In this document: piece by piece, positions 1 to 64,000 of the stretch
Layout: the number at the start of each line of letters is the position of its first letter
Position numbering within the stretch: the first letter of the stretch is position 1
NCBI GenBank assembly: GCA_019322375.1
Contig: JAHWIP010000003.1
Location: forward strand, 6,792 to 70,791
Direction: 5' to 3'
Origin: Candidatus Woesearchaeota archaeon
GTDB taxonomy: Archaea; Nanobdellota; Nanobdellia; Woesearchaeales; SM23-78
DNA: 64,000 nucleotides
The notes under the pieces: generated by a model
The model's input: the letters and a program-made list of their open reading frames with translations, nothing else
Told to the model about the DNA's origin: nothing
The model's database searches: none
Position numbers and translations under genes: made by a program

Positions 1-25
1 GGATAGAGCTAAACAGGATAAGAAA

Positions 26-1891
26 TTGGATCTTATAAAAATATATGCCATAGGGGAGGACCTCCCTTTTTCATTCTCAGTCCCTGCGATAGATAGAAAA
101 CTTAAATTTGTAGAGTTCCCTTACACCAGCAAAGGGGTATTCGGAGTGTCTCTCTCGTTTCTATTTATCTTTGGCTTTTTCACTCTGATCTCGCTCATAA
201 TAAAGTTATCATCTTTTTTTATTTATTCATTTTTTTTCATAGGACTTATCCTGGTCCTTATCTCTTACATGTATCCTGTTCACATATTCTACACCCAGAG
301 AATGATGAGTTATAGAGAAGAGATGCTTAAATCAATTATGAGAATAGCAACCTTTATCTCAATGAACACCAGCATGGAATATGCAATTATTAATACAAGG
401 CGGCATTTGTGGGGCACTCTGAAAACCCAGTTCACAGATATAGTGAACAAACTCCAAAGAAGAGACTACAACACACTGGGTGATGCTTTTGAACACTACA
501 CTCCCATATGGAACGAGGTTAACCCTGATTTTGTAAAATCCCTTAGATTGATAGAGACCGCAGCCATGTCAAAAGAAGAGGACAGGATGAAAATCCTGGA
601 TGAAGTTCAGGAAACATTAATCATAAGCTATCACACAATGGGCAAGCGGTTTGCAGAAGACCTGTCATCAAAAGCAAAATCATTAGTAACCATAGGAGTT
701 CTTTTTCCTGTAATCTCTTTAATGCTTCTTCCATTAGTATCAGTGTTTCTTCCAGAAGTGGTCAGCACTCCCTTGGTAACCTTCTTCTATACTATCCTGT
801 TTCCTGTGTTGCTCTTGGTCATGGCTCTTAATTTTTCAGCTTTGAGAATACAAGTAGATACTATTCGTATATCAGACTCTCCCTTATACAAGAAACCTTC
901 TGCATGGCTGCTTCTTATAGGAGCAATAATAATCCTTGTTTTTTCAGCACCCACAATAGCCCACCTGCTAACAATTGACATGGCAATACCTGAGAGTGTT
1001 GAGAATGAATACAAATTTGTCTCAATAATTATTTGCCTGCTTTTAGGACTTGGAGTTGCCTTGGCAATTTTTGTTCTAAGCCAGATATATGTAAGGAAAT
1101 ATCATAAGCTATGGAAAGACGTGGATATGACCGAGAGAGACCTGCCTCATCTGTTACAATCCTTTTCAACCTATCTGACCCTGAACCGGTCTGTTGAGAG
1201 CATAATATCTGATATTGTTGATGATTACAAGATTCATGGGTTTTCAAAACACCCTGTTGTAAAATTTTTCTCAAATATTATTCTCCAGTTAAAAGTAAGC
1301 AAAAAGTCAGTTGCAAATCTTGCCAAGACTCTTTTACCCAAGATTTGCCCTTCAAGAAAAGTGAGCGGAACCCTGTCCCAGATAATCTCTTTCACAGACA
1401 TTTCCCAGGAGAGCGCTGCAAAAGCTGCCAAGATGATAAGAAAACAAACCATATCCATTTATCAGCTGGATGATTACATACAAACCATGCTGAGTGAGAC
1501 CATTTCCTTAATCAACATCACAGTATCCCTGCTTGCACCCATATTATGTGCAGCTGCTGTGCTAATGTCAATGGCAATTGTGAAGTCCCTGGTATTTGTA
1601 GAGAAAATACTCTCAGCCCTGGCCTTTGGAGCCAAGATAGATCTGGCCCTGGCAAAAGTGGAATTAATCATTCCCCCAACCATAATCGAAGTTGTAGTGG
1701 CAATCTACCTCTTGGAAATGATACTGGTGCTTTCCTTATTCTCATCAAACATAAAGTATGGTCATGACATGTTTCAATTTGTTAAAACCCTGCTCTCAAA
1801 CCTGATGGGCTTTCTTATCTTTGTGGTAATCCTGGTCCTGGGTTACTACTTTCTTGAAACCCTGGTGTTTGGCGAAATCTTTGCTACGTAG
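26..1891 (+). CDS. Polytopic membrane protein, FlaJ/TadC-like (T2SS-F family) platform protein for type IV pilus or archaellum assembly; the 5' end may lie upstream of the window
   Basis: 621-codon ORF whose frame is open back to position 2 (TTG at 26 is only the first start-like codon). Topology is TM cluster / ~120 aa soluble domain / TM cluster / ~130 aa soluble domain / TM cluster, as in FlaJ/TadC. It is followed on the same strand by ~10 pilin-like genes. Confidence 0.45.
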   Translation: MDLIKIYAIGEDLPFSFSVPAIDRKLKFVEFPYTSKGVFGVSLSFLFIFGFFTLISLIIKLSSFFIYSFFFIGLILVLISYMYPVHIFYTQRMMSYREEMLKSIMRIATFISMNTSMEYAIINTRRHLWGTLKTQFTDIVNKLQRRDYNTLGDAFEHYTPIWNEVNPDFVKSLRLIETAAMSKEEDRMKILDEVQETLIISYHTMGKRFAEDLSSKAKSLVTIGVLFPVISLMLLPLVSVFLPEVVSTPLVTFFYTILFPVLLLVMALNFSALRIQVDTIRISDSPLYKKPSAWLLLIGAIIILVFSAPTIAHLLTIDMAIPESVENEYKFVSIIICLLLGLGVALAIFVLSQIYVRKYHKLWKDVDMTERDLPHLLQSFSTYLTLNRSVESIISDIVDDYKIHGFSKHPVVKFFSNIILQLKVSKKSVANLAKTLLPKICPSRKVSGTLSQIISFTDISQESAAKAAKMIRKQTISIYQLDDYIQTMLSETISLINITVSLLAPILCAAAVLMSMAIVKSLVFVEKILSALAFGAKIDLALAKVELIIPPTIIEVVVAIYLLEMILVLSLFSSNIKYGHDMFQFVKTLLSNLMGFLIFVVILVLGYYFLETLVFGEIFAT

Positions 1892-1910
1892 CGATTAATG
1901 TGCATTTCTT

Positions 1911-2100
1911 CTGAGTTAGGGGTATCTATGTTGGAGCAAGGGTGGGTGAGGCCGATTCGCGAGGGCATCCCTTAGCTTAACAATCAGAGCGGAGTCGGGG
2001 GACGCCCCAGCCGGGGGAACGGAGCCCTAGGAAAAATAACTAGGCCCGAGCTGGCCCCACCCTTGCGAAGCAACGGCTTGGAGAAATCAGGGCTAATTAG
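1911..2100 (+). ncRNA. Candidate SRP RNA (structured GC-rich RNA)
   Basis: ~190-nt GC-rich island in an AT-rich intergenic region. An 11-bp closing helix pairs GCAAGGGUGGG (1936-1946) with CCCACCCUUGC (2056-2066). The internal CCAGCCGGGGGAACGGAGCC resembles the SRP helix-8 motif GGUCCGGAAGGAAGCAGCC, and the 3' GGCCCCACCC resembles the 4.5S 3' end. No tRNA T-loop consensus is present. Confidence 0.45.
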
Positions 2101-2161
2101 CTAAAAATTTATTTTATCTATACAGAATAATAAACAAAATATTTTTCTTTGATAATTCCAT

Positions 2162-2782
2162 TCATATTGTTTTTACAAGGTAGTCTTGCATTATTGTTTC
2201 TCCAGTATTGCCAACTAAGAAATTTTTTGGTAATCCACATCCACCGCCTTTTGCAAACTCTCCAGAATTCGGGTCAAACTCAACCAGATAACAATAATTT
2301 CTTCCAATTACTGGCACCATGTAGTACCATGGCTCTGTTCCACCATTATTTTTTATACCGAATTTAAGGATTGGCTCCTTAATTTCTTCAACTTCTTTAT
2401 CTATATTATCCCTTCCTAGAAGAATCACATTTCCTTGCACAATATCTCCTGCTTTTATCTTTAAATCTTGAAGTCCTTCTTCAGTTAAACCAGTCTCAGT
2501 TTCTATAGGCAGTATATTCTGATTTATTGTTTCTTCAACTTCATTTTTAGAAAGAACAGTTCCTATCTCATACCTACCACCTTCTACACGATTTTTTCCA
2601 ACCACCAGGTAATACCTATCCTGTCCATTTACATCAATTTTAAATAACCAACCACTTAAATACGAATAAGGCCCTTGTGGTATCTGGGTACTTAAAAGAG
2701 AGGAACTTGAAAGAAGGTACAATCCAATGATAGCACAAATCACTATTTCAATTCCAATTATTATCTTATGTGAAGTCTTCAT
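2162..2782 (-). CDS. Hypothetical secreted or membrane-anchored protein (N-terminal signal anchor)
   Basis: 206-aa ORF with an N-terminal hydrophobic segment (IIIGIEIVICAIIGLYLL); no recognisable domain. Confidence 0.45.
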   Translation of the reverse strand: MKTSHKIIIGIEIVICAIIGLYLLSSSSLLSTQIPQGPYSYLSGWLFKIDVNGQDRYYLVVGKNRVEGGRYEIGTVLSKNEVEETINQNILPIETETGLTEEGLQDLKIKAGDIVQGNVILLGRDNIDKEVEEIKEPILKFGIKNNGGTEPWYYMVPVIGRNYCYLVEFDPNSGEFAKGGGCGLPKNFLVGNTGETIMQDYLVKTI

Positions 2783-2922
2783 ATCTATTCTAATTTTACT
2801 GTTATCTCTATAAAAAACTTTTGTTTAAATTAGAATTATCCTGTGAACCAGCTTTGACTGGATTTATTTCTCAAGCCTCCTAAGCACAAAAGTTATAAAG
2901 GATAAAGCCAGAAATCTAGTGT

Positions 2923-3018
2923 ATGAATCGTACTTTGATTGAGATTATTGGCCTGGTGATAGCTGTGATTGCTATTGGCTTTGCTATTTACAAGGTTATC
3001 CAGGTGCTGGGTGGTTGA
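2923..3018 (+). CDS. Tiny 31-aa hydrophobic peptide (MNRTLIEIIGLVIAVIAIGFAIYKVIQVLGG)
   Basis: ATG at 2923, stop at 3016-3018 directly abutting the ATG at 3019; a single TM helix; below the ORF-track length cutoff. Confidence 0.25.
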   Translation: MNRTLIEIIGLVIAVIAIGFAIYKVIQVLGG

Positions 3019-3441
3019 ATGGAAACTGTTGAAATCATTGTGTTCATAGTATTTGCTTTTATGGTTGGCTTTTTAATACTGGGTGTTGTTACTGGCTGGG
3101 ATTTTGGAAAGTATAATGAGGGCTTGAAAAAAGTCTTTTCAGGTGGAGAAGGCGGGGATTTTAAGAAAACCAGTAAAGAAGAATTTGCAGCAGAGGTTTA
3201 TTCTTTTTTTCAGGAATGCAAGGATAAAGGAACCAATATATCCACTTCGTTTTATTTAAAAGAAGAAGGCTCTTTTTCAAAGCAGGAATTATTCCAGGTG
3301 TACAAGGGTTTTGGCTGGTGCAAGTCAATCCAGTCCTTGGAGAATGAGTGCGGCCAGAGAGAGGATGTGACTATGCAGGACCTCCAGCTGCCCAGAGTTG
3401 TGCGTCTGGAATGCAGAGACGAGCACTTAACCATATCTTAG
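3019..3441 (+). CDS. Pilin-like protein with an N-terminal TM helix (METVEIIVFIVFAFMVGFLILG), function unknown
   Basis: 140-aa ORF with N-terminal hydrophobic helix and Glu at +3/+5; member of a co-directional array behind the FlaJ-like gene. Confidence 0.5.
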   Translation: METVEIIVFIVFAFMVGFLILGVVTGWDFGKYNEGLKKVFSGGEGGDFKKTSKEEFAAEVYSFFQECKDKGTNISTSFYLKEEGSFSKQELFQVYKGFGWCKSIQSLENECGQREDVTMQDLQLPRVVRLECRDEHLTIS

Positions 3442-3480
3442 TCCATATTGGAATGAAATGTAGAGAGGAATTAAGATAAA

Positions 3481-3891
3481 ATGCAGGTAGCAGAAATTAT
3501 GATTTATGTGATAGTAGCCATTCTTGTCGGCTCTTTAATACTCCTGGCTATGAGGATTGATTATTCAAAGCAGCATTCTGGTTATCAAGAAGCTTTTGCT
3601 AATGAAGAAAAGCCTGTTTTTAAAGTAGAGTCAAAGGATTTTCCTTTGGAAGTTGCTAAGAGATGGGAGGAGTGCGGCTTGGGCACCATGAACAAGTCTT
3701 CTTCTGTTTATGTTCATGATGATGCTCTTATTAATGAGAGTTTTGTGATTACAGAACTAAAAAGGCTTGATAAATGCGATATTATTGATTGTTATAATAC
3801 AGAAAACAGATTTATACTCACAAACTTTCCTATAACCACACCAAAAATTATAAATATCCGTTGTTTTAATAATACTTTAATAATAGGATAG
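3481..3891 (+). CDS. Pilin-like protein with an N-terminal TM helix
   Basis: 136 aa; N-terminus MQVAEIMIYVIVAILVGSLILL has Glu at +5 like type IV pilins; same array. Confidence 0.5.
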   Translation: MQVAEIMIYVIVAILVGSLILLAMRIDYSKQHSGYQEAFANEEKPVFKVESKDFPLEVAKRWEECGLGTMNKSSSVYVHDDALINESFVITELKRLDKCDIIDCYNTENRFILTNFPITTPKIINIRCFNNTLIIG

Positions 3892-3901
3892 GAACTTTCA
3901 A

Positions 3902-4327
3902 ATGGAACTACCAATAAGAATAATGATAATATTGTTTGTTGCAATTGTTGTAGGTGTGATGATAATAGCTTTTTCAAGAAATATCCTGGAAAGGTCCAAG
4001 GAAAAATTGGACAATCCTCCTGGCTTGGATTTATCAGATGCTGAGGAGCAAAAGATTGTTGAATTAAACAATCTGGATAATTCGCAGTTAATAGAGATGG
4101 TAAGGGCTTGTTATGAGATGCATCATGCAAAGACTTTTAACAGAGAGCTCTGCTTTGTGGTGATAGCCAGCACTTCTTCATGGACCCAGGGTGGTGTGCA
4201 AGGCTATTTTCAGCAGCCAGACAACCTGATTAGTGCCAGTATTGAGTTTGTAGGAAACCCGGATTATGCATTAAAAATATACTATGAAGCCTCTCCTGAT
4301 ATTGAGCAAATCGAGATTTCAAGATAA
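3902..4327 (+). CDS. Pilin-like protein with an N-terminal TM helix
   Basis: 141 aa; N-terminus MELPIRIMIILFVAIVVGVMIIAF; same array. Confidence 0.5.
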   Translation: MELPIRIMIILFVAIVVGVMIIAFSRNILERSKEKLDNPPGLDLSDAEEQKIVELNNLDNSQLIEMVRACYEMHHAKTFNRELCFVVIASTSSWTQGGVQGYFQQPDNLISASIEFVGNPDYALKIYYEASPDIEQIEISR

Positions 4328-4440
4328 ATAATAGATAAAAATATATAAAAAACAGATAAAAATAACAAACTATATTAATAAGGATTATAATAAACTAATA
4401 ATATATAAGAATAATACATAATAAAAGAAGAGGTGATAAA

Positions 4441-5037
4441 ATGACATTAAAGGTTTCTAGAGGAAAAAAAGGCACAGACAAGCCAATTGAAATCTTTATT
4501 GCTTTATTCGTAATACTGGCAGTGGCAATGGTGCTGTTAAAGATGTTCTCCAGCCAGATAGAGTCTAAGAAGAGAGAAATGGAGGAACAACAGCTACAAG
4601 AGGCTGCAAGAGCAGCCATGGAAGACCTTAACACGTTCTGTGATTCTCAGTGCACGCATGCACACCGTTCATTAAAGGACAAAGTAACTTTTTGCACAAG
4701 CTACTATCGAGAGCACGTTGATATAAATAAAAACAATGTTGTTGATTACACAATGGCATTGGATAATATATACGGCTATTGCGAGGATAGGATTTACTGC
4801 GCTGTTTACAGGCCCTGCAGCAATCTTAACATGGAAAATTGCATTGAAATTCTATGTGATTATTTGGGTGTCAATGCTAATTTAAGAGTCTTTGACATAC
4901 AATACGGCCTTATACTGCCAGGAGATTGTTATGACGCAATAAGAACCTCTGCTGACCAGGATGACATTTTTAAAAAGGCAAATCACTGGTATACAAGCTT
5001 GCTGTCTTCATTTGGCGATCCACCAACCTGCCCTTAA
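4441..5037 (+). CDS. Pilin-like, Cys-rich extracellular protein
   Basis: 198 aa; class-III-like N-terminus KKG|TDKPIEIFIALFVILAVAMVLL with a good SD-like spacer upstream; 12 Cys in the ectodomain. Confidence 0.5.
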   Translation: MTLKVSRGKKGTDKPIEIFIALFVILAVAMVLLKMFSSQIESKKREMEEQQLQEAARAAMEDLNTFCDSQCTHAHRSLKDKVTFCTSYYREHVDINKNNVVDYTMALDNIYGYCEDRIYCAVYRPCSNLNMENCIEILCDYLGVNANLRVFDIQYGLILPGDCYDAIRTSADQDDIFKKANHWYTSLLSSFGDPPTCP

Positions 5038-5086
5038 TCATTATAATAAAGCAAGAAAAAAGCTATCTGTAGGAGCATGACTCAAG

Positions 5087-5353
5087 ATGGACCAGGCAGT
5101 TTGGGCAGTTTTTGGTATTATAGCAGTTCTTATTGGAATCGGGATTTTATTAAATGTGCTTGGAGAGAACAAGGATGAATCAAAGTATATTCTTTTTAAA
5201 CAATCCTTAGACTCACTAAAGAACCAGTGCGATTTTGTGTGCAACTCGCCTGCAGAAACTTATTTATCAATAATGGTTGAGCTGCCTTCTGGCATGCGCC
5301 TCTACACAGACCAGAACAGGATTTGCGCTCATCTGAATATTTATAAAAAATAA
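5087..5353 (+). CDS. Small pilin-like membrane protein
   Basis: 88 aa; N-terminal TM AVWAVFGIIAVLIGIGILL; Cys pairs. Confidence 0.4.
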   Translation: MDQAVWAVFGIIAVLIGIGILLNVLGENKDESKYILFKQSLDSLKNQCDFVCNSPAETYLSIMVELPSGMRLYTDQNRICAHLNIYKK

Positions 5354-5471
5354 TCTGATGAAACCAAGTGCGTGTTATGCAGTTGCCAGGTTGTAGTAAA
5401 AAACAATGAACTCAATCTCCAAACCCCGGCTGCTCTGAAAGCTTTTTCTTCTCATAAATATTCTTGCTTTT

Positions 5472-6119
5472 TTGAAAGAAAAGAAAATGAGATTGAAATC
5501 GAATGTAAGGGCTGATATCCTTGCTAATACTGTTTTATGGTTTGGAATCCTTATAGCAGCCATGATTTGCATGGCATGGCTAGTCAAGAATCTTCGCTCG
5601 CCTTATCTTCCAACAAAAGAACTGGATAATGAGCTTGACCAGTTGCAGCTGGATTTAAACAAGGCCTGCACAATGGATTATTTTTGGAAAAGATACTATC
5701 CCAAGGTTAACAAGGGCAAGCTGATATTCAATGACTTCCAGGTGTGCATGAATGCAGGAGAATGCAAAGTGCTTTTTTTTAAGCCAACCATGCCCAATGC
5801 ATCAGGGCACTTACTTGAAGGAAAAGATATCCTTCTGCCCAATGCAACAGAATGCGAGAATATTGAGCTTTGCCAAGCACTTTTTTTTACATCAGACAAT
5901 GAACCCCCTCTTATTGATTATATTGATGATGCTCAGGGCAGCAGGATAAGGATTAATAATGCTAATGTTTGTGAGCTTAAACCAAAACCAATAACAAGAT
6001 GCAGGCTGCTTACATGTTCATTAAATATAACAGAACATTTTTCCCTGGATAAAATTGTTTACCTTAACATAACAAGAGATAAAAGTGGTGTTTTCAGTGT
6101 TCAGCCAAAAGAATCCTAA
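5472..6119 (+). CDS. Pilin-like membrane-anchored protein
   Basis: 215 aa with an N-terminal TM (VLWFGILIAAMICMAWLV) and a Cys-rich ectodomain. Confidence 0.45.
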   Translation: MKEKKMRLKSNVRADILANTVLWFGILIAAMICMAWLVKNLRSPYLPTKELDNELDQLQLDLNKACTMDYFWKRYYPKVNKGKLIFNDFQVCMNAGECKVLFFKPTMPNASGHLLEGKDILLPNATECENIELCQALFFTSDNEPPLIDYIDDAQGSRIRINNANVCELKPKPITRCRLLTCSLNITEHFSLDKIVYLNITRDKSGVFSVQPKES

Positions 6120-6147
6120 GCAGAATAAGTCTGGAAAGAAAAAGCCT

Positions 6148-6597
6148 ATGCAAAAAAAATCCAGGCAAAACAAGGGCATATATTCCTTAGCCACTTCCTT
6201 CTTATTTATTATCATATTAATATTTGTGGTCATAGCTGTGGTTTTCTTTTTTAACCTGTTAAAAGCCAAGAGAATGCAGGCAAGTGATGAGCTAGTAAAA
6301 TATGTGCATATAAGGGATGCTAAGAACAAGATTCTTTCATCTGAGTGCTATACGCATATTATAGAAGAAGCAGATGCTGAGCAGGAGTGCTTTCTGCCTG
6401 AAGGCTTTATCAAGGGATATGTTATTGAGATGCTGGTTTATCCTAACTGCACAACCCAGCACAAGACATGGGAGCATATGCTTGTTGAAGATGAAGCAGG
6501 GGCTGGTGAAGAAGGAGAAATTTATCCTTACTTTGTGCCTGTTCAAGCCAATACCACAGGCAATATTTGCCCTGGAAAACTAAAGGTGATATATTAA
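6148..6597 (+). CDS. Pilin-like protein (class III signal peptide NKG|IYSLATSFLFIIILIFVVIAV)
   Basis: ATG at 6148 inside track ORF 6085-6597. The earlier part overlaps the preceding gene in another frame. [KR]G followed by a hydrophobic stretch. Confidence 0.45.
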   Translation: MQKKSRQNKGIYSLATSFLFIIILIFVVIAVVFFFNLLKAKRMQASDELVKYVHIRDAKNKILSSECYTHIIEEADAEQECFLPEGFIKGYVIEMLVYPNCTTQHKTWEHMLVEDEAGAGEEGEIYPYFVPVQANTTGNICPGKLKVIY

Positions 6598-6628
6598 AAG
6601 ACAGTATATTAAAAGGTGGTTCACTAAA

Positions 6629-8074
6629 ATGGGAGTTGTTGACAATATAATGGGAGCGGTTCTTGTTGTCCTTATACTATTGATTGCTGGCATTATTTAT
6701 CTGTCCCTTTTTGCACGCGAAGCATCACAGGATATTAGTGTGACCAGCACTGCTTTTTTTAATGGTATAAACACAAATAATTTTAACACTGTTCTTAAAA
6801 TAACAGAGGAGAATTCCCAAAAATCTTTGGGTGTTTTAATTTCAGAAATAACTTATTACAGGTCTTTGCCTGCGCAGTCAGATGACGGACCTAATGTAAC
6901 AGGGACTTTAAAGGATTTGCTGGATACTGCTTTTTCCACTAATGATTATTATTTCAAAGCAGAACCAGAACTAACACAGATTAGTCTGAACTTTGTTTTT
7001 GACGGCACACCCAGCTCTATGCTTAAGAGAAATGTATTAGCAAACAATCTGGTGAATATAATAGACTTTACCCAGGAAAAAATGGATAATAAAAGCAGAA
7101 GCGAGGGGCGTATTCCAAAAAACTCGGTTACAGCAGATGTATACATCATGGGTCCAAGAGGTGACAAATGCAATATCTTTGATGATTTAAACAGGGTTGA
7201 TATAAACTGCCATGGCATTCGCAGCAATGAGATATATTTAAGCGAGGACATGATGCAAGGACTTTTTGTGCCTGGTTTTCTGCTTGACTATGAAATGTAT
7301 CCTCCTTTTGGTTTTGAATGGATTGAGGAGGATGCTAACAGAGAAGACTCATACGTGGCTAATGAAGAAGATTATTATCAAGCTGACTGGGGTTTTGGAA
7401 CAGCTTATGTATCGCATAAACTAAGCAGTGCAGCTTATAGGAATCGTTTAAACCTTATTTTTCCTGTGAGTGATGAACTATCCACCAGCTCTATACCTGA
7501 TGATTGTTTTTACAAGACATTTATTCCTGACTGGGTTGTGTGCGCTCTTTGCGAGGATGAATGCCCTGTTGAAAGAGCTAACATATCCATTAGCAAGGCA
7601 ATAGAAGTGGCAACAGATTATAATCATGTGCTCATACCTGTTTATGGTTATGGAGGTGATTATGAAATAACCCATCCCCAGATTTATGATTGGAATGGCC
7701 TTGCAGGCACTTCAAGATATGTTGATGGTTTTGGAAGCCCTGGAAATACCTGGTGTGATGCTTCTGGGTGTGGTGGTTGTTCAGAACAACAAGGAGGCAT
7801 ATGCTTTCATCCTGATTGTGCAAGCATTCTGCAGGAGCACATGAACAGAATGGCTGATGAAACCAATGGAATATTCATTGACCTGACTGCTAGCCAGCAG
7901 GAATTTGCAGACACCATCTTTTCAACAATAAGCAATATCATGGACCAGTTCACAATAGAGATTGGGGTGAAAAATGAGAGCAGGGAAAGGGATGTGGTGG
8001 AAGTGAAACAGCCCCTGCCAGATGGAAATTCTCTTCCCTTGAAGTTATGGGTGTATAAGAATCAAAACATTTAA
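6629..8074 (+). CDS. Large pilin-like surface protein, unknown function
   Basis: 481 aa; N-terminal TM VVDNIMGAVLVVLILLIAGIIYL with SD AAAGGTGG upstream; Cys-containing ectodomain. Confidence 0.5.
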   Translation: MGVVDNIMGAVLVVLILLIAGIIYLSLFAREASQDISVTSTAFFNGINTNNFNTVLKITEENSQKSLGVLISEITYYRSLPAQSDDGPNVTGTLKDLLDTAFSTNDYYFKAEPELTQISLNFVFDGTPSSMLKRNVLANNLVNIIDFTQEKMDNKSRSEGRIPKNSVTADVYIMGPRGDKCNIFDDLNRVDINCHGIRSNEIYLSEDMMQGLFVPGFLLDYEMYPPFGFEWIEEDANREDSYVANEEDYYQADWGFGTAYVSHKLSSAAYRNRLNLIFPVSDELSTSSIPDDCFYKTFIPDWVVCALCEDECPVERANISISKAIEVATDYNHVLIPVYGYGGDYEITHPQIYDWNGLAGTSRYVDGFGSPGNTWCDASGCGGCSEQQGGICFHPDCASILQEHMNRMADETNGIFIDLTASQQEFADTIFSTISNIMDQFTIEIGVKNESRERDVVEVKQPLPDGNSLPLKLWVYKNQNI

Positions 8075-8127
8075 ATCAGAATAAATTAAATATATAGAAA
8101 GAAATAATATATAACGAGGTTGGTACT

Positions 8128-9744
8128 ATGAAACTTGATAAAAAAGCATTTGGTAAAAAAGCAAATGTACTTGCTGCTGTTTTAGTAATAATAGTTGTTG
8201 TTGCAGGAACTGTTGTGTTCTCTAATATTGTTGTTAAGAAGTACCCGACAGAAGATTCTCAGGAAAACTTTAACACCCAGGCAGATGCTACTCTTAGGGA
8301 AGCTATTTTCTCAGGCATTGCTGACTGGCTTGAGAACGGGTTTTCGCACAGAACTCCTTTCTGGTATAACAATGAGCCCCGTCCTGTTTCTTTTTCAGAA
8401 GCCCTGGATGCTCTGTACTACTATGTGAATAACAGTGTGAGCAAGAATGCAGATTTATTAACTGATGATGAATCTGATTTCTATGTGGCTCCAGGCGTGC
8501 GCGTGGTGTTTGATATACATAACTCTTTTGACCCTGAATCCCTGGACGGCTCTTTAGAGGATTTTGAGGTTGGCATACAAAAAGAGGATTTAGAGCAATT
8601 ACAAGACCTTTCATCTGAGTTTTCTTATCCTGTAAAAGCAGGCTTGTTCTTCACCACCTTTAACACTTGGATGGAGAGCAATGCTGATAATGTTACCCAG
8701 AACATGTTTGACAAGCTCCTGGAAAAACCATGCCAGTTAGTGACAGGGGTGTGCCTGTGTGATGAGCCTGGAGCAGAGTTTGACCCAGATGCTATAGATA
8801 ATATAAAGCTCAAGTACAGTGATGTTCAGGATGTGCTTGATGAAAGAGTGCAGGCCTTGGAAGATTTGTTTCCTGCTGACGAAAACATTGAGTGCGGATA
8901 CATAGTTGAGAAGCTGAACATAAACAATCATATGTATTCTGACTGGAGCAGAGAAGAAATCGGGCCTGAGCGTACTATAGAAGTTCCAGTGAGAGTAGAC
9001 CCTGATCCGTTTGGCTATGTTTTTAACTTTTTAGAATGGAATGAAACCACAACTTATCCTGAGGAAGAAGACTTGACTTATTTTAACCTAAGACCTCCTC
9101 TGCCTGTTGACACAGGAATACAAGGAGTTTATCCAGGCGATGCAGAGGTTATGAAGAGCTGTGAGGAAGCAATTGCAGACATCCCAGAAGACCCTGACAA
9201 GCCTGTAAAAGTTGGCATGCTTGCCATGAACAAAAAAGTTGCTTTGCTGGCAAAAATCTACTGTGCTCATCCAGAAATAAAAAAATATGGAGAAACAGGT
9301 TTTGAGCCTTTAACAGCAGAATTCAGAATAAGGGTATCCCTTGCTTTGGACTGTCCTTTGCCTAGCTATGATGTGGACAAGCATGTTGGTGAGCCAATAT
9401 ATCAGGAACCATTTATTAATTGCGAAATACCTCCGCCTCCTCTTCCTGAACCTGCTGAGATACCAGTTCCTTGCATGAGTCCTGAGGACTGCCCTGACCC
9501 ATGCGAGGAATGTAATTTAGCTACTGGCAGATGCGTGGATATTCCTAATTGCTGCTGCGGAGTAATTATGCCGTCTGGAATGAAGTGCTGTAGTTGTAAT
9601 AATATCTGCAGTGCTTGCTGTGGCAGGAATTGCCTGCCTGCTGGACGAGTGTGCTGCAAAGGCCAGGTGTGCGCATCAGGACAGATTTGCTGTGGCGGAG
9701 AGTTCTGCTCTTCAAGTGCTGCATGCAGTGCAGCAGTTAGCTAA
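8128..9744 (+). CDS. Large pilin-like surface protein with a C-terminal Cys-rich (CC-repeat) tail
   Basis: 538 aa; N-terminus GKKA|NVLAAVLVIIVVVAG. The last ~70 aa contain >20 Cys in CC, CxC and CxxC arrangements. Confidence 0.55.
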   Translation: MKLDKKAFGKKANVLAAVLVIIVVVAGTVVFSNIVVKKYPTEDSQENFNTQADATLREAIFSGIADWLENGFSHRTPFWYNNEPRPVSFSEALDALYYYVNNSVSKNADLLTDDESDFYVAPGVRVVFDIHNSFDPESLDGSLEDFEVGIQKEDLEQLQDLSSEFSYPVKAGLFFTTFNTWMESNADNVTQNMFDKLLEKPCQLVTGVCLCDEPGAEFDPDAIDNIKLKYSDVQDVLDERVQALEDLFPADENIECGYIVEKLNINNHMYSDWSREEIGPERTIEVPVRVDPDPFGYVFNFLEWNETTTYPEEEDLTYFNLRPPLPVDTGIQGVYPGDAEVMKSCEEAIADIPEDPDKPVKVGMLAMNKKVALLAKIYCAHPEIKKYGETGFEPLTAEFRIRVSLALDCPLPSYDVDKHVGEPIYQEPFINCEIPPPPLPEPAEIPVPCMSPEDCPDPCEECNLATGRCVDIPNCCCGVIMPSGMKCCSCNNICSACCGRNCLPAGRVCCKGQVCASGQICCGGEFCSSSAACSAAVS

Positions 9745-9845
9745 GGATACCCCAAACTTTAAAAAGAGAAACCAAATCTTAATTTATATAAATATAAAAG
9801 GTGATTTATGTGGTAGTAGAATTTAGTGAATTCAAAGGCAATAAA

Positions 9846-9965
9846 ATGATTGTTTTAAAGAGAAGCGATGAAGACCCTTTTCCATTCAGGTTTGGAAAGA
9901 ACAAAGCCAAACTCTTAGTAGAAAATTACGAAGCTGTTAAGAAGTTTGCTGAGGAAGAGGACTGA
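9846..9965 (+). CDS. Small 39-aa ORF (MIVLKRSDEDPFPFRFGKNKAKLLVENYEAVKKFAEEED) whose 3' end forms the left copy of a 27-bp direct repeat
   Basis: ATG 9846, TGA 9963-9965, TATA-like box upstream; its last 27 nt are duplicated at 11047-11073. Confidence 0.25.
   Translation: MIVLKRSDEDPFPFRFGKNKAKLLVENYEAVKKFAEEED
9939..9965. repeat. Left copy of a perfect 27-bp direct repeat AAGAAGTTTGCTGAGGAAGAGGACTGA
   Basis: Identical to 11047-11073; the pair flanks a 1.08-kb two-gene module. Confidence 0.7.
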
Positions 9966-10041
9966 TTTTTTAACTAATAACTATTTTATTTTTAGTTTTC
10001 TTTCATAAGCTTTATATAATTGTAATACTTTCCTATTCATT

Positions 10042-10485
10042 ATGGAGAAAATAGAAGAAATAATAATAAATACTTTACGAAATCCGAAATCAGCCAGGCA
10101 AATTAAATATTTAGCTCTTGATTTACTATCTAATGCATTGAATATAAATGTTTTGGCTGATTTAGCTAAAAAGCACAACATTGAAAATAGAATGGGTTAC
10201 TTAGCGGAGATTAGTGCTATTGCTGCTAAAAAAGAAGGGCTATCCTCTTACTCAAAATTGAATAAATTGAAAAATCAATTATCTAATGGAAAGCGTTCTT
10301 GGGCTTATTTAGAACCTACTTTGCCTGAATATGCTAAACGAATAATCGCTGATAACCCTCAAACTAAATATAATAGAAAATGGAAAGTATATTCTACTCT
10401 TAAACCCAAAGAAATTTGTGATTGGGTTAAACTTTATGGTTTAAAGAAAAATGCCCCCTCTTTATCAAGACAAGGAGCTTACTAA
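10042..10485 (+). CDS. Hypothetical protein, putative cognate partner (antitoxin-like) of the downstream nucleotidyltransferase
   Basis: 147 aa; overlaps the downstream NTase gene by ~35 nt (TA-like arrangement); lies inside the repeat-flanked insert. Confidence 0.4.
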   Translation: MEKIEEIIINTLRNPKSARQIKYLALDLLSNALNINVLADLAKKHNIENRMGYLAEISAIAAKKEGLSSYSKLNKLKNQLSNGKRSWAYLEPTLPEYAKRIIADNPQTKYNRKWKVYSTLKPKEICDWVKLYGLKKNAPSLSRQGAY

Positions 10486-11002
10486 GGAAAATGTTCTTTC
10501 TATTTTAAGAGAAATAGATTCTGATTTAGAAGGATTACAGAGAAAATTAAGATTATATTGTTTAGGAGGCACACAACTAGCTCTTATAGACCTTAGAACT
10601 GTTTCTAAAGATATCGATTTTATAGTGTCTCATAATGATTGGATGATGTTAAGCGGTCCAGTTGCAAGGATAGAGAATAAAAAGGAAATAAGGTTTGATG
10701 TATTTCCAGGAGGCGAACTTCCTAACTACACATACCAATCTTATACTTTCCATGCGAAGAAACTTCCTTTCTATTTTAATAACTTAGAGATTTATTCCAT
10801 AGATGATGCAGATTTTGTATTGACAAAAGCACTTTCTGGCAGAGGAATAGATTACGAAGATATTGATACCCTCCTTTCCGGGGGAATTGAAATTCCTAAA
10901 GAAGTTCTTGTTGAACGATTTAAGGGTGTAAAACCCATGAAAGGAAAAGAAAGGGAGATTAAAGATAAATTTGAAAAATTCCTTAATGAATTTTATAAAT
11001 AA
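10451..11002 (+). CDS. Pol-beta-superfamily nucleotidyltransferase (AbiEii/MNT-like)
   Basis: 183 aa; motif CLGGTQLALIDLRTVSKDIDFIV matches the hG[GS]...D.D NTase signature. Confidence 0.55.
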   Translation: MPPLYQDKELTKENVLSILREIDSDLEGLQRKLRLYCLGGTQLALIDLRTVSKDIDFIVSHNDWMMLSGPVARIENKKEIRFDVFPGGELPNYTYQSYTFHAKKLPFYFNNLEIYSIDDADFVLTKALSGRGIDYEDIDTLLSGGIEIPKEVLVERFKGVKPMKGKEREIKDKFEKFLNEFYK

Positions 11003-11046
11003 TAATTGTAAACTCTACATTATATTCATCCTTTTGAAAGTAAATC

Positions 11047-11073
11047 AAGAAGTTTGCTGAGGAAGAGGACTGA
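11047..11073. repeat. Right copy of the 27-bp direct repeat
   Basis: Exact duplicate of 9939-9965. It is not part of an ORF here, because an in-frame TAA precedes it. Confidence 0.7.
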
Positions 11074-11134
11074 GCCAATTTTTTAGTTTACCAGAACATT
11101 TATATATTTTCATTGTTTTCTTTACTATTCTAGA

Positions 11135-11875
11135 ATGAAAAGAAGAGATTTTATTAAGACAACAGGTTTGGGATTAGCAGGCCTTACTTTGAGTTTGAAT
11201 GAGGTAAATTGTTTTTCTCCTAAAGAACAAGAATTCTCTGTCCGTTTTGGAACAAATATACGTGGATATTTATGTATAGATGATTTTATAGCAGAAAAGA
11301 CCGGAACTGTCAAGGAATTAAAAGATTTTTACAAAAACACTTTTATCAAGTATCATCCCATTATAGAGGTGTGGGATAAGGATTTAGATGAGAATATTAT
11401 TGCAATGCTTGAAAATGACAAAGATATCTTACCAGTTCCATACAAACCACGTGATTTTCATGATTCTGATATAGAGAGACTTCATTATAAAATAAGTCCT
11501 GTTGTGAAGAAACTACGTTATTTTAAGCGTTTTAACATAGACAATATAACTCATGAGTTTGTATTTGAATTTATGTTTTCAGCAGGCAAGATTCTTGGCT
11601 TGCACGGATTTAGTATTGGGAAAGAAATAAAAGAAGACAGGGGTTTCAATGCCTTTTTCTTTTTAGGATATCATGATAAGGATGATTTTGGAGCAGGGGC
11701 TGGTACAACTTTGAGTGCTAGAACTTTTGGGATTAATTATAAACCAATTAAGGATTTAAATGATAACAAGATATTTAATTCACTTGCTAATCATGTAGAT
11801 ATGAGTGATAAAAGAAAGCGTTTGATTAAAGCGCTTGAAGGCCAGAAAGAAGTTCAGAAATATATGCATGGTTAG
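11135..11875 (+). CDS. Hypothetical exported protein with a twin-arginine-like signal (MKRRDFIKTTGLGLAGLTL)
   Basis: 246 aa; RRxFIK followed by a hydrophobic stretch resembles a Tat signal. Confidence 0.45.
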   Translation: MKRRDFIKTTGLGLAGLTLSLNEVNCFSPKEQEFSVRFGTNIRGYLCIDDFIAEKTGTVKELKDFYKNTFIKYHPIIEVWDKDLDENIIAMLENDKDILPVPYKPRDFHDSDIERLHYKISPVVKKLRYFKRFNIDNITHEFVFEFMFSAGKILGLHGFSIGKEIKEDRGFNAFFFLGYHDKDDFGAGAGTTLSARTFGINYKPIKDLNDNKIFNSLANHVDMSDKRKRLIKALEGQKEVQKYMHG

Positions 11876-11885
11876 AATAATATCT

Positions 11886-12875
11886 TCATATCTTCTTCAC
11901 TATCATGCCTTTAAAATCTTTGCTTAGCATTTCTTTGGCTTTTTTAGTCATGTCTGCTGTTGTTATGAATATTACCGGCAGTTTCCTGGCCTGTCCTTGC
12001 ACATAAGCACTGCTTAGGTCGCCGTCATTTATTTTCTTTTTCTTTTTTGCTTTGCAATAGTATTCCTGGCTTCCTATACGAGAAGGAACTGCCAGAGTTA
12101 GTTCTATGTCTGATTTTTTCCTTTTAATCTTGTACTCAAGCACCTGTATATCATTCTTTTTGCAATAACCCCAAACTTTTTTGAAGAAAGAATCTTTTTC
12201 TCTTTCCAAATCTTCAGATGGTATGCCTAGTTCTTGCTGGACTTCTTCTCTTGATTCTTTCTTTTCGTCTTTTTCCTCTTCCTTTGCCACAGCAACCCTC
12301 GCGAGCTTTGGGCGAGCGAGCAACAAATCTTTTTCTTTTTCAGTTTTTTCTTCAGTTTTTATTTCTTCTTGCTTTATTTCGGGTTTCTTTTCCTCAACTT
12401 TCTTAACAGGCACCTTTACCACTTTTCTCGCAGGCCTTATCTCACTTAGTATCATCTGCTCTGCTTCCTTTGTCGGCGTCATATACCATTTCCAATAGAT
12501 TTCTCTCTGCCCTTTAACTGTTACTTCCAATGGCTTTGCAAAATCCCTTATGCTTCTCAAACTAACTCTTACTAATGGGCTTAAATCCCTGTCTTTCAAA
12601 ATCTTTTTCTGCCTTAACAACTCTGCTGTTTTCCTGTCTTTTTCATTCAAATACTTCATTAAGTTCTGCAGCCTTACCTCTGTTCCTGGCGTGTAATAAG
12701 CAGGTGTGCTCCCAACTTTTGTATTGGTTACATTGACTTTGCCTGCTTCTTTTAACTCTGCGAGTATAGCTCCAAGAAGAATTGTATCTCCTGCCTTGAT
12801 AATCTTTTTCAGCTCATTAGGAATAAGAGGCCCTCTCATCTGCACAACTTTAAGAATGTCTTCTTTGTTAACCAT
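11886..12875 (-). CDS. Winged-helix DNA-binding protein (TFE-alpha-like N-terminus) with a K/E-rich linker and a C-terminal restriction-endonuclease-like (Mrr-cat-like) domain
   Basis: 329 aa; N-terminal wH-like segment; central EKK/EEK low-complexity region. The C-terminal part (YYCKAKKKKKINDGDL...VIFITTADMTKKAKEML) resembles an Mrr catalytic-domain pattern. The assignment is tentative. Confidence 0.4.
   Translation of the reverse strand: MVNKEDILKVVQMRGPLIPNELKKIIKAGDTILLGAILAELKEAGKVNVTNTKVGSTPAYYTPGTEVRLQNLMKYLNEKDRKTAELLRQKKILKDRDLSPLVRVSLRSIRDFAKPLEVTVKGQREIYWKWYMTPTKEAEQMILSEIRPARKVVKVPVKKVEEKKPEIKQEEIKTEEKTEKEKDLLLARPKLARVAVAKEEEKDEKKESREEVQQELGIPSEDLEREKDSFFKKVWGYCKKNDIQVLEYKIKRKKSDIELTLAVPSRIGSQEYYCKAKKKKKINDGDLSSAYVQGQARKLPVIFITTADMTKKAKEMLSKDFKGMIVKKI
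12296..12323 (-). repeat. Copy B of a 28-nt GC-rich motif (TTGCTCGCTCGCCCAAAGCTCGCGAGGG on the minus strand)
   Basis: Lies within the K/E linker of gene 11886-12875; see copies at 47995 and 61421. Confidence 0.55.
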
Positions 12876-12979
12876 TTTGTTATATTATTATCTTATATTA
12901 TCTTCTCCAAGTGAATAATTTTAGTATTAGAACTCTGTTTATATAAATTTATATTATTTACTTATAGAATCCAGGCAAA

Positions 12980-13717
12980 TCAGGGTCTCATCCATTTAAT
13001 CTCATAATAAGTAACATCGCCTTCGTCGTCTACTATGCCCATCATTAATCTCTTTTTGGTACTATGAGCCACCCTGTTCTTGGCTGCAAACTCATACCAT
13101 GTTAAGGTTTCTCCTTCATGTACTGGAAAGATTATCCATCTTGCATGGTCTTCTCCTGGCCTTATTCCTCTGTCATAAACCCTGAAATCAGCTCCAAACT
13201 TTAGCGCAGTCTTAATTATATACCCGCGATTCCTCATATCCTTAAACACACAATACCTTATCCAGAAGTTTGGCTCTACTGTTCTTGCTTTTTTTATGAA
13301 TTCCTCTGAGGTAATTGCTTTTTTTCTTTTTTCAGAAATGATTATCTTGCCTTTTTCAAGCAGATACAGTGCTTCTGGCAGTGAGAGCTGCACTTTGCCG
13401 TCTTCCATTACTTGTCCATAAGCACTTTTGCTAAACAGGTTTCTTGCTTCATCTGTTGACTCTGTTATCACTCTTTCCCTTGCAAACATGGCTTTGATTA
13501 CTTCTTTTGGCTTTTTTTCTGTTAGTTTTTCTTTTGGTTTTTCAGCTACTTTAACCTCTACTTTGGCTTTCTTCTTGCTTTCTTTCTTCTTAGCACTTTT
13601 CTTTTTTTTACTGGTTTTCTTCTTTGAAGAAATGCTCAAAGGTTTACCTTTGGCACTCAAAGGCTCTGCCTTTGATGGCTCAGAAGATTTATCTTCTGTT
13701 GTTTTTTTCTTTGCCAT
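12980..13717 (-). CDS. endA: tRNA-splicing endonuclease EndA with a lysine-rich N-terminal extension
   Basis: C-terminal catalytic domain has the KFGADFRVY signature and conserved H/K context. ATG at 13717; the track ORF extends to 13825 via unlikely leader residues. N-terminal run KKKTSKKKKSAKKKESKKKAK. Confidence 0.7.
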   Translation of the reverse strand: MAKKKTTEDKSSEPSKAEPLSAKGKPLSISSKKKTSKKKKSAKKKESKKKAKVEVKVAEKPKEKLTEKKPKEVIKAMFARERVITESTDEARNLFSKSAYGQVMEDGKVQLSLPEALYLLEKGKIIISEKRKKAITSEEFIKKARTVEPNFWIRYCVFKDMRNRGYIIKTALKFGADFRVYDRGIRPGEDHARWIIFPVHEGETLTWYEFAAKNRVAHSTKKRLMMGIVDDEGDVTYYEIKWMRP

Positions 13718-13837
13718 GCTTGTTCTTAGCACATATATTCTGTTTAAAAATTTTTGTAAATAAATATATCTTTCCATATAGAAAATAATTCTCTTTTGCA
13801 AAATGTTAAAAACCAAACAAAACACCTACTCTACACG

Positions 13838-14740
13838 ATGGAAATCACAATACTAGGCACCAGCTGCATGGTGCCAACCAAGGACAGGAATGTGCAAGGC
13901 ATTTACCTAGAGTATAAAGGAGAAGGCATCTTAATAGACTGCGGAGAAGGAACCCAGAGACAGATGAACATAGCAGGCATTAACCGCAACAAGATAAGAA
14001 AGATTTTGATAACACACTGGCACGGAGATCATGTATCTGGATTAATAGGCTTGCTGCAAACCATTAGCAACAATGAAAACCCTCAGAAAGTAACCTTGTT
14101 TGGGCCAAGAGAAACCAAGGAAAGAATCTTTCACTTATTAAAAGCAGTTAGTTTTGAACATAACAGATTAGAGCTTGATATAAAGGAATTAAACCCAAAA
14201 GGAGTTGAAAAAATCTTTCAAAACAAAGATTATTACATAGAATGCGCTTACATGGACCATAAAATGCCCTGCTTAGGCTATAGTTTTATAGAAAAAGATG
14301 TTCGAAAAATAAACATGGCAAAAGCAAAAAAATATGGCTTAAAACAAGGGCCAAACATAGGCAAACTGCAGAGAGGACAGACAATCACATTCAAAAGCAA
14401 AACCATAAAGCCAGACGATGTATCATTTATTCAGAAAGGCAAAAAGCTAAGTGTGATACTTGACACACTTCCATGCACAAATGCCTATGAGCTAGCCAAA
14501 GAAGCAGATATATTGATATCTGAGGCTGCTTACCTGGCAGAACTAGAAGAAAAAGGAGAGGAATACAAACACTTAACAACCAAAGATGCAGGATTAATAG
14601 CAACCAAAGCCAATGTAAAAAAACTAATAATAACCCATTTCTCCCAGAGATACAAGACAAACAAAGAATTACAAGAAGAAATAAAAACCTATTTCAAGAA
14701 CAGCAAAGCAGCGCATGACTTTATGAAGATTAAGCTTTAG
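13838..14740 (+). CDS. rnz: Ribonuclease Z (tRNA 3'-processing metallo-beta-lactamase)
   Basis: MEITILGTSCMVP...LIDCGEGTQRQM...ITHWHGDHVSGL (HxHxDH motif). ATG at 13838 preferred over the TTG at 13796. Confidence 0.8.
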   Translation: MEITILGTSCMVPTKDRNVQGIYLEYKGEGILIDCGEGTQRQMNIAGINRNKIRKILITHWHGDHVSGLIGLLQTISNNENPQKVTLFGPRETKERIFHLLKAVSFEHNRLELDIKELNPKGVEKIFQNKDYYIECAYMDHKMPCLGYSFIEKDVRKINMAKAKKYGLKQGPNIGKLQRGQTITFKSKTIKPDDVSFIQKGKKLSVILDTLPCTNAYELAKEADILISEAAYLAELEEKGEEYKHLTTKDAGLIATKANVKKLIITHFSQRYKTNKELQEEIKTYFKNSKAAHDFMKIKL

Positions 14741-14764
14741 AAATTATTGATTATTTATTTCTGA

Positions 14765-14983
14765 TTATTTATTATTCTTACTAGCCAGCTTAATATCCCC
14801 TGCTTTAACAGTCCTTCTTTTAGCATGCCTGCTCAGCTCAATAGCATCCCTGCTAATCTTATCACCAAGCTCCTCAAGAACATCACGTAAAGCTTCTTTA
14901 GACTCCTCGCTAACCCTGTAAGCACCAGCAGCCTTCATAAGCTTTTCCATAGCAGACAAGGACAAAATCTTTTTAGATGCCAT
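14765..14983 (-). CDS. Archaeal histone (HMf family)
   Basis: 72 aa; aligns along its length to HMfB (AGAYRVSEESKEALRDVLEELG...AIELSRHAKRRTVKAGDIKLA vs AGAERVSDDARITLAKILEEMG...AIKLARHAGRKTIKAEDIELA). Confidence 0.85.
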   Translation of the reverse strand: MASKKILSLSAMEKLMKAAGAYRVSEESKEALRDVLEELGDKISRDAIELSRHAKRRTVKAGDIKLASKNNK

Positions 14984-15039
14984 AAAAAAGGTTAATTTGG
15001 AGGTTTTTATAAAGTTATTGAAAAATATTTGTTAAGCTT

Positions 15040-15528
15040 TTATTTTTTCCTTAATCCAAAGAAATTAGACTTGTTTATTAAATATGCATAAACCCCTATG
15101 ATTAAAATCACTAGAATTAAAATGATTATTGGGTTAAAACTGACTCCCCATTTACCACTCATTAAATTAATTCCTAAATAAAAAAGCAAAAATATAATTA
15201 GTGAAGTCATTAAGGCCAGCAACAGGATTCTCCATTTTTGCGGGTGCTTATACCAAGCAACCAAGAGACATGCAAATATGAACCAAAAGATTATATCAAT
15301 CACCAAATTAAACCATGAAAAATTAAGAGGCTCAGGGCATTTTCCTCCCCAGCACATTGCAGAACCAACAGGATAAAAACCAAGCGGGATTCCCACAAGC
15401 ATTTGCGCGTCTAAAATACATGTCTGAGTTGAGCATTTATAAGCAGGGTAAACCATAAAAATCAGTATGAAAACAACCAGAATGATTAATTTAGAAATGT
15501 TTGGTTTAAAAAATTCTTTCCAATCCAT
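15040..15528 (-). CDS. Hypothetical integral membrane protein
   Basis: 4-5 TM helices and a CxxC-containing loop. ATG at 15528 (MDWKEFF...) preferred over the track start at 15630. Confidence 0.45.
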   Translation of the reverse strand: MDWKEFFKPNISKLIILVVFILIFMVYPAYKCSTQTCILDAQMLVGIPLGFYPVGSAMCWGGKCPEPLNFSWFNLVIDIIFWFIFACLLVAWYKHPQKWRILLLALMTSLIIFLLFYLGINLMSGKWGVSFNPIIILILVILIIGVYAYLINKSNFFGLRKK

Positions 15529-15659
15529 GTTTCTTATTGGAATACACAGATATAAATAATTATCGTAAAAATCAAAAATCTTCGATTTTTGGCCCCAAAA
15601 AAACAAAGTTTTTCTGGAAATCAAAAACAATTAAATAAGAAAACATATTAACCACTATC

Positions 15660-16067
15660 ATGGGCATTAGCCACAGCAGAAGAAAGAGCAAAGGCAGCAA
15701 AGCAGAGCGGGACTTAATCCATTTATTCTGGAGTAAAGGCTTTGCTGCTATGAGAGCAGCTGGCTCTGGTTCTACACAGCACCCAAGCCCTGATATTGTT
15801 GTTGGCAATGGTAAGAAATTTTTTGCTTTTGAGTGCAAATCCAGTCGAGATAAGTCAAAATACTTAACAAAAGATGAAATCACTCAATTGGATTTGTTTT
15901 CCAATAGTTTCGGAGCAAGGGCTTTTGTTGCAATAAAGTTTGATAATGAGCAATGGTATTTTTTAAGGTTGACTGATTTAAAGAAAACAGCCAAGAGTTA
16001 TGTTGTGACGCTTGAACTTGCAAAGAAGAAAGGGCTGGGGTTTGAGGATTTAGCAGGCAAAACATAA
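15660..16067 (+). CDS. hjc: Holliday junction resolvase Hjc
   Basis: SKAERDLIHLFWSKGFAAMRAAGSG...PDIVVGNGKKFFAFECKS matches the archaeal Hjc catalytic core (E...D...E.K). Confidence 0.8.
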   Translation: MGISHSRRKSKGSKAERDLIHLFWSKGFAAMRAAGSGSTQHPSPDIVVGNGKKFFAFECKSSRDKSKYLTKDEITQLDLFSNSFGARAFVAIKFDNEQWYFLRLTDLKKTAKSYVVTLELAKKKGLGFEDLAGKT

Positions 16068-16103
16068 AGTTATTTATACTAAACTTTATTTTCTGGATTA
16101 ATA

Positions 16104-16583
16104 ATGATAAAAACAGATAAAATAATTAAATTCATAGTTTCTATTGTTGTATGCCAACTAGCAGGCATAATCGGCTCATTTTTCACTGCTAGCTCTGTCT
16201 CTACATGGTATGTTGGCCTTGCAAAACCTTCTTTTAATCCTCCTAATTGGGTATTTGCACCTGTATGGACCGCCTTGTTCATATTAATGGGAATATCACT
16301 TTATTTTATATGGGAAAAGGGCTTTAAAGCAAAAGGAGTTAAAACAGGTTTATTATTATTTAGTGTACAGTTAATACTAAACATATTATGGTCAATTCTT
16401 TTCTTTGGATTACAAAATCCACTGATAGCATTCATAGAAATAGTAGTACTTTGGATAGCAATCCTGTTCACTATTTTGAAGTTCTACAAGGTTTCTAGAA
16501 CAGCAGCATACTTGTTAATACCATACATACTATGGGTAACATTTGCAGCAGTATTAAACCTGGCAATATTTATTCTGAATTAG
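16104..16583 (+). CDS. tspO: TspO/MBR family tryptophan-rich membrane protein
   Basis: 159 aa, 5 TM; motifs WYVGLAKPSFNPPNWVFAPVWTALFILMG and LLIPYILWVTFAAVLN. Confidence 0.75.
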   Translation: MIKTDKIIKFIVSIVVCQLAGIIGSFFTASSVSTWYVGLAKPSFNPPNWVFAPVWTALFILMGISLYFIWEKGFKAKGVKTGLLLFSVQLILNILWSILFFGLQNPLIAFIEIVVLWIAILFTILKFYKVSRTAAYLLIPYILWVTFAAVLNLAIFILN

Positions 16584-16625
16584 TAGACAAATAAAATATG
16601 CGCCGACCGGGAAACAACCAATTCT

Positions 16626-16805
16626 TCATTCCTTTATTTTCTCTATAATGAGAACTTTTTTTACTTTTGCCCCATAAAATAAGAAAAGTGTTTCAACATC
16701 GGGAATGATTGAAATAACTTCTCCTTTCAGATTATTAAGGAAATCCTCAAGCGAATCAGGTTCTTTAGCTAAGTTAATATTTAATTTGTGTACTTTATAT
16801 TTCAT
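16626..16805 (-). CDS. Small 59-aa hypothetical protein (MKYKVHKLNINLAKEPDSLEDFLNNLKGEVISIIPDVETLFLFYGAKVKKVLIIEKIKE)
   Basis: Translated manually (60 codons); lies between two GCCGACCGGG direct repeats; below the ORF-track cutoff. Confidence 0.3.
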   Translation of the reverse strand: MKYKVHKLNINLAKEPDSLEDFLNNLKGEVISIIPDVETLFLFYGAKVKKVLIIEKIKE

Positions 16806-16868
16806 CTAAATCTACCTCCCAATTTTTTTCCTTCTGCCAGGTAATTTTTATCATGAGCCGACCGGGCT

Positions 16869-17510
16869 TCACCTCAGCCTCATCTGCCTTAGCTTCAAAT
16901 ACTTCTTATCTGGTCTGAAGGCATAGGCTGTATGCTCATCAAAGTATCCACACATTATCCTGTTTAAGGGTATGCCTGTTCTTCTGCTCAGCATCAGGGC
17001 ATAGAAAAAGACCTGTGTAGAAGCATATTTTTCCTGCTCTGCTCTTGGCTTGTAATCCCAGACCCATACTTTGTCATTATCAATTCTTAGAACATCTATG
17101 TGTCCTGATAAAGGCTCTTTGCTCTGAAATAATTCCTCATGCTTCCTGCCCAGCTCATATGCTTTAAGCCAGATAGGAACCTCAACTCCTACAGTAGAGT
17201 TATCATAGCTTAGCATGAACACCTGAACATTGCTGTGGGCATTTGTGTATTTATTCCAGTCAAGCCCTTCTCTTGCCAGCATTGATACTTCGTGGTTGTC
17301 TATCTGCCTGGGCCTTATTCCTATATCAAACCTTAGCCTGCTTCCCCTGGGTCCTGCTAGAAAAGGCTCTTGAGGGCAGTTTTCAAAAACCCTGTTAAGG
17401 TAGGTGTGCAGAGGAGAGAGACCATTATCTCTGAGCAAGCCCAGCTTTGCCCTGTGCAGCCTGTAGTGATAATACCATCCATGGTCTAGAGAAACGTGTT
17501 GCAGCATCAT
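16869..17510 (-). CDS. Hypothetical protein, possible PD-(D/E)xK-like nuclease fold
   Basis: 213 aa with locally higher GC. The motif HIDVLRIDNDKVWVWDYKP has D..D.K spacing reminiscent of PD-(D/E)xK; weak. Confidence 0.4.
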   Translation of the reverse strand: MMLQHVSLDHGWYYHYRLHRAKLGLLRDNGLSPLHTYLNRVFENCPQEPFLAGPRGSRLRFDIGIRPRQIDNHEVSMLAREGLDWNKYTNAHSNVQVFMLSYDNSTVGVEVPIWLKAYELGRKHEELFQSKEPLSGHIDVLRIDNDKVWVWDYKPRAEQEKYASTQVFFYALMLSRRTGIPLNRIMCGYFDEHTAYAFRPDKKYLKLRQMRLR

Positions 17511-17554
17511 GATATATATGAAATTAATTAAAATAAAAATTTTTTGAAAAGAAT

Positions 17555-17764
17555 TTATCTTTTCTTCTTTCTAAGCATCCTCTCAATCTTGAGCTCTTCT
17601 GCTTCTATCTTTTTTTCCTCAGCAGCAATCTTCAACACAATCCTTTCAAGATTAAGGTCAATTTTGGCAATCCTTCTCTCCATTAAAACCAGAATCCTGA
17701 GGCTGTACACAATTGCTGCCAGTGTGCCAATAATGATTGCAAGTATCACAGTGTCCATTCCCAT
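17555..17764 (-). CDS. Small membrane/coiled-coil protein
   Basis: 69 aa; N-terminal TM then charged coiled coil. Preferred over the low-complexity opposite-strand ORF 17544-17810. Confidence 0.25.
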   Translation of the reverse strand: MGMDTVILAIIIGTLAAIVYSLRILVLMERRIAKIDLNLERIVLKIAAEEKKIEAEELKIERMLRKKKR

Positions 17765-17928
17765 TTTAAAATACCTCCACCTCTTTTTTATTAAATGTCT
17801 CTTGTTTTAACTTATCTTACGAGGTTTAAATATTTTTTCTTTTTTTGGCGTTACGTCCAGATGAATATCAAAACCTTTATATATTCCTGCCTCTTTATCT
17901 TCTTCATAAATGATTAAAGGTGGTATGA

Positions 17929-18195
17929 ATGCTTAAGATGAAAAGAATATCTGAAACCTTTGAAATGAGAGTTTTTACTGATACTGGTGATTATTTTGGT
18001 GATGTGGAAGAAGCTATTCTGACTCAGAACAAGGTGTTTGGCTGGAGAGTGAGAGCTACCAAGAACAGTTTCTTGAACAAAGTCCTGGGTAGTGCCAAAG
18101 GCGTTATTGTGCCTCACCAGCTGGTAAAAAGCATTGGCGACATAATGATTATTAACAAGTCAGCAGTGCCAAGCTATGGGCCAGAGGAAGAATAA
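17929..18195 (+). CDS. PRC-barrel-like small protein
   Basis: 88 aa; pattern FGDVEEAIL...GWRV...KGVIVPHQLVKSIGDIMIINK resembles archaeal PRC-barrel proteins. Confidence 0.35.
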   Translation: MLKMKRISETFEMRVFTDTGDYFGDVEEAILTQNKVFGWRVRATKNSFLNKVLGSAKGVIVPHQLVKSIGDIMIINKSAVPSYGPEEE

Positions 18196-18227
18196 ATTTT
18201 TTATTTATCTTATTTCTCTTGTTTTTT

Positions 18228-19388
18228 TTAAATTATGTGCTCTATTTCATGCACCTGCATTAGCTTGCTCTTAGTATAATTCTTTTCCAGTGCTTTCATC
18301 CTTTCGTATAGTGTTGTTAAGCAGATAAATTTCTGGTCTTCTTCTTTTTTCAAATGGTACTGCGGGGTGAATGGAAACTCTTCTAGAACTCTGAGATTGT
18401 TTTCAAGCCCATAGTAAAAAATAACCAGCTCTCCAATATTCCCTTCTAATGATGTCCATTTTTTTAAAGAAAATTCTAAGGTTGGCTTATAATCTTCAAG
18501 AAGCCGGATATAATTCTCTGGCCTGGCAATAACAGGCAGTTCTGTGCTTCCTTTTGGTTTTTGTTTCTGTGGAATTTTAAACAAGCGGTGGATTGTTTTT
18601 CCAGCCTGTCTTCTTGACTGGGGAATGCTTATTACTCTGTAAAGCAGTTTTGAGAATTGTTCCCAGTATAATTGTTTTTCTTTTGGCATTTTTTTCTTTG
18701 TTATGCCTGTTCTTTTGGCCATCTCTTTTTTTACAGGCTCTATTGTTTCCTCTGTTACTTCATCATAAAATCGGCTTGCTAGGTACCATAATTTTGCGCT
18801 TCCAGGTTTTTCTATATCAAAATCTTTTGCTATGTTTGCAGGTATAACCAGTTCTTCAAGTTTCATTTCTTTCATTTCTTTTGGAGAAATAATTTTTTCT
18901 ATTTCATTTGTCACTCTTAGATCTGTTGCATTTGAAACATATCCCAGCATATTGGTCATTAGGCATTTCCATTCAAGAAAAGGCGCTTTTTCTAATGTTT
19001 TTTTGCCTCTTCTTGTAACTTCTATTTCATAGGTTCTCATGACGTTCATTTCAACTCCTTGCTTCCAAAGGTCGGTCATGTGTTTTACAAATATGGACAT
19101 TTCATCAAATACATCCTGATATTTTGGGTTTATTACCTGCACATCTGTTACTAATCCAAAACTGATTCCATCCAGGCTAAAGTCTTTTGGTCTTATTGGT
19201 GATTCTTTTGGAAGGTGTTTATCATCATACCCTGTTTTTGCTTTTAGCTGTGCTGTGCCTAAATCTATTATTCCTTCTTTTATATCAGAAAGAACATCTC
19301 TGTCTGCCCTTACCCTTTCTTTGGTTGCTTTTTCCCCCATTTCCTCATAAGCTTGGGGTTTTACCAGAATTGCATGTTCTAAATTCAT
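18228..19388 (-). CDS. Hypothetical protein (386 aa)
   Basis: Long ORF, no recognisable motif. Confidence 0.45.
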   Translation of the reverse strand: MNLEHAILVKPQAYEEMGEKATKERVRADRDVLSDIKEGIIDLGTAQLKAKTGYDDKHLPKESPIRPKDFSLDGISFGLVTDVQVINPKYQDVFDEMSIFVKHMTDLWKQGVEMNVMRTYEIEVTRRGKKTLEKAPFLEWKCLMTNMLGYVSNATDLRVTNEIEKIISPKEMKEMKLEELVIPANIAKDFDIEKPGSAKLWYLASRFYDEVTEETIEPVKKEMAKRTGITKKKMPKEKQLYWEQFSKLLYRVISIPQSRRQAGKTIHRLFKIPQKQKPKGSTELPVIARPENYIRLLEDYKPTLEFSLKKWTSLEGNIGELVIFYYGLENNLRVLEEFPFTPQYHLKKEEDQKFICLTTLYERMKALEKNYTKSKLMQVHEIEHII

Positions 19389-19569
19389 TTTAACTACCTC
19401 TTCTTTGGTTAGGTCTAACCTTTTATCATATCCTCCTAATCATTTCTCAAAGTCTTTTAGGTAATACTGTAATTTTTATTAAACTATCTAATCTATTTAA
19501 ATTTTTGAGGTGATAAACTTCACCACACTATTCAAAAGCTTTTTAAACCAAGTCCTCTTTCTGAGCAGT

Positions 19570-20289
19570 ATGAACCAGCACTTCCTGGAACAAGCAGGAT
19601 TAACATCAACAGAAGCAAAAATATACCTGTGCCTGCTGGAAAAAGGCTCAATAAGAGCAGGAGAGATATCAACACACACAGGCATACACAGGAGAAGCGT
19701 GTATGACTCTGTTGAACGCCTGATACAAAAAGGCCTGGCATCGTATATAAAAACTAACAACAGAAGGTATTACAAGGCAGCTGACCCTGAGAAGCTGCTG
19801 GAACTGCTCAAAGAAAAACAAGACAACATAAAGCAGATAATGCCAGAGCTAGAACTCCTGAGAAAATATTCAGAAGAAAAAAAAGAAACTGTTTTTTTCA
19901 GGGGCAAACAAGCCATAAAAACAGTTTTTGACGACCAGATAAAAGCAGGCAAGGAAATACTGGTGTTTGGAGACGCAGTTAATGTAAACGAGATAATAAA
20001 ATACTATTTCCTGCACTTTGACAAGCAAAGAATAGACAAGAAGATAAGAGTAAAAATGCTTTTTGATGAGAGCGCAAGAAAAGAAAAATACCTGAAAAAA
20101 ATCCCCTTGGCAGAGATAAGATTCATAAAAAAAGGAAGCAAAGCATCCACATCAACAAACATATACGGCGATAAAGTGTCCATAATCATGTGGGAAAAGA
20201 ATCCCAAAGCTATATTAATAAAAGAAGCCTCCCTGGCCCAGAGCTTTAAAAGCTATTTTGAATTCATGTGGGGGTTTGCAAGGAAATGA
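19570..20289 (+). CDS. TrmB-family transcriptional regulator
   Basis: N-terminal HTH GLTSTEAKIYLCLLEKGSIRAGEISTHTGIHRRSVYDSVERLIQKGLA matches the TrmB wHTH. ATG at 19570. Confidence 0.65.
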   Translation: MNQHFLEQAGLTSTEAKIYLCLLEKGSIRAGEISTHTGIHRRSVYDSVERLIQKGLASYIKTNNRRYYKAADPEKLLELLKEKQDNIKQIMPELELLRKYSEEKKETVFFRGKQAIKTVFDDQIKAGKEILVFGDAVNVNEIIKYYFLHFDKQRIDKKIRVKMLFDESARKEKYLKKIPLAEIRFIKKGSKASTSTNIYGDKVSIIMWEKNPKAILIKEASLAQSFKSYFEFMWGFARK

Positions 20290-21788
20290 AAAAACCCAAA
20301 AACGGAAAAAAGAAATTTTCAAGAGAATACTTCTTTGTAATCCTGCTCTTCCTGATAATCCTGGGTGCAAGGCTCTTTATTACTTTAAATGAGCCAGGCT
20401 TTGAATATGATGCTTATGATGCTCTTAGGCAGGCAGAGCATATAAAACAAACAGGGCTTCCATTATTCCAGGACTCTCTTAGTTACTCTGGCAGAATCCT
20501 GGTCTTTCCTCCGTTTTTCTATTACTTGCTGGCTGGTTTTAGCTTTATCCTTCCTTTGACCCTTGTTGCCAAGCTAATACCCAGCATTGCATTCTCTGCT
20601 TTGGTCATAGTGATATATCTCATAGCAAAGCATATTACCAAGAACAGAACAGCTGCTTTTATTGCAGCATTGTTTTCAGGCTTTGTGCCTGTACTGTACA
20701 CCACTCTTAACCAGGTGTCTGTTTATTCATTAAGCCTTTTGCTCATCTTTCTTCTTAGCTATGCATTTCTACGCATAGAGGAAAAAGGCTTTGTAATTCT
20801 GAGCATAGTTTTAACAGCAGTACTATTACTAACCCACACCTCTATTTTTGTTCTGCTCATAAGCTTTCTGGTATATTTCCTTATCTTAAGGCTTGAAAAG
20901 CAAAAACTTAGCATAAAAGAAGTTGAGACAACCCTGTTCCTGTTTTTTCTAGCCCTTTGGTTAAATATTTTATTATATAAAAAAGCCTTTTTTTTACATG
21001 GGATAAGCTTTATACGGCAGAACATTCCTGCGCCCTTGTTATCTGCTTATTTTATGGATATAAGCTTTTTAGGGGTGATATATGCTGTTGGACTAATCCC
21101 TCTTCTGCTTGGAGTGTATGCTGTTTATCATGTTCTCTTTAAAACCAGGAGCAGAGCAGCAACCCTGTTCATCAGTTTTGCTCTTGTCTCTTTCATTATG
21201 CTCTGGCTTAAACTAATACCTTTTAGAGCAGGCTTATTGTTCCTAAGCCTAAACCTCATAATCCTTTCTGCTTATTCAATAAAGATAATTCTGGTCAGCA
21301 TAAGCAAAACAAGAATGCCCCGCTTGTCAATAATAGCAATAACCTTTATTATAATCCTTTTTGTGCTAACAACTGCAACTCCTTTTGTTTCCACCCTGAC
21401 CATCCACAGACCCCCTGCCGAGGATATTAAGGCTTTGGAATGGATTAAGGAGAACACACATGAAGATGATATTGTTCTTGGCAGAGTTGAAGAAGGCTTT
21501 TTAATTAATTATATAGCAGAAAGAAAGAATGTTGCTGATTCCAACTTCTTATTTATCAAGAATATTAATCAAAGATACGAGGATGTTAATCATTTGTTTA
21601 CTCTGAGACTAAAATCAGAAGCTGTCAGGCTTATTAACAAGTATGACATTGATTACATCTTTTTATCAACTCGGAGCATGGATGAATACAGCATGGCTGA
21701 GCTCTTTTATGCAGAGGAGGACTGCCTTGAACTGGTTTATGACAAGGATGCCCTTATATACGAGTTCCTGAGGTGCAATATAGAATGA
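20268..21788 (+). CDS. GT-C fold membrane glycosyltransferase (ArnT/PMT-like, ~12 TM)
   Basis: 506 aa polytopic; first extracytoplasmic loop EPGFEYDAYDALRQAEHIKQTGLPL resembles the ArnT/PMT DE...R-Y-A loop. No STT3 WWDYG motif. Confidence 0.5.
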   Translation: MGVCKEMKKPKNGKKKFSREYFFVILLFLIILGARLFITLNEPGFEYDAYDALRQAEHIKQTGLPLFQDSLSYSGRILVFPPFFYYLLAGFSFILPLTLVAKLIPSIAFSALVIVIYLIAKHITKNRTAAFIAALFSGFVPVLYTTLNQVSVYSLSLLLIFLLSYAFLRIEEKGFVILSIVLTAVLLLTHTSIFVLLISFLVYFLILRLEKQKLSIKEVETTLFLFFLALWLNILLYKKAFFLHGISFIRQNIPAPLLSAYFMDISFLGVIYAVGLIPLLLGVYAVYHVLFKTRSRAATLFISFALVSFIMLWLKLIPFRAGLLFLSLNLIILSAYSIKIILVSISKTRMPRLSIIAITFIIILFVLTTATPFVSTLTIHRPPAEDIKALEWIKENTHEDDIVLGRVEEGFLINYIAERKNVADSNFLFIKNINQRYEDVNHLFTLRLKSEAVRLINKYDIDYIFLSTRSMDEYSMAELFYAEEDCLELVYDKDALIYEFLRCNIE

Positions 21789-23254
21789 AAAAATCAGCTG
21801 ATAATAAAACCATTCAGACTGAAAGAACAATAAAGAACAAGCACAGGATATTAATCTTTGCATTAGTATTGCTGGTCATTGTATTGTCACTGGTAATCAT
21901 TATACGTCTTAAACAGCACCAGCCAATTTTCCCGGCAGGCGAGTCTTATTATAATCTTAGGATGGCGCAAGCCTTGAAATCTGATTTCTTGTTAACCAAG
22001 GACCCTGTCCAGGGAACCCTTTATGAACCCAACCCTTACCACTACTTGCTGGCCCTGCTGTTATTTTTATTCCCTGTTGAAATAGTATCCTTGTTCCTCC
22101 CATTAATCCTAGGAGTGGTTTGCGCAGCCCTTTTCTATAAATTACTCTTATTAATCAGGGTTAAGCAGAAGATGGCAGCTTTTTCCCTTATAATATTGTC
22201 AGTTACTCCTGCTTTTATCAGTTTGTTCACCGGGGTATACATGCCTGGCTTTGTAATCTTTGTGAGCCTGCTCATTCTTGTGCTTTCTCTTAATAAGAGG
22301 CATGCTTATCAGGCTCTGTGTGTTTTGTTATTCATACTCCTGGCTTTAACCAGCCTGACAGGTTTTGTTATAACCTTGCTAATACTATTATTTCTTTGCC
22401 TGGTTCTTAAGAGGAAAGTCAAAGTCTTTTATGTTCCTTTAATAATTTCAGGCCTGCTGATTGCTCTCTTAACCATTTTCTCAAATCATACTAATTATAC
22501 TCCCAGGATGCTTGGGTTTCATGGGTTTGCTTTTAAGAGCATATTATCGGTTCTGCAGGCAACTCTTGGGTTTGACTTGTTTCTTATTCTTTTGTTCTGC
22601 TCTGGCTTTGTCATTGTATGGATTAAGGCAAAGGAAAAAAAACTGTTTCACCTGCCAGTCCTGCTTTTTGTAATTCTCTCTTTTTTTAACATCATTGCAA
22701 GGGCTTATGCTAGTGTTATAATAACTGTTTACTGTGTTAGTGCAATAACTTATTTTTATAACAGGAAATGGGACTTAAAGGTTATCAGAACAGGCACTTT
22801 GCTCTTGGTATTCTGCAGCCTGGTATTCTCAGTTCTGAACCAGGTCAACATACTCTCAGCTGCTCAGCCAGATATAGAAATGGAAAAGGCTCTTTTATTT
22901 CTCAGAGATTTGGATGAGGGCAGGGTTTTAACTGTTGAAGAAAACGGCTTTTTAGTTGAGTTTTACTCTGGGAAAAAAGTACTGCTTGACTCAAATTCAT
23001 TCATGTATTCAGATTATCCTGTGTTAAAAAAAGATTCAGATGATTTATTCAGTGCTACAAGGCTTAAGGAAGCAGAGCCTTTGCTTGAAAAGCATGATTT
23101 GCATTATATATTGATAACCCCTGCTATGAAGGAAGAGTTATGGGAGGGCCGTGAGCAGGAACTCTGGTTCCTGGTCATGCACAGCGAGAGCTTTACCAAG
23201 AAGTATGATAAGCAGGATGTGGAGATATGGGAATACACATCAACACCTGTTTAG
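21773..23254 (+). CDS. GT-C fold membrane glycosyltransferase, paralog of the upstream gene
   Basis: 493 aa polytopic with a large C-terminal soluble domain; overlaps the previous gene by 16 nt (operon). Confidence 0.5.
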   Translation: MQYRMKKSADNKTIQTERTIKNKHRILIFALVLLVIVLSLVIIIRLKQHQPIFPAGESYYNLRMAQALKSDFLLTKDPVQGTLYEPNPYHYLLALLLFLFPVEIVSLFLPLILGVVCAALFYKLLLLIRVKQKMAAFSLIILSVTPAFISLFTGVYMPGFVIFVSLLILVLSLNKRHAYQALCVLLFILLALTSLTGFVITLLILLFLCLVLKRKVKVFYVPLIISGLLIALLTIFSNHTNYTPRMLGFHGFAFKSILSVLQATLGFDLFLILLFCSGFVIVWIKAKEKKLFHLPVLLFVILSFFNIIARAYASVIITVYCVSAITYFYNRKWDLKVIRTGTLLLVFCSLVFSVLNQVNILSAAQPDIEMEKALLFLRDLDEGRVLTVEENGFLVEFYSGKKVLLDSNSFMYSDYPVLKKDSDDLFSATRLKEAEPLLEKHDLHYILITPAMKEELWEGREQELWFLVMHSESFTKKYDKQDVEIWEYTSTPV

Positions 23255-23267
23255 AGGAGGATTGTTA

Positions 23268-24530
23268 ATGCTGGAATTCGGAGAGGTCCTGATATCTGTA
23301 ATTGCTTTTGTTAGTTTGTACACTGCTATTTTCTTTATAATTACTCTTCTTGAGCATAAAAACAACATCACCAGGCCAGAGCATCGCTTAAAAAATCCTT
23401 TTGTGTGCATAATTGTTCCTTGCTATAATGAAGAAGCAACTCTTGCAAAAACTCTTGACTCGCTTTTAAAACTTGATTATCCAAGAAATAAATTGGATAT
23501 ACTTGTTGTTGATGACGGCTCAACAGATAATACTTACAAAGTTGCAAAGAAGTATGTTTCAAAAGGCATAAGAGTATTTAGAAAAAAAAATGAAGGAAAA
23601 TACACTGCTCTTAACCTTGGGCTTTCAAAAACCAAAGCAGAGTTTGTAGGGGCGCTTGATGCTGATTCATTTGTCCATCCCAAAGCGCTTAAAAGAATAA
23701 TTGCTTATTTTGATAATCCAAAAGTAATGGCAGTAACCCCGTCTTTAAGAGTTTACAAGCCCAAAAAATTAATTCAAAAAATCCAGATGATTGAATATGC
23801 TTTTGGCATCTTTTTTAGAAAGATGTATTCGTTAATCGGGAGTGTGCATGTAACTCCAGGTCCTCTTTCAATTTACAGGAAAAGCTTTTTTGACAAGCAC
23901 GGCATTTACAAAAAAGCTCACTTAACAGAAGATATTGAAATGGCTCTTAGAATTCAGTCTCATAATTACCTTATTGAGAATGCAGTCAATGCATATGTTT
24001 TTACTGTCAGCCCCCAGAACTTCAGGGACCTTTATAACCAGCGAAAAAGGTGGTACAATGGTTTTTTAAAAAACATAATAGATTATAAGCACATGATGTT
24101 CTCAAAAAGGCATGGCAATCTGGGGATGTACACCCTTCCTCTTGCATTTATCTCGATAGGGCTTCTAATAGTTACCTTAAGTTATGTGGTTTACAAATTT
24201 GTAAAAGGAACATGGGATAATTATCTGTATGCAAGAGCAGTTGACTTTGACATTTTCAGATTTAATTTTGACTTTGACCTGTTCTTGGTAAACGTGAACA
24301 CAGCCATTATACTGGGATTAATAACAATATTAATAGGAGTGGTGCTCTTTATCCTCTCTGTCAAGTATTCAGAAGAAAAAAAGAAAATAGTTTTTTCATA
24401 CATAATATACACTCTTACGTATGCCTTTTTTTTTGGTTTTTGGTGGCTTGCTGTGATTTTTAATAATATAATCGGAAGAAAGGTTGTTTGGAAACCCAAA
24501 AAAGCAATTGATAAGAAATCAATTACCTGA
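23268..24530 (+). CDS. Family-2 glycosyltransferase (processive GT2, chitin/cellulose-synthase-like)
   Basis: VPCYNEE...VVDDGSTDNT...ALDADS...TED...QRKRWYNG (QxxRW motif). ATG at 23268 after GGAGGA; C-terminal TM helices. Confidence 0.7.
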   Translation: MLEFGEVLISVIAFVSLYTAIFFIITLLEHKNNITRPEHRLKNPFVCIIVPCYNEEATLAKTLDSLLKLDYPRNKLDILVVDDGSTDNTYKVAKKYVSKGIRVFRKKNEGKYTALNLGLSKTKAEFVGALDADSFVHPKALKRIIAYFDNPKVMAVTPSLRVYKPKKLIQKIQMIEYAFGIFFRKMYSLIGSVHVTPGPLSIYRKSFFDKHGIYKKAHLTEDIEMALRIQSHNYLIENAVNAYVFTVSPQNFRDLYNQRKRWYNGFLKNIIDYKHMMFSKRHGNLGMYTLPLAFISIGLLIVTLSYVVYKFVKGTWDNYLYARAVDFDIFRFNFDFDLFLVNVNTAIILGLITILIGVVLFILSVKYSEEKKKIVFSYIIYTLTYAFFFGFWWLAVIFNNIIGRKVVWKPKKAIDKKSIT

Positions 24531-24596
24531 CCTTACCTGATATTGCCTGACAGTTGGTGGCTGTTCAATAGAAAATATTTATAAAAAGAACCGGTT

Positions 24597-25319
24597 TTGT
24601 GTGTTAAGATGGCAAAGAAAAAACATCCCAGAAATATTGATTTACAAAAATATGTTCTGGTATTAGCACTTACAATAATTATCTTTGGCTCAGGAGTGGC
24701 GCTTGGTAACTGGGTTGCTTCAAAAAAATTCACAAGCGTGGAAAACCTGGGCCAGGAACTGAGAACAGACATTATTGCCCTTGAGCTCCAGCAGGACCTT
24801 ATAGAAGCTGACCCTTGCAGGGAAACAGGCCTGGGCCCTCTTTCACAGCAACTTTACACCCTGGGCACAAGGCTGGATTTTATGGAGAGCCGGCTTGGGA
24901 CTAATAACGAGGAGGTTATACGCTTAAAACAGTATTATTCATTAATTGAGATAAGGCACTGGCTTTTTATGAGAGAGATTAACCAGGGATGCAACCAGAG
25001 CAATGTGTTAATACTCTATTTTTATTCCAACCTGAACGACTGTTCTAAGTGCGAGGAGCAAGGATATGTTTTGTCTTATCTTCACAAAAAGCATCCTGAT
25101 GTTATGATTTACTCTTTTGACAAGAACATGAATAATCCTGCTCTTGACACTATCAAAGAAGAATTTAATATCCATCAAGCCCCTACTATTGTGATTAACA
25201 CTGATGCTTATCCTGGCTATCAGAGCAGGAACTTTATAGAAAGAATGATAAGCTATTACCAGGGAGAAGAAGAACGAGAAGAAGAAGCTGTTGAACAGCA
25301 GGAGCAGCAAGAACAATAG
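24597..25319 (+). CDS. Membrane-anchored thioredoxin-fold-like protein with an acidic/Gln-rich tail
   Basis: N-terminal TM; CSKC...APTIVIN pattern (CxxC plus cis-Pro-like motif). Confidence 0.4.
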   Translation: MCVKMAKKKHPRNIDLQKYVLVLALTIIIFGSGVALGNWVASKKFTSVENLGQELRTDIIALELQQDLIEADPCRETGLGPLSQQLYTLGTRLDFMESRLGTNNEEVIRLKQYYSLIEIRHWLFMREINQGCNQSNVLILYFYSNLNDCSKCEEQGYVLSYLHKKHPDVMIYSFDKNMNNPALDTIKEEFNIHQAPTIVINTDAYPGYQSRNFIERMISYYQGEEEREEEAVEQQEQQEQ

Positions 25320-25329
25320 AAACTTTTAT

Positions 25330-25815
25330 TCATTTTATGTTTATCAAGTCACCAATGGTTATATCCCCTGACAAACCCTTTTTCTTACTGCTGATTCCTG
25401 GATCATCAAGCTCAACTTCTTCTATCACTTTTATTCTTAAGAATTTCTCAAGCTTTCTGGCTAAAGGAATGCCTGGCTTTATTCTCCCAGACTCAAGCTT
25501 GTGAATAACACTCTCTTTTTCAGCAATCTTTTTAGCAAGCTCTTTTTGCTTTAACCCTAGTTTTTCCCTTTTTTTCTTAATTAATCCTGGGTAAGTAGAA
25601 GTGATAATCTGCACTGTTTCAGATTCTTTCTTAGGCTTGATATCCATGTGCTCAAACATGCCTTGTTTTTTCTTCTTGCTTTTCTTAACAGGCTCTTCCC
25701 TCTTAAGCCTGGCAATAATCCTGCCATAAGAAGAACATTTCTCGCAAACATTTAATCTGGAACCTTCTAATTCAATCCTATAAACACTTTCAGGAGAAGA
25801 ACACATGTCGCACAT
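25330..25815 (-). CDS. Archaeal multiprotein bridging factor 1 (aMBF1): zinc ribbon plus XRE-type HTH
   Basis: CDMC...CEKC zinc ribbon; HTH LIKKKREKLGLKQKELAKKIAEKESVIHKLESGRIKP. Confidence 0.7.
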   Translation of the reverse strand: MCDMCSSPESVYRIELEGSRLNVCEKCSSYGRIIARLKREEPVKKSKKKKQGMFEHMDIKPKKESETVQIITSTYPGLIKKKREKLGLKQKELAKKIAEKESVIHKLESGRIKPGIPLARKLEKFLRIKVIEEVELDDPGISSKKKGLSGDITIGDLINIK

Positions 25816-25877
25816 GCTATCACCCCACTTACAGGTATCATGGCTTGAGCCATATATAAAATTATTGGTAGTTAGTT

Positions 25878-26279
25878 CTATATATATTCAAGTAATTTAT
25901 TAATTTGGTGTTTATAAACATGGTTGTTCGGTAGCTTTCCAAACATTTCTTCTAAAGCATCTAACGAAACCCATTTTAATGCACTAATTTCATCTTTTTT
26001 TCTACTTTCTTTTCCTCTGCTTACTTTAGCATGATAATCAAATCTTTCAAGAATATCTCCTTTGGAGCCTGAATGAAAATAATGATCAAGTAATTTAACA
26101 ATTTCAATTAAATATCCTGTTTCTTCCTTTATACCTCTTTTAATTCCTTCTTCTGGTGTTTCCGCAGGTTTAATTGTTTCTGATGGAATTTTCCATTTTT
26201 TAGAATCTATTTCTTTAACTAATAGATATTCTCCTTTATTATTTTCAACAAAGGCACTGCTTATTATGACTTTATTCAT
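25878..26279 (-). CDS. Nudix hydrolase
   Basis: Nudix box IPSETIKPAETPEEGIKRGIKEETGY (Gx5Ex7REUxEExGU). Confidence 0.65.
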   Translation of the reverse strand: MNKVIISSAFVENNKGEYLLVKEIDSKKWKIPSETIKPAETPEEGIKRGIKEETGYLIEIVKLLDHYFHSGSKGDILERFDYHAKVSRGKESRKKDEISALKWVSLDALEEMFGKLPNNHVYKHQINKLLEYI

Positions 26280-26359
26280 AAAAACCTAAGAACAAGGCGC
26301 CATATTTAAATTTTACTATTATGAAGTAATAAATTAATTTGTTATTGAATACAACGTAT

Positions 26360-27526
26360 TCATACTTTTTCAACCACCACAACCTCATACCTCTGCTTGC
26401 CAGCCCAGAGTTCATATTCTTTTATTAATTTGAAGGCCTTGGTTATCATTTGTTTGAGCAGGCTGGTGTTTTCTGTTAACAAAACCATTAATCCTTGCTT
26501 TTTCATCACAAACTCTGCTTGGTAAAACAATTCTTTGTAAAGCTTGGTTATGAATGATTTAGATGTGTGCTTGCTTGGGCATGGTATTCTTGAGGCAATA
26601 ATATCAACACTTGCCTTGTCTAGCTTGGTGTCAAGCCATTCAACATCCATTTTAGAGAATCCAATGATTTTATCAACTCCTGCAAGCTTTGAGTTCTTTT
26701 TAGAAGCCTCAACATTTCTTAGCATTGAATCCAGGCCTAATATATTTAACTTTGTTTTTGTATCTGCTTTTGAATCAAGTTTTTTAAAAAAACCATCCCA
26801 GTTATTTTTTTTGTATGGCTTTAGTTTTTTAAAAGCAAAATCCTTTGAATAATAATTAACACTTAGCTTGGAGGCATAAAGAGCAGCTTCTATGCACACA
26901 AGCCCTGACTTGCAAATAACATCAACCAACTTCTTTTTGCCATCAAACCCTGCAATCCTTGAAATGGCATAGCTAAGATTAGCATTAACAATTCCTGGTG
27001 CAGAAAAGATTTTGTACTGGCGCTTGCTTAAATCCCTGCCAATCAGGTCAACTCCAAGATAAGCCTTGTTATTGTTTATAAAAACATAAAAAATAGTATC
27101 AGGCGATTCCATTTTAGCCTTAGGAGCAAAGCCAAGCTCTTTTTTCACTCTTAAAATGATTTTTTCTCCCAAGTCCTGCTCAACAGTGCTGCTCCCAAAT
27201 CTGTGCCTGCCCATGCGCTTGCACTCAACCTTAAAAGTGGTGTTTTTATCAAACCACTCCTTAAACTTGATTTTATTTATTTCTTTCTCAAACTTTGATA
27301 ATAAGTCTTTAGACTCTTTAAACTCAAAGTTTGCAAATAATAATAAAACTCTTTCAATGCTCTGGGCAAAGTAGCAGAACTTAAACAAATCCTGAAAGGA
27401 TTTGCAATTAAAAATAACAGCGCAATCCTCTGCTTTTACTTCTTTACCTTTGACCTTTATAAGTTCATCTAGTTCTAAGAGAGCAATCCTTTCTAAGCCT
27501 TTGTCAGTGATGGTGAAGGCTTGCAT
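26360..27526 (-). CDS. THUMP-domain RNA (tRNA m2G-type) methyltransferase
   Basis: N-terminal ferredoxin-like/THUMP region, then an MTase region with a D-containing motif and VLLTEN. Confidence 0.5.
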   Translation of the reverse strand: MQAFTITDKGLERIALLELDELIKVKGKEVKAEDCAVIFNCKSFQDLFKFCYFAQSIERVLLLFANFEFKESKDLLSKFEKEINKIKFKEWFDKNTTFKVECKRMGRHRFGSSTVEQDLGEKIILRVKKELGFAPKAKMESPDTIFYVFINNNKAYLGVDLIGRDLSKRQYKIFSAPGIVNANLSYAISRIAGFDGKKKLVDVICKSGLVCIEAALYASKLSVNYYSKDFAFKKLKPYKKNNWDGFFKKLDSKADTKTKLNILGLDSMLRNVEASKKNSKLAGVDKIIGFSKMDVEWLDTKLDKASVDIIASRIPCPSKHTSKSFITKLYKELFYQAEFVMKKQGLMVLLTENTSLLKQMITKAFKLIKEYELWAGKQRYEVVVVEKV

Positions 27527-27568
27527 GGTAAAAAAGAGAAAATCTGATGTTTATAAAAAGTTTGTTTA

Positions 27569-28780
27569 TTAGAGTAATTCTTCAGGAAAAGGATATTGCT
27601 CTTTTTCCCATATCTCTTTTCCATCACTAGATTTATAATAGTAATTAGCCAAGTAGTTCTCAGTAAAACAAACTACTAATTTATTAAACCAATAAAGATT
27701 GCAGGCTTCTGTTTTTTCTATTTTAAAGCAAACCAAGCCGTCATCCAAAACAACCTTTTCGATCTCTTCTTCAGGACATTCTTCATATTGGTATATACGT
27801 TTTAATACATTAAAGAGAAATAGTTTTTGCATTTGTTCAGGATTCTCTTCAAATAGTGTACTATTTCGGATAATTCTTTTCTCTCCTGTTTCTTCATTAG
27901 TTTTTAATAATAAATACTGGATATACTCTCCATTACAGAAGTAAGCATGTTCTTTATTAATTTCAATAGAAAACTCAGAGCCAGGGAAATAATTGTGTGT
28001 GGTTTGGTTAACTTTAAAGCAATCTTCAGAAGGATTTCCAAGATAACTGATTAATTCTGGATAAACCGACTCCTTGCAATCTCCTTCGCAGCCTTTGAGT
28101 TGCTCACTAATCTTAAAATCAAAAATTAATTGTTCAAAGGTTTTCTTTATATCATTAATTTGATTTGTATCTAATTCATATCCTACAAGCTTCCATCTAA
28201 CCAGATTTCCACAATGTCCTCCATAATCCTCATAATACATTAATTCATCATTATTATTAAAACATATCATAAAAGTCGGTTTATCTAATTCCAGAATAGA
28301 AAAACAGTTTATACCATTAATTGGAACTTTTGAAAAATGAATATCTAGCTTTGGTTGAAGCTTGTTCTTCAATATGTTAATGATTCTATCAATAGATAGT
28401 GGTGTAGTACGTAAACTAATTTCGTCAGATAAATTAACGTTTTCATATAAAGGTTCACACTCTTCATGGCTTTTACACGAATATTTTTCTTCATCTTTAT
28501 ATCCTTCGCGTCCATAAAAACCATCTATTTTATGAAATTCTACTAACCGACCATCTTCAAATCTTCCAGACATATTTTTTTCTATTGTTCCTCCTGACCA
28601 TGAGCATCTATAAAATTGTGTGAATTGATAATCACCTGGGATTCCAACAGATTCCAGTTTATCGTAGAATTCTTTATTCTCACCAACCAAATTAGAAGCA
28701 TCTTCTGGTGGCTTAGAACCACATCCAGTAATCAAGAAAAGAAGGCATATTATTAAGATTCCATTTAATATTTTGTGCAT
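27569..28780 (-). CDS. Secreted lipoprotein-like hypothetical protein (lipobox LITGCGS), Cys-rich
   Basis: 403 aa; signal peptide with a Cys immediately after it. Confidence 0.5.
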   Translation of the reverse strand: MHKILNGILIICLLFLITGCGSKPPEDASNLVGENKEFYDKLESVGIPGDYQFTQFYRCSWSGGTIEKNMSGRFEDGRLVEFHKIDGFYGREGYKDEEKYSCKSHEECEPLYENVNLSDEISLRTTPLSIDRIINILKNKLQPKLDIHFSKVPINGINCFSILELDKPTFMICFNNNDELMYYEDYGGHCGNLVRWKLVGYELDTNQINDIKKTFEQLIFDFKISEQLKGCEGDCKESVYPELISYLGNPSEDCFKVNQTTHNYFPGSEFSIEINKEHAYFCNGEYIQYLLLKTNEETGEKRIIRNSTLFEENPEQMQKLFLFNVLKRIYQYEECPEEEIEKVVLDDGLVCFKIEKTEACNLYWFNKLVVCFTENYLANYYYKSSDGKEIWEKEQYPFPEELL

Positions 28781-28820
28781 ATTACATATTTATTTTCTTT
28801 TTTTAAATTATTTTCTATTA

Positions 28821-29609
28821 TTACTCCCCCAACCCCATCTCTTTTAGCACATAATCCTGCATGCTTCTGCTCTTCTTGTTTATACTTGAAAAATATTTTT
28901 CTCCTAGAAGAAGTCCTGCCACTCTTTCATACTCTTTGCTGGCTTTGCTTTTTGGATGGCTGTGAGTAACAGGATACTTTTTCTTTTGGGCTTTTCTCAC
29001 GCTTTTATCATAAGGTATTGCTCCGATAACAGGAATATTCAGGAGTTTTTCAACTTCATTAACTTTTAATTCGTGCTTATCCTCTTTGACTTTGTTAACA
29101 ACAACTCCAAGAATGGTTTTTCCAAGCTCCTGCGCTACCTGGATTGTTTTCTGGGCATCAAGCACAGAGCTGAGCTCAGGATTAATTATAATTAATACTT
29201 CATCACTTGCTTCTATTGCACTAATCGCTTCTCTGCTAAGCCCTGCTCCGCTGTCTAATAAGATAATATCTGCTTCTCCTTCAAGGTCTCTGATAGTGTT
29301 TTTTAGTTTTTCAAACTTTAATCTTTTTAAGTCATGCACATTGCTTATAGTGGGAACAAGCCTTAAGCCTGATTCATGAGTGTATATTGCTTGTTTTAGA
29401 GAAGCTTCATCTCTTAACACACTCATCAAAGTCTTTCTTAGAACAGGAGCTCCTAAATGGATATTAACATTAGGGGTTGTAAGATTAGCGTCCACTAATA
29501 ATGTTTTTTTATGCTTGCCCATGGCATGAGCCAGGCTAATGGCGCTGGTAGTCTTGCCTACTCCTCCTTTGCCACTAACAATGCAGATGTAACGGCTCAA
29601 AAAAAACAC
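28821..29609 (-). CDS. MinD/ParA-family P-loop ATPase
   Basis: Deviant Walker A VSGKGGVGKTT; Walker B LLDSGAG. Confidence 0.7.
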   Translation of the reverse strand: MFFLSRYICIVSGKGGVGKTTSAISLAHAMGKHKKTLLVDANLTTPNVNIHLGAPVLRKTLMSVLRDEASLKQAIYTHESGLRLVPTISNVHDLKRLKFEKLKNTIRDLEGEADIILLDSGAGLSREAISAIEASDEVLIIINPELSSVLDAQKTIQVAQELGKTILGVVVNKVKEDKHELKVNEVEKLLNIPVIGAIPYDKSVRKAQKKKYPVTHSHPKSKASKEYERVAGLLLGEKYFSSINKKSRSMQDYVLKEMGLGE

Positions 29610-29623
29610 CTCTTTTTTTATGG

Positions 29624-30079
29624 TTACTCATTAACCTTGTTCTCAACCCATTCATGAAACTCTTTTATCATGTTATAGTAATCTGTTGCTATATCTATAT
29701 CCACTGTGACTTCTTTATCATCAATTATTGTTCTCAGAGTGACGTGCCGTCTGAATTCCTGCTCTTTTTTAGGATTAGTTTTAATAATCTTTCTTAGTAA
29801 AAAGTAGAGCTCCATGTTCTTCTGAACAATATCATCTGTAAAGAGCTGTTTTACAAGATTGCCTTTTTCCAAAGGGGTCTTGGGTATGTGCTCTTCTAGT
29901 CTCATTTTTTTATCAACAGCCAGTTTTAACAAGCAGTCTATCAAGCAGTTATAAGCATCTATCATTCTGCCAATAGTATTCATAAGCACATCCACTGTTC
30001 TTGTGTATTTCAAACTAACATATATCTGGTGGTCTACTCTTTTCAGCTCATCAAGGGCTTCTTGTAAAGATTCTTTCAT
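29624..30079 (-). CDS. Hypothetical helical protein, paralog of 30051-30545
   Basis: Shared N-terminal pattern (VDHQIYVSLKYTRTVDVLMNTI vs ADHMLFMTYPLVKDPKLLLAII); in an operon with the MinD-like gene. Confidence 0.45.
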   Translation of the reverse strand: MKESLQEALDELKRVDHQIYVSLKYTRTVDVLMNTIGRMIDAYNCLIDCLLKLAVDKKMRLEEHIPKTPLEKGNLVKQLFTDDIVQKNMELYFLLRKIIKTNPKKEQEFRRHVTLRTIIDDKEVTVDIDIATDYYNMIKEFHEWVENKVNE

Positions 30080-30545
30080 GCTGGCTCACGATTTTGTTTA
30101 TATTATCCACAAAAACCTTGGTTTCAAAAATATATTTTTTTACCAGGTTAATATCAATGGTTTTTAAGCTGTAGCTAGGAGAGCAGATAACAAACTTGTC
30201 TTTTCTTGCGAATTCAACAGGGCTTTTTTTATGCTCAGAGATTATTGTTCTTACATCATTTATCAGCTTGGCATGGCTTGGGCTGAGCTTGTACCTGGGC
30301 ACCATCTTGCTCTTAAAAATATCAAACCTGGAAGGGAAGGTATCATGATAAGGAGGAATCCTCTTAAACAGTCTTTCATGCTGCAATAAAGCACTCATGC
30401 CAAAATCAAGGCTTGCAAATATATTTTCAATAATAGCCAGCAATAACTTAGGGTCTTTTACCAGGGGATAAGTCATAAAAAGCATGTGGTCAGCTACTTT
30501 TATCTTTTGTAGAGCCTTATCTCTCAGAATCTGGAATTCTTCCAT
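30051..30545 (-). CDS. Hypothetical helical protein, paralog of 29624-30079
   Basis: 164 aa; overlaps the downstream paralog by 29 nt. Confidence 0.45.
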   Translation of the reverse strand: MEEFQILRDKALQKIKVADHMLFMTYPLVKDPKLLLAIIENIFASLDFGMSALLQHERLFKRIPPYHDTFPSRFDIFKSKMVPRYKLSPSHAKLINDVRTIISEHKKSPVEFARKDKFVICSPSYSLKTIDINLVKKYIFETKVFVDNINKIVSQHERIFTRSP

Positions 30546-30634
30546 GCTAATTCATTTCACCCTCAAGAATATTAAGCACAGAAAGTATATAAATCTTTGT
30601 GTTGGGAAGTATTTCTTTGTGTTAAGAACTAGTT

Positions 30635-30976
30635 TTACTCCTTCTTCAACTTTAAAATAGCTTCTGCAAGGTCTCCTTTGCATTCCTCAATAGCAGCTTT
30701 AGCATCCTTTTCAGAAGCATCTGTCTGCTCCATCACAGTTTTGACATCATCATCACTAATATCAGGTGTAGAATCAAGTTCTCTGATCTCTTCTTCACCA
30801 ACAACCTGGTAAGTCTGTTGCCCCATCATGTTAACCTTGGACACACTAGGGTTAGAAATAACAATCTCTTTGTCCTCAAGCTTAATAATAACTTCTTTAG
30901 CATCTATTTCCTGCTGCTGAATACCCATACGTTTCATGGCCTGCTTCATTTGTCTAGGATTCATACCCGGGATCAT
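30635..30976 (-). CDS. nac: Nascent polypeptide-associated complex alpha subunit (NAC domain plus C-terminal UBA)
   Basis: MIPGMNPRQMKQAMKRMGI...VIIKLEDKEIVISNPSV...; UBA-like SEKDAKAAIEECKGDLAEAILKL. Confidence 0.75.
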   Translation of the reverse strand: MIPGMNPRQMKQAMKRMGIQQQEIDAKEVIIKLEDKEIVISNPSVSKVNMMGQQTYQVVGEEEIRELDSTPDISDDDVKTVMEQTDASEKDAKAAIEECKGDLAEAILKLKKE

Positions 30977-30992
30977 TTAAACACCTCTTAAT

Positions 30993-31160
30993 CTAAAAGC
31001 CTCCACCTTGAAGATGAAGAATAATAACAATAATAACAACAAGAATTACAAGAACAATTACATGCTCTGGCTTGAACTCAATCTTAGACTTATAATCATC
31101 AAAATACCTGGTAATACCTGCTCCTGAGCTAGGCATCTGAATCTTGTCTTGTTTTCCCAT
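30993..31160 (-). CDS. Sec61-beta (archaeal SecG/Sbh1) translocon subunit, 55 aa, missed by the ORF track
   Basis: Manually translated MGKQDKIQMPSSGAGITRYFDDYKSKIEFKPEHVIVLVILVVIIVIILHLQGGGF. Matches the archaeal Sec61-beta pattern SAGLIRYxDE...KIxVKPEHV plus a C-terminal TM. Confidence 0.7.
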   Translation of the reverse strand: MGKQDKIQMPSSGAGITRYFDDYKSKIEFKPEHVIVLVILVVIIVIILHLQGGGF

Positions 31161-31195
31161 AGTTTTAAGGAGTTAAAAGGTGTTTAAAAAGGTTA

Positions 31196-31633
31196 TTATT
31201 TAAACAGATGTTCTTTTATTTTTTCAATCCTTTTTTGGTTGCATTCTATTATTTCTAATTCACACATATTTATGAATTCATTTATGGTTTCAAGGTTTGG
31301 AGGCTTTGGCTTTTTTAGATAGTACTGTGTGTTAATTCTGTTTTCTTTTAAGCCTTCAAGGAAATCTGTGAATCTTTTGAGTCTTTCATAGTGTTGTGTT
31401 AGAAGAATACTGCATGAATGTATTTCGCTTTTGATCCCATACCTAATGAGTAAAGCAGATAACGCATTGTAGCATGCATAATAAGAGATTATTACCTTCC
31501 AAATAGGATTTTGTCTTTCTATGTTTTCCTGGTCTAATTTTGCTCTTTTAAGGTATGAATCTGAAAGGTTTTTGTTTGGATGAATTAGTTTTATTCCTTT
31601 TGGTTGTTTTAAGCACCATTTTAATTGTTCCAT
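31196..31633 (-). CDS. HEPN-domain protein (toxin-like partner of the upstream MNT)
   Basis: YYACYNALSALLIRYGIKSEIHSCSILLTQHYE resembles the HEPN helix with an R...H motif; 13-nt overlap with the MNT gene. Confidence 0.5.
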   Translation of the reverse strand: MEQLKWCLKQPKGIKLIHPNKNLSDSYLKRAKLDQENIERQNPIWKVIISYYACYNALSALLIRYGIKSEIHSCSILLTQHYERLKRFTDFLEGLKENRINTQYYLKKPKPPNLETINEFINMCELEIIECNQKRIEKIKEHLFK

Positions 31634-32199
31634 TCCAGCACCATTTTTGCGAATTCATTATAATTACCAAACAAGACATGGTTTTTTATTACCTCAACTG
31701 CTAATGTATTCTTGTTTTTATAGAGTTTCCTGAATTCGTTTAAGGTGATGAAATGAGCATGTGCTTTATTAATCTTGCCAAGAATTTTTCGTATTTTTTG
31801 ACTTTTTTTCGCAAAAATTACTAAATCCAAGTCTGAATCTTTTATATTGGTTTTTAAGGCGTGACTCCCGAATATTACAAAATCTGCTTCTTTATGAAGT
31901 TCAGTTAAGATTGGTTTTAATAAAGGGTTTTTCTCTAGGAATTCCAGAGCTCTGTATGTTTCTGTCATTGTAAGGACAAATTCTGTGTTAAGGTTCTTTT
32001 TTAGGAAGTATTGTTTTATTTTTCCTTTAATTTCATAATCAAGAATGTTGTTTTCAACCAGCCCGCTTAGTTCTTTGCTGATTATTTTAATATCTGTCTT
32101 TGTAATCCTTTCTAGTTCTCTCATATAAGCTTCTTTTTTTTCTTTTTCAATAAGAGCCTGCATTATTTTAAAAATATTATTGTTGAATTTATTCATCAT
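31621..32199 (-). CDS. Minimal nucleotidyltransferase (MNT) with an N-terminal wHTH; HEPN/MNT module
   Basis: VIFGSHALKTNIKDSDLDLVIF (GSx9-13DxD). Confidence 0.6.
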   Translation of the reverse strand: MMNKFNNNIFKIMQALIEKEKKEAYMRELERITKTDIKIISKELSGLVENNILDYEIKGKIKQYFLKKNLNTEFVLTMTETYRALEFLEKNPLLKPILTELHKEADFVIFGSHALKTNIKDSDLDLVIFAKKSQKIRKILGKINKAHAHFITLNEFRKLYKNKNTLAVEVIKNHVLFGNYNEFAKMVLEWNN

Positions 32200-32266
32200 A
32201 TGTTGAAATAATTCAACAAAGTTTATAAATTTTGCTGAAAATTGATGCGTAATTTAGAAAACTTAA

Positions 32267-32626
32267 GGTAGAGCAGTTATAAGCCGCCTTTTGTCAGCCT
32301 CCACGTCTTGCATGGGCAGGCTGTGCTTAACATTCTACTAAGCGTCTCAAAGGACTTGCACCAGTGAGGACTCGCCGTTTCACCCATTCCCATGGCTTAA
32401 AGCGGTCGGGTTGTTAACTCGCGCCCTGTTGCCAGAGTGCTTCATTACCCTCATTCCTATCCATAGGTGGTCTCGTTTCTGAGCCGTTGCCCTGGCTTTC
32501 ACCAGCTAGCTTCCACTAGTCACTTTTCATGGTGGGCGGACTTTCCTAAGCAGAACAAGTCAAAACCGCGCCTTTGAAAGCGCAGGAAATGATAGGTCCT
32601 ACCTGCTGTTAAGCCACTGCCCTACC
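32267..32626 (-). ncRNA. rnpB: RNase P RNA
   Basis: On the minus strand: CR-I GGAAAGUCCG, CR-II GGGUGAAACGGCG, CR-IV-like GACAAAAGGCGGCUUAUA. The P1 helix pairs 5' GGUAGGGCAG (32617-32626) with 3' CUGCUCUACC (32267-32276). GC-rich, no ORF. Confidence 0.7.
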
Positions 32627-32754
32627 TGTGCATAAGAGGGTTTTAAGGGTTTAAAAAGCTTATCTTTTTTCGCCTCTATAGTAACATTTAAATACTAATA
32701 ATTTCAAGGATAAGAGATAGGATTTAATACTTAAAAAAATAGAGGTGATTATCC

Positions 32755-33042
32755 ATGGATAAAAAAGCCCAGGGTCTGAGTATGAATGTTATTATAATAG
32801 CAGCAATAGCTCTTTTAGTGCTTATCATTCTTGCTGTTCTTATCCTGAGAGCAGGTAAAGGAGTGACTGAAGGTACAGGGTGCAGAGGTGTTGGAGGAAT
32901 TTGTTATTCTAGCTGCACAGACTTGATTGAGGACAGAGGCGGAATGTGGGTTAAGAATCTTCCTAACAGCGGAAAGAATGGTGGCTGTTCAATAGACCAG
33001 GTTTGCTGTGTTGAACTATTAGAAACACCTGAGGATTACTAA
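32755..33042 (+). CDS. Small pilin-like Cys-rich protein (class III signal peptide KAQG|LSMNVIIIAAIALLVLIIL)
   Basis: 95 aa; SD AGGTGA upstream; 8 Cys ending in the VCC motif. Paralog of the next two genes. Confidence 0.55.
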   Translation: MDKKAQGLSMNVIIIAAIALLVLIILAVLILRAGKGVTEGTGCRGVGGICYSSCTDLIEDRGGMWVKNLPNSGKNGGCSIDQVCCVELLETPEDY

Positions 33043-33044
33043 AA

Positions 33045-33335
33045 ATGAAGTTCTTGAATAATAAGAAAGGAGTCCAGCTAACCCTTTCTACAGTGGTTAT
33101 TGCAGTGCTTGTAATCATTGTGCTCATAGTGTTGATAGTGATTTTTACCCAGGGAACAGGCTTGTTCAACATAGGAATAACCAGCTGCGCTGATAGGGGA
33201 GGTAATTGTAATTACGAATCAGCAGATCAATGCGTTGATACTGGCGGCAGTGTTTACAGGTTTGGCAAGTGCACCGACGGGGTTTGCTGTATTCCTAAGG
33301 ACAAGCTTTCAGGGCAAGATGATAATCAAGACTAA
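33045..33335 (+). CDS. Small pilin-like Cys-rich protein (KKG|VQLTLSTVVIAVLVIIVL)
   Basis: 96 aa; Cys pattern C..C....C....G..C..GVCC shared with its neighbours. Confidence 0.55.
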   Translation: MKFLNNKKGVQLTLSTVVIAVLVIIVLIVLIVIFTQGTGLFNIGITSCADRGGNCNYESADQCVDTGGSVYRFGKCTDGVCCIPKDKLSGQDDNQD

Positions 33336-35157
33336 TAAGAAGAGGGCTGAGCTCACTATAACCCAAGTAGTACTCATGGTTCTGGGTGTAGTTGTTCTTA
33401 TTGTGCTGCTTTTTGTTTTGAAAATAATACCCACAGGAATTAGAAGTCTTACGAGCTGCTCTGACTGGGGGCAGTGCAGGCCAGGAAATGTTTGCGCACC
33501 AAATGAATACATAAAATTTGAAGCAAAGGATGACTGTCCTGCAAACCATGTGTGCTGCGTGCCTACAACCACAAGGCCAGGACCTCTTCAGGATTTTAAT
33601 GAAAAAGAGCTTGAATACCTGAGAAATGCTATTATCATAAAGCTTAACAATGACCCTACGCCTATAAGCGATGTAGCAAGCCTTAACTTAAAAGTTGATA
33701 CTAATTATACATTTCGTATAAGTATTAATGATAAGCTCACCAAGGATAAAAAAACAAGTGAAAAGCTTGGCCCTTGCGCTGTTTATGTGGTTGACACAAG
33801 AGAAGCAGGCAAGAAATATTTATTAACAAATAAAGGCTGGGACTTGATTCTTTCTGACAAAGAGATTGATTTGAGCGGCATAGAGCTGGCTGAGTGCACT
33901 GAAGAAAGCATTAGGTTAAAAAAATATTCTCCTTCACTAAATGATGTTTACAAGGACTTGGTGCTGTATGTTATTCTTTTGGATAAGGAAGTTGTTGATG
34001 CACTTGAAGTATTAGAAACACACGACCCTGGCTTTGTTAAACTAACTGCTCCTGGGTTTGGCAGTGGAATTAATCTCCCTGATAGGGGGATGGCAGCTTT
34101 TTATAATCTCACAACAATGTACAGCAATGTTGACCACTGGCTTGCTTACAGAGCCATAAGACTTAATGTTGAGCCAGTAGTCCAGATTAGTGGTATGAGC
34201 GGAATATGGGTTGACAAGGACCCAATAACCATATCCTGCCCTGATGTTACCTGCATCAGGTTTGGCTTAAAACTAGTGAAACTAAAAGACAATGATTATT
34301 TACAGTTGGTAGAAGAGTGCAAGAAGCCAGAAGGCTTTAAGTACACTCTTGATTATGTTGCAGGAACAACAACAAAAACAACAGGCATACCATTGAACAT
34401 TAATATTGGAGGTTTCAGGATTCCTCCTCAAAGACAAAAACTCCAGTACATTGTAAGCCAAAAACCAATAACTGTTGTTAATAATAAAGCAGATGTTTTG
34501 ATTGACAGGGCTACCATGCTAAAAACCTTTTACTCAGGAGACCACGAGTTATTAATCGAGGACACTACTTATCTTTGCGTAGAAGCCACCAAGGATGACG
34601 GCTCAAAGGTTCATGGGCTCTCAGAGCAGCCTATTAAAGTGGATGTTTTTCCGCCCATGGTTGACCCTGACAAGGATGTGCAGTTATTTTATCCAGACCC
34701 AGTGATCTCATCAGACATATCAACCCCTTATTATTACAGGAAGTACCCTAAGATTGTTGTTTCTGGATGCTATGATTATGGCCAGAGCGGATGCACTAAT
34801 TATGATTACTATATTCATTCAGGAGAATTTGTTAATCTAAGGTCTCTGACAGCAGAGTGGGAGATAGGAATTGCTTCTTTGATACTAACAGAGGGCTTGA
34901 ATGCCCTGCTCACTTATTTTGCAGAAAAAGATGCTGTCAACACTATATGCCCGTTTATAACCAGCCATTCTTACACAAGAAACACCCGCAATGAGATAAG
35001 AATCCCAAGGCAAGGGCAGGGCATAATATGCATCAGGGTTAGTGACAAAGTAGGCAACAAAGACATTATCTGGAAGGTGCTCTGGACACCTGAAGAGATG
35101 TTCAAGAAAATTATTGCAGAAGGAGTGGCAGAGGCAGAAGAAGCAGTGACTGGATAG
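33319..35157 (+). CDS. Large pilin-like protein (KKRA|ELTITQVVLMVLGVVVLIVL) with an N-terminal Cys-knot-like module
   Basis: ATG at 33319 inside track ORF 33235-35157; the first 28 codons overlap the previous gene. Same C...HVCC module, then ~520 aa of unknown ectodomain. Confidence 0.55.
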   Translation: MIIKTNKKRAELTITQVVLMVLGVVVLIVLLFVLKIIPTGIRSLTSCSDWGQCRPGNVCAPNEYIKFEAKDDCPANHVCCVPTTTRPGPLQDFNEKELEYLRNAIIIKLNNDPTPISDVASLNLKVDTNYTFRISINDKLTKDKKTSEKLGPCAVYVVDTREAGKKYLLTNKGWDLILSDKEIDLSGIELAECTEESIRLKKYSPSLNDVYKDLVLYVILLDKEVVDALEVLETHDPGFVKLTAPGFGSGINLPDRGMAAFYNLTTMYSNVDHWLAYRAIRLNVEPVVQISGMSGIWVDKDPITISCPDVTCIRFGLKLVKLKDNDYLQLVEECKKPEGFKYTLDYVAGTTTKTTGIPLNINIGGFRIPPQRQKLQYIVSQKPITVVNNKADVLIDRATMLKTFYSGDHELLIEDTTYLCVEATKDDGSKVHGLSEQPIKVDVFPPMVDPDKDVQLFYPDPVISSDISTPYYYRKYPKIVVSGCYDYGQSGCTNYDYYIHSGEFVNLRSLTAEWEIGIASLILTEGLNALLTYFAEKDAVNTICPFITSHSYTRNTRNEIRIPRQGQGIICIRVSDKVGNKDIIWKVLWTPEEMFKKIIAEGVAEAEEAVTG

Positions 35158-35229
35158 CAAGTTAACTTAACATCTCCCTTCTTAATAAAACCGAAAGTTT
35201 ATTATAATTCTGTTATGATAGATTAGGAT

Positions 35230-35334
35230 ATGAAAAAAGGAGATTTGTCAACACTGGCAACTGTTATAATTATATTATTAACTCTTGTGTTTATAATCTT
35301 TATTTTCGGAAGAATCTATGGGTGGTGGGGTTGA
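35230..35334 (+). CDS. Tiny 34-aa pilin-like ORF (MKKGDLSTLATVIIILLTLVFIIFIFGRIYGWWG)
   Basis: KKG|DLSTL plus a hydrophobic helix only; below the ORF-track cutoff. Confidence 0.3.
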   Translation: MKKGDLSTLATVIIILLTLVFIIFIFGRIYGWWG

Positions 35335-35339
35335 AAAGG

Positions 35340-36299
35340 ATGAGCAGGATTAATAAAAAAGCAGGATTAAGCACATTACAAACAATTATCATTATCCTGC
35401 TCATATTTGTTGTTCTATTAATCTTTTACCAGGACTTAAGAGCAACTCTGTTAAAAAAATCTAACAGAGAGATATGCAGGGCTACTGCTCTTGCCCAGTC
35501 TGTTGCTGTGTGGGCGCCTGAAGGAGAGAATTTGGTTAGTCTTGAATGCAAGACTTACAAGGTTGTGTTTTTTGAAGACCATGTTGAGATTAATGATGAA
35601 ATAATTGAGGTGTATGACCCCAGGAAAAAAGATGTTGTTAAAAAGTTTAATGGCTTAACAGAGGACATTGTTAACTGGGTGATTGCAGAGGAGCTCAGAT
35701 GGTGCTGGTGGCAGTTTCTTGAAGGAAAAAAAAGCTTGTTAAACATGAAGAACTTTTTTGGCTCAGCAGAAAGAACCTGTTTTTTATGCACTGAAATAAC
35801 TTTTGATGAATCAGTTAAGACTGATGAATTCAAAAACTTCTTTAAGTACACCAAGGAAAAAACAATGCCTAATTCTGAAATGACTTATTACCAGTACTAT
35901 GCTGAGGAGCCCAGGAAGTGCATCTGGAGGTATGAAGAGATTATTGATGCAGATAATTGCTGGGAAGCCTATGCACAGGGCATCTCGCCTAATATAATAA
36001 CCAGCACTGTACAGCATTTTAAAGAGGCATTTAGCCATTGCTCAGGCATAATACCTGCTCTTTCAACTTACTGGTCTTCTGTAACGCATTATAGTGTTGT
36101 TAAAAACATAACCTTTGAGAAAGATAAAAAGTATGCTGTGACTTTTGTAAGGGAAGGAGCAACCTCAAGGCATCTTGAGCTAGAAAAATTAGTAAAAGGA
36201 GAGACTGATTGTTTTTTTGAAACTTATTTTTCATATGTAATCCCTTCTGATGAACTAGGAAAGCACTGCGGCCCTGTGAGAAGAGGCTCTATGAAATAA
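35340..36299 (+). CDS. Pilin-like protein (KKAG|LSTLQTIIIILLIFVVLLIF), paralog of 36301-37197
   Basis: ATG at 35340. Shared ectodomain pattern C....C...CWW..F..G...F.G...C..C..ITFDE with the next gene. Confidence 0.55.
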   Translation: MSRINKKAGLSTLQTIIIILLIFVVLLIFYQDLRATLLKKSNREICRATALAQSVAVWAPEGENLVSLECKTYKVVFFEDHVEINDEIIEVYDPRKKDVVKKFNGLTEDIVNWVIAEELRWCWWQFLEGKKSLLNMKNFFGSAERTCFLCTEITFDESVKTDEFKNFFKYTKEKTMPNSEMTYYQYYAEEPRKCIWRYEEIIDADNCWEAYAQGISPNIITSTVQHFKEAFSHCSGIIPALSTYWSSVTHYSVVKNITFEKDKKYAVTFVREGATSRHLELEKLVKGETDCFFETYFSYVIPSDELGKHCGPVRRGSMK

Positions 36300-36300
36300 A

Positions 36301-37197
36301 ATGAACAAGAAAGCCATTGTGTTTGACAAACTCATGACAGCTGTTCTGATAATCATTGTGCTGGCTGTTTTTATTTTTTTCCTGGTAAAGATAAAAATCC
36401 ATGCCTTAAAAATTGTTGAGGATTCTGAGTGCAAAGCAAGCATTATCAGCCATGCAACTCTTTTAAGGGTGACTGGAGAAGACACAACACCAGACATTCA
36501 CTGCCCTACCAAATATTATACTCTTCCAAAAGAAAGCAATGAAGAAATAAAGCATTATATTGCTGATTCATTAAAGACCTGCTGGGGAACCTGGGGCAAA
36601 GGAGAGCTTCAGTTATTTAACCAGCAAGGCTATTACTGCCATGTGTGCTCTGTGATTGATTTTGATGATAAAACAAAAAAAATACAAGGCCTGAACAATT
36701 ACCTGATTAATACGCCAACAGATAAAGATACCCCTCTCACATACATGGACTACCTCACAGGTTATGCATCTGAAAAAGCAGACCCTGCATTAATACAAGA
36801 GGTTCAGGAAAAAGGTTTTTCAGACACCATACACACTTCAAAGCCTTATGCAGTCATGTTTGTTTATGCCAAAGGAAAAACAGGTGTTAAAGCATTTCTT
36901 GATGGCATGGATGCTCTTGGCCTGGGAACAACAGGAGGAGGAATCACTACAGGGCTTGCACTGGGCTCAGCAGCAGGCATAGGGCTGGCAGCAGCAGGAG
37001 TGGCAAGTGGTGGAGCAGCAATTGTTATAGCAGGAGCAGTCACAGCTGCTGGCGGAGTGATAGGCTATATAACAGCAGATGATACTCACTGGATAGCCCT
37101 TACATTGTTCACAGAATACAATGCTGAAACCCTGAAAAGCATTGGGTGCGAGATAGCCCCTGCAAAGCAGGACAGAAAAACTGATGAAACTGGTTAA
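36301..37197 (+). CDS. Pilin-like protein with a shared Cys module and a C-terminal Gly/Ala-rich glycine-zipper hydrophobic segment
   Basis: 298 aa; the stop of the previous gene overlaps its ATG (TAAAATG); GLGTTGGGITTGLALGSAAGIGLAAAGVASGGAAIVIAGAVTAAGGVIGYI. Confidence 0.55.
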   Translation: MNKKAIVFDKLMTAVLIIIVLAVFIFFLVKIKIHALKIVEDSECKASIISHATLLRVTGEDTTPDIHCPTKYYTLPKESNEEIKHYIADSLKTCWGTWGKGELQLFNQQGYYCHVCSVIDFDDKTKKIQGLNNYLINTPTDKDTPLTYMDYLTGYASEKADPALIQEVQEKGFSDTIHTSKPYAVMFVYAKGKTGVKAFLDGMDALGLGTTGGGITTGLALGSAAGIGLAAAGVASGGAAIVIAGAVTAAGGVIGYITADDTHWIALTLFTEYNAETLKSIGCEIAPAKQDRKTDETG

Positions 37198-37280
37198 AAA
37201 ACTTAATTTGGTGATTTAGTTAAAGCGAAAGCATTAAAAAACACAAAAGCATAAAAAATCTTGAAACAAGAGGTTTTAAC

Positions 37281-37442
37281 ATGAGTTATGGCATGAACCG
37301 TATGAACAAGAAAGCCCAGGAAACAATGAGTCCTGAAGGCGGCACACTAAGAATAATATGGTTTGTGATTGTCTTATTAGTACTTATTATTATTGTTTAT
37401 TTTGTTGCAACAAATTTTAAACTAATCAAACTGCCATTTTGA
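37281..37442 (+). CDS. Small 53-aa pilin-like ORF (…NKKAQETMSPEGGTLRIIWFVIVLLVLIIIVYFVATNF…)
   Basis: Manually translated 54 codons; charged N-region then a hydrophobic helix; below the ORF-track cutoff. Confidence 0.3.
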   Translation: MSYGMNRMNKKAQETMSPEGGTLRIIWFVIVLLVLIIIVYFVATNFKLIKLPF

Positions 37443-37451
37443 GGTTAAGAA

Positions 37452-38285
37452 ATGAAGCTGATAAATGCTATTGGTGCCATTGTTTTAGGATTGTTTGTAT
37501 TAATTATACTAATCCTGATATTTGTTCCAAACACATTCAAAATTGTTAATAATATCTTTCTTATTATTGGCCAACAATTAGGCTTTAACCCAGCAGTTCC
37601 TGGAGGTGAAGACTATGGCTTTGGAGGGCTTTATGGAAGCACACCATCAACTATTCCAACTGATGCTGAGCCAGAGCGTATTAAAAAAGTCAAAACAAAG
37701 CCAGGCATTCCTGTTGATGAAAAATATTTTGGAGAGCTCTACTCTTATTCCAGGGAAGGAGCACTTGTTGACACCATTGTACTGCACCACACAGGGGATA
37801 ATAAAGCTTCGCAAACATTCAATACTCTGAAAAAAAGAGAGCTTTCAGTGCATTATGTTGTTGACAAGGACGGCACAATATATTACTTGATAGATGAGAG
37901 CACAAAAGGCGCTCATTGCGGTTGCTGCCCGCCAAGCAACCCGACTTGTTGCAAAGCAGGAGAAAACTGTCCTGTTTGCCTGAATGAAGAATTAAGAGAA
38001 ATGAATGCCAAATCAATAGGCATTGAAATTGTTAACACAGGATATGCAGATGATTACTACACTAATGAGCAATATGTTTCAATAGATAAACTGATAAATG
38101 ATATTGCAAGCAGATGGACTGCTATTGCTGTTGATAATGAGCATGTGCTTGGGCATTACCAGATTACACTGGGTAAGTGGGATCCTTCACCTGTTTTTAA
38201 ATGGGCAAGAATACAAGGATTGTCAGGCCACTTAATGCTTGCAGACATAGGAAAAAAAGCACCCTCTGAATACGGCTATACATGA
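37452..38285 (+). CDS. Membrane-anchored N-acetylmuramoyl-L-alanine amidase (Amidase_2 / T7-lysozyme / PGRP fold) with a Cys-rich insertion
   Basis: TIVLHHTGD (Zn His), SVHYVVDKDGTIYYLIDE...AHCG, NAKSIGIEIVNTG, VLGHYQITLGKWDPSP. These align with T7 lysozyme AIFVHCSAT / VGYHFIIKRDGTV / NHNSIGVCLVGG / AHHEVAPKACPSFD. A CCPPSNPTCCKAGENCPVC insert is present. N-terminal TM. Confidence 0.7.
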   Translation: MKLINAIGAIVLGLFVLIILILIFVPNTFKIVNNIFLIIGQQLGFNPAVPGGEDYGFGGLYGSTPSTIPTDAEPERIKKVKTKPGIPVDEKYFGELYSYSREGALVDTIVLHHTGDNKASQTFNTLKKRELSVHYVVDKDGTIYYLIDESTKGAHCGCCPPSNPTCCKAGENCPVCLNEELREMNAKSIGIEIVNTGYADDYYTNEQYVSIDKLINDIASRWTAIAVDNEHVLGHYQITLGKWDPSPVFKWARIQGLSGHLMLADIGKKAPSEYGYT

Positions 38286-38352
38286 GTTTGTGACAGAGCA
38301 TTAAAATACACTGAGACACATTAAAATAATAGCAAAGTTTATATACAAAGAT

Positions 38353-39081
38353 TTGCAAGAATTATATGAGATGAAACCCTTGTTTTCAAAGAATAAAAAA
38401 AAGAAAGGCTTGTCAACCCTTGGAACCATTATAGGACTAATACTTTTACTAGCAGTCCTGGCAATCTTTCTTCCGGTTATTCTTCGCGCAGGCAAAACAA
38501 CTGATGAAGTCCCCAAAGACATAATGGACCCTGTCAAGGCATGCCATGGAAAAGAGAGTGGTGAGGAATGTTATCTTGGCGGAATAGCTGGTTTTTGCAG
38601 GGATTTCAGGTGTGTTATAGAGACTTCAGCAAAAAACATGAAAGAATCAATAACTATTTTCAAGACAACTTTCAAGGACAGCATTGAGAATTGCCAGAAA
38701 GATGTAGCCCAGTGCCCTGAGGCAACAAAGGCTCTGGACTTAATGATTGGTTATTTCACAGATGCAGGGCTTGTTGTTCATAGATTAGCCTCAGACAGAG
38801 CAGAGTTCAGGCTATACCAGGAAAAAAACTTTTTAGGTATTGGAGGGCATAAAGCCTCTTTTGTTTTTTACGGCGATACTTGTGTAATAGAGAAGAAAGG
38901 GGATAATGATGTTCCTACATCGGGCAAAAACTTTAAGCTTGGGATCAAAAAAGAAAGCAAAGGTTTTGTAGTATATGACCTTGAAAAAACTGCTGCTGAA
39001 CTAGGCACTTTTATATCTTTCAGGCATCAAACCCAGAATGATGCAACCACCCCGGTCTGTGTTTATTACACTACAGATTAG
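38353..39081 (+). CDS. Pilin-like protein (KKKG|LSTLGTIIGLILLLAVLAIF)
   Basis: 242 aa; textbook class III signal peptide. Confidence 0.55.
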   Translation: MQELYEMKPLFSKNKKKKGLSTLGTIIGLILLLAVLAIFLPVILRAGKTTDEVPKDIMDPVKACHGKESGEECYLGGIAGFCRDFRCVIETSAKNMKESITIFKTTFKDSIENCQKDVAQCPEATKALDLMIGYFTDAGLVVHRLASDRAEFRLYQEKNFLGIGGHKASFVFYGDTCVIEKKGDNDVPTSGKNFKLGIKKESKGFVVYDLEKTAAELGTFISFRHQTQNDATTPVCVYYTTD

Positions 39082-39154
39082 CAATGCTAAAATAAATTTT
39101 ATTATCATAAAATATTTAATTATTAAAAAAAATTGATTGCAAAGGTGAACTATT

Positions 39155-39808
39155 TTGTTAACAAAATCAAGAAAAGGACTTTCCCTTTTAGGAATGCTTG
39201 GTGGTGTAATCATAGTAGTTGTACTGGTTATTGTTCTAATCAATATTTTCATTAACAGAGGAGCCAAGCCTCTGGAGAACATCACTGGAGAGATAATTAC
39301 CTGCGGAGGACTTGCAGGTGTTATTGGCGGGGGAGAAGGGGTTTGTATAAGCAAAAGCACTCTTTGCGACGGCCCAAAGCTTCCTAATCCTGAGTGCAAG
39401 GCTAGCAATCCTGACAAGCCTTATTGCTGTTTTAAACAAGCAGAGGGTGCTGAAGGCCCTCCTGGTTCTGGCCCGACGGCTTGTGTTAAGGATGTTGACC
39501 CCTGGGAACCTGTAATTGTTGAAGACGATTATGTTTGCGCTTCTAGTAAGGAGGCGTGCGAGCAGACTATGAATTTTGTTAATGTTCTGAATGAATGTGC
39601 TCAATTTAGTGAAGGTTGTGAATGCAAGGATGAAGTAGAAGGAATTGAGCACCCTTGTGAAGGCAATCTTAAATGGGCTCTTTTTGGCCTTGATAAATCT
39701 GAGCCTAAACATGAAGTTGTTATGAAATGCTATCCTGCTGTTAAGGAATGCGAGGATTCAAATGAATGTGAGCGTTGTGTTCCAAACCATTTTGAATGTG
39801 CAGAATAA
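39155..39808 (+). CDS. Pilin-like Cys-rich protein (SRKG|LSLLGMLGGVIIVVVLVIVL)
   Basis: 217 aa; ~20 Cys in the ectodomain. Confidence 0.55.
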   Translation: MLTKSRKGLSLLGMLGGVIIVVVLVIVLINIFINRGAKPLENITGEIITCGGLAGVIGGGEGVCISKSTLCDGPKLPNPECKASNPDKPYCCFKQAEGAEGPPGSGPTACVKDVDPWEPVIVEDDYVCASSKEACEQTMNFVNVLNECAQFSEGCECKDEVEGIEHPCEGNLKWALFGLDKSEPKHEVVMKCYPAVKECEDSNECERCVPNHFECAE

Positions 39809-39872
39809 TAACTCTGTTAATTCTTCCCCACCGAAACAAATTTATACTTATTAAGCAAGTTTCTTATGTATT

Positions 39873-41027
39873 ATGGCTTGGATGAATAAAAAAGGCGGTG
39901 AAAGACAGATTGGACTTAGCGAACTTACGCTTTATGTGTTTGTCATTCTGCTTATAGTTGTCTTATTTATTGTTAGCTATAGGTTTATCGGAGCTTTTCT
40001 CAGAGGAGGAGTTGATAAAGACACTGAGTCTAATTTTGTGTCACTGGCAGAGAACCTTGAGTTAATGATTGAGAAAGACGCAGGGTTTGAATACCAGACC
40101 ATGATTTTTTATATGAAAGAAAAGCATTTTGTGTTTGGCTTTACATCCAAGCAGGCTCTTTCCTCTTCTCCAGCAAAGCATTTTATGCCTGAGAAATGCA
40201 ATGAGCACTCATGCCTTTGCCTGTATAAAGAACCTGATGATGTAGCAGATGACAAGCCTGTCAAGTGCATATCTTTTGGGCACAAGGTTATTTTTCATGG
40301 CTATGACTTAAAAAAAGTGTCTGCTGCTCAGCTGGTTTATCCTGACCTAGGAGCAGAGCTGGGTGCGCGTGAGCAAGGAGAATCTTATTATTTATCTGAT
40401 TATCCTGAAACTATTTCTTTTTATATAGAAGGCTTGTTTATTGGCCCTTCACTAGACAATCCTCATGACCTTTACCTGGAAAAAATAGTTGCTAATAACA
40501 GGGTGCATGTTTTTGTGACTCCTGGCCTTAAGCAGGAAATGATAGAGACAAGGATTGAACTGTTATCTCCCTGCCCTTTTGATTCTGATGAAGAATGCAT
40601 GGGCAAGAGAAGAAACTCTGTTCTGGGCAGTAATGATTATTGTTTTTATGATGAGAGCCAGGCTAAGTGCTTGTTAAAAAAAGATGTGGATGCCTGTTCT
40701 TTCTCAGACAGAATTACACAGCCCTGTCTTTGCGGCTCTACATTTATAGACCCAGACACCAGGACAGAAGAAACCTATTGTTATCAAAAATCTGATAAAA
40801 GGATTTTTGTCCTTCCATTTGACTGCGATTCAGAGGAATTAAGAGAAAAAAAATGCCTTGCTTACTGCAGGGCAATCACTGATACAGAGGACTGCGACAC
40901 AAGAGAACAGGATTACTGTGATAAAGACCCTTGCGAGTTTGCTTCTAAAGAAAAGCCGTGCGAAGTGCGCCCATTAGGCAAAAAAACTTATTGTGCTTCT
41001 TACTCAAGGGATTACAGCATGGATTAA
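39873..41027 (+). CDS. Pilin-like Cys-rich protein (G|LSELTLYVFVILLIVVLFIV; Glu at +3)
   Basis: 384 aa; many Cys in the C-terminal half. Confidence 0.55.
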   Translation: MAWMNKKGGERQIGLSELTLYVFVILLIVVLFIVSYRFIGAFLRGGVDKDTESNFVSLAENLELMIEKDAGFEYQTMIFYMKEKHFVFGFTSKQALSSSPAKHFMPEKCNEHSCLCLYKEPDDVADDKPVKCISFGHKVIFHGYDLKKVSAAQLVYPDLGAELGAREQGESYYLSDYPETISFYIEGLFIGPSLDNPHDLYLEKIVANNRVHVFVTPGLKQEMIETRIELLSPCPFDSDEECMGKRRNSVLGSNDYCFYDESQAKCLLKKDVDACSFSDRITQPCLCGSTFIDPDTRTEETYCYQKSDKRIFVLPFDCDSEELREKKCLAYCRAITDTEDCDTREQDYCDKDPCEFASKEKPCEVRPLGKKTYCASYSRDYSMD

Positions 41028-41113
41028 TAATAGTTGCTTGGATTAATAATAATTATTAGTAATTGTTCTAAAAACCTAAATCTTTTTAAACTCGTTTATC
41101 AACAATTTAAGTT

Positions 41114-41596
41114 ATGAGTTTTTATGATTTTAATAACAAGAAAGCCAGGAGCATGATTGCAACTTCTTTTTATGTATTATTTGGCTTGATGCTGGGAGCC
41201 TTTTTTGTGATAGCTGTTCTTGGAAGAGTTAAGGATGCTGTTGGTGATTCTGCTTATCATAAAAAGTTTTATTCCAGGGACCTGGCCTTGCTTGTTGATG
41301 CCTTGCATGCCAGCAATGGAAAGTTTGTTGTTGATTATGATGTTAATCTTCCAGACAACATGCTCCTGGACTTTGGTCTTGAGCCTGGAGCAGTCATCTT
41401 AACAGACCGCTCTGACACACTCATGGATAACAGGCATAAAACTGCTTTTTTGTTTGGGCATAATGATTATGTAAAAATAATTCCTGTCACAATTGACAAG
41501 AACATGCTTAAATTGTTAGTGGTGGCTGATAACAACACCATTACATTTGAAGAGAAAGGGATGGATGATTTAAGTACAAATGATAAAGAGGAGTGA
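41114..41596 (+). CDS. Pilin-like membrane-anchored protein
   Basis: 160 aa; KKARSMIATSFYVLFGLMLGAFFVIAVLG. Confidence 0.45.
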   Translation: MSFYDFNNKKARSMIATSFYVLFGLMLGAFFVIAVLGRVKDAVGDSAYHKKFYSRDLALLVDALHASNGKFVVDYDVNLPDNMLLDFGLEPGAVILTDRSDTLMDNRHKTAFLFGHNDYVKIIPVTIDKNMLKLLVVADNNTITFEEKGMDDLSTNDKEE

Positions 41597-41629
41597 TTTA
41601 AGTATAAATGATTTAAGCAAAGAATAAGG

Positions 41630-42169
41630 ATGAGAATAATAAAAAAGAGGCTGAGCCTGAATAACAAAAAGGGGTTGGGAACTGAGGAGTGGCTTGAACT
41701 TCTGCCTTACATAGTGTTAACAGTGGTTGTAATGGTGGCTATTTTTGCCCTGATAAACCTTTTTGTTAATATTTCTGTTGATGTTAAGCCTGTTCAAAGG
41801 GAAGTTCTTTTCTACAGGCTGATGTATGCTCCTAACTCAATTATGTATATGGATAATCTTACTGGCAGGGTTCACCCTGGTGTTATTAGCTGGGATAATT
41901 TTACCAACCAGACCCTTGACAAATCTATTGCTTATGATTATGAAAGGCATATATCTGCAAAATTGATATTATATAACCTGGAAAAAGAGCCAATCAAAAC
42001 AGCTTATCTTAATGGGCTGTGGTTTAACCGCTTAGAGCCTTTGGCCAGGAGCAGGATTAAGGGTGCAGGCAGTGCAGAGCTCTACACCAAGAAAATCCCT
42101 GTTGTTTACAGGAGAAATGATGTGAACAGGGCAGGCTATCTTAAAGTTGAGATTATCATTCCAAACTAA
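41630..42169 (+). CDS. Pilin-like protein (KKG|LGTEEWLELLPYIVLTVVVMVAIFALINL; Glu at +4/+5)
   Basis: 179 aa; class III signal plus Glu5, like bacterial T4 pilins. Confidence 0.55.
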   Translation: MRIIKKRLSLNNKKGLGTEEWLELLPYIVLTVVVMVAIFALINLFVNISVDVKPVQREVLFYRLMYAPNSIMYMDNLTGRVHPGVISWDNFTNQTLDKSIAYDYERHISAKLILYNLEKEPIKTAYLNGLWFNRLEPLARSRIKGAGSAELYTKKIPVVYRRNDVNRAGYLKVEIIIPN

Positions 42170-42184
42170 CAGCGAGTGATTTGA

Positions 42185-42853
42185 ATGAGCAGTTTGATTA
42201 ATTCAAGAAAAGGCATGAAAACCATTGTGACAATATTATCAGTTGTCTTGTTAGTATTCATATTCATAATATTTATTTTTCTTTTCAGGCTTGGCGCCAG
42301 GAACAAGGCAGAAAGCATAGAATCAGATTTTTCCTCTGTAAGAACAGAGTTTTTGCTTAAAACCTTTTTAAGAACACCAGCTGTTATTAGTGATGATTAC
42401 CCTGTTGAAGACTTGTTCCCTGGCATAGGAGAAGGCATTACCAATGCAGACCTGGTATCATGGACATGTAGTAAGGATAAAGACAGGAATTACAAGACCT
42501 TGAAAAACTCAATAAACACTTTTTTTGATGAGGCATATGAAGATGACTGGGAAGCATGGATAATCTATTCTAATCCTAAAGTAAAAAAGAAGGGCTTTGG
42601 GCACAAGAGTTATCTTGAAGGGATTGAGAAAAGCATAAACCGCTTGCTAACAGCAGGACAGCTGGCTTTGCTAGCAGCCAAATCATCAGACCCAGCCAGC
42701 AGGGGATTAATCTTCAAGCTTTTTATAACTCCTTATCGTGAAGCAGGCTTTGGCTCCCAGGTGGTTCCTTGCCCAGACGGAGAACTAGCCCAGATAATGC
42801 TTTACTCCCACACAGCATTTATTGAAATAAAACACCTGAAAGGCTTAACATAA
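42185..42853 (+). CDS. Pilin-like protein (SRKG|MKTIVTILSVVLLVFIFIIFIF)
   Basis: 222 aa. Confidence 0.5.
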   Translation: MSSLINSRKGMKTIVTILSVVLLVFIFIIFIFLFRLGARNKAESIESDFSSVRTEFLLKTFLRTPAVISDDYPVEDLFPGIGEGITNADLVSWTCSKDKDRNYKTLKNSINTFFDEAYEDDWEAWIIYSNPKVKKKGFGHKSYLEGIEKSINRLLTAGQLALLAAKSSDPASRGLIFKLFITPYREAGFGSQVVPCPDGELAQIMLYSHTAFIEIKHLKGLT

Positions 42854-42865
42854 GATAAAATAAAA

Positions 42866-45800
42866 ATGGATAAAGTAAAACTGAGATTAAAAAACAGAAA
42901 AGCACAGGTTTACCCGCTTTTTGTAGTGGTCTTTACAATAGTGGCCTTGACAACAGCCCTTATTGGCTTGAGCAATGCAAAAGAGGTTACTGATTTATCT
43001 GGCAGGGAAATGCTTATCGGCACCAAGCAATCAGCTGTTTTTGCATCTCTTCAAGACGCAGATGCTGTTAGTTTATTCATAGAGCAGGCAGCAGAATTTG
43101 CAGGCCAGCAAGCCCTGGATAAAATAAGAAAATCATGCTTTTTTGGAGTTGATGAGGAACAAGAAGTTGATGAGTGGGAGTCTCCATGCGGCAAGTTTGT
43201 TTATCCTCTTTGGAGCACTAATGAAAATCTTTGCCTTCCTGATTGTGAAACAGCTTTTGTCAATGCCTTTAACAAGGATTTTTTAAGCCGAACAAACAAG
43301 TATTATGAGTTCACAAACATAGAGCTGCCTATTTCTTATAACATGAGCCTGGAAATACATGACAATCATTTTTTTGTTCATGGAACCTCTGACACAGAAC
43401 TAAGGATTAATGTGGTTGATATTCAGAGCAGGATTAAGTCTCCCCTGGCAATAGCCCAGACTTATGAGGAAGGCAGGCTTATCTGGCCTGTTGATTACTC
43501 TGACCACACAATCACCTCTTGCTTTGGTGAAAGAGATGTTGTTGGGGGGAGCAAATACCATCCTGCTGTTGATATCCGGGCTCCAAAAGGAACACCAGTG
43601 CTGGCAGCTGCTTTAGGAAAAGTGATTCTTACTGACCCTTGCTGGGGAAGAATTGTTATTAATCATGGCTCTGGCTTAAGCACAGAGTATCTTCACTTGG
43701 AAAAAATTGATGTTAAGGTTAATGATGATGTGGTGCAGGGACAAAGAATAGGAACTTCTGGCAGCAATGGCTGTGACACAAGAGAGTTTGTTCCGCACCT
43801 GCATTTTGGGGTTATATATCAAGGTGTTCAGTCACCCATGCATTATAAAGGGCAGGAAATAGTTTTGAGCAACAACCATATCCAGCCCATGTGCTTGATT
43901 GAAAAAGGGTATGCTGCTAAGCCAGAAAGCAACTGCAACCAGCTTGTGAACACAGACTTAGACAAGATTTGTGAATTGTATAATCTGCCAGAAGAATTTT
44001 TTGAATCATCAGAATCATCAAAGCCATCAGAGCCATCAGAACCAGACCAAGACACTTCTTCTGAAGAAAGTGCTGATGCAGAGAATGCTGGTGCAGAAAG
44101 TGTTAATGCAGAAAGCACTGAGCTGGATTATTCTCTGGCACAGGCTCCTGGCAGCTATGCTTTTAAACCATCTTTTACCTTGAGGGTTAACAAGAAAATA
44201 GAAAACCCTATTGAGCCAGTAACAGAGTGGTTTGAGAACACCTGGAACGAGTGCGAGGATGACCCTTGGAAATGTTTAAGAGAAAAAATGAGTGAGTTTA
44301 ATGAGCAGGACTATGATTACAAGCTCATGTTTGCTGACAGGTGCGAGGAAGGCTATCACTTGTTCTATGACATACTGGAGTTTTTTGAGGACTGCTTTTC
44401 AAACCAGAAGTATGGGTGCTCATGCGAGTTTAATTTATCAGATGCTTTTTCAATAACTGACTTGCGAATAGTTTTTGACACACAAGCAAACACAGCCTCT
44501 CTTTTTTCCAAGCAGGGAGATAAGCCTGGTGATGAATATGAATTAATTGATTCATACCAGTTCTATTATGGAAGCATAACCAAGCCAGCCCCTGCTTCTC
44601 CTTATAGGTATTATGTGTATCAGCTTGATTATGATGATTATGGGGAGCTGGAAAATGCAGAGCTTATGCAAATGAAGTCATTGCTTGATGTATTTGATGT
44701 TGTGCCTTTTTTTGATTACAAAGAACTAAGACTGGCAAAGCCAGGAGAGGCTGAGCAAGGATATTTTGTGAACACAGAAACAATTCAGTGCAAGTACAAG
44801 AAGAACAAGTTCAGGCTGTGTGCAAAGCCAGCACAGGAAAGAGAAGACTTGTTCCCTATAAGGTTTGCTTTTCACTTAAAAGACAAGCCTCCTGAGCCTG
44901 TTAAAAAAGGAGATGTGGAAATTATAGAGGTGGAGGAGAGTTCTGAGTCAGATGTTGACAAGGTAATGCAGGCAGCAGGCTTTCTAGGAACCATATTCCC
45001 TCCTCTAGGCTACTTGTTCACAGCAATTAATATTCTCAGTGTGTTGGAAGACTTTAAACCAAGAAAGTTCGAGGTAATAGTTGATGTTCCTCTTGACAAG
45101 GATGGCAAACCCCTGGATGTTGCTGGCTATGAAGTTTATTGCAGTGATTACCTGACAAACATCCTGCCAGTGGATGTTTTGGATAAATATAATCCAAGTC
45201 ATTTTGTTGTGATGGCTAATGATGAGATGAATAAAAAAGTAAGCCAGCTAGACCAGTATGTTAAGAAGAACCCTTACACAGACTTTCTGAATCTTGAGAG
45301 CTGTGATGTGCCTGTGAGCAAGTTCACAGGAGAAACCATTCTTGTGCCTGGAATCAAAGGGGTTGTTAAGGACGGTAAAATGGTTTTCAACCTTCATAAA
45401 TGCGGGGACTTGGCAATAATTATAGATAAACTAATAAGAAAAGACTACTGTGTATCACTAATACCTGTTGACAAGAATGGCAACAAGATAATGGAGCATG
45501 CTGTGAGCAACTGCGCGCAAACCAATTCACTGCTTGACCTGGTTATTAGTGAGATGATAGAGGAACAGCTAGGAGAATTTATTCCTGCAAGCCTTATACC
45601 TGATAATTTAAAGCCTTATATCAAGCTGCCTGACACAAGCGATATTGTTAATGCAGTAACAGGGGAAGGCAGTTTTGACATGATAGACATTGTTAATCTT
45701 GACAAGCTGGACGCAGACATAAAAAATTATCTTGAGGAATTCGTGGTTGGAACTATTAATGAAGACATAATAGGCACTTCTGTTGTTAATTCTATTGATG

Positions 45801-46639
45801 ACTTAAAGCTCTGGGAAAAACAAACAGTGCTTAACACCCTGTCAAACCAGATAAAAAATGATGATGCAAAAACCTTGTTTGATGCCTTTGTAACAGGAGA
45901 AGGTGTTGCTGAGTCTGCCAAGCGCATGGCTTATGAAAAAGGAGTAGGATATATAGACCAGACAAAAACACCTGAGATACTTAAGGAGATAGCCAAAGGA
46001 GAAGACCCTAAAAGCCTTGCATACCAGGAACTGGTAAAAGCAGCTGAGAAAGAGCTCAGCACTGACGAGAAAAAACAGGCTCTGCTGGAGATAGCCAGGA
46101 GCAGCAGTGGAAGAGAGGTAAAAGATAAGATAATAGAAAAAGCCCTTGAAAAAGGATGCGGCGAGTCATATGGAATAAGTGCAGAGCAGGCAATCAACTG
46201 CCTTGACAATGAAGAGGTAGAAAATATTTATCACAAAGTTCTGACAGACTACAGCACACCAGACAAGGTAAAACAGTTTTTGCTTGACAAGGCAATTGAC
46301 AAGTTTGATGAAAAAACACCAGACGTGCTAAAAGAGATTGTTCTGAAAAGAGACTTTAAAGGAGCAGCAAAGGACATGCTTGAGAAAGAGCTTGACAAGC
46401 TTCCAGACGCTGTTAAGAAAGAGTTTATTACTGATATACTTGAAGGCAGGCTTCCAGATGTTGAGTACTTGCAGCAGGAACTAGTGAAAATGATACCAGC
46501 AGTAAACAATGAATATGTGAATGCCCTGCTAAAAGACGGCAATGTTAAAAACCTGATAGAATCAACCCTTAAATCAGAGATAGAAAAACAACTAGGCTCA
46601 TTCTTCTCAGATGAATGCGTGGCAATTAATAAGGATTGA
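42866..46639 (+). CDS. Giant (1257-aa) pilin-like protein carrying a LytM/M23 metallo-endopeptidase domain
   Basis: N-terminus NRKAQVYPLFVVVFTIVALTTALIGL. M23 motifs HPAVDIRAPKGTPVLAAALGKVIL...IVINHGSGLSTEYLHL...GQRIGTSGSNG...PHLHFGVIY (HxxxD ... HxH). S/E-rich linker repeats at ~43990-44110; long alpha-helical K/E-rich C-terminal region. Confidence 0.75.
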   Translation: MDKVKLRLKNRKAQVYPLFVVVFTIVALTTALIGLSNAKEVTDLSGREMLIGTKQSAVFASLQDADAVSLFIEQAAEFAGQQALDKIRKSCFFGVDEEQEVDEWESPCGKFVYPLWSTNENLCLPDCETAFVNAFNKDFLSRTNKYYEFTNIELPISYNMSLEIHDNHFFVHGTSDTELRINVVDIQSRIKSPLAIAQTYEEGRLIWPVDYSDHTITSCFGERDVVGGSKYHPAVDIRAPKGTPVLAAALGKVILTDPCWGRIVINHGSGLSTEYLHLEKIDVKVNDDVVQGQRIGTSGSNGCDTREFVPHLHFGVIYQGVQSPMHYKGQEIVLSNNHIQPMCLIEKGYAAKPESNCNQLVNTDLDKICELYNLPEEFFESSESSKPSEPSEPDQDTSSEESADAENAGAESVNAESTELDYSLAQAPGSYAFKPSFTLRVNKKIENPIEPVTEWFENTWNECEDDPWKCLREKMSEFNEQDYDYKLMFADRCEEGYHLFYDILEFFEDCFSNQKYGCSCEFNLSDAFSITDLRIVFDTQANTASLFSKQGDKPGDEYELIDSYQFYYGSITKPAPASPYRYYVYQLDYDDYGELENAELMQMKSLLDVFDVVPFFDYKELRLAKPGEAEQGYFVNTETIQCKYKKNKFRLCAKPAQEREDLFPIRFAFHLKDKPPEPVKKGDVEIIEVEESSESDVDKVMQAAGFLGTIFPPLGYLFTAINILSVLEDFKPRKFEVIVDVPLDKDGKPLDVAGYEVYCSDYLTNILPVDVLDKYNPSHFVVMANDEMNKKVSQLDQYVKKNPYTDFLNLESCDVPVSKFTGETILVPGIKGVVKDGKMVFNLHKCGDLAIIIDKLIRKDYCVSLIPVDKNGNKIMEHAVSNCAQTNSLLDLVISEMIEEQLGEFIPASLIPDNLKPYIKLPDTSDIVNAVTGEGSFDMIDIVNLDKLDADIKNYLEEFVVGTINEDIIGTSVVNSIDDLKLWEKQTVLNTLSNQIKNDDAKTLFDAFVTGEGVAESAKRMAYEKGVGYIDQTKTPEILKEIAKGEDPKSLAYQELVKAAEKELSTDEKKQALLEIARSSSGREVKDKIIEKALEKGCGESYGISAEQAINCLDNEEVENIYHKVLTDYSTPDKVKQFLLDKAIDKFDEKTPDVLKEIVLKRDFKGAAKDMLEKELDKLPDAVKKEFITDILEGRLPDVEYLQQELVKMIPAVNNEYVNALLKDGNVKNLIESTLKSEIEKQLGSFFSDECVAINKD

Positions 46640-46755
46640 TAAAGCTAATTCTTGCAACAAAAAGCCCATCCTGTGAATTATCCGGCTCTACTATGGAAAA
46701 GTTTTTAAAAAACCCCTCAGTTGTTCTTTTGAAAGAGTTATTAGGGTGGTATTTA

Positions 46756-48078
46756 ATGATTAACATGCCTTTAGAACAGATTAAGAGCAGGATTTCTGAA
46801 AAAACAGGCTTGTCAGATGAGGAGCTGGATGACAAGATTAAGGCTAAGCTTAAGCAGTTGTCAGGGCTTATTTCTGAGCAAGGAGCTGCTCATATAATTG
46901 CTAATGAGCTTGGTGTGAAGCTGTTTGAGATTGGTGAAAAGCTCCAGATAAAAAATGTGTTGACTGGCATGCGCAATGTTGATGTTGTTGGCAAGATACT
47001 GCAGAAATACGAGCTTAGAGAGTTTCAGACAGAAAAGCATTCTGGAAAGGTTTCTAACATGCTCATAGGTGATGAGACAGGTGTTATTCGTGTTGTTATG
47101 TGGCACAAGCAGGCAGAGAATATTAATAGTGTTAAAGAAGGAGATGTGGTCAAGATAAGAGGTGGCTATGTAAGGGATAACCAGGGCAGAAAAGAAATTC
47201 ATCTGAGCGAGCTCTCAAAATTCATTATTAATCCTCCTGGTGTTGAAGTAGAAGCAAAGCCTTATGAGCGCCCTGTTGCTGTTAGAAAGAGCATTGCTGA
47301 TATAAAAGAAGATGATGCTAGTGTTGAAATCTTAGCCACTATTGTGCAGGTGTTTGATATAAACTTTTTTGAGGTGTGCCCGCAGTGCAGCAAGAGGATA
47401 AGGCTTGGGGACCAAGGCTTTTTATGCCCGACCCACAGTATTGTGGAGCCGGATTATAATTATGTATTAAACCTTTACCTTGATGATGGAAGTGATAATA
47501 TAAGAGCTGTTTTCTGGAGGCAGCAGGCAGAGCAACTATTAGATATGGACAAATCCAAGGTAATGGTTTTTAAAGATGACCCTGCCAAGTTTGAGCCAAT
47601 AAAAACAGAGCTCCTGGGAAATATTATTTTGGTGAGTGGAAGAGCTAATAAGAATCAGAACTTTGACAGGATTGAGCTGGTTGCTAATAAGATTGACAAA
47701 AGCCCTGACCCTGATGAAGAGATAAAGAAGTTAAAACAAGAAGCAGACAAAGCAGTTGCGCAGGATGAAGGTGGGGATGAAGAGCAACAGAAATCGAAGA
47801 TTTCTGAGGGTTCCTACGGAACCGAAGAGGAAATAAAGCAGGAAGTAGCTGGTGGGGATGAAGAGGAAGAGATTAAGCAAGAGGAAGTAAAGGCAGAGGA
47901 AATTAAGGAAGAAGAACCTGTTGAAGAGGAAGTAAAAGAAGAAAAAATAGAAGAAGAGCCTATTAAAAAGAAAACAAAAGAAAAAGAAGATTCATTGCTC
48001 GCTCGCCAAGGCTCGCGAGAAAGCCAGGATGACTTAGAAAACCTTGACCTGGATAAAGAGTTAGAGGATATTGAGTGA
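46756..48078 (+). CDS. rpa: Replication protein A (RPA/SSB) with OB folds, zinc ribbon and acidic C-terminal tail
   Basis: N-terminus MPLEQIKSRISEKTGLSDEELDDKI...GAAHIIANELGV; OB GDETGVIRVVMWHK...GDVVKIRGGYVRDNQGRKEIHLSE; zinc ribbon CPQC...CPTH. ATG at 46756 after GGTGG. Confidence 0.7.
   Translation: MINMPLEQIKSRISEKTGLSDEELDDKIKAKLKQLSGLISEQGAAHIIANELGVKLFEIGEKLQIKNVLTGMRNVDVVGKILQKYELREFQTEKHSGKVSNMLIGDETGVIRVVMWHKQAENINSVKEGDVVKIRGGYVRDNQGRKEIHLSELSKFIINPPGVEVEAKPYERPVAVRKSIADIKEDDASVEILATIVQVFDINFFEVCPQCSKRIRLGDQGFLCPTHSIVEPDYNYVLNLYLDDGSDNIRAVFWRQQAEQLLDMDKSKVMVFKDDPAKFEPIKTELLGNIILVSGRANKNQNFDRIELVANKIDKSPDPDEEIKKLKQEADKAVAQDEGGDEEQQKSKISEGSYGTEEEIKQEVAGGDEEEEIKQEEVKAEEIKEEEPVEEEVKEEKIEEEPIKKKTKEKEDSLLARQGSRESQDDLENLDLDKELEDIE
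47995..48022 (+). repeat. Copy A of the 28-nt GC-rich motif (TTGCTCGCTCGCCAAGGCTCGCGAGAAA)
   Basis: Lies within the acidic tail of the RPA gene, sense orientation. Confidence 0.55.
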
Positions 48079-48091
48079 ATTAAAAATGTAC

Positions 48092-50200
48092 TTATCTTAC
48101 AACCCTGTCAAGACCAGCTTTTATAAAGGGCTCTTTTAATTTGTTTAATGCTTTTAATTCAATCTGTCTTATTCTTTCCCTGGTAACTTTGAATTCTATA
48201 CCAACTTCGTCCAAGGTATGGAAATTATACTTACCAATTCCAAAGCGCATGTAAAGAATTTTAATTTTTCTTTTACGGTCAGGATCCTTTTTAAAAGTGT
48301 CATGGATAACTTTTCTGACCTGATAACCTACTAATGATTGTGCAGCAGCATGTTCAGTATCAGCTTTTGGATCCTCAACAAGCTCACCTATTTCAACCTC
48401 TACTTCTTCTCCTATTGTTGTTGATAGTGAGATTGGTTTTTCAGCCCATTTTTTATACTTCTCAACTCTTTCCTCAGCAACATTCATTTCTTTAGCAACT
48501 TCTTCTGTTGTTGGCTCTCTGCCTAACCTGCCAAATAATTTCCTGGCAATTCCCAAGTACTTGTTTATTTTTTCCACTGAATGCACAGGAGTCCTGATAG
48601 TCCTTGCCTGGTCTGCTATAGCCCTTGTTATTGACTGTTTAATCCACCAAGTAGCATATGTTGAAAATTTATACCCTCTTCTGTATTCCCAGCTGTCTAT
48701 TGCTCTTAGAGCTCCCATGTTTCCCTCCTGAATCAGGTCAGTAAATTCCATACCCCTGTGCTGGTATTTTTTTGCTATACTCACAACCAGTTTTGTATTT
48801 GAACTTGCAAGCTCATTTTTGTTAGATATAAGCTCATCATGAAGCTTTTCTATTTCAGGGCTAACAGGGTCAAGATGAGGAAATATTGATTTGTAAGTTT
48901 CATAAGTTTTTTTCCAGTATTTTTTTTTGAATTTAAGTTTGCTAAGAAGCTTTTTCAGTGCAAAATCTCCTTTTTCTTTGGCATTATGAAAGTTCTCTAT
49001 AAATTCTATTTTTTCCCGAGCAGTCTTCTCATAACCTTTCCAAAGTCGTACTATTTCATCCGGGTGATTTATTTTAATAGCCTTTTCTATATCTTTTACA
49101 ACATAATCAACCAGGCATTCTGGCTTCTTATTGTCGCCTTGCAGGGAGCGCTCTTCAGACAATCCATTGTACAAGAAATTCCTGCTCTCAATTGTTTTGA
49201 ACTCATTAAACAGTTCTGTTAAGTATTTTGTTACAAACAAGTATTTTCCTAGAAAAGATTTTAGGGCTTTCTCCCTTCTTTTCTCAGCCTTTTCAAACTT
49301 TTTTTTGAAGACGTTCACATCTTCACAACAAATAATATCTTCAAGGTCTTTTCCCTTGTTTTCAAGGGTTTCATCCAAGCTTTCACCATGTTTTTTATTC
49401 AAGGCTTCCTGGGCTTCCAGGGCTTCATTAATATCCTTTCTTATTTTATTTAAGATATATTTTTTCTCAATAATATGCTTGAATATTTCTTCTCTTTTCT
49501 GCTCTATTTTTTTTCCAAAAGCATATTCCTGCTCTCTTGTTAGCAAGGCGTGCTTGCCCATGGAACTTAAAATAAAACTTGTTTCACTGCCAATATATGT
49601 CTTTCTCAAGTCTACTTTATCCTCCTCAAGGTCAGAGTACTCTTTTATCAAGAACTTATAATTATCATTAAAAATCTTATTTTTGTTTTCCAGAGCAGTT
49701 CTGTGCATGTCAAGAAGCAAGTTATAATAGAACTTTCTAACATCTGCCCTGTCATATTTTTTTCCATAGTCTAACTTAACAGGGTCGACATACCTGCTTA
49801 GTATAATGTCATGTTTTTTCATGTATGGGTCTCCGAATTCTTTTGGAGTCTTGGTTTCAATCTCTCTTTTTTTTTGCATCAGGTATGCCATAAATCCCCT
49901 TAACGAGATATAACTGTCTCTGTTTATATAGTCCAGGCAGAAAAAAGGATTTTTCTTAGCAAGCTTGATAAGAGCGCTGTTTTCAATATGAAATACTTTA
50001 GCAAGGTCAGCTGTTCTGAGCCTTTGGGAGTATCCAACTTCTTGTTTTAGAACAGAACCTTTTTGTATCAGGTCAAGAAAGAATTTTGAATCCATCTCTA
50101 TGTTTTCCCAGACAGAGGCTCCGAATTTTTCTTTGATTTGAGCAGGGCGCAGGTATATACCTTTGCTCTCTTCTAGAAAAGCATGGGCTGCTTCTTGCAT
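48092..50200 (-). CDS. Bacterial-type sigma-70 family factor with group-1 (RpoD-like) architecture
   Basis: Region 1.2 [15 protein letters not shown]; ~230-aa insert; region 2 [52 protein letters not shown]; region 3 and [21 protein letters not shown]; region 4.2 [18 protein letters not shown]. Confidence 0.8.
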
Positions 50201-50266
50201 TTTACTTTTTCACATAATTTAAAATATGTTTTAAATATATTTAAAATAATATATTCATATTTATTT

Positions 50267-52492
50267 TTAAACAATTTGGTATTCTTGCCTTACCTTCTTG
50301 TTTTTTTCAATGATAGGGATGAGCTGCTCTACAGCGCTTTTATGAAAAGCCTTTAAGTAGGTGTCTGTTGATGTCATTTTTAAGAAAGGAAAATCAGGGT
50401 CTGTGCTCATTCTGCTAAGCTGTTTGGGCTGAATCCTCATGCCAGTTGCTTCATATATATAATTTGAAGCTTGATGCACTCCAATTGTTTCTTTCTTGTC
50501 TTTTTTTATTAGTTCTATTTTTTCATCAAAGAACTTGGTAATAAAGATTTCTTCAAAACCGTTTTTTACAAGATAAACAGGCATGGTATTGCCTAGTTTT
50601 TCTATGTAGCTTATTTTCTTTTCAGGGTTATTGAACTCGTATCTTCTGAGATTCTTGATTAGTTTGGTTTCTATATGCTGGAACCGGGTTACACTTGTCC
50701 TTGCAAAGTTCTCTCTTATTATCTCAACCAGAAGTTTGTGCCCCCTAATTTTCTGAAGAATTTCAATTGCTTCAGCTCCCTTGTAAGTTTCGCTTGGTCT
50801 TTGATTAAAGAGACCTGCTTCTGCAAGCCTTCTGAAAACCAAAAGATTTCTTCCAGTGATTTCTGAAAGTTCTGACCCAGGGTACAGCCTTAAAGGATAA
50901 ATCTCTAGCATGTCTGGCCTGGTTTCAAGCCTTAAATCACCAATGCCTTCAAAAATCTGGGCAAGAGTCCTGCTGTTTTTAGATATAAGATTGTCATCTT
51001 CTTCAAAATACATTTCATCCAGCATGTCTATGAAACGCTTCATACCAAACTCTTTGAACTGCTCTGCTCTGTGCTTTGCAATAGCATACCCACAGTCCCT
51101 GCGAAATTCTGCTTTGAGGTGAGCCAAAAGATTTCTATCATCCTCAATTCTTTTTTCCTTATTTATGTAAATAACAGCACCATCTTCCTCTGTTTCCATA
51201 TATTTAGCAAAAGGGCCGGAAACTGATGGTTCTGCCAGCTCAATTTTAGTTTTTTTGTCTAATCTTTTTTCAACCCAGTCTGTTGCTTCTTTAAGAAAAT
51301 TTCTTAGCTTTGCTTCTTCTTTTTTTTCCTGCTCTCTCTTTATGTTTGTATAGATTCCGCGAGCAATATTTTTTATATGACTTTTTAGTTCTAAAAGCTC
51401 CTCAGTCCCTTTTTGTATGCGCTGCTTGTCAAATCCAAGATCTGGCTTTAATGATTCTACTTCTATAAACCCATATGTGCGTGCTGCAAAACCCAGAGCC
51501 ATTTCTTCCAGCTTGACAATTCCTCCTTCGCCCAGGGTTCTTCCAACCACAAGATGAATTCCACGCACATCCTTTTCTATTGTTTTATGCGGAAGATAAT
51601 ATATATGCCCTCTAATAGGACCGCATTTTTCTAGGGCATCCTTGATTTCATAAACAATTGCTTCTTTTGGAATAGGGGTTTCTATCTCTATATCATTCAT
51701 TTTTACTCTAAAAGCAGGGCTGAGCTGGAGTGCAAACTTTTGTTTAATCAAATCAGCAAGCTTGTCTGTTTCAATTGTGATTTTTCCTTTTTTAGAACCC
51801 AAAGGCTTCATAATGATTTCTGTGCCATGTTTTTTTTGGTCAGTTATTCTTTCTTCACTATAACTAACCTTTCCCCATAAGCCCTGATTAATTATTTTTT
51901 CTAAAGAACCATACTCTTCCTCAACATCCTCTATAAGCAGACTGGTGTTTAACTCAGGTATGGTGTGAGGGGATTCTCTTTTATCAAGAACTCTTTTGAC
52001 AATCCGCTCAATATATTTATCTTTTTGCTTCTCATTAAGATTCATCTCTTCAAACTTAGGGCTGGTTAAGATGGAGTGCTGAATGGTTTTTCTTACAAAC
52101 ACCTCTTTGGTATGATATTTTTTTCCTTTTCCTTTTTTTACTGTGCTCATTTGATAGCCAAAACAAAGGTATCTTATGAACTCCTTGCCTACTCCTGCAT
52201 CACCTATTTTTAGTCTTCCAGTGCGGGTTCTGGGGTTAAGCTTCTTAATATTAGTGCCATAAGTATTGAAGTGCTTAAGGTCTTCAAGATTCATGCCTTC
52301 CCCATTATCTCTTATGAGAAGACTTTTATTTTTATCATCAATTATTATTTCCACAAGAGGAGCATCTGCATCCCAGGCATTATCAATGCCCTGTATTATT
52401 GCTTCATAAGGGCTTAGAAATAGGGATTTGCCAAGATTCTCATGAAACTCTTTTGAGATTCCTCTCCTTACTTTAACAGTTTTCTTTGTCAT
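50267..52492 (-). CDS. GHKL-superfamily ATPase (Hsp90/MutL/MORC-like Bergerat fold) with a large C-terminal extension
   Basis: N-box EAIIQGIDNAWDADA; G1 LIRDNGEGMNLEDL; G2-like GTNIKK...IGDAGVGKEF. ATG at 52492 (GTG at 52498 also possible). Directly upstream of and co-directional with the sigma-70 gene. Confidence 0.55.
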   Translation of the reverse strand: MTKKTVKVRRGISKEFHENLGKSLFLSPYEAIIQGIDNAWDADAPLVEIIIDDKNKSLLIRDNGEGMNLEDLKHFNTYGTNIKKLNPRTRTGRLKIGDAGVGKEFIRYLCFGYQMSTVKKGKGKKYHTKEVFVRKTIQHSILTSPKFEEMNLNEKQKDKYIERIVKRVLDKRESPHTIPELNTSLLIEDVEEEYGSLEKIINQGLWGKVSYSEERITDQKKHGTEIIMKPLGSKKGKITIETDKLADLIKQKFALQLSPAFRVKMNDIEIETPIPKEAIVYEIKDALEKCGPIRGHIYYLPHKTIEKDVRGIHLVVGRTLGEGGIVKLEEMALGFAARTYGFIEVESLKPDLGFDKQRIQKGTEELLELKSHIKNIARGIYTNIKREQEKKEEAKLRNFLKEATDWVEKRLDKKTKIELAEPSVSGPFAKYMETEEDGAVIYINKEKRIEDDRNLLAHLKAEFRRDCGYAIAKHRAEQFKEFGMKRFIDMLDEMYFEEDDNLISKNSRTLAQIFEGIGDLRLETRPDMLEIYPLRLYPGSELSEITGRNLLVFRRLAEAGLFNQRPSETYKGAEAIEILQKIRGHKLLVEIIRENFARTSVTRFQHIETKLIKNLRRYEFNNPEKKISYIEKLGNTMPVYLVKNGFEEIFITKFFDEKIELIKKDKKETIGVHQASNYIYEATGMRIQPKQLSRMSTDPDFPFLKMTSTDTYLKAFHKSAVEQLIPIIEKNKKVRQEYQIV

Positions 52493-52676
52493 CAACACCC
52501 CCCGCGCCCCTCTGTTTTGCTACTGAATAATAGATATTTTATTTAAACCTTTCTATTTTAGAGACACAGATTTGACAGATAATAATTGCAAGCCATGTTT
52601 ATATACTTTACTCAGGGATGTCCAGTGCCTATTTTAGAAAATTTTTTAAACTACTGTTCTTATACCATATACTAGA

Positions 52677-53210
52677 ATGCCTAAAAAAAAGGATTCAAGC
52701 CCTGTTTTTGAAATATTCGTTGTTCTGGCCATAGTAGCTATTGTGGCTGTTACAGGACAGGTGCTGTTGCGTTATGAAAACACAGGCAGTTCTGCCAATG
52801 CTATTACTGGCTTTGCAGTTGCTGAGTATGAAGAGGAAATGGTTGAAGAAGAATTTCTTGATGTGGGTGTAGATGATATAAAGGTTAATCCTCCAAGCCC
52901 GTTAATAGGAGAGCCGTTTGAAATCAGGGTGATAGTTGCTAACAAAGGCTTTGTGGAGATAAACACTCCTTTTTATGTGCAGGCAAAACTAATACCTAAT
53001 GCAGAGAATGTTAAGCCCACGCTTCTCAACAGCGTGATAACCCAGATATTAAAGCCAGGAGAAACCTCAACAGCTGTTTTCAGGATAGCAACAGTAACAA
53101 AGGAAGGTCCTATGAAGATAATAGCAACAGCTGATTCTACTGCCAAACTAGGAGATGATAATCCTTCAAATGACCAAAGAAGCAAAACAATTATATTAAC
53201 CAATCAATAG
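52677..53210 (+). CDS. Membrane-anchored protein with a CARDB-like beta-sandwich (adhesion-type) domain
   Basis: N-terminal TM; GEPFEIRVIVANKG...DDNPSNDQ resembles CARDB; weak. Confidence 0.4.
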   Translation: MPKKKDSSPVFEIFVVLAIVAIVAVTGQVLLRYENTGSSANAITGFAVAEYEEEMVEEEFLDVGVDDIKVNPPSPLIGEPFEIRVIVANKGFVEINTPFYVQAKLIPNAENVKPTLLNSVITQILKPGETSTAVFRIATVTKEGPMKIIATADSTAKLGDDNPSNDQRSKTIILTNQ

Positions 53211-53223
53211 ATTATTTCTTAAA

Positions 53224-53682
53224 ATGATGTATATAACCCATATGGCAGTTGCATTATTTGCAGGGCTTTTAAAAGTAAAAATAATCCCTTTGCCCATAAA
53301 CAAATATGTTTTTCTATCAATCGTGGTGGTATCAGCTCTTCTGCCAGACATAGATTATGACTCATTCATAGCCAGGAAACTAAAACTAAGATTTGTGCGT
53401 TTCTTTTTTGCACACAGAGGCTTTTTCCACAGCATCCTGCCCATGGTATTCTTTATGATACTAGCCTTTTTAATCACAGGCAATCCTTACTACTCCTTAG
53501 CTGTTCTGATAGGCTTTGGCTCCCACCTGGCCTTTGACAGCATAACCATGAAAGGAATAGCATGGTTCTGGCCAAGCAAACTAAGAGCAAAAGGCCCCTT
53601 AAAAACAGGAGGAATAGTAGATTGGATACTGCTGTTAGTATTTATACTAATGGATGCAGTGATGGTGGTGGTTGTTTTCTGA
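53224..53682 (+). CDS. Membrane-bound metal-dependent hydrolase, YdjM/DUF457 family
   Basis: HRGFFHS and GFGSHLAFD motifs typical of YdjM-like proteins; 4 TM. Confidence 0.6.
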   Translation: MMYITHMAVALFAGLLKVKIIPLPINKYVFLSIVVVSALLPDIDYDSFIARKLKLRFVRFFFAHRGFFHSILPMVFFMILAFLITGNPYYSLAVLIGFGSHLAFDSITMKGIAWFWPSKLRAKGPLKTGGIVDWILLLVFILMDAVMVVVVF

Positions 53683-53739
53683 ATTGGTTATTTTGAAGAG
53701 AAAGAGTTAATAAAAAAAGAAATAATTTATAATTTTAAC

Positions 53740-54135
53740 TTAATAAAGATAGTCCGGAGTTCCCCAGTACCCTCCGCAGCCTTTACAAGCAGATTCTGAG
53801 CTACATGCACGGTTATACTTGCAGCATCCAGGAGTTTTTCTTGAAGTTGCATAACAAAAACATGTCACCCGACCACAATGAGGATCTCCCCCGCCAGATT
53901 CCATTGGCTTTCCCACCACGTTTTCTTCTTCCATTACTTCAGAAAGCATGTCATATTCCTCATCAGTAAGCCCAGACACAACATATGCCTTTTGTAATTC
54001 AGGTTCAGATGTTGTTGTAATTGTGGCTGCCTCTTCCCCTCTATTCATAAACATAACTACTATTGCCACTATGGCTACTATTGCTACCATTGCTATTAGT
54101 GCGAATAAGTAGTTGCCTTTGTCTTTTTCTGCCAT
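53740..54135 (-). CDS. Small membrane-anchored Cys-rich protein
   Basis: 131 aa; TM ALIAMVAIVAIVAIVVMFM; C-terminal CGRVTCFC...CC...C...CKGCGG. Confidence 0.4.
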   Translation of the reverse strand: MAEKDKGNYLFALIAMVAIVAIVAIVVMFMNRGEEAATITTTSEPELQKAYVVSGLTDEEYDMLSEVMEEENVVGKPMESGGGDPHCGRVTCFCYATSRKTPGCCKYNRACSSESACKGCGGYWGTPDYLY

Positions 54136-54264
54136 TTATTCACCTCGTTTTGTTGAATATAAGCTCTTTATTTTTGTTTTTTGGTTTGGGTTTATAAAAA
54201 GCTTTCGCAGGAATAAGCCACAAATTAGTTACTACTTTAGAATGGATAACATATTTAAATGTAG

Positions 54265-57200
54265 ATGTTTTCCTGGGCTTGTATGGCACAATCATCCATG
54301 TTTATTGGCAAGTTTGAATTTGAAGGGCCAGGCTCACACCTAACCATGACTCTTTGGCAGGGTAACAAGGCTTACCAGTTCTCAACTAATTTCATAGGGG
54401 TTTATCCTAATGACCAGACCAAGCTTAAGAAGAAAAAAACCATTTGGCCTGCAAGCAGGGAAAAAAAGATTTCTCTTGAAAAAATACTTGTGGAACAGGG
54501 CTTGGAAAAATCAGATTCTTTTGATATAAAACAGGGAGAATACGCCTTTGATATAATAGACAAAAGAATTGTGCAGCTTTTTCTGGATAAAAGAGATTAT
54601 GACAAGCTTCCGGAAGAAGCAACCAATGAGCTGATCACCTGCCACACTCAAAGCATGAAATGGGATTTTGGAATCATGCAAAAAGCAGAGATAGAGTCCT
54701 GGTTGTTAAAGATACTAAAGGAAAAGAGCAAGTTAGACCAGGAAATTGATTCCTTGTACAAGGCAATGCTCAGGACCAATAAGAAACAATTAACAGGTTC
54801 ATTAGATGATATAACGAGTTTTATTAAAAAAGATTATCATAAAGATGACTTTGATAAAAAAATTATTCCTTTGCTTTTTGAAAGCATTGGGTACAGATTT
54901 AAACAACAAGAAGATAAAAATTTATTGATTCACCTATTTCAGCAGACCAGGTATTCTTTTAAGCACAAGCATCATTATATTAATGCACAGAAAAAAGTGT
55001 TTGAGCCTTTAGACATAGAGATTGATTACCCTAAATTAACAGACAAGAAAAATGATGCTTATTATAAAAAGATATTAAAAAAGCCTTTTGGCAGAAGATT
55101 TCTTGAAAACAGCAAGCAGGTGCTTGGTGAAAAAGGCATAGATGCAATATTTTCCAAAGATAAGGAGATATACATCCTTAAATCAGAGCAGGAAGAATTG
55201 TTTAATACCTTTAAGAGACTGCTGAGCCATAAAGCAGAGTATCCTGATGTAGAGGACTATGTGGAGAGCATAAAATACCAGCTGGAAGACTTGTTCTGCA
55301 GAGTACAATACTTTAATCTTCACAGCAAGACACGCAAAGACCTTAGGAAGCTGGTTAAGGAAAAACTAGAAGAAATAGGGGGCGAAGAGAGAGACAAAGA
55401 TAATTTGAATTATGATAAAAAGATTTTTGAACGTGCACAAAGACTCAGGCAAAAAAAGCAGGACTTGGAGAGCAGGATTAAGCAGATAAAAAGCTCCAAC
55501 ACCCTGAAGTATGACTTTGACTACCAGAGAACAATGCTCTTTCTTGACATAATGCACAGGCATCCTGAAGTAAAAGGAGATGATAAGCTTAAAAAAAAGC
55601 TTAGAAAAAAGATTTATTTTGAAGGAATAAAACCAAAAGGAATGATTAATGAGCATGAATGGCTTGACCAGACACCCAGTGTTTTCCTGGACATAGAAAA
55701 ATTTCAGTATGGAACACCAGAAGAGGTTATTAATGCAATTATATCTTCTGTAAGAAGAGTAGATGGAGAATACATAGGGCGGATAGATACTGATATTGAT
55801 TCAGGAGAAAAAAATATTCTTGGTTTTCAAATAAAACACCACCATAATAATATGAACCTGATGCTATCCTCTGCTGATTTTATTAATCCAGAAAGATGCT
55901 ATACTTACTTTACCCAGGGCGACTATGATTTTAAGCATTTAAGCAAAACCAGGCTTTTTAGGACTGGCAAGGAAAAAGTGATTGTTCCAAGGCAAAAGGT
56001 GCATGAGGAGTTTATCAGGCGTTATGACATACCAGGCGTATCTATTAACACAGTCACGCTTGCAAAAATAATTTGGCCTCACCTGCTTAATCACAGATTA
56101 GCAACTCTTGTCAACAAATTATATCAAAAAGAAGGAACAGAAAAAGTATTTGAAAAATCATTTGACTATGAAGAATTAAGAGAACAAGCAGGGTTGGCCA
56201 AAAAAGGAGATAAAGAAAAAGCTTATGACATACTATATTATGGAGGGGATGATGTTGATAAACCATTCAAAGCCTGGCTTCATCCAAAAGCCAGATACAT
56301 CTTTAAAGACCTGCTGGAAGTGTGCAACACCTTTGGCATAACACCTGACCAGGCAAGCTCTAATGCTAACACAGCAGCCCATCTTTTTGAAAAAAGATTT
56401 TATGAAAAATCCGGAGGCATACTCTCTCCAGGCATCTTTAGGCAGAAACACCAGGAATTGGCCAAGGAGTTCAGAAACAAATATACTGAGTACAGAACCA
56501 AACATTTGCTAGAGCAAGGCCTGAAAATAGATTTTGAAAGAGGAGTCCAGGACAATGTCAGCCAGCTCTACTTTTCTCCAGAACTGTTCATATGCAAAGT
56601 GCTTTACCCTGATTTTCCAGGAGTAAAAGCCTTTGTTGACAGAACCATGCGCATGAAAAACCCTGAAAGAAAGGTCAGCAGGCTGCAGTATGTAAAACCC
56701 TTTGTGGTAAGCATGCTAACAGATTTATACGGAATTCATAAGATACAAGACGAGATAAAAGTGCTTGAGAAAGAAAAAGCTGAACTTCTTGAGGAAATAA
56801 GAGGAATGCCTGAAAGCCAGGAAAAACAGTCGGAAAAAGAACAAAAAATAAAGGCTTTTGGAGGGAAATGGGAAAAAATCATTGACAAATTAATAAGCAT
56901 GAATAATAAGAAGTATTTCTTTGGACAACTATTCGGAGTTAAATGCGAAAAAGTAGAGGAAAGAGTACAGCAGGCATACAAAACAATAGCAGATGTAATC
57001 AATGAGAATGATATTCATCCCTTGCAAATAAAAGGCAACTTTATCTATGCAAAAGAAAATCTTCCTGACAAGGTGCTGAGAAAAGCAGGCTTGTTCAGGA
57101 TGAGGAATATGCGAATATTTAATATGCAGAAAAATGAACTCACTTTTCATGCAGAAGACCAGTACGCAGGCTACCCGCCCAGGCTTGACCGCCCGGGTTT

Positions 57201-57738
57201 TCATTACAGCATGTTCCAGACAAGAATAATCAAAGAAGCCCTGGACAGGCTTTTGCAAAAAAAAGAAGACTATCTTGGAGTCCTTAATATTATAAACACA
57301 AGCTCAACCAAATTATCTGCAGACCTGCCAACAGCCCTTGTTAATCCTAAATTAGAAAAAAACCAGGCATTTATACAGGACTTGTTAAAATACAATAGAA
57401 CCAAGAACCGCTATGTGGGCAATGATGAAAAAGGAAAAAGAGAATTTACAGAGCACAACAAAAAATTCTACAGGCCAGATCCCAAGTACTTTATGAGAAA
57501 GTTCTATGGAAAAACAAGCAAAGACATAGATGTTCATGCTCCTATAGCCAAGCTCTTTGGAGGAATAATAAACCTGGGAGAAGACAATTCCAGTGATACA
57601 AAAAAAGAATTTTGGCGTCAAAGACAGATGTACAGGCAGCTAATATCTGAGACTATGCTGAGCAGGCAGGAATTAAAGCAGATTTTAAACCAAGAGCTTG
57701 CAGTGCATGAACCAGGCGGACAGTTTATTATTATGTAA
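54265..57738 (+). CDS. Large (1157-aa) soluble hypothetical protein; possible DEDD-exonuclease / divergent family-B-polymerase-like motif series (speculative)
   Basis: Ordered motifs VFLDIE (Exo I-like), QGDYDFKHL (Exo II-like), YYGGDDVD (Exo III-like), DNVSQLYFSPE (like DxxSLYPS), KPFVVSMLTDLYG (like KxxxNSxYG). No clear YGDTDS motif, no TM. Confidence 0.5.
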   Translation: MFSWACMAQSSMFIGKFEFEGPGSHLTMTLWQGNKAYQFSTNFIGVYPNDQTKLKKKKTIWPASREKKISLEKILVEQGLEKSDSFDIKQGEYAFDIIDKRIVQLFLDKRDYDKLPEEATNELITCHTQSMKWDFGIMQKAEIESWLLKILKEKSKLDQEIDSLYKAMLRTNKKQLTGSLDDITSFIKKDYHKDDFDKKIIPLLFESIGYRFKQQEDKNLLIHLFQQTRYSFKHKHHYINAQKKVFEPLDIEIDYPKLTDKKNDAYYKKILKKPFGRRFLENSKQVLGEKGIDAIFSKDKEIYILKSEQEELFNTFKRLLSHKAEYPDVEDYVESIKYQLEDLFCRVQYFNLHSKTRKDLRKLVKEKLEEIGGEERDKDNLNYDKKIFERAQRLRQKKQDLESRIKQIKSSNTLKYDFDYQRTMLFLDIMHRHPEVKGDDKLKKKLRKKIYFEGIKPKGMINEHEWLDQTPSVFLDIEKFQYGTPEEVINAIISSVRRVDGEYIGRIDTDIDSGEKNILGFQIKHHHNNMNLMLSSADFINPERCYTYFTQGDYDFKHLSKTRLFRTGKEKVIVPRQKVHEEFIRRYDIPGVSINTVTLAKIIWPHLLNHRLATLVNKLYQKEGTEKVFEKSFDYEELREQAGLAKKGDKEKAYDILYYGGDDVDKPFKAWLHPKARYIFKDLLEVCNTFGITPDQASSNANTAAHLFEKRFYEKSGGILSPGIFRQKHQELAKEFRNKYTEYRTKHLLEQGLKIDFERGVQDNVSQLYFSPELFICKVLYPDFPGVKAFVDRTMRMKNPERKVSRLQYVKPFVVSMLTDLYGIHKIQDEIKVLEKEKAELLEEIRGMPESQEKQSEKEQKIKAFGGKWEKIIDKLISMNNKKYFFGQLFGVKCEKVEERVQQAYKTIADVINENDIHPLQIKGNFIYAKENLPDKVLRKAGLFRMRNMRIFNMQKNELTFHAEDQYAGYPPRLDRPGFHYSMFQTRIIKEALDRLLQKKEDYLGVLNIINTSSTKLSADLPTALVNPKLEKNQAFIQDLLKYNRTKNRYVGNDEKGKREFTEHNKKFYRPDPKYFMRKFYGKTSKDIDVHAPIAKLFGGIINLGEDNSSDTKKEFWRQRQMYRQLISETMLSRQELKQILNQELAVHEPGGQFIIM

Positions 57739-57767
57739 AAGAAATAAAAATAATAACCCAGAAATTT

Positions 57768-58808
57768 TTATGTAAACATCATGCTAAGCATATAAATCTT
57801 GTTAAGAATCTCAACCTTGTTAAGAACAATGGTTTCTACTAATGCGCCGATAATGAATATAATAATCGCTATTATGAACAAGGTGTAATTATTAGCAAAC
57901 ACTTTTTTCAGTCTTTTCTGCTGAAACAAGTTTCCAATAAAATGAATCATGCTGGTAATTACTATAACACAGATTAAGCTGAAGATTAAAGGGCTTGTTA
58001 TTCCAAATCCATACCCAAGGATTAGTTTTAAAAACACAATCAGGGCAAAGCCGCAGATAAGATAAAAAATAAAATTTCTAATATCCTTTCTCTCCTTAAT
58101 AATCTCATCAGATATAATGCCCCCAGAAATAGCAGCCAATATATAGGCTCCGCCTTCAAGTATTAAATGAGGCAGGGTAATGATAAATATCAAGAATAAG
58201 TACCCCCAAGGGCTGACACCAGCAGCACTGCCAGCTGCAAAAGCCCTGTACCCAAACAAAGCACCCCAGCTGCTGGCATTCCAGGTTATAAAAAAGATAG
58301 CTCCGTCACCAGCAACAATAGCCAGTAAAAAGCAGGCAAGCAAAACCCACCAGTTATTAGCCAGGATGCTCACAAAAGTGTCGAAAATATAAGCCCTTCC
58401 CCTAAGAGCAGGGTCAACAAACAACTGCTCCTTAAAGATGTTAAAAGTGTTGACTCCGAGCTGAGGAAGGATAAAGGAATAAAAAGTATAAGTCAGATAA
58501 ATGCCAAAGAAAATAGCAAAATAAACCCTTATAGCCTGGTTGTTCTTAAAAAAATGCTTAACAGAAGCAAAATTCTTTAAAGAAAGCCTTTTCTCAGTCT
58601 CCTCTTCTTTTTCCTCCTTCTTAAACATTTTCTGCAGATAAGGAAGAATAAGCAGAGAAGTAAAAATAACACTAACAATGCCAGAATTAGCCCCAAACAA
58701 CAACCTGGCAGCAATAATCCCAACAGTAGAATAGATAACAGCAATAAGAAAAGCATAACCAACCCTTTTCTCAAGCCAGTTCTCAGGGAATAAGTGTTCT
58801 AGGACCAT
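57768..58808 (-). CDS. SpoIIM/DUF95-family integral membrane protein
   Basis: 346 aa, ~8 TM, LPHLILEGGAYILA motif typical of the DUF95/SpoIIM family. Confidence 0.45.
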   Translation of the reverse strand: MVLEHLFPENWLEKRVGYAFLIAVIYSTVGIIAARLLFGANSGIVSVIFTSLLILPYLQKMFKKEEKEEETEKRLSLKNFASVKHFFKNNQAIRVYFAIFFGIYLTYTFYSFILPQLGVNTFNIFKEQLFVDPALRGRAYIFDTFVSILANNWWVLLACFLLAIVAGDGAIFFITWNASSWGALFGYRAFAAGSAAGVSPWGYLFLIFIITLPHLILEGGAYILAAISGGIISDEIIKERKDIRNFIFYLICGFALIVFLKLILGYGFGITSPLIFSLICVIVITSMIHFIGNLFQQKRLKKVFANNYTLFIIAIIIFIIGALVETIVLNKVEILNKIYMLSMMFT

Positions 58809-58922
58809 AAAATAATTTTTTGATTATGTTATATAAAAAGTTTTAGGTTGGTGAGGTTCAGGTTGGGGAAAGAAATAATAAAAAATTTTGTTGGCATTGG
58901 GGGGTGTTTCTCTAGAAAAATC

Positions 58923-61412
58923 TTACTTTTCAAAGATTAGATTGCAGTTTGATTCTACAATTAAAGCAGCAGCTTTTTGCAGAGAGCTAATCCTGTTCTG
59001 GTTGGCATCAAGTATTACTCCTTCTGAAGAGCTAAGCAGATTTCGTATTTCATTATAATTAATCATATTAATATTAGCCAATCTTTGTAGCTGTGCCAAA
59101 TTGTTTATTATAATCATCCTTCCACAATCTCCCTCAAATCTTATATTGTAGGTGCTGAATGGAGATGACACAAGGTTAATCATTCCACTGAAAAGAGGGA
59201 CTGCTCTCTGGTTTTCTGTTCCCATTAGAGAAGCTGATACATCAAAAGCACTAGCAGCCATGTAAGAAGGATGATTATTACCATAACTCACAAGAGGATC
59301 TCCTATCAACTCCATTTGAGAGGGTATGTTTGGGTTAATTTCTCCGTAAGGCCAGGCTATAGTAATGAAATAATCTCTTGAATCCTGGAGTGCAAATCTT
59401 ATCACATCTCCTATCTTATGTCCTTGATTAAAGTAAGGCATAATCCAACTAGCCCAACCGGATCCTGTTCCTAAAAGATCCACGCTGCCATATACATTTG
59501 TTGATAATGATCTAAGAGTGCTGTCAAGATTATTATCATAATTAACATGTTTGATTGTGCTGCATGCATGCAAGTACCATAAAGATGGCTTATGAGGTCT
59601 CCTGCTCAGAATTGAATCTGCATTAACATGGGGTTCAGTTGCACTTAAATAATTTGGACCTCCATGGCCCTTGAGTATTACAAATTCACTATTTTTTGCC
59701 AAATCAAGAATTAAATCCAACGGAGGATTATTAATCAAACTGTTGGTGTCAGTTGGATCTCCATAAGAATCAACCTTGCTTGCACCATACATTTTATTGA
59801 GGTTTTCTATAATTGATTTTGAATCCCAACACCTATATCCTATTGAGCAATTCGCAGTCCAAGTTATGTCCCAGTCAGAAGAAAAAACAGCTTTCTTACT
59901 TATTTGTATAAGATTGTTTTCTTTTAGCCAGCCAAGATTTAATAGTATTGAAGCACTGGTTAAATCATAACCTGTTATTCTTCCAACACCCATGTCAGGA
60001 ATAAAATATTTATCTTGGTCTCCAATATCACTAGAGCTCCAAGCACTGTTTCTATCAGCATACAAAATATCAGCACTGAATTGCTGTAAGAAAGGGTTGT
60101 CACTCATATTTATGATTTCAATCGGCATCCTGTAAGTATATGGAATTTTAAGTCTGTCAGCAACTATGGTCATGTACTTGAATTCCTGGTTATTATTGTA
60201 AGGTCTTAACAAGTTAAGTTGTCTATCAATATCATTATCAAAGCTGAAAGTACTGCCTGCTGCATCACCCTCTACAGATATCAAAGCAGTATTTCGGTAT
60301 AATACATAGAGAACTCCAAGTTTTGAGTAATCTGAAGTTACTTTAGGAATAACAGTAACAATCTTTTCACTGGAAATACCTTGGTTTAGTTTTATTTCTG
60401 CATTCCTAATATCAGGAACTTGCTCTATGTTGCTGGAATAAGAGTAAAGATATCTTCTTGTATAATCATTGTTACCAAAATAAATTATTTTTCTTGAAGG
60501 TATTTTTTCAATATATCTACTAACATCCAGCACAGAGTCCAGAAACAAACCATTGTTTTTACCAGCCCAAGCAGACGCATAAGGCTTTAACTCTTCATTG
60601 TCTGAGAAGGAGATTAGTCGAAATGGGGATACTAGCATTTCATTAACTGTAGATTTCTGATATTCAATGCCTTCATTTGTTAGATAACGTTCAATATTAT
60701 TGAAATTTTCATTATCTTCATAAACAATTTTTACCAAGACATCTTTTGTAAGGGCTTTTAAGAACAGTATTATCTCGTATTCCCGACCTTCAGTATATAT
60801 TATCACAGGAACCTTATCATTATTAACAGCAAGAGGAGCGATTTTTAGCAAGGTATCTGTGTTTTTTACTATGAACACGTATGATAAAGTGTCACAATCC
60901 TCATCTATTTGTCCATCACAGTCATTATCCTTTCCATCACACACTTCAGGAACACAAGCAGATATACATTGGTTGTTTTGGCATGTTTGGCTGCTTTGGC
61001 ATGTTCCGCAACTTCCTCCGCAGCCGTCGTTACCGCATTCTTTGTCAGCACAGTTAGGGGTGCAAGCAGATACACACTGGCCATTCTGGCAGCCATTTTC
61101 ACAGCTATAAGATGTACTTCTAATCCTATTTCTTCTACAATAATACTCTGTAAGATCCTTACTGCCAGTGCACCCATCAGTTTTAGTCGTAGAACCTGCT
61201 CTGGTAGTTCCTCTCTCATAATAATCCCTGCCCCCATCAGAATCAGTGCATGTTGTTCTACCCCCTCTCCTGGCTTCACCAATAATATTGCCTTGTTCAT
61301 CAACCAATAGAACTGTTGCATTAGCAGCCATCATAAAGCCAATTAATGCTACCAGGGCTACCATCAGCACCAGGCCAATCATTGCACGATTAGGATTAAT
61401 GGTTTTTTTCAA
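58923..61412 (-). CDS. Secreted/membrane-anchored protein with LDLa/EGF-like Cys-rich repeats and a C-terminal clan-CD (gingipain/caspase-like) cysteine peptidase-like domain
   Basis: TTG start at 61412 (the next in-frame ATG at 61382 gives MIGLVLMVALVALIGF signal anchor). CxxGxC repeats and CDGKDNDCDGQIDEDC. Candidate catalytic dyad in VILKGHGGPNYL and WYLHACSTIKH. Confidence 0.45.
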   Translation of the reverse strand: MKKTINPNRAMIGLVLMVALVALIGFMMAANATVLLVDEQGNIIGEARRGGRTTCTDSDGGRDYYERGTTRAGSTTKTDGCTGSKDLTEYYCRRNRIRSTSYSCENGCQNGQCVSACTPNCADKECGNDGCGGSCGTCQSSQTCQNNQCISACVPEVCDGKDNDCDGQIDEDCDTLSYVFIVKNTDTLLKIAPLAVNNDKVPVIIYTEGREYEIILFLKALTKDVLVKIVYEDNENFNNIERYLTNEGIEYQKSTVNEMLVSPFRLISFSDNEELKPYASAWAGKNNGLFLDSVLDVSRYIEKIPSRKIIYFGNNDYTRRYLYSYSSNIEQVPDIRNAEIKLNQGISSEKIVTVIPKVTSDYSKLGVLYVLYRNTALISVEGDAAGSTFSFDNDIDRQLNLLRPYNNNQEFKYMTIVADRLKIPYTYRMPIEIINMSDNPFLQQFSADILYADRNSAWSSSDIGDQDKYFIPDMGVGRITGYDLTSASILLNLGWLKENNLIQISKKAVFSSDWDITWTANCSIGYRCWDSKSIIENLNKMYGASKVDSYGDPTDTNSLINNPPLDLILDLAKNSEFVILKGHGGPNYLSATEPHVNADSILSRRPHKPSLWYLHACSTIKHVNYDNNLDSTLRSLSTNVYGSVDLLGTGSGWASWIMPYFNQGHKIGDVIRFALQDSRDYFITIAWPYGEINPNIPSQMELIGDPLVSYGNNHPSYMAASAFDVSASLMGTENQRAVPLFSGMINLVSSPFSTYNIRFEGDCGRMIIINNLAQLQRLANINMINYNEIRNLLSSSEGVILDANQNRISSLQKAAALIVESNCNLIFEK

Positions 61413-61420
61413 TTTCTTTT

Positions 61421-61448
61421 TTTCTCGCGAACATAGTGAGCGAGCAAA
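61421..61448 (-). repeat. Copy C of the 28-nt GC-rich motif (TTTGCTCGCTCACTATGTTCGCGAGAAA on the minus strand)
   Basis: Immediately 5' of the TTG start of the peptidase-like gene, sense orientation. Confidence 0.55.
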
Positions 61449-61699
61449 TAATTATTTTTAACTTAATTTTTAATTCAATTCTTGTTTTAATCTTATAAAA
61501 ATTTTCCGAAAATCTGCACTGGACACACTGGACATGGGGACGTAGGATATATAAAGGACTCTGGCTTCTCTATATGTAAGGTAAGCACGTAATTCTTACC
61601 TTTTCTTTCCTTTTTTGGAAAGAAAACCTCCGGCTCTCCGGCGCCTTGACAGCGCCTAAATAAGAGAGCTATGAAACAGGCAAATCTTTGATTTGACGG

Positions 61700-61724
61700 T
61701 TCAAAGAAAGTTTGTTTCTTTGAA
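61700..61724. promoter_or_regulatory. Perfect inverted repeat TTCAAAGAAA-gtttgt-TTCTTTGAA overlapping an A/T-rich TATA-like box upstream of 61757
   Basis: Arms of 9-10 bp with a 6-nt spacer, ~30 nt upstream of the SD AAGGAGG/ATG 61757; a candidate operator. Confidence 0.35.
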
Positions 61725-61756
61725 ATAAAATGCGATAAGCAAAGGAGGCGGTGAAT

Positions 61757-62029
61757 ATGGAAAAAAAGACAGCATCAGGCAACTTGCCTGTAAAGAAATT
61801 TAAGGCAGGAGCTATTTCTGCAACAATTTGGGAAAACCAAGCCCAGAATAAACAAGGAGAGGAAGTAACCTATAACAGTGTCAGCTTTGACAGGACTTAT
61901 AAGGATGCTAATGGTGAATGGCAAAAGACTAATTCTTTAAGAACATCTGATTTGCCCAAAGCAGCCCTTGTTCTTAACAAAGCTTACGAGTTTCTGGCCC
62001 TTAACAGGCCAGAAGCTGCTGAGGCTTAA
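61757..62029 (+). CDS. Small hypothetical protein upstream of radA, possibly with an OB-fold
   Basis: ATG 61757 with SD AAGGAGG 8 nt upstream (track start is GTG 61751); 90 aa, no firm family. Confidence 0.45.
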   Translation: MEKKTASGNLPVKKFKAGAISATIWENQAQNKQGEEVTYNSVSFDRTYKDANGEWQKTNSLRTSDLPKAALVLNKAYEFLALNRPEAAEA

Positions 62030-62046
62030 TAATTGAGGTGATATTC

Positions 62047-63063
62047 ATGCAGAAGTTACAATCTGTTAAAAAAGTGGAAAGATTTAAAATGAAAAAAGAA
62101 GTTCCAAGGTTAATGCCTTCTAAAAAGCGAGAAAAAGAGACTGAAATCCAGGATTTGCCTGGCATAGGAGCAGCAACAGCTGAAAAATTAAAACTATCTG
62201 GTTTTGACAGCCTTATGAGTATAGCAGTGGCTACTCCTGGAGAAATAATAAATGTTGCAGGAGTAACAGAGGCAACTGCTAGAAAAGTTATTAAGTCTGC
62301 CAGGGACAGCCTGGACATGGGTTTTCAGTCAGGTATTGATTTAATGAAGAAAAGAGAGGGTGTTCAAAAGATTAGTACTGGAAGTAAGAATTTTGATACT
62401 TTGTTAGCTGGAGGCATGGAAACAGGTGCTATTACAGAATGTTTTGGTCCTTATGGCAGTGGTAAGACCCAGATAGGGCATGTTCTTGCTGTTCAAACTG
62501 TTGCTAATGACCCTGATGCAGTAGCGGTTTATATTGACACAGAAAACACTTTCAGGCCTAATAGGATTAAGCAGTTTGCAGAGGCTCTTGGTTTAAAACC
62601 AGAAAATGTTCTTAAAAATATTAAGGTTGCAAGGGCTTTTAACTCAGACCATCAAATGCTTCTTGTTGAAAAAGCAGAAGAACTGCTAAAACAAGGATTA
62701 AAAGTTAAATTAGTAGTTGTTGACTCATTAACAGCTCATTTTAGAGCAGAGTTTGTTGGCAGAGGAACTCTTGCTGAAAGGCAGCAAAAGCTTAACAAGC
62801 ACATGCACGCCCTTTCAAAGCTTGCAGACGTGCACAATCTTGCTGTTTATGTGACTAACCAAGTAATGGCAAAGCCAGACATGTTCTTTGGAGACCCAAC
62901 AGAAGCAATAGGAGGACATATAGTAGCTCATAACAGCACATACAGGATTTACCTGAGAAGAGGCAGAAAAGGAACAAGAGTAGGCAAGCTGGTAGATGCT
63001 CCTGACTTGGCAGATGATGAGTGTATATTTAAGATTACTGAGAAAGGCATTGAGGATGCATAA
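62047..63063 (+). CDS. radA: RadA recombinase (Rad51/Dmc1 family) with an N-terminal HhH domain
   Basis: HhH LPGIGAATAEKLKLSGFDSLMSIAVATPGEI; Walker A GPYGSGKTQ; DTENTFRPNRI; VVDSLTAHFRAEF; GGHIVAHNSTYRIYLRRG. ATG 62047 after GAGGTG. Confidence 0.85.
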   Translation: MQKLQSVKKVERFKMKKEVPRLMPSKKREKETEIQDLPGIGAATAEKLKLSGFDSLMSIAVATPGEIINVAGVTEATARKVIKSARDSLDMGFQSGIDLMKKREGVQKISTGSKNFDTLLAGGMETGAITECFGPYGSGKTQIGHVLAVQTVANDPDAVAVYIDTENTFRPNRIKQFAEALGLKPENVLKNIKVARAFNSDHQMLLVEKAEELLKQGLKVKLVVVDSLTAHFRAEFVGRGTLAERQQKLNKHMHALSKLADVHNLAVYVTNQVMAKPDMFFGDPTEAIGGHIVAHNSTYRIYLRRGRKGTRVGKLVDAPDLADDECIFKITEKGIEDA

Positions 63064-63092
63064 ATTTTTTTCTTCTCTTTTTTTAAATAACT

Positions 63093-63100
63093 TTATAAAT
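63093..63100 (+). promoter_or_regulatory. TATA-box-like element (TTTATAAA) for the TRAM gene
   Basis: ~46 nt upstream of ATG 63146, with SD AGGAGGG at 63131-63137. Confidence 0.3.
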
Positions 63101-63145
63101 AATCAAAAGTTCTATTGTATTAAATACATAAGGAGGGTTAGATAA

Positions 63146-63658
63146 ATGTTTGGAAGAAGACGTTTTGCCCCTGTTAGGGAGGGCGATGAGTTGGATGTAA
63201 AGATAGAGGCTGTTGGTGAGAAAGGCGATGGCATTGCTAAAAAGCAAGGCTTTGTTTTGTTTGTGCCTAACACCAAGGAAGGCGATGAGGTGAGAGTTAA
63301 GGTTACCCGTGTTCTTAGGAATGCTGGGTTTGCAGAGGTTATTGGTGGTGCAAAAGCTACTCCTGTTGAAGAGAAGCCAGCTGAGGAAGAAAAAGCAGAG
63401 GAAGAAGTTGCAGTGCTTGAAAAAGAATCTGAAGAAATGGACTCAGAGTCTTTTGGTGAAGAAACTCCGGAAGAGCCTGTTAAGGAAGAGCCAGTGGTAG
63501 AAGAAGAGCCTATAGAGGAACCAGCAGAAGAACCTGTGGTAGAAGAAGAGCCTGTAGTTGAAGAAGAGCCTATAGCAGAACCTGAAGCAGAGGAAATAGC
63601 AGAGAAACCAGAGCCGCCTGAAGAAGAGAAACCTAAAAAAAAGGGGAAAAAGAAGTAA
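63146..63658 (+). CDS. Stand-alone TRAM-domain protein with an acidic E/P/V-repeat C-terminal tail
   Basis: GDELDVKIEAVGEKGDGIAKKQGFVLFVPNTKEGDEVRVKVTRVLRNAGFAEVI is the TRAM OB fold; tandem EEEPV/I repeats encoded by imperfect ~18-42-nt DNA repeats (63486-63590). Confidence 0.7.
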   Translation: MFGRRRFAPVREGDELDVKIEAVGEKGDGIAKKQGFVLFVPNTKEGDEVRVKVTRVLRNAGFAEVIGGAKATPVEEKPAEEEKAEEEVAVLEKESEEMDSESFGEETPEEPVKEEPVVEEEPIEEPAEEPVVEEEPVVEEEPIAEPEAEEIAEKPEPPEEEKPKKKGKKK

Positions 63659-63704
63659 CTCAATAAAAAGTTTTTAATATTATTCTTTTTTTCTATTATT
63701 TCTT

Positions 63705-64000
63705 ATGAGGTTATTCATAGCAATAGATTTGCCTGAAGAAGTAAAGCAGGTTATTGAAGAGATAAAAAAGCCTATCAAGGATATAAAAGGAGTCAAGCCT
63801 GTTAGAAAACAAAACCTTCATCTGACCATGAAGTTTCTTGGAGAAATAGAAGATGATAAGGTTAAGAAAATAGTTGAAGCCCTTGGTAAAGTCGAGTTTA
63901 AACCCTTTAACTTGTCCCTTGGCAAATTAGGGTTTTTTCCTAATGAAAAAAGAATAAGAGTACTATGGATAGATGCAGTGCCTGCAGAACCATTAAAAAT
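63705..64000 (+). CDS. RNA 2',3'-cyclic phosphodiesterase / 2'-5' RNA ligase (ThpR/LigT, 2H family), 3'-truncated by the window end
   Basis: MRLFIAIDLPEE...NLHLTMKFLGE (first HxT/S motif); continues past position 64000. Confidence 0.55.
   Translation, partial: MRLFIAIDLPEEVKQVIEEIKKPIKDIKGVKPVRKQNLHLTMKFLGEIEDDKVKKIVEALGKVEFKPFNLSLGKLGFFPNEKRIRVLWIDAVPAEPLK

What the first reader, a model, noticed from the sequence alone, without database searches (positions are those of the whole stretch)
9939..11073. 1.08-kb wHTH + nucleotidyltransferase (toxin-antitoxin-like) module inserted between perfect 27-bp direct repeats
AAGAAGTTTGCTGAGGAAGAGGACTGA occurs at 9939-9965 and again at 11047-11073. The left copy is the 3' end, including the stop, of a small ORF. 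The right copy is non-coding. Between them lie two overlapping genes: a 147-aa partner and a GG(S/T)...DxD nucleotidyltransferase of the AbiEii/MNT type. This looks like site-specific insertion of a small addiction or defence cassette with duplication of the gene's 3' end (att-like). No integrase is present.
Basis: seen in the sequence. Interest (0 to 1): 0.55.

Follow-up and report, generated by a model that had tools for sequence, protein, structure and literature searches.

The report
Recombination scar beside archaeal toxin-antitoxin-like cassette
A small two-gene toxin-antitoxin-like module in a Woesearchaeota genome really is bracketed by a perfect 27-base repeat, but related genomes carry the module at the same spot without that repeat, so the repeat looks like a recent local recombination scar in a variable gene slot rather than the attachment site of a mobile element.

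Summary
The 27-mer occurs exactly twice, at 9939-9965 and 11047-11073. It is the only direct repeat of 20 nt or more in the 64-kb window. An independent k=31 assembly of the same sample crosses both copies.

The left copy is the 3' end of a conserved 51-aa gene. The right copy is non-coding. Between them lie an all-helical 147-aa partner and an overlapping 183-aa DUF6036 nucleotidyltransferase. The transferase model most resembles the MenT1 toxin.

- The cassette sits in the same slot in three relatives (NTase 86, 69 and 68% identical). There the NTase stop lies 1-2 nt from the convergent 329-aa gene. Where DNA is held (two of them), there is no right-hand repeat and no 11135 gene.
- Cassette-free relatives have the small gene directly abutting the 329-aa gene.
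- The 11135 gene is an ORFan.
- One relative carries a different, diverged small-gene remnant of about 36 nt on the other side of the cassette, so there is no fixed att core.
- No integrase was found nearby.

Most likely reading: an old resident TA-like module in a recombination hot spot. The perfect repeat is a recent scar from joining two versions of that slot. This is ordinary genome plasticity, and the partner family is uncharacterised. Interest is about 0.3.

The parts
9810..9965 (+). Conserved 51-aa small gene (GTG start). Left anchor of the variable slot. No Pfam family.
   Evidence: Called as 51 aa in Logan contig L002. 54 homologous clusters at 61-92% identity in Woesearchaeota/Nanoarchaeota MAGs. 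C-terminal KKFAEEE is conserved.
9939..9965 (+). R1: left copy of the 27-mer. It is the last 8 codons plus TGA of the small gene.
9966..10041 (+). IG1: cassette-linked intergenic region (16% GC) with a T-run and a TTTATATA box about 27 nt before the partner ATG. Inferred to hold the terminator of the small gene and an archaeal promoter of the cassette.
   Evidence: Sequence. GC. 82% identical to the equivalent region of relative L029, where it follows the non-coding remnant R-b.
10042..10485 (+). 147-aa partner, the putative antitoxin. All-alpha protein of a small uncharacterised family.
   Evidence: No Pfam, NCBIfam, PADLOC or PHROG hit. 51 representatives at 50% clustering. AF2 pLDDT 92.5 with 8 helices. 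No significant PDB or BFVD match; the highest TM is 0.45 to Rv2827c at E=2. Always directly upstream of, and overlapping, a DUF6036 NTase.
10451..11002 (+). 183-aa DUF6036 nucleotidyltransferase, the putative toxin. It overlaps the partner by 35 nt.
   Evidence: PF19502 E=1.7e-5. Motifs L38-G-G...S52-K-D54-I-D56, D83, K126, R131, D134 and D137 are invariant in 6 homologues. AF2 pLDDT 80. Best full-length PDB match is MenT1 toxin 8an4/8an5, TM 0.50, prob 1.0.
11003..11046 (.). y: 44-nt spacer of unknown origin between the NTase stop and R2. It is absent from relatives, where the NTase abuts the 329-aa gene.
   Evidence: Not detectably a remnant of the 329-gene 3' end. Weak resemblance of its 5' part to the end of IG1 (p 0.03). 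11039-11050 is the reverse complement of 10116-10127 (I3).
11047..11073 (+). R2: right, non-coding copy of the 27-mer. A truncated copy of the window's own small-gene 3' end.
   Evidence: A stop lies one codon upstream in frame. Every relative's orthologous core differs from the window's by 1-5 of 21 nt, so R2 comes from this lineage's own allele.
11074..11134 (+). N-type flank: T-run, TTTATATA box and leader of the 246-aa gene. Its first 23 nt resemble the flank that follows the intact small gene in relative L029.
   Evidence: 17 of 23 identical at fixed offset (binomial 9e-5; 11 of 17 and 9e-3 without the T-run). Genome-wide controls reach higher scores, so support is moderate.
11135..11875 (+). 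246-aa ORFan with a Tat-like signal (MKRRDFIKTT...). Lineage-specific occupant of the same slot. Not part of the TA module, but part of the extra DNA relative to all relatives.
   Evidence: Only itself (KY348_00285) among 5.8 billion proteins. No tblastn hit in any fetched locus. TIGR01409 E=0.017, below the cut-off. Unrelated to the NTase and partner.
11886..12875 (-). Conserved 329-aa gene, convergent. Right anchor of the variable slot, followed by tRNA-splicing endonuclease and a metallo-beta-lactamase-fold gene.
   Evidence: 56-81% identical homologues in L004-L008 and L011-L016, and a 31% homologue in L017, with the same right-hand synteny.

Best explanation
What it is. Genes 10042-11002 form a toxin-antitoxin-type operon. 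An upstream all-helical partner is the presumed antitoxin. It is translationally coupled to a DUF6036 Pol-beta-fold nucleotidyltransferase, the presumed toxin. By analogy with MenT/AbiEii, the toxin would block translation by adding nucleotides to tRNA 3' ends, and it would be held in check by partner binding, possibly through induced auto-phosphorylation of the Ser two residues before the first catalytic Asp. These functional steps are inferred.

Where it sits. The module is not a fresh insertion. It is a long-standing occupant of a variable slot between a conserved 51-aa gene and a convergent 329-aa gene in one Woesearchaeota clade. That slot is empty in some lineages. It holds the cassette in others, a different 131-aa gene in one, and the cassette plus an ORFan in this genome.

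What the repeat is. The perfect 27-bp repeat is a recent, lineage-specific recombination scar. A single event joined two versions of the slot. One version was small gene - IG1 - cassette. The other was small gene - native flank - 246-aa gene. The join left a truncated second copy of the small gene's own 3' end. The event could have been an unequal or illegitimate crossover between two chromosome copies or strains. It could equally have been a Campbell-type single crossover of a circularised fragment through this short homology, carried out by host recombination.

What stays open. The evidence does not say whether the cassette or the 246-aa gene segment was the newcomer. The conserved NTase/329-gene adjacency in relatives favours the 246 segment. 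The repeats now allow precise loss of the cassette by recombination between R1 and R2.
For: Repeat real and unique. Both junctions are crossed by an independent k=31 assembly.

Same-slot cassettes:
- L018: NTase 86% aa, with '...aaaaggTAActTCAtatcttcttcac'.
- L008: 69%.
- JGI 3300075153 contig: 68%, with the order FEN1 / partner / NTase / 337-aa gene / EndA / lactamase-fold. Gene table only, no DNA.
- L018 and L008 show no right-hand repeat.

Empty or otherwise filled slots:
- Empty: L004-L007, L011, L014, L021-L023.
- A different 131-aa gene in L012, with no flanking repeat.

Divergence: the cassette is as diverged as the core. Window vs L018/L029 is 84% DNA for the NTase and partner. Window vs L004 core genes is 82-87%. 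Window vs L008 is 69% for the NTase and 66% for the 329-aa protein.

The 246-aa gene is an ORFan.

Recurrent but different scar. L029 comes from the same sample as L018 and abuts it. It reads: small gene / 43-nt flank / about 36-nt diverged, frameshifted small-gene remnant / IG1 / partner. That remnant shares a 22-nt exact string with another lineage's small-gene end.

The N-flank matches at a fixed offset, 17 of 23.

R2 matches only the window's own allele, so the event is recent.

TA-like nature:
- 35-nt overlap, also present in relatives.
- The partner+NTase pair occurs in unrelated contexts, including a GC-rich bacterial-type contig.
- DUF6036 NTases on 33 haloarchaeal plasmids sit behind an overlapping regulator-like partner in the loci inspected.
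- Catalytic residues are invariant.
- The fold is MenT1-like. MenT mechanism and residues T39, D41, K137 and D152 are taken from PMC7450476 and PMC11375011.
Against: - A perfect 27-nt core flanked by unrelated or diverged arms is also the formal signature of att-type recombination.
- The 44-nt spacer y is unexplained and is not a remnant of the 329-gene end.
- The N-flank similarity is short and includes a T-run. Other places in the window score higher in an unconstrained search.
- It is not proven that L029 and L018 belong to one genome.
- No relative with the 246-aa gene exists, so neither parental haplotype has been observed intact.
- No toxicity, tRNA-modification or antitoxin data exist for DUF6036 proteins. 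No paper mentions the family.
- PADLOC has no model that hits either protein.
- The structural match to MenT1 is modest (TM 0.50, E about 2e-3).
Confidence: 0.55

Rival explanations
1. Site-specific (att-like) integration. A 1,108-bp circular cassette [R-IG1-partner-NTase-y] carrying an attP identical to the last 27 nt of the small gene was integrated by a trans-acting integrase into the small gene's 3' end upstream of the 246-aa gene. This restored the gene and duplicated the core. It is the first reader's model.
For: - Perfect 27-nt core with unrelated arms.
- The left copy restores the gene's 3' end and stop.
- R2 plus its flank resembles the native small-gene end plus flank in L029.
- A second lineage also has a duplicated small-gene 3' end next to the cassette.
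- Low GC of the insert.
Against: - The same cassette in the same slot in L018 and L008 lacks the right-hand core.
- The L029 remnant is about 36 nt, diverged, frameshifted, and on the other side with a 43-nt spacer. There is no fixed core or geometry.
- The cassette is as diverged as core genes.
- There is no integrase in the element or among 10 neighbours within about 10 kb.
- Distant cassette copies (L009, L010) have no flanking repeats.
- The 27-mer is absent from viral contigs.
- The low-GC block also includes the 246-aa gene outside the repeats.
Confidence: 0.15
2. The newcomer is the right-hand 883-bp segment (y + R2 + flank + 246-aa ORFan gene), inserted between the NTase and the 329-aa gene. 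R2 would be a short templated or filler copy of nearby sequence made during break repair by microhomology-mediated template switching. It would not be a product of recombination through R.
For: - NTase/329-gene adjacency of 1-2 nt is conserved in three relatives.
- The window NTase lacks the last codon present in all homologues, which places a junction at about 11000.
- The 246 gene is an ORFan.
- The y|R2 junction carries a 12-nt inverted copy of a partner-gene segment, and the 5' part of y resembles IG1. This is what patchwork filler would look like.
- R2 equals the window's own allele.
Against: - The patchwork matches are marginal (p about 0.03; a 12-mer in AT-rich DNA).
- It does not explain why R2's right flank resembles a native small-gene flank.
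- The origin of the 246-aa gene is unknown.
Confidence: 0.2
3. Artefact or coincidence. The contig is chimeric across a shared k-mer, or the 27-mer is a functional or common motif that recurs by chance or selection.
For: The MAG comes from a short-read metagenome. Bases 9991-10006, in a 16% GC stretch, are bridged only by the window's assembly.
Against: - Independent k=31 contigs run through both copies into both flanks.
- 0 matches are expected by chance.
- It is the only repeat of 20 nt or more in 64 kb.
- Relative L029 independently shows the small gene, IG1 and partner contiguous.
- No Rfam family matches.
Confidence: 0.03

Closest known systems
MenAT / AbiE nucleotidyltransferase toxin-antitoxin systems (DUF1814 toxins MenT1-4 and AbiEii, with MenA/AbiEi antitoxins)
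   Same: - Two-gene operon with the partner upstream and overlapping.
- Pol-beta NTase of about 180-190 aa with hGG...S-x-D-x-D, a second acidic motif and a C-terminal K...R..D..D helix region.
- The predicted fold aligns over its full length with MenT1 (8an4/8an5; TM 0.50, prob 1.0).
- A Ser two residues before the first catalytic Asp, like MenT1 T39-R-D41 (PMC11375011).
- Patchy presence among close relatives.
   Different: - No sequence match to DUF1814/AbiEii (PF08843). The Pfam family is DUF6036.
- The partner resembles neither MenA1 (68 aa, MazE-like) nor the AbiEi/MenA3 wHTH antitoxins by sequence.
- There is only a non-significant structural echo of Rv2827c.
- The host is a DPANN archaeon.
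- No experimental data exist.
DUF6036 NTase plus 'MarR family' partner (2x wHTH + HVO_2833_C, PF24271) on haloarchaeal plasmids
   Same: Same NTase Pfam family (about 25% identity over 84% of the protein). An upstream partner overlaps by 4 nt. It lies on replicons rich in accessory genes.
   Different: - The haloarchaeal NTase is 267 aa and its partner is 308 aa with two wHTH domains.
- The window partner is 147 aa with no HTH hit.
- Profile comparison to the haloarchaeal partner is not significant (prob 0.2).
HEPN-MNT toxin-antitoxin pairs
   Same: A small Pol-beta NTase paired with a small helical protein.
   Different: - In HEPN-MNT the NTase is the antitoxin and the helical HEPN RNase is the toxin.
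- The window partner has no Rx4-6H motif. Its single His, at residue 45, is not preceded by Arg at that spacing (read).
- No HEPN or NTP_transf_2 Pfam hit.
Integrative elements that target the 3' end of a gene and restore it (attL/attR direct repeats)
   Same: A direct repeat that includes the 3' end and stop of a gene, with the distal copy non-coding and cargo in between.
   Different: - No integrase.
- The element is only 1.1 kb.
- Relatives carry the cargo at the same place without the repeat, or with a differently sized and placed remnant.

Membership tests
Pfam DUF6036 (PF19502) nucleotidyltransferases | Score above Pfam's gathering threshold | tested here: met
   25.2 bits against a 23.6 cut-off, E=1.7e-5, residues 17-140. 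PF19502 is also precomputed for homologues P0055-P0059.
Pol-beta superfamily NTase (active enzyme) | hG[GS]x9-13Dh[DE]h plus a third acidic residue | tested here: met
   L38-G39-G40, then 13 residues, then D54-I55-D56-F57. F82-D83-V84 supplies the third acidic residue. All are invariant in 6 homologues.
AbiEii / MenT (DUF1814, PF08843) toxins | Sequence membership in DUF1814 | tested here: not met
   No PF08843 hit at E<0.1. The profile search of PDB sequences does not find MenT1, MenT3 or MenT4.
AbiEii / MenT (DUF1814, PF08843) toxins | Bi-lobed NTase fold with C-terminal motif III/IV residues (Lys and Asp essential in MenT3 and MenT1) | tested here: inconclusive
   Foldseek finds MenT1 8an4_B/8an5_B over 173-178 columns, TM 0.50, prob 1.0, E 2e-3 to 4e-3. 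K126, R131, D134 and D137 are invariant. Residue equivalence is inferred and was not superposed.
Toxin-antitoxin operon (any type) | Conserved adjacent and overlapping two-gene pair found in varied genomic contexts | tested here: met
   The pair is present in the window, L008, L018+L029, the JGI 17-kb contig, L009 and L010. Overlaps are 23-35 nt where the table or ORF list gives both coordinates.
Toxin-antitoxin operon (any type) | Toxin inhibits growth and the partner neutralises it | not testable with these tools
AbiEi-type antitoxin (N-terminal wHTH plus C-terminal antitoxicity domain) | [quoted passage not shown] | tested here: not met
   No HTH family in Pfam or NCBIfam for the window protein. 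Only 1 of 47 family members has a weak HTH_27 hit. The AF2 model (pLDDT 92.5) is 8 helices without a wing. Rv2827c matches at TM 0.45, E=2, prob 0.41 only.
HEPN-MNT | Partner is a HEPN domain with Rx4-6H | tested here: not met
   No HEPN Pfam hit. No Rx4-6H in the 147-aa sequence (read).
Known anti-phage defence systems (PADLOC-DB 2.0) | Match to a defence-system protein model | tested here: not met
   0 families for both proteins at E<0.1.
Integrase-mediated integrative element (attL/attR) | Integrase or recombinase gene in or near the element | tested here: not met
   The element encodes only the two TA-like proteins. 10 neighbouring proteins within about 10 kb show no recombinase domain. 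The rest of the MAG could not be tested.
Integrase-mediated integrative element (attL/attR) | Same core sequence bounds independent copies of the element | tested here: not met
   L018 and L008 have no core after the NTase. L029 has an about 36-nt diverged remnant left of the cassette after a 43-nt spacer. L009 and L010 have no flanking repeats.
Integrase-mediated integrative element (attL/attR) | Empty site (attB) in relatives equal to left flank + core + right flank | tested here: inconclusive
   Relatives without the cassette have the small gene followed after 12-36 nt by the 329-aa gene, not by the window's right flank. Only the first 23-25 nt of the window's right flank are matched, by L029's flank. 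The 246-aa gene has no homologue.
Transposon with target-site duplication | Short TSD (2-15 bp), terminal inverted repeats and a transposase | tested here: not met
   The repeat is 27 bp. No inverted repeat pairs the two inner ends. There is no transposase.

The most novel reading that the evidence does not exclude
The cassette is a minimal, integrase-less 'homing' addiction module. It travels between DPANN genomes with a short piece of the conserved small gene's 3' end and uses that piece as a portable homology or att site for host-mediated Campbell integration. This would repeatedly leave small-gene 3' remnants, as seen in two lineages, and would allow precise excision through the repeats.
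Probability: 0.12. Interest if true: 0.6.

Novelty: new member of a known kind. Interest (0 to 1): 0.3.

Why it matters
If the reading is right, this is a clear small-scale example of how accessory cassettes are shuffled in streamlined DPANN archaeal genomes. There is one fixed slot between two conserved genes, with alternative contents in different lineages. Short remnants of the anchor gene mark the recombination joints.

It also flags an uncharacterised pair, a DUF6036 nucleotidyltransferase plus a new all-helical partner family of about 50 clusters, as a candidate MenT/AbiE-like toxin-antitoxin system in archaea. That candidate could be tested directly.

It does not reveal a new mobility mechanism.

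Tried and rejected
1. The 44-nt spacer as a remnant of the 329-gene 3' end. Local alignment against four relatives gave p 0.05-0.6. Rejected.
2. The 246-aa protein as a diverged paralogue of the NTase or partner. This was prompted by in-frame DNA repeats D3 and D10 at a 945/948-nt offset. BLASTP gave E>1 and hhalign gave prob 0.1-0.2. Rejected.
3. Extension of the repeat into IG1 against the 246 leader. The gapped score was 39, p 0.013, but other AT-rich windows reach 36-38. Too weak to use.
4. Homology of the window partner to the haloarchaeal HVO_2833_C partner domain. hhalign gave prob 0.2. The available haloarchaeal sequences are 95% identical, so no better profile could be built. Inconclusive.
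5. The 27-mer in viral contigs: none.
6. Known RNA families across 9500-12000: none above threshold.
7. PADLOC, PHROGs and NCBIfam: no informative hits.
8. The metagenome scan with the NTase profile returned only two distant loci. The genome scan with the 329-aa anchor returned seven loci, none with the cassette.
9. DNA for the JGI 17-kb contig could not be fetched, so its left junction is known only from the gene table.
10. Literature: no paper mentions DUF6036.
Full report
OBSERVATION

The 27-mer AAGAAGTTTGCTGAGGAAGAGGACTGA is present exactly at 9939-9965 and 11047-11073. There is no third copy even with three mismatches, and none is expected in shuffled sequence. It does not extend without gaps. 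It is the only direct repeat of 20 nt or more in the 64-kb window.

The left copy is the last eight codons and stop of a small ORF. I read this ORF as 51 aa from GTG 9810, behind a GGTGA motif, and an independent contig calls it the same way. The right copy is non-coding, because a TAA sits one codon upstream in frame. Between the copies lie a 147-aa ORF (10042-10485) and a 183-aa ORF (10451-11002) that overlap by 35 nt.

The window comes from an NCBI 'Candidatus Woesearchaeota archaeon' MAG (locus tags KY348_00280 and KY348_00285). Two Logan k=31 contigs of sample SRR14699983 cover window 6879-9990 (8 SNPs, all far from the repeat) and 10007-13154 (exact). Each runs straight through one repeat copy into both of its flanks. 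Only 9991-10006, in a 16% GC stretch, rests on the window's assembly alone.

THE TWO GENES

The 183-aa protein is a DUF6036 nucleotidyltransferase (PF19502, 25.2 bits against a 23.6 cut-off). It has no AbiEii/DUF1814, MNT, PADLOC, NCBIfam or PHROG match.

The following positions are invariant in six homologues:
- L38-G-G, then 13 residues, then S52-K-D54-I-D56;
- D83;
- the C-terminal T-K126-A...R131..D134-Y-x-D137.

An AlphaFold model (pLDDT 80) finds the M. tuberculosis MenT1 toxin (8an4, 8an5) as its best full-length PDB match, with TM 0.50, probability 1.0 and 173-178 aligned columns. MenT toxins are DUF1814-family NTases that extend tRNA 3' ends. MenT1 residues T39, D41 and K137 are needed for the antitoxin-induced auto-phosphorylation of T39 that helps silence the toxin; D152 is a further conserved active-site residue (PMC7450476, PMC11375011). 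The window protein's S52-K-D54 has the same spacing as T39-R-D41. That equivalence is my inference.

The 147-aa partner belongs to a small family, with 51 representatives at 50% clustering. It has no Pfam hit. It folds confidently (pLDDT 92.5) as eight helices without a wing. It has no significant PDB or viral match. The highest TM, 0.45, is to Rv2827c, an AbiEi-type antitoxin, at E=2, which is only a lead. The 'wHTH' label is therefore not confirmed.

The pair recurs with the same order:
- in two distant loci of different context, one of them a GC-rich, bacterial-looking contig;
- in the close relatives described below.

DUF6036 NTases also occur on 33 haloarchaeal plasmids. In the loci inspected they lie behind an overlapping 308-aa partner with two wHTH domains plus HVO_2833_C. 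Homology of that partner to the window's partner could not be shown. Overall the pair has the anatomy of a MenT/AbiE-like toxin-antitoxin module. Its function is inferred.

COMPARATIVE CONTEXT

The small gene is conserved in 54 protein clusters of Woesearchaeota/Nanoarchaeota.

Cassette-free relatives:
- In the closest ones (L004-L007 and L011, small protein 92% identical; also L014 and L021-L023), its stop is followed after 12-36 nt by the stop of the convergent homologue of the window's 329-aa gene.
- After that come tRNA-splicing endonuclease and a lactamase-fold gene. This is the same right-hand synteny as in the window.
- Relative to these genomes the window has 1,920 extra bases (9966-11885): the cassette, a 44-nt spacer, R2, a 61-nt leader and the 246-aa gene.
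- The low-GC block (about 31-33% against 36-43%) covers all of this extra DNA, not just the part between the repeats.
- L012 has a different 131-aa gene in the same slot, without flanking repeats.

Cassette-bearing relatives:
- L018 (NTase 86% aa), L008 (69%) and a JGI 17-kb contig (68%, gene table only) carry partner plus NTase in the same slot.
- The NTase stop is 1-2 nt from the stop of the 329-aa homologue.
- L018 and L008, where DNA is held, have no right-hand repeat and no 246-aa gene.

Divergence:
- Window vs L018/L029 cassette DNA identity is 84%. Core-gene identity to L004 is 82-87%.
- Window vs L008 identity is 69% for the NTase and 66% for the 329-aa protein.
- The cassette is therefore an old resident of this slot, or has been exchanged only together with it. 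It is not a recent arrival.

The 246-aa protein has no relative among 5.8 billion proteins and none in any fetched locus. It carries a Tat-like signal.

A SECOND, DIFFERENT SCAR

L029 is a 596-bp contig from the same ENA sample as L018. It ends where L018 begins when both are projected on the window. It reads:
- FEN1-like gene start;
- small gene ending ...AAAAAATTCGCTGAGGAAGAAGATTGA;
- 43 nt;
- a non-coding, frameshifted remnant of about 36 nt of another small-gene 3' end (GAGCGACATAAAGAAATTTGCTGAGGAGGAATGA);
- the IG1 homologue (82% identical to the window);
- the partner gene (93% over its first 88 nt).

The remnant shares a 22-nt exact string with the small-gene end plus flank of lineage L012, and only 8 nt with L029's own small gene.

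The 43-nt stretch after L029's intact small gene matches the window's sequence after R2 at 17 of 23 positions at the same offset. The binomial probability is 9e-5, or 9e-3 when the T-run is left out. An unconstrained search finds higher local scores elsewhere in the window, so I treat this support as moderate.

There thus appear to be two versions of the DNA that follows the small gene:
- a cassette-linked version (IG1 plus cassette);
- a 'native' version (the N-flank).

Both the window and L029 contain both versions, stacked in opposite order. Each has a truncated small-gene end at the joint: 27 nt and perfect in the window, about 36 nt and diverged in L029. The remnant boundaries and geometry differ, so there is no fixed att core.

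In every relative the orthologous 21-nt core differs from the window's at 1-5 positions. R2 was therefore copied from this lineage's own allele, and the window's event is recent.

MECHANISM

The most economical account is one recombination event in this lineage that joined a cassette-bearing and an N-flank/246-bearing version of the slot. Two routes give this result:
- an unequal or illegitimate crossover between two chromosome copies or co-existing strains;
- a Campbell-type single crossover of a circularised fragment through the short homology.

The two routes give the same product and cannot be told apart here. The conserved NTase/329 adjacency in three relatives, and the loss of the NTase's last codon in the window, favour the right-hand 883 bp as the newcomer. 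The perfect core between unlike arms keeps a Campbell-type cassette integration possible.

Several points argue against a dedicated integrase/att system:
- the relatives without the core;
- the differently built L029 remnant;
- the age of the cassette;
- no recombinase in the element or among ten neighbours;
- no repeats around distant copies.

The 44-nt spacer remains unexplained. It is not a remnant of the 329-gene end. Its 5' part weakly resembles the end of IG1 (p 0.03). Its last 8 nt plus the first 4 nt of R2 are the reverse complement of 10116-10127 in the partner gene. This could be templated filler or chance.

COMPARISON AND VERDICT

- It works like a MenT/AbiE-type NTase toxin-antitoxin module.
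- By sequence it is a member of DUF6036, not of DUF1814. Its partner is a new, uncharacterised helical family.
- The repeat is real, but it is best read as a local recombination scar in a hot spot and not as an att site.
- This is ordinary genome plasticity with a modestly interesting, untested TA candidate.
- Interest 0.3. Novelty: new member of a known kind.

Noticed in passing
window 11135-11875: 246-aa ORF with a twin-arginine-like signal (MKRRDFIKTTGLGLAG...). It has no homologue at all among 5.8 billion proteins apart from its own NCBI record, and its GC is low (32%). It is a true ORFan occupying the same variable slot.
   Followed up: partly
window 9810-9965 and homologues P0001-P0054: The 51-aa protein (MVVEFxEFKGNKMIVLKR..ED..PF.FGKNKAKL.VENFE.IKKFAEEE) is highly conserved across Woesearchaeota/Nanoarchaeota MAGs. 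It has no Pfam, NCBIfam or PHROG family. About 60 nt of its promoter region is also conserved. It sits at a synteny break: upstream lies a pilin-like locus in the window, FEN1 then RNase H-like in close relatives, and peptidase M24 in others.
   Followed up: partly
window 11886-12875 (-): Conserved 329-aa protein that is always next to tRNA-splicing endonuclease in this clade. It has a lysine/glutamate-rich variable middle and only weak hits to Mrr_cat at the C-terminus (E 0.08). Function unknown.
   Followed up: no
window 6629-9744: Two large proteins (481 and 538 aa) with an N-terminal hydrophobic segment and very cysteine-rich C-termini (for example CCCGVIMPSGMKCCSCNNICSACCGRNC...). Neither has a Pfam family. 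The Logan contig differs from the window at 8 SNPs clustered in 7655-8030, which indicates strain variation in the 481-aa gene.
   Followed up: no
L012 6969-7364 (MAG DAOWFR010000089.1): A different 131-aa gene of unknown family fills the same slot between the small gene and the 329-aa homologue, with no flanking direct repeats.
   Followed up: partly
L019, L020, L026, L027 (haloarchaeal plasmids): A 'MarR family' partner (2x wHTH + HVO_2833_C) plus a DUF6036 NTase forms a nearly invariant module (95% identical partners) on plasmids of several haloarchaeal genera. On two of them (L019, L027) an ArdC-like gene lies nearby, and L019 also has an Orc1/Cdc6 gene. In Halobaculum roseum the pair is split by a TnpB gene.
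   Followed up: partly
window 11003-11050 vs 10014-10041 and 10116-10127: The 44-nt spacer before R2 looks patchy. ATAATTGTAA...ATTCAT resembles the last 30 nt of IG1 (p 0.03). AGTAAATCAAGA, which spans the spacer/R2 joint, is the exact reverse complement of a partner-gene segment. This may be templated filler DNA or chance.
   Followed up: partly
window 16869-17510 (-): 213-aa protein with a PD-(D/E)XK nuclease domain (PF12705, E 8e-6). It is the only nuclease-like hit among the ten neighbours scanned.
   Followed up: no

What the first reader, a model, noticed from the sequence alone, without database searches (positions are those of the whole stretch)
32755..46639. 14-kb co-directional array of at least 16 class-III-signal-peptide (type IV pilin-like) genes that includes two peptidoglycan-hydrolase domains: a candidate pilus-borne cell-wall-attack system
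Every gene from 32755 to 46639 is on the + strand, tightly spaced or overlapping, and starts with a short basic N-region, [KR][GA] and a ~20-aa hydrophobic helix (for example KKG|LSTLGTIIG, RKG|LSLLGML, KKG|LGTEEWLEL with Glu5). The substrates range from 34-aa mini-pilins to a 1257-aa giant. Embedded in the array are an Amidase_2 (MurNAc-L-Ala amidase) enzyme and an M23 (LytM) endopeptidase. Both act on bacterial murein, which archaea do not make. The rest of the window is unambiguously archaeal (histone, Hjc, EndA, NAC, Sec61-beta, RadA). One reading is that this is a pilus or surface filament decorated or tipped with murein-degrading enzymes. It could serve to attach to or breach a bacterial partner or prey, or a pseudomurein-containing host, or to harvest cell-wall material. 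No pilus ATPase or prepilin peptidase lies inside the locus, so it may be serviced by a distant FlaI/PibD, or by the FlaJ-like gene at 26-1891.
Basis: partly seen in the sequence, partly recalled or inferred. Interest (0 to 1): 0.85.

Follow-up and report, generated by a model that had tools for sequence, protein, structure and literature searches.

The report
Pilin-like gene array with murein hydrolases
A tiny uncultured archaeon (Woesearchaeota) carries a conserved 15-gene operon of pilus-subunit-like surface proteins mixed with enzymes that cut bacterial cell walls, which looks like equipment for attaching to or feeding on bacteria.

Summary
Window 32755-46639 carries 15 (not 16 or more) co-directional, tightly packed genes. 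Fourteen start with a basic stretch, then [KR][GA], then a hydrophobic helix. This is the archaeal prepilin (class III) layout. Amidase_2 (g8) and M23 (g15) are real and their catalytic residues are intact. The amidase itself lacks the prepilin motif.

The contig is a Ca. Woesearchaeota MAG. The array is chromosomal and vertically inherited. The same gene order, always followed by RPA/YdjM (RadA where the contig reaches that far), recurs in at least 8 further lineages. The murein-active domains are swapped between lineages: M23, SLT, Amidase_2, Amidase_3, YkuD and a weak GH73/phage-lysin-like domain. This makes bacterial peptidoglycan the likely substrate.

A type IV filament machine lies about 31 kb upstream. 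It has a FlaJ-like platform at 26-1891, its own pilin-like genes, and a T2SSE ATPase immediately upstream in homologous loci. g1 has a helix far more conserved than its head, as in major pilins.

No array protein matches a known pilin family. The g13 model shows no pilin fold match. No prepilin peptidase was seen. A filament that carries the hydrolases is therefore plausible but unproven. A bindosome-like anchored enzyme complex is the main rival.

Verdict: new variant of a known kind.

The parts
32755..33042 (+). g1, 95 aa. N-terminus MDKKA|QGLSMNVIIIAAIALLVL..., followed by a 6-Cys knob. Candidate major filament subunit.
   Evidence: ORF and motif. Across 8 lineages the helix has 66% mean pairwise identity and the head 31%.
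33045..33335 (+). g2, 96 aa. N-terminus NKKG|VQLTLSTVVIAVL..., followed by a 6-Cys knob. Built like g1.
33319..35157 (+). g3, 612 aa. N-terminus NKKRA|ELTITQVV..., then a Cys knob and a large domain with no family match.
   Evidence: Orthologues are 41-50% identical.
35230..35334 (+). g4, 34 aa. Sequence MKKG|DLSTLATVIIILL...; a helix-only mini-subunit.
   Evidence: A mini-ORF is kept at this position in 6 other lineages. Four of them (L002, L004, L009, L014) carry MKK[GA].
35340..36299 (+). g5, 319 aa. N-terminus NKKA|GLSTLQTIIIIL... Distant paralogue of g6, with conserved Cys residues.
   Evidence: The g5-g6 BLASTP E-value is 5e-8.
36301..37197 (+). g6, 298 aa. N-terminus MNKKA|IVFDKLMTAVLII... 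The C-terminus is a roughly 50-aa Gly/Ala-rich hydrophobic stretch.
   Evidence: The same tail is present in L015 2337-3275.
37281..37442 (+). g7, 53 aa. N-terminus NKKA|QETMSPEGG..., then a helix. Mini-subunit.
   Evidence: A 43-55 aa orthologue with KK[GA] is present in every lineage.
37452..38285 (+). g8, 277 aa. MurNAc-L-Ala amidase (Amidase_2) behind a plain N-terminal helix with no [KR][GA] motif. This position is a swappable cargo slot.
   Evidence: Pfam E 4.3e-25, AmpD-like in NCBIfam, phage endolysin families, conserved H/H/K/D residues. In other lineages the slot holds a GH73-like or a TPR protein.
38371..39081 (+). g9, 236 aa. N-terminus KKKKG|LSTLGTIIGLILLL..., with a Cys-containing head.
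39155..39808 (+). g10, 217 aa, TTG start. N-terminus SRKG|LSLLGMLGGVIIV..., with a Cys-rich head.
   Evidence: Orthologues keep [KR]KG|M, which supports the upstream TTG start.
39873..41027 (+). g11, 384 aa. N-terminus NKKG|GERQIGLSELTLYVFVIL...
41114..41596 (+). g12, 160 aa. N-terminus NNKKA|RSMIATSFYVLF... Acts as a carrier module: in L015 it is fused to Amidase_3 and to g13.
   Evidence: The L015 fusion is a 618-aa protein with Amidase_3 at E 2.5e-7.
41630..42169 (+). g13, 179 aa. N-terminus NNKKG|LGTEEWLE..., with Glu at +5. The most conserved core protein of the array and founder of a large uncharacterised family.
42185..42853 (+). g14, 222 aa. N-terminus NSRKG|MKTIVTILSVVLL...
42866..46639 (+). 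g15, 1257 aa. N-terminus KNRKA|QVYPLFVVVF..., then an N-domain, an M23 endopeptidase (231-321), an acidic linker that is the insertion site for SLT or Amidase_2 in relatives, and about 830 aa that match nothing.
   Evidence: Pfam, NCBIfam, homologues, alignment, PDB profile search. The hydrophobic patch near residue 700 is not conserved, so it is not a second membrane span.
26..1891 (+). FlaJ/TadC-like platform protein, 9 predicted membrane spans. An ORF running in from upstream of the window stops at nt 38 and is probably the ATPase gene.
   Evidence: No Pfam or PDB sequence hit. Homologues of 65-66% identity directly follow a 570-aa T2SSE ATPase. The first bases of the window are read.
3019..9744 (+). 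Eight genes for proteins with one N-terminal helix. This is the machine's own pilin-like set. Four carry the [KR][GA] motif.
   Evidence: The same run follows the ATPase and platform genes in L016. No sequence similarity to the array.

Best explanation
The locus is a vertically inherited Woesearchaeal operon. Its products are exported with archaeal prepilin-type (class III) N-termini.

Inferred steps:
1. A prepilin peptidase encoded elsewhere trims them after [KR][GA].
2. The type IV filament machine whose platform gene lies at 26-1891, with a T2SSE ATPase just upstream of the window, assembles them into a filament or a short pseudopilus.
3. g1, with g2 built the same way, is the likely main subunit. 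g4 and g7 are helix-only mini-subunits. g5, g6, g9-g12 and g14 are minor or adaptor subunits.
4. g15 behaves like a giant 'modular pilin': a carrier N-terminus fused to an M23 endopeptidase and a long unknown domain.
5. Together with the membrane-anchored amidase g8, the structure brings murein-cutting enzymes into contact with the wall of a bacterium. This lets the wall-less, metabolically poor archaeon attach to, breach or feed on that bacterium.

Shown: operon structure and conservation, N-terminal motifs, intact hydrolase domains, swapping of murein-specific domains between lineages, and the presence of a type IV filament machine on the same contig.

Inferred only: cleavage, filament formation, the position of the hydrolases on the filament, and the bacterial target.
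For: 1. N-terminal motif. 14 of 15 ORFs have a charged residue at -2 and G/A at -1 directly before the hydrophobic domain. These are the criteria given for archaeal prepilins, whose proven sites include KGQV, RAQI, KAIS and RAVS (PMC4371748). g1, g7 and g15 have KA|Q, the EppA-type +1 Gln. g13 keeps Glu at +5.
2. Conservation of the motif. It holds through orthologues of 40-67% identity and in arrays whose g13 is only about 30% identical.
3. g1 helix. It has 66% mean pairwise identity against 31% for its head. g13 and g15 show no such excess. A conserved hydrophobic domain is the mark of filament-forming pilins (PMC4371748).
4. Machine on the same contig. Homologues of the 26-1891 protein follow a T2SSE ATPase, and in L016 they precede the same run of small pilin-like genes. 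Archaeal ATPase/TadC pairs are known to serve pilin sets encoded elsewhere (PMC4858521).
5. Murein as substrate. The same positions hold M23+SLT, M23+Amidase_2, Amidase_2, Amidase_3 fused between g12 and g13, YkuD, and a weak GH73/phage-lysin-like domain. The catalytic residues are intact.
6. Carrier-plus-effector design. It is seen in g15 and in the L015 g12-Amidase_3 fusion. It parallels bacterial modular pilins (PMC8179133) and the Sulfolobus bindosome.
7. g13 model. The helix starts exactly at the predicted +1 residue and carries a globular head, giving a 'lollipop' shape.
Against: - No array protein matches any Pfam or NCBIfam pilin, archaellin or class III signal model, even at relaxed E-values.
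- In g7, g11 and g13, 8-12 polar residues separate the putative cleavage site from the hydrophobic helix. This is atypical.
- g8, the amidase, lacks the motif.
- No ATPase, platform or prepilin peptidase gene lies in the array in any lineage examined. No peptidase was seen anywhere in the window.
- The machine 31 kb away has its own pilin-like genes, which are unrelated to the array.
- No host is known for this lineage.
Confidence: 0.5

Rival explanations
1. Bindosome-like anchored complex. The proteins do carry class III signal peptides and use the type IV filament machinery or peptidase. They form a cell-surface, envelope-embedded enzyme complex and not an extended pilus. The hydrolases stay at the archaeal surface and digest murein of touching cells or wall debris, for nutrient scavenging.
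For: The Sulfolobus bindosome is a precedent: large non-pilin proteins with prepilin sites assembled by pilus machinery. Most array proteins are much larger than pilins. The heads are not pilin folds. g8 is simply membrane-anchored. Woesearchaeota are predicted to scavenge cell material (PMC9723730).
Against: The g1 helix is twice as conserved as its head. The tiny helix-only g4 and g7 are conserved. Both features are easier to explain by helix-helix packing in a filament core than by anchoring.
Confidence: 0.28
2. Ordinary signal anchors. The N-termini are uncleaved Sec signal anchors that follow the positive-inside rule and happen to have a small residue next. The operon encodes a set of single-span membrane proteins, an envelope complex with murein hydrolases, that has nothing to do with type IV filaments.
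For: No pilin family hits. No pilin fold for g13. No machinery genes in the locus. Polar spacers follow the motif in g7, g11 and g13. In the L015 fusion the KKG lies in an internal loop between two membrane helices.
Against: G/A at -1 with K/R at -2 is kept in 14 families across deep divergence. It occurs in only 1-2 of 6 other single-span proteins of the window. +1 Gln and +5 Glu are conserved. Sequence conservation of the g1 helix goes beyond what hydrophobicity alone needs.
Confidence: 0.17
3. Own-wall remodelling. These archaea make a murein-like wall, and the operon is their autolysin or cell-division hydrolase system.
For: The array is chromosomal, vertically inherited and sits next to core genes (RPA, RadA). 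A SpoIIM-like membrane protein stays nearby. A processive GT2 glycan synthase is in the window.
Against: No Mur ligase, MraY, MurG or PBP gene is in the window. Published surveys treat murein hydrolases in these lineages as aimed at bacteria, and murein as absent from archaea (PMC8204110, PMC12352652). Free swapping of six hydrolase types is typical of offensive or scavenging enzymes, not of a house-keeping divisome.
Confidence: 0.03
4. Mobile element. The array is an integrated virus or mobile-element module, for example a lysis or entry cassette.
For: The hydrolase domains are most similar to phage endolysins, tape-measure proteins and internal proteins. GC content is slightly higher than in the flanks.
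Against: The same position between conserved chromosomal genes is kept in at least 8 lineages. Eight of the ten proteins scanned hit no PHROG family. The g15 C-terminal 829 aa have no match in 50,697 phage genomes. There is no integrase, tRNA or repeat boundary.
Confidence: 0.02

Closest known systems
Archaeal type IV pili with many class III signal-peptide proteins (Epd pili of Methanococcus maripaludis; 'system 1' and clade 1 loci; PMC4858521, PMC4371748, preprint 10.64898/2026.04.22.720090)
   Same: Both have K[GA]|Q-type sites. Both have many minor-pilin-like genes in one co-directional cluster. Both include a large protein predicted to sit at the tip. In both, ATPase/platform pairs can serve pilin sets encoded elsewhere.
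   Different: None of the array proteins belongs to a described pilin family. No ATPase, platform or peptidase gene lies in the cluster. The cluster carries murein hydrolases, which the archaeal filament surveys I read do not mention.
Sulfolobus bindosome (Bas system)
   Same: Large enzymes or binding proteins that are not pilins by descent carry prepilin-type N-termini and depend on pilus-type machinery.
   Different: Bindosome subunits are sugar-binding proteins for uptake. Here the cargo is wall-degrading enzymes. The accessory proteins are unrelated.
Bacterial modular pilins (Streptococcus sanguinis PilB/PilC, CofB, TcpB, GspK; PMC8179133)
   Same: Both use a carrier N-terminus plus a grafted effector module, probably at the tip. 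Peptidase modules are predicted in some bacterial cases.
   Different: These are bacterial, with a recognisable pilin module (IPR012902). M23, SLT and amidase effectors were not among the architectures described. For g15 a pilin module could not be shown, because the AlphaFold model was poor.
Large extracellular murein lytic-transglycosylase proteins of Pacearchaeota and Woesearchaeota (fam00969, PMC8204110) and GH23 genes of 'vampiristic' Woesearchaeota (PMC9723730)
   Same: Same phylum. Both are giant secreted proteins with murein-cleaving domains, and both come with the proposed role of acting on bacterial partners. Relatives of g15 carry the SLT domain.
   Different: The window's g15 has M23 but no SLT. 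Those papers do not describe the pilin-like operon, the prepilin-type N-termini or the domain swapping, and neither paper contains the words pili or pilin.
Multidomain wall hydrolases of Gram-positive conjugation systems (PrgK type: LytM + SLT + CHAP behind an N-terminal membrane helix; from my own knowledge) and phage tape-measure or internal proteins with M23 or SLT
   Same: Both have an N-terminal anchor followed by stacked M23 and SLT domains, used to punch locally through a wall. PDB and PHROG hits of g15 include such phage proteins.
   Different: Those act from inside or on the donor's own wall, or belong to virions. No VirB4 or VirD4 ATPases or phage genes are present here.
Secreted archaeal peptidoglycan hydrolases Woldo and Danwoldo (Halogranum; PMC12352652)
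   Same: Both are archaeal M23-type or glycosidase enzymes aimed at bacteria. That survey also noted M23 homologues in four Nanoarchaeia genomes.
   Different: Those are soluble Tat-secreted proteins with PG_binding_1 domains and stand-alone genes. That survey scored only Sec and Tat signals, so prepilin-type export was not considered.

Membership tests
Archaeal type IV pilin-like proteins (class III signal peptide substrates) | G/A/S at -1 and a charged residue at -2, placed before (not after) the hydrophobic domain, near the N-terminus (PMC4371748) | tested here: met
   14 of 15 ORFs meet it. It is conserved in orthologues and in distant arrays. g8 fails.
Archaeal type IV pilin-like proteins (class III signal peptide substrates) | Hydrophobic domain of about 20 residues starting at or right after the cleavage site | tested here: inconclusive
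   Met in g1-g6, g9, g10, g12, g14 and g15. In g7, g11 and g13, 8-12 polar or acidic residues intervene.
Archaeal type IV pilin-like proteins (class III signal peptide substrates) | Match to curated pilin, archaellin or class III signal models (Pfam, NCBIfam) | tested here: not met
   No such family at E<=0.1 in Pfam or E<=1 in NCBIfam for any array protein. Only sub-threshold Flp1_like hits on the helix.
Archaeal type IV pilin-like proteins (class III signal peptide substrates) | Pilin architecture: long N-terminal helix protruding from a globular beta-rich head, with structural similarity to solved pilins | tested here: inconclusive
Archaeal type IV pilin-like proteins (class III signal peptide substrates) | Cleavage by a prepilin peptidase (PibD, FlaK or EppA) and incorporation into a filament | not testable with these tools
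   No A24 peptidase gene is in the window.
Type IV filament machinery (ATPase + platform) | A polytopic PilC/TadC/FlaJ-type platform gene paired with a T2SSE-family ATPase gene | tested here: inconclusive
   The 26-1891 protein has 9 predicted spans but no T2SSF hit in Pfam or PDB. Its 65-66% identical homologues sit directly after a 570-aa PF00437 ATPase. The window begins inside the preceding ORF, so the ATPase itself is unseen.
Peptidase M23 (LytM/lysostaphin-type murein endopeptidases) | Pfam PF01551 above the gathering score, with HxxxD and HxH zinc and catalytic motifs | tested here: met
   76.5 bits against a cut-off of 28.7. H232, D236, H311 and H313 are invariant. The best PDB relatives are Pgp3-type M23, DipM and ShyA.
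Amidase_2 (MurNAc-L-alanine amidase, AmpD/T7 lysozyme/PGRP type) | Pfam PF01510 above the gathering score, with His/His/Asp(Cys) zinc ligands | tested here: met
   89 bits against a cut-off of 26. H112/H113, H235, K242 and D244 are invariant in three orthologues. Phage endolysin families reach E 7e-17.
Woesearchaeota/Pacearchaeota large murein-LT proteins (fam00969 of PMC8204110) | Very large extracellular protein with a lytic transglycosylase (SLT/GH23) domain | tested here: not met
   The window's g15 has no SLT. Its homologues P0006, P0008-P0010 and L014 have SLT inserted after M23. Whether they are fam00969 members could not be checked.

The most novel reading that the evidence does not exclude
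Woesearchaeota build a dedicated type IV filament. Its tip or shaft carries an exchangeable arsenal of murein hydrolases: M23, SLT, two amidase families, YkuD and a GH73-like domain. The archaeon uses it to drill through the cell wall of bacterial hosts or prey. This would be the first defined molecular apparatus for an archaeon living on bacteria. The roughly 940-cluster g13 family would serve as its genomic marker.
Probability: 0.3. Interest if true: 0.85.

Novelty: new variant of a known kind. Interest (0 to 1): 0.68.

Why it matters
Woesearchaeota and their relatives make up a large part of archaeal diversity. They have tiny genomes and no cultured member, and nobody knows their hosts. Large murein hydrolases have been the only hint that some live on bacteria.

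This locus puts those enzymes into a defined, conserved 15-gene operon of prepilin-like proteins, next to core genes and on the same contig as a pilus-type machine. Three things follow.

1. It gives a concrete, testable model of how an archaeon could engage a bacterial wall.
2. It gives a genomic marker for finding such lineages: the g13 family together with RPA/YdjM synteny.
3. It gives a set of enzymes whose substrate specificity could point to the host's wall chemistry.

It would also extend the 'modular pilin' and bindosome principle to wall-degrading effectors. Surveys of archaeal peptidoglycan hydrolases that score only Sec and Tat signals would undercount exported enzymes.

Tried and rejected
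Steps that led nowhere:
- AlphaFold2 of g15 residues 1-700 with 10 homologues gave mean pLDDT 56.6. It was too poor for fold search and I did not use it.
- The afdb50 fold library was unavailable.
- The FlaJ-like protein gave no Pfam, NCBIfam or PDB sequence hit. A metagenome scan with it found nothing. Its role rests on synteny only.
The narrow alignment gave only 4 genome loci.
- I could not reach the NCBI contig upstream of the window. Look-ups with two window proteins (g8 and the 3019-3441 gene) returned only short Logan contigs. The ATPase and any prepilin peptidase of this genome therefore remain unseen.
- The paper that defines the FlaFind rules is not held. I used the criteria as summarised in PMC4371748.

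Hypotheses rejected:
- A second membrane span in g15 near residue 700. The stretch is not conserved and contains charged residues in homologues.
- Viral or mobile origin (plus the conserved chromosomal synteny).
- Homology between the array and the machine-adjacent pilin cluster.
- Pseudomurein as the target. Amidase_2, Amidase_3, SLT and GH73 act on MurNAc-containing glycan, which pseudomurein lacks. This rests on established knowledge. In addition, PMC12352652 reports that archaeal PG hydrolases are nearly absent from pseudomurein producers.

Full report
**What is there**

Between 32755 and 46639 the window carries 15 ORFs on the + strand. They overlap or are at most 86 nt apart, and there is no convincing gene on the other strand. 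I call them g1 to g15; coordinates are in the parts list.

A simple script looked for [KR][GA] in the first 45 residues, followed within 14 residues by a hydrophobic window of at least 19 residues. It finds this in 14 of the 15 ORFs. The exception is g8, the amidase, which starts with a plain hydrophobic helix. Of the six proteins with one N-terminal helix that lie outside the two pilin-like clusters of the window, the script flags one. I would add a second by eye (58923-61412, NRA|MIGLV). By my own hypergeometric arithmetic the enrichment has P about 0.002 (0.01 with two).

Its examples are correct: KKG|LSTLGTIIG, RKG|LSLLGML, and KKG|LGTEEWLEL with Glu at +5.

**The enzymes**

- g8 matches Amidase_2 at E 4.3e-25, 89 bits against a cut-off of 26. 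It also matches AmpD and phage endolysin families. His112/113, His235, Lys242 and Asp244 are invariant among three orthologues.
- g15 matches Peptidase_M23 at E 1.8e-21 and many murein endopeptidase families. The HxxxD and HxH residues (H232, D236, H311, H313) are invariant in ten homologues.
- Nothing else in the array hits Pfam, NCBIfam or PHROGs.

**Whose genome**

An archaeal RNase P RNA lies directly upstream, at 32269-32573 on the minus strand. g15 is 100% identical to an NCBI protein of 'Candidatus Woesearchaeota archaeon' on a 71-kb contig. Every named relative found is Woesearchaeota or Nanoarchaeota, apart from one MAG labelled Methanosarcinales whose locus has the same Woesearchaeal layout.

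**Conservation**

The contigs that encode homologues of g15 show the same gene order and sizes in L002, L004, L007, L008 (partial), L009 and L014. BLASTP gives one-to-one orthologues at 30-67% identity.

Wherever the contig extends past the array it is followed by the RPA gene. Further downstream come YdjM (CARDB/YdjM in most close relatives), RadA, TRAM and LigT in the same order. It is therefore chromosomal and vertically inherited, not a mobile island.

A profile of the most conserved small protein, g13, finds 941 cluster representatives at E<=1e-3 and 449 at E<=1e-10 among 1.84 billion proteins. Almost all are about 170 aa and match full length. Three distant members were looked up:

- L015 and L018 again show a long co-directional array ending next to RPA and YdjM.
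- L017 shows the array, but its contig ends too early to see the flank.

The 34-aa g4 looked doubtful but is real. An MKK[GA]+helix mini-ORF sits before g5 in L002, L004, L009 and L014, although it was not called there. L007 and L015 have a 35-40-aa helix-only ORF at that position without the motif.

**The hydrolase domains are swapped, and all act on murein**

| Lineage | g8 slot | g15 slot / other |
|---|---|---|
| Window | Amidase_2 | M23 |
| L007, L014 | Amidase_2 | M23 + SLT |
| P0006, P0008-P0010 | not examined | M23 + SLT inserted at the acidic linker of the window protein |
| L004 | weak Glucosaminidase (GH73) match, E 3.6e-4 | M23 + Amidase_2 at the same insertion point |
| L009 | weak GH73 match, E 1.4e-3 | M23 |
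| L002 | orthologue of the L004/L009 protein, no Pfam hit of its own | M23 |
| L015 | TPR protein with an NKKA N-terminus | g12-Amidase_3-membrane helix-g13 fusion, plus a short M23 protein |
| L018 | not determined | YkuD (L,D-transpeptidase fold) protein with an AKKG\|Q N-terminus |

The GH73 matches are below the Pfam threshold. A profile of the L002, L004 and L009 proteins weakly hits two phage proteins, one of them named a cell wall hydrolase.

Six different murein-specific catalytic folds at fixed positions of one conserved operon are hard to explain unless peptidoglycan is the substrate. Most of these folds act on MurNAc-containing glycan or its stem peptide. Pseudomurein lacks MurNAc (established knowledge), so bacterial murein is the likely target.

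**Are the N-termini prepilin signals?**

The published criteria for archaeal prepilins are these: G/A/S at -1; a charged residue at -2; a site that precedes the hydrophobic domain; and, for EppA substrates, +1 Gln and often +5 Glu. Proven sites include KGQV, RAQI, KAIS, KGIS and RAVS (PMC4371748).

All 14 motif-bearing proteins meet the first three criteria. g1, g7 and g15 have KA|Q. g13 keeps Glu at +5 in five of six lineages and at +4 in the sixth. The motif survives where the rest of the protein has diverged to about 30% identity.

The g1 helix is unusually conserved. It has 66% mean pairwise identity over the first 27 mature residues, against 31% for the Cys-rich head, across eight lineages. 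g13 and g15 show no such excess. A conserved hydrophobic domain is what filament-forming pilins show, for example Haloferax PilA1-6. A mere anchor would not need it. g1 is small, comes first in the operon and is duplicated in L018, so it is my candidate major subunit.

Against this reading:

- No array protein matches any curated pilin or class III model.
- g7, g11 and g13 have 8-12 polar residues between the site and the helix.
- The g15 model failed.

**Is there a machine?**

None lies in the array, in any lineage. The window does start with a 621-aa protein with 9 membrane spans (26-1891), followed by eight genes for single-helix proteins (3019-9744). The 621-aa protein has no Pfam or PDB sequence match. 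It does have 99 homologues, nearly all in Woesearchaeota.

In the two homologous loci examined (65-66% identity) it lies directly after a roughly 570-aa T2SSE ATPase. In L016 it also lies before the same run of small genes. In the window an ORF enters from upstream and stops at nt 38, overlapping the start of the platform gene.

The contig therefore encodes a type IV filament machine about 31 kb from the array. Archaeal ATPase/TadC pairs are thought to serve several pilin sets, including sets encoded elsewhere (PMC4858521). The machine-adjacent proteins are not related to the array proteins. No prepilin peptidase is in the window, and the rest of the genome was out of reach.

**Interpretation**

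The best reading is a type-IV-filament-dependent surface structure that presents murein hydrolases to bacteria (confidence about 0.5). In this reading g1 (with g2 built the same way) is the main subunit, g4 and g7 are mini-subunits, g5, g6 and g9-g14 are minor or adaptor subunits, and g15 is a giant modular subunit. The carrier-plus-effector design of g15, and of the g12-Amidase_3 fusion, parallels bacterial modular pilins (PMC8179133).

Rivals, in order of weight:

1. A bindosome-like complex that uses the same export and processing route but forms no extended filament (0.28).
2. The motifs are ordinary signal anchors (0.17).
3. Own-wall remodelling (0.03).
4. A mobile element (0.02).

The last two are unlikely for the reasons given under the rival explanations.

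**Relation to the literature**

Three points were already published:

- Large murein lytic-transglycosylase proteins in Pace- and Woesearchaeota, with the idea of episymbiosis with bacteria (PMC8204110).
- GH23 genes plus pore-forming toxins in 'vampiristic' Woesearchaeota (PMC9723730).
- A survey of archaeal peptidoglycan hydrolases that found M23 homologues in four Nanoarchaeia genomes but scored only Sec and Tat signals (PMC12352652).

None of these mentions pilins or this operon. A 2026 survey of archaeal type IV filament systems does not mention peptidoglycan or hydrolases. Within what I could search, the following are new:

- the conserved operon;
- the prepilin-type N-termini on the hydrolases and their partners;
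- the swappable cargo slots;
- the large g13 family.

I rate this a new variant of a known kind, with interest 0.68.

Noticed in passing
window 48092-50200 (-) and 50267-52498 (-): A full-length bacterial-type sigma-70 (regions 1.2, 2, 3, 4) and a 743-aa HATPase_c_3 protein sit between RPA and the CARDB/YdjM genes. Relatives L002, L004 and L007 lack both genes at this place, so they look like an insertion. Sigma-70 in Woesearchaeota has been reported before (PMC8204110).
   Followed up: partly
window 32269-32573 (-): An archaeal RNase P RNA (Rfam RF00373, 121 bits) lies directly upstream of the first array gene. It explains the short spurious ORFs listed there.
   Followed up: yes
window 36301-37197 (g6, C-terminal ~50 aa); L015 2337-3275: g6 and its orthologues end in a Gly/Ala-rich hydrophobic stretch (GLGTTGGGITTGLALGSAAGIGLAAAGVASGGAAIVIAG...). 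It resembles the glycine-zipper segments of membrane-inserting proteins. It could be a second anchor or a membrane-perturbing element.
   Followed up: no
window g1 32755-33042, g2 33045-33335, g3 N-terminal part, g10 39155-39808; also L015, L017, L018: A small knob with six conserved cysteines (C..GG.C...C......C...CC) follows the N-terminal helix in several array proteins and is conserved across lineages. It matched no family.
   Followed up: partly
window 57768-58808 (-); L004 19605-20651, L007 17542-18585, L008 9365-10405, L009 16154-17197: An 8-span SpoIIM-like (PF01944, weak) membrane protein stays a few kb downstream of the array in all close relatives. In Bacillus, SpoIIM scaffolds the engulfment murein hydrolases. 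Whether this link means anything here is unknown.
   Followed up: no
window 20286-24530 (+): Two large polytopic membrane proteins are followed by a GT2 glycosyltransferase with a QRKRW (QxxRW-type) motif. This motif is typical of processive beta-glycan synthases such as chitin, cellulose or NodC-type enzymes.
   Followed up: no
window 58923-61412 (-) and 8128-9744 (+): Two large secreted proteins have class-III-like N-termini (NRA|MIGLVLMV and GKKA|NVLAAVLV) and very Cys-rich segments. Prepilin-type export may therefore be common in this organism's surface proteome.
   Followed up: no
window 31196-32199 (-): A HEPN and nucleotidyltransferase (MNT-type) gene pair, a typical toxin-antitoxin-like module, lies between the core genes and the RNase P RNA.
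   Followed up: no
L015 9998-11854: One 618-aa ORF fuses g12, an Amidase_3 domain, a membrane helix, a basic loop ending in SKKG, and g13. If the loop is a real prepilin site, the fusion would be cut into two proteins. If it is not, the KKG motif here is only a cytoplasmic loop.
   Followed up: partly
window 3019-4327 (+), 6629-8074 (+); L016 12050-13804: Several proteins next to the platform gene start directly with M-E/Q-x-V-E-I... and a helix, with no basic leader. This gives an acidic residue at about position 5, as if they were 'pre-trimmed' pilins. u1 and u2 are paralogues.
   Followed up: no

What the first reader, a model, noticed from the sequence alone, without database searches (positions are those of the whole stretch)
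37452..38285. Archaeal membrane-anchored Amidase_2 (T7-lysozyme/PGRP-type) enzyme with a Cys-rich insertion
Four collinear blocks match the MurNAc-L-alanine amidase fold: IVLHHTGD; VHYVVDKDGTIYYLIDE...AHCG; NAKSIGIEIVNTG; VLGHYQITLGKWDPSP. A 25-aa CC/CxxC insertion sits between the blocks. The enzyme is anchored by a pilin-like N-terminal helix. Its substrate bond does not exist in archaeal walls.
Basis: partly seen in the sequence, partly recalled or inferred. Interest (0 to 1): 0.7.

Follow-up and report, generated by a model that had tools for sequence, protein, structure and literature searches.

The report
Woesearchaeal membrane-anchored peptidoglycan amidase
This gene of a tiny uncultured archaeon (Woesearchaeota) encodes an apparently active, surface-tethered enzyme that cuts bacterial cell-wall peptidoglycan, and it sits in a conserved operon of pilin-like proteins carrying interchangeable wall-cutting enzymes, which suggests these archaea attack or attach to bacteria.

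Summary
ORF 37452-38285 (+, 277 aa) matches Pfam Amidase_2 (E 4e-25). All four motif blocks are at the stated places. H112, H235 and D244 (zinc ligands) and E192 and K242 (catalytic) align with the AmpD/AmpDh2 active site, and the AF2 model (pLDDT 87.5) matches AmpD, AmpDh2 and AmiD. The contig is archaeal. NCBI already names this exact protein an N-acetylmuramoyl-L-alanine amidase of a Candidatus Woesearchaeota archaeon. Its closest solved relatives are the periplasmic AmpDh2/AmiD enzymes, not T7 lysozyme or PGRPs, and the third zinc ligand is Asp. The Cys-rich insert (aa 156-176) holds all 7 cysteines and occurs only in a subclade. Context is the new part. The gene lies in a 14-gene same-strand operon (32755-46639) whose products nearly all start with a KK[G/A]+hydrophobic, prepilin-like N-terminus. 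The operon ends in an M23 peptidase. Longer relatives of the amidase share that peptidase's N-terminal ~190-aa module. The module defines about 1,900 protein clusters, and every enzymatic Pfam domain found fused to it is a peptidoglycan hydrolase. Best reading: an extracellular anti-bacterial wall-breaching toolkit. Archaeal peptidoglycan hydrolases are already published, so this is a new variant of a known kind.

The parts
37452..38285 (+). Amidase gene, 277 aa. It comprises an N-terminal anchor helix, a G/P-rich linker and an Amidase_2 catalytic domain.
   Evidence: ORF. Pfam PF01510 E 4.3e-25. An identical protein is in NCBI as N-acetylmuramoyl-L-alanine amidase [Candidatus Woesearchaeota archaeon].
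37452..37577 (+). aa 1-42: predicted long N-terminal alpha-helix, hydrophobic over aa 4-25. It is a membrane anchor and has no [KR][GAS] cleavage motif.
   Evidence: AF2 helix 2-42 with pLDDT 82-97. Sub-threshold Flp1_like hit, E 0.067. Motif scan.
37578..37766 (+). aa 43-105: linker that is low-confidence over aa 44-57 (G/P/S/T-rich), followed by the pre-domain segment.
   Evidence: pLDDT below 50 for aa 44-57.
37767..38192 (+). aa 106-247: Amidase_2 catalytic domain. Zinc ligands are H112, H235 and D244. The catalytic residues are E192 and K242.
   Evidence: Foldseek finds AmpD 2y2b at E 2.9e-10, then AmpDh2 and AmiD.
37917..37979 (+). aa 156-176: Cys-rich insertion CGCCPPSNPTCCKAGENCPVC, 7 Cys, directly after invariant H155.
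   Evidence: About 10-12 of 71 homologues share it, with 2-7 Cys. Modelled at pLDDT 76-91.
37281..37442 (+). Conserved micro-ORF (53 aa) with NKKA followed by a TM helix, immediately upstream of the amidase.
   Evidence: Positional and sequence homologues exist in L001 (47 aa) and L088 (44 aa) at 37-41% identity.
32755..33335 (+). Two small genes (95 and 96 aa) at the head of the operon. They are candidate type IV pilins: KKA/KKG followed by Q/V and a hydrophobic helix, with 6 Cys each.
   Evidence: Equivalent genes occur in L001, L003, L005 and L088. They match no Pfam family.
33319..37197 (+). Three operon genes (612, 319 and 298 aa) with KK[R]A/KKAG/KKA + hydrophobic N-termini. They are Cys-rich and have no known domains.
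   Evidence: Syntenic in L001/L002 and L088.
38371..42853 (+). Six operon genes (236, 217, 384, 160, 179 and 222 aa) with the same prepilin-like N-termini. Some have up to 8% Cys. No Pfam or PHROG hits.
42866..46639 (+). Last operon gene, 1257 aa. It has the N-terminal carrier module (aa 1-~200) followed by Peptidase_M23 (aa 231-321; HxxxD = HPAVD and HxH = HLH both present) and a long C-terminal extension.
   Evidence: Pfam M23 E 1.8e-21. NCBIfam hits to peptidoglycan metallopeptidases. The N-module is homologous to that of long-form amidases, at E 1e-8 and 7e-5.
26..1891 (+). Polytopic membrane protein. It is homologous to the 720-aa protein that follows a T2SSE ATPase in relative L004, so it is a candidate type-IV-filament platform protein. 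It is followed by a second row of pilin-like genes (3019-9744).
   Evidence: BLASTP E 2e-11. L004 gene table..

Best explanation
The gene encodes a catalytically competent, zinc-dependent N-acetylmuramoyl-L-alanine amidase of the AmpDh2/AmiD/AmpD branch of Amidase_2. A DPANN archaeon (Candidatus Woesearchaeota) makes it.

Shown:
- The fold, the H-H-D zinc site and the Glu/Lys catalytic pair are intact.
- The gene is native to an archaeal chromosome and has been kept for a long time (41-52% identical orthologues in the same operon).
- It is co-oriented and tightly packed with 13 other genes whose products nearly all carry a KK[G/A]+hydrophobic N-terminus.
- The operon ends in an M23 peptidoglycan endopeptidase.
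- The N-terminal ~190-aa module of that peptidase is shared by long-form amidase relatives. Across about 1,900 protein clusters, the enzymatic domains found fused to the module are all peptidoglycan hydrolases.

Inferred:
- The N-terminal helix holds the enzyme in the archaeal membrane, or in a pilus-like assembly built from the operon's small pilins.
- A ~35-60-aa flexible linker lets the catalytic domain reach outward.
- The substrate is the murein of a neighbouring bacterium, since the archaeon has none. The amidase strips stem peptides from glycan strands while the M23 enzyme cuts cross-links. Together they locally open the bacterial wall for attachment, feeding or killing.
- The Cys-rich loop next to the active site is most likely a disulfide-stapled (alternatively metal-binding) substrate-groove loop specific to this subclade. 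This fits the generally Cys-rich secreted proteins of the operon.
For: Identity and competence of the enzyme:
- Pfam Amidase_2 E 4.3e-25.
- The family profile hits AmpDh2 at 1.2e-35, AmiD at 5.7e-26, AmpD at 1.3e-22 and T7 lysozyme at 4.4e-12.
- Residue-level alignment to the AmpD and AmpDh2 active sites.
- H112 and E192 are invariant; H235, K242 and D244 are over 90% conserved across 28 homologues.
- The AF2 model has pLDDT 87.5, and its best Foldseek hits are AmpD, AmpDh2 and AmiD.

Archaeal and native:
- Archaeal markers lie on the same contig.
- The gene's GC content equals its surroundings.

Conserved operon:
- The operon is conserved in L001/L002 and L088.
- Rows of prepilin-like N-termini surround the amidase in five further loci. 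One of these has a T2SSE ATPase, and a Peptidase_A24 gene ~8 kb away.

Carrier module:
- The N-module is shared between the M23 protein and long-form amidases.
- An HMM search finds 1898 clusters, with the module always at residues ~1-170.
- Among 109 members, the enzymatic Pfam domains found are VanY 19, SLT 12, M15 11, M23 10, plus NlpC/P60, CHAP, Amidase_2, Amidase_3, Glucosaminidase and lysozyme-like.
- The module-carrying gene occupies the same locus position, directly upstream of RPA, with different catalytic heads in different genomes.

Other support:
- Operon proteins have 2-8% Cys against 0.4-0.8% in cytoplasmic neighbours.
- The literature supports anti-bacterial peptidoglycan hydrolases in archaea and in Woese/Pacearchaeota (PMC12352652, PMC8204110, PMC9723730).
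Against: - No activity, localisation or target has been measured.
- This protein lacks a recognised cell-wall-binding domain and lacks the carrier module.
- Its own N-terminus has no prepilin cleavage motif.
- The small 'pilins' match no Pfam pilin family.
- A positively charged N-terminus followed by a TM helix is also what an ordinary signal anchor looks like.
- No ATPase or prepilin peptidase gene lies inside this window.
- Only 64 kb of the genome was seen, so the absence of murein synthesis in this organism is assumed from general knowledge of archaea.
Confidence: 0.65

Rival explanations
1. Scavenging enzyme. The amidase and its partner hydrolases digest free peptidoglycan fragments or dead-cell sacculi in the environment, supplying amino acids and amino sugars to a metabolically reduced archaeon. 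No live-cell contact or attack is involved.
For: The catalytic evidence is the same as for the main explanation. The protein has no cell-wall-binding domain. DPANN archaea are described as recyclers of cellular compounds (PMC9723730). This protein's closest solved relatives are the AmpD/AmiD/AmpDh2 amidases. From general knowledge, AmpD and AmiD process muropeptide fragments during wall turnover.
Against: Membrane tethering and embedding in a pilin-like operon fit contact-dependent action better than bulk digestion. So does the polymorphic 'carrier + variable hydrolase head' architecture at a fixed locus. Head swapping between close genomes resembles arms-race effectors. No muropeptide transporter or downstream catabolic gene was seen in the operon.
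Confidence: 0.2
2. Non-enzymatic peptidoglycan receptor or adhesin, like the non-catalytic PGRPs. The domain only binds bacterial wall to mediate attachment.
For: Amidase_2 includes purely recognition PGRPs, and Foldseek recovers many of them at E 1e-5 to 1e-3. The protein is surface-tethered.
Against: All zinc ligands and the catalytic Glu and Lys are retained. They are invariant or over 90% conserved across the family. The nearest relatives are active enzymes.
Confidence: 0.05
3. Viral or mobile-element endolysin. The gene belongs to an integrated virus or plasmid and serves lysis of a bacterial host, or the contig is a mis-binned bacterial or phage fragment.
For: PHROG endolysin and amidase families hit the catalytic domain at E 7e-17. 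The M23 domain also hits phage families.
Against: The PHROG hits cover only the catalytic domains, and none of the eight other operon proteins scanned hits any PHROG. Archaeal RNase P RNA, RPA, RadA, Hjc, NAC and the splicing endonuclease lie on the same contig. The operon sits at the same chromosomal position (NAC/Sec61beta ... RPA) in diverged Woesearchaeota. GC content is the same as the surroundings.
Confidence: 0.03
4. Self-directed envelope enzyme. The amidase remodels a murein-like or other amide-linked polymer of the archaeon's own envelope, for example to let its own pilus-like filament pass. Bacterial secretion and pilus systems use dedicated wall hydrolases in this way.
For: It is co-encoded with a filament-like operon. 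Bacterial type IV pilus, T2SS and T4SS loci often carry dedicated peptidoglycan hydrolases (general knowledge).
Against: Archaea are not known to make murein (general knowledge). No paper reporting murein synthesis in Woesearchaeota was found. The many different bond specificities fused to the same carrier (glycosidases, amidases, DD- and LD-peptidases) match the full chemistry of bacterial murein. That variety looks like an attack arsenal rather than one housekeeping activity.
Confidence: 0.05

Closest known systems
AmpDh2 (Pseudomonas aeruginosa; PDB 4bj4, 4bol, 4bpa) and AmiD (E. coli; 2bh7, 3d2y): membrane-anchored periplasmic Amidase_2 enzymes
   Same: These are the best sequence and profile matches (E 3e-11 single sequence; 1.2e-35 and 5.7e-26 with the family profile) and are structural matches. 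They share the H-H-D zinc site with Glu/Lys and the identical 'SIGIEIVN' strand. They too are tethered to a membrane outside the cytoplasm. From general knowledge, AmpDh2 and AmiD act on polymeric murein as well as fragments.
   Different: The bacterial enzymes are lipoproteins and carry a C-terminal PG_binding_1-type domain. This protein has an N-terminal transmembrane helix plus linker, no binding domain, and a 7-Cys insertion replacing the ~11-aa loop after the conserved HAG motif. The producer has no murein of its own.
AmpD (Citrobacter freundii; 1j3g, 2y2b): cytoplasmic anhydro-MurNAc-L-Ala amidase
   Same: It is the top Foldseek hit (E 2.9e-10). E192, H235, K242 and D244 align to Glu116, His154, Lys162 and Asp164.
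   Different: The NCBIfam AmpD equivalog score is 54 bits against a cutoff of 143, so this is not an AmpD orthologue. AmpD is cytoplasmic and recycles wall fragments; this protein is predicted to be extracytoplasmic.
T7 lysozyme and animal PGRPs
   Same: Same Amidase_2 superfamily and fold (T7 lysozyme at profile E 4.4e-12; PGRPs at Foldseek E 1e-5 to 1e-3).
   Different: They are much more distant than AmpDh2/AmiD. The third zinc ligand is Cys in T7 lysozyme (general knowledge) but Asp244 here. Many PGRPs are non-catalytic.
Archaeal peptidoglycan hydrolases (Strock et al. 2025, PMC12352652) and the large SLT-domain proteins of Woese/Pacearchaeota (Castelle et al. 2021, PMC8204110; Vigneron et al. 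2022, PMC9723730)
   Same: Archaea that lack murein encode murein-cleaving enzymes thought to target bacteria. Such enzymes are prominent in Nanoarchaeota/DPANN and have a patchy, swap-prone distribution.
   Different: The Strock survey required a Pfam wall-binding domain and reported only Sec and Tat signals, so this protein would not have been counted. The earlier DPANN papers noted lytic transglycosylases. In the passages and term searches I read, they do not mention amidases, a shared N-terminal carrier module, a prepilin-like signature or a fixed operon. No paper describing these was found.
Polymorphic effector architecture of bacteria (conserved N-terminal trafficking domain + variable C-terminal toxin) and class-III-signal surface enzymes/binding proteins of archaea (Sulfolobus bindosome)
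   Same: A conserved N-terminal module (aa 1-~190) is followed by interchangeable catalytic heads. The KK[G/A]+hydrophobic N-termini resemble archaeal class III signals. From general knowledge, archaea also use class III signals on non-pilin surface proteins.
   Different: The module has no detectable sequence or fold relationship to any known trafficking domain or pilin. Processing by a prepilin peptidase is untested.

Membership tests
Amidase_2 (PF01510) zinc N-acetylmuramoyl-L-alanine amidases | Profile match above the curated threshold over the whole domain | tested here: met
   89 bits against a cutoff of 26, E 4.3e-25, profile positions 5-131 of 131.
Amidase_2 (PF01510) zinc N-acetylmuramoyl-L-alanine amidases | Zinc-ligand triad (His, His, Asp/Cys) plus catalytic Glu and Lys at the homologous positions | tested here: met
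   H112, H235 and D244 plus E192 and K242 align to the AmpDh2 and AmpD sites. They are invariant or over 90% conserved in 28 homologues. The roles of the AmpD residues come from general knowledge.
Amidase_2 (PF01510) zinc N-acetylmuramoyl-L-alanine amidases | The alpha/beta fold of T7 lysozyme/AmpD | tested here: met
   The AF2 model has pLDDT 87.5. Foldseek gives probability 1.00 to AmpD, AmpDh2, AmiD, endolysins, PGRPs and T7 lysozyme.
Amidase_2 (PF01510) zinc N-acetylmuramoyl-L-alanine amidases | Hydrolysis of the MurNAc-L-Ala amide bond | not testable with these tools
   This needs a biochemical assay.
AmpD orthologues (NCBIfam NF008758, cytoplasmic recycling amidase) | Equivalog score at or above the cutoff, and cytoplasmic location | tested here: not met
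   54.4 bits against a cutoff of 143. An N-terminal TM helix is predicted.
AmpDh2/AmiD-type periplasmic amidases | Lipoprotein anchor and C-terminal peptidoglycan-binding domain | tested here: not met
   The only Pfam domain is Amidase_2, and the protein ends 30 aa after it. The N-terminus has no Cys, so no lipobox is possible.
   T7 lysozyme scores E 4.4e-12 against AmpDh2 at 1.2e-35. The third ligand is Asp244.
Archaeal type IV pilin-like proteins (class III signal peptide) | Short charged N-region ending in [KR]-[G/A/S] immediately before a ~20-aa hydrophobic helix | tested here: inconclusive
   The motif is not present in this protein (MKLINAIGAIV...). It is present in about 40 of 71 homologues and, by eye, in 13 of the 14 operon products.
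Archaeal type IV pilin-like proteins (class III signal peptide) | Match to a curated pilin/archaellin N-terminal family, or a pilin fold | tested here: not met
   There is only a sub-threshold Flp1_like hit (E 0.067). The small pilin candidates match no family. The carrier module has no fold match.
Archaeal type IV pilin-like proteins (class III signal peptide) | Co-occurrence with a T2SSE-type ATPase, a platform protein and a prepilin peptidase; cleavage by the peptidase | tested here: inconclusive
   Relative L004 has a T2SSE ATPase and a 720-aa protein upstream, and Peptidase_A24 8 kb downstream. Window ORF 26-1891 is homologous to that 720-aa protein. No ATPase or peptidase lies within the window. 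Cleavage is not testable here.
Modular archaeal peptidoglycan hydrolases sensu Strock et al. 2025 | [quoted passage not shown] | tested here: not met
   No binding domain is present. The definition is in PMC12352652, Methods.
Phage endolysin | Location in a viral genome or lysis cassette | tested here: not met
   PHROG hits cover only the catalytic domain, the neighbours have no PHROG hits, and the chromosomal synteny is conserved.

The most novel reading that the evidence does not exclude
Woesearchaeota (and some Pacearchaeota) carry, at a fixed chromosomal locus, a type-IV-filament-like operon. Its products include a dedicated, previously undescribed N-terminal carrier module that displays interchangeable peptidoglycan-hydrolase heads: amidase, M23, SLT, VanY/M15, NlpC/P60, CHAP and glucosaminidase. 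The short-form amidase with its metallothionein-like Cys loop is an accessory blade. Together these would form a contact-dependent organelle for breaching bacterial cell walls. That would mean many of these DPANN archaea have bacterial, not archaeal, hosts or prey, and that the head repertoire reports the host wall chemotype.
Probability: 0.35. Interest if true: 0.8.

Novelty: new variant of a known kind. Interest (0 to 1): 0.5.

Why it matters
The hosts and lifestyle of Woesearchaeota and Pacearchaeota, among the most widespread uncultured archaea, are unknown. Earlier work flagged large lytic transglycosylases as a hint of bacterial hosts.

This locus adds three things. First, a conserved, apparently active amidase. 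Second, a companion M23 peptidase. Third, a family-wide rule: one N-terminal module, many murein-specific heads, and one genomic position.

That rule turns the hint into something testable. The enzymes can be expressed and assayed on defined sacculi to read out the target wall type. The carrier module gives a search handle for the whole arsenal in metagenomes. The prepilin-like N-termini suggest an export route that published surveys reporting only Sec and Tat signals did not report. The enzymes are also candidate antibacterial lysins from an untapped source.

Tried and rejected
- Prophage or endolysin origin is rejected. PHROG hits cover only the catalytic domains, and the synteny is conserved and chromosomal.
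- A bacterial mis-bin is rejected, because archaeal markers lie on the same contig.
- Read-through fusion of the in-frame micro-ORF 37281-37442 with the amidase was considered. The frames coincide in the window and in L088 but not in L001. Each ORF has its own SD-like site and its own TM helix. It is treated as a separate conserved small gene.
- Word-indexed homologue searches with the carrier module were nearly empty, giving 1 and 5 hits. Only the exhaustive HMM search worked.
- Fold searches of the carrier module found nothing meaningful, so the 'pilin fold' idea for the module is not supported.
- Pfam scans of the small pilin candidates gave no family.
- The genome-contig scan was swamped by bacterial AmpD/AmiD-like genes, because the conserved SIGIEIVN pattern is shared. 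It yielded only two archaeal-labelled loci (L006, L007). The nearest bacterial relatives were at about 30-38% identity, and no donor could be named.
- No tRNA genes and no Rfam elements other than RNase P RNA were found in the window.
Cys-Cys distances in the insertion could therefore not be measured, and the choice between disulfide and metal site stays open.
Full report
**1. What is there**

ORF 37452-38285 (+) is a clean 277-aa frame. An SD-like GAGGT lies 7-11 nt upstream of its ATG. Pfam Amidase_2 matches over the whole profile: E 4.3e-25, 89 bits against a cutoff of 26, positions 5-131 of 131. The identical protein is in NCBI as 'N-acetylmuramoyl-L-alanine amidase [Candidatus Woesearchaeota archaeon]' on a 71-kb contig.

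The window is archaeal. It carries archaeal RNase P RNA at 32269-32573 (121 bits), RadA, RPA, tRNA-splicing endonuclease, TrmB, Hjc and NAC. The gene's GC content (0.39) equals that of its surroundings.

**2. Active site and fold**

A single-sequence search of the PDB finds AmpDh2 (E 3e-11) and AmpD. A profile of 28 homologues finds:
- AmpDh2 at 1.2e-35
- AmiD at 5.7e-26
- AmpDh3 at 1.8e-23
- AmpD at 1.3e-22
- T7 lysozyme only at 4.4e-12

In the printed alignments, H112 falls on the His of AmpDh2 'LHY'. E192, H235, K242 and D244 fall on AmpD Glu116, His154, Lys162 and Asp164. From general knowledge of AmpD, His154 and Asp164, together with the N-terminal His, are the zinc ligands, and the Glu/Lys are the catalytic pair.

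Across the homologues, H112, H134, H155 and E192 are invariant. H235, K242 and D244 are over 90% conserved. The AF2 model (pLDDT 87.5) is matched by AmpD (E 2.9e-10), AmpDh2 and AmiD, then by phage endolysins, PGRPs and T7 lysozyme.

The protein is therefore a bona fide Amidase_2 enzyme that looks active. It is not an AmpD orthologue (NCBIfam 54 bits against a cutoff of 143). Its third ligand is Asp, as in AmpD/AmiD, not Cys as in T7 lysozyme.

**3. The N-terminus and the Cys-rich insert**

AF2 predicts one long helix, aa 2-42, hydrophobic over aa 4-25. A disordered G/P-rich linker follows (aa 44-57, pLDDT below 50), and then the catalytic domain. This protein has no [KR][G/A/S] cleavage motif. 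About 40 of its 71 homologues do have one (for example MKSKKG..., MNKKA...), and another ~12 have only a TM helix.

All seven cysteines lie in aa 156-176, directly after invariant H155. Most woesearchaeal relatives have a 7-aa loop here, such as 'AKGWNAR'. About 10-12 relatives share a Cys-rich loop with 2-7 Cys. C158, C166 and C176 are the most constant, and C167 and C173 are mostly present or absent together.

Other secreted proteins of the operon contain 2-8% Cys, against 0.4-0.8% for cytoplasmic neighbours. I therefore favour a disulfide-stapled loop. The C-x-C, CC and CxxC spacing would also suit a metal-thiolate site. I could not measure distances in the model.

**4. The operon**

From 32755 to 46639 there are 14 same-strand genes with short gaps.
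- Two ~95-aa genes have very pilin-like N-termini (MDKKAQGLSMNVIIIAAIALLVL..., ...NNKKGVQLTLSTVVIAVLVII...).
- Then come 612-, 319- and 298-aa proteins, a 53-aa micro-protein, and the amidase.
- Six more proteins follow (236-384 aa and 160-222 aa).
- The last gene encodes a 1257-aa protein with a Peptidase_M23 domain (E 1.8e-21, with HxxxD and HxH intact).

By eye, 13 of the 14 products begin with [NS][KR]K[G/A] followed by a hydrophobic helix. None of the non-enzymatic ones hits Pfam or PHROGs.

The same gene order is found in L001/L002 (amidase 48% identical) and L088 (41-48%). It includes the micro-ORF and the flanking NAC/Sec61beta and RPA genes.

In more distant relatives (L003, L004, L005 and the Pacearchaeota locus L007), the amidase again lies in rows of genes with such N-termini. 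In L004 it lies next to a T2SSE ATPase and near a Peptidase_A24 prepilin peptidase.

The window's first ORF (26-1891) is homologous to the membrane protein that follows that ATPase (E 2e-11). A second row of pilin-like genes follows it.

**5. A shared carrier module**

Long-form relatives of the amidase (340-390 aa) have an extra ~190-aa N-terminal region. It is homologous to the N-terminus of the window's M23 protein (BLASTP E 1e-8 and 7e-5; alignment A2).

An exhaustive HMM search with this module found 1898 clusters at E ≤ 1e-3, of which 1258 were at ≤ 1e-10. The module was always at residues ~1-170, in proteins of 165 to over 1000 aa.

A Pfam scan of 109 members found these enzymatic domains:

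| Domain | Members |
|---|---|
| VanY | 19 |
| SLT | 12 |
| Peptidase_M15 | 11 |
| M23 | 10 |
| M15_3 | 3 |
| NlpC/P60 | 2 |
| Phage_lysozyme2 | 2 |
| Amidase_2, Amidase_3, M15_4, M15_2, CHAP, Glucosaminidase, Lysozyme_like | 1 each |

The only other domain was fn3 (7 members). The Amidase_2 count understates that fusion, because the seven long-form Amidase_2 proteins already known from the first search were left out of this set. Worked examples show the catalytic head directly after the module, at aa ~190-330.

The three members that carry source names are all labelled Candidatus Woesearchaeota. In L086 and L087 the module-bearing gene is again the last gene before RPA. In L087 the head is a glucosaminidase, and an Amidase_3 protein sits three genes upstream of it, where the Amidase_2 gene lies upstream in the window's operon.

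The module's AF2 model (pLDDT 76) has a TM helix, two long helices and a hairpin. It has no PDB fold relative. It is therefore an uncharacterised carrier, not a demonstrable pilin.

**6. Interpretation**

From general knowledge, archaea do not make murein. No report of murein synthesis in Woesearchaeota was found. All bond classes of murein are represented among the heads.

The most economical reading is an outward-facing arsenal against bacterial walls. The window's amidase would be a membrane-tethered blade that removes stem peptides, working with the M23 cross-link peptidase of the same operon.

Whether delivery is by a filament, by direct membrane contact or by release is inferred, not shown. 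The rivals are scored separately: necromass scavenging, a non-catalytic adhesin, a viral endolysin and a self-directed remodelling enzyme.

**7. Relation to the literature**

- Strock et al. 2025 (PMC12352652) showed that archaeal peptidoglycan hydrolases kill bacteria and are prominent in Nanoarchaeota. They counted only proteins with a Pfam wall-binding domain and reported only Sec and Tat signals.
- Castelle et al. 2021 (PMC8204110) and Vigneron et al. 2022 (PMC9723730) noted large SLT-domain proteins in Woese/Pacearchaeota and proposed bacterial hosts or prey.
- A 2026 preprint on archaeal type IV filament systems shows no occurrence of 'peptidoglycan', 'amidase' or 'hydrolase' in a term search.
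- Searches combining Woesearchaeota or DPANN with amidase, pili or class III signals found nothing describing this architecture.

The enzyme class in this lineage is therefore known. The short-form Cys-loop amidase, the carrier module and the fixed operon appear to be undescribed within the library I could search.

**8. Verdict**

As a single gene it is an already-annotated member of a known kind. With its context it is a new variant of a known kind, of moderate interest (0.5).

Noticed in passing
window 48092-50200 (-): A 702-aa bacterial-type sigma-70 factor (regions 1.2, 2, 3 and 4) lies on an archaeal contig. Its best NCBIfam hit is RpoD at 339 bits, below the 555 cutoff. It also hits the anti-phage MzaA models (NCBIfam 279 bits; PADLOC E 1e-51). 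Sigma-70 genes in Woesearchaeota were already reported by Castelle et al. 2021 (PMC8204110).
   Followed up: partly
[not shown]
   Followed up: partly
window 3019-9744 (+): A second row of small genes with hydrophobic, pilin-like N-termini lies downstream of the platform-like gene 26-1891. It includes a 538-aa protein (8128-9744) whose C-terminal 80 aa are extremely Cys-rich (CCCG...CCSC...CC...). None has a Pfam hit.
   Followed up: partly
window 37281-37442 (+): A conserved 53-aa micro-ORF (NKKA + TM helix) sits directly upstream of the amidase, in the same reading frame, separated by one stop codon and 9 nt. Homologues occur in L001 (different frame) and L088 (same frame).
   Followed up: yes
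window 31196-32199 (-): An adjacent nucleotidyltransferase (NTP_transf_2/Polbeta; PADLOC PDC-M05A E 6e-12) and HEPN-domain gene form a pair, resembling a toxin-antitoxin or defence module. It lies just before the RNase P RNA gene.
   Followed up: no
window 58923-61412 (-) and 54265-57738 (+): There is an 829-aa protein with a Peptidase_C25 (gingipain-like) domain and a MopE-type metal-binding motif, and a 1157-aa protein with no detectable domain. Both may be further surface or secreted factors.
   Followed up: no
L087 7880-8872 and 10001-12355: In another Woesearchaeota-type locus, the positions equivalent to the window's Amidase_2 and M23 genes are occupied by an Amidase_3 protein and a carrier-module-glucosaminidase-fn3 protein. 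The same roles are filled by non-homologous catalytic domains.
   Followed up: partly
window 32680-32700: A TATA-like TTTAAATA lies about 60 nt upstream of the first pilin-like gene (ATG 32755), in the 180-nt gap after the divergently oriented RNase P RNA gene. It is a candidate operon promoter.
   Followed up: no
L006 (contig CAZBGH010000213.1): A 2.4-kb contig binned as 'uncultured Methanosarcinales archaeon' encodes a 48%-identical homologue of the amidase. It is probably a mis-binned Woesearchaeota fragment.
   Followed up: no
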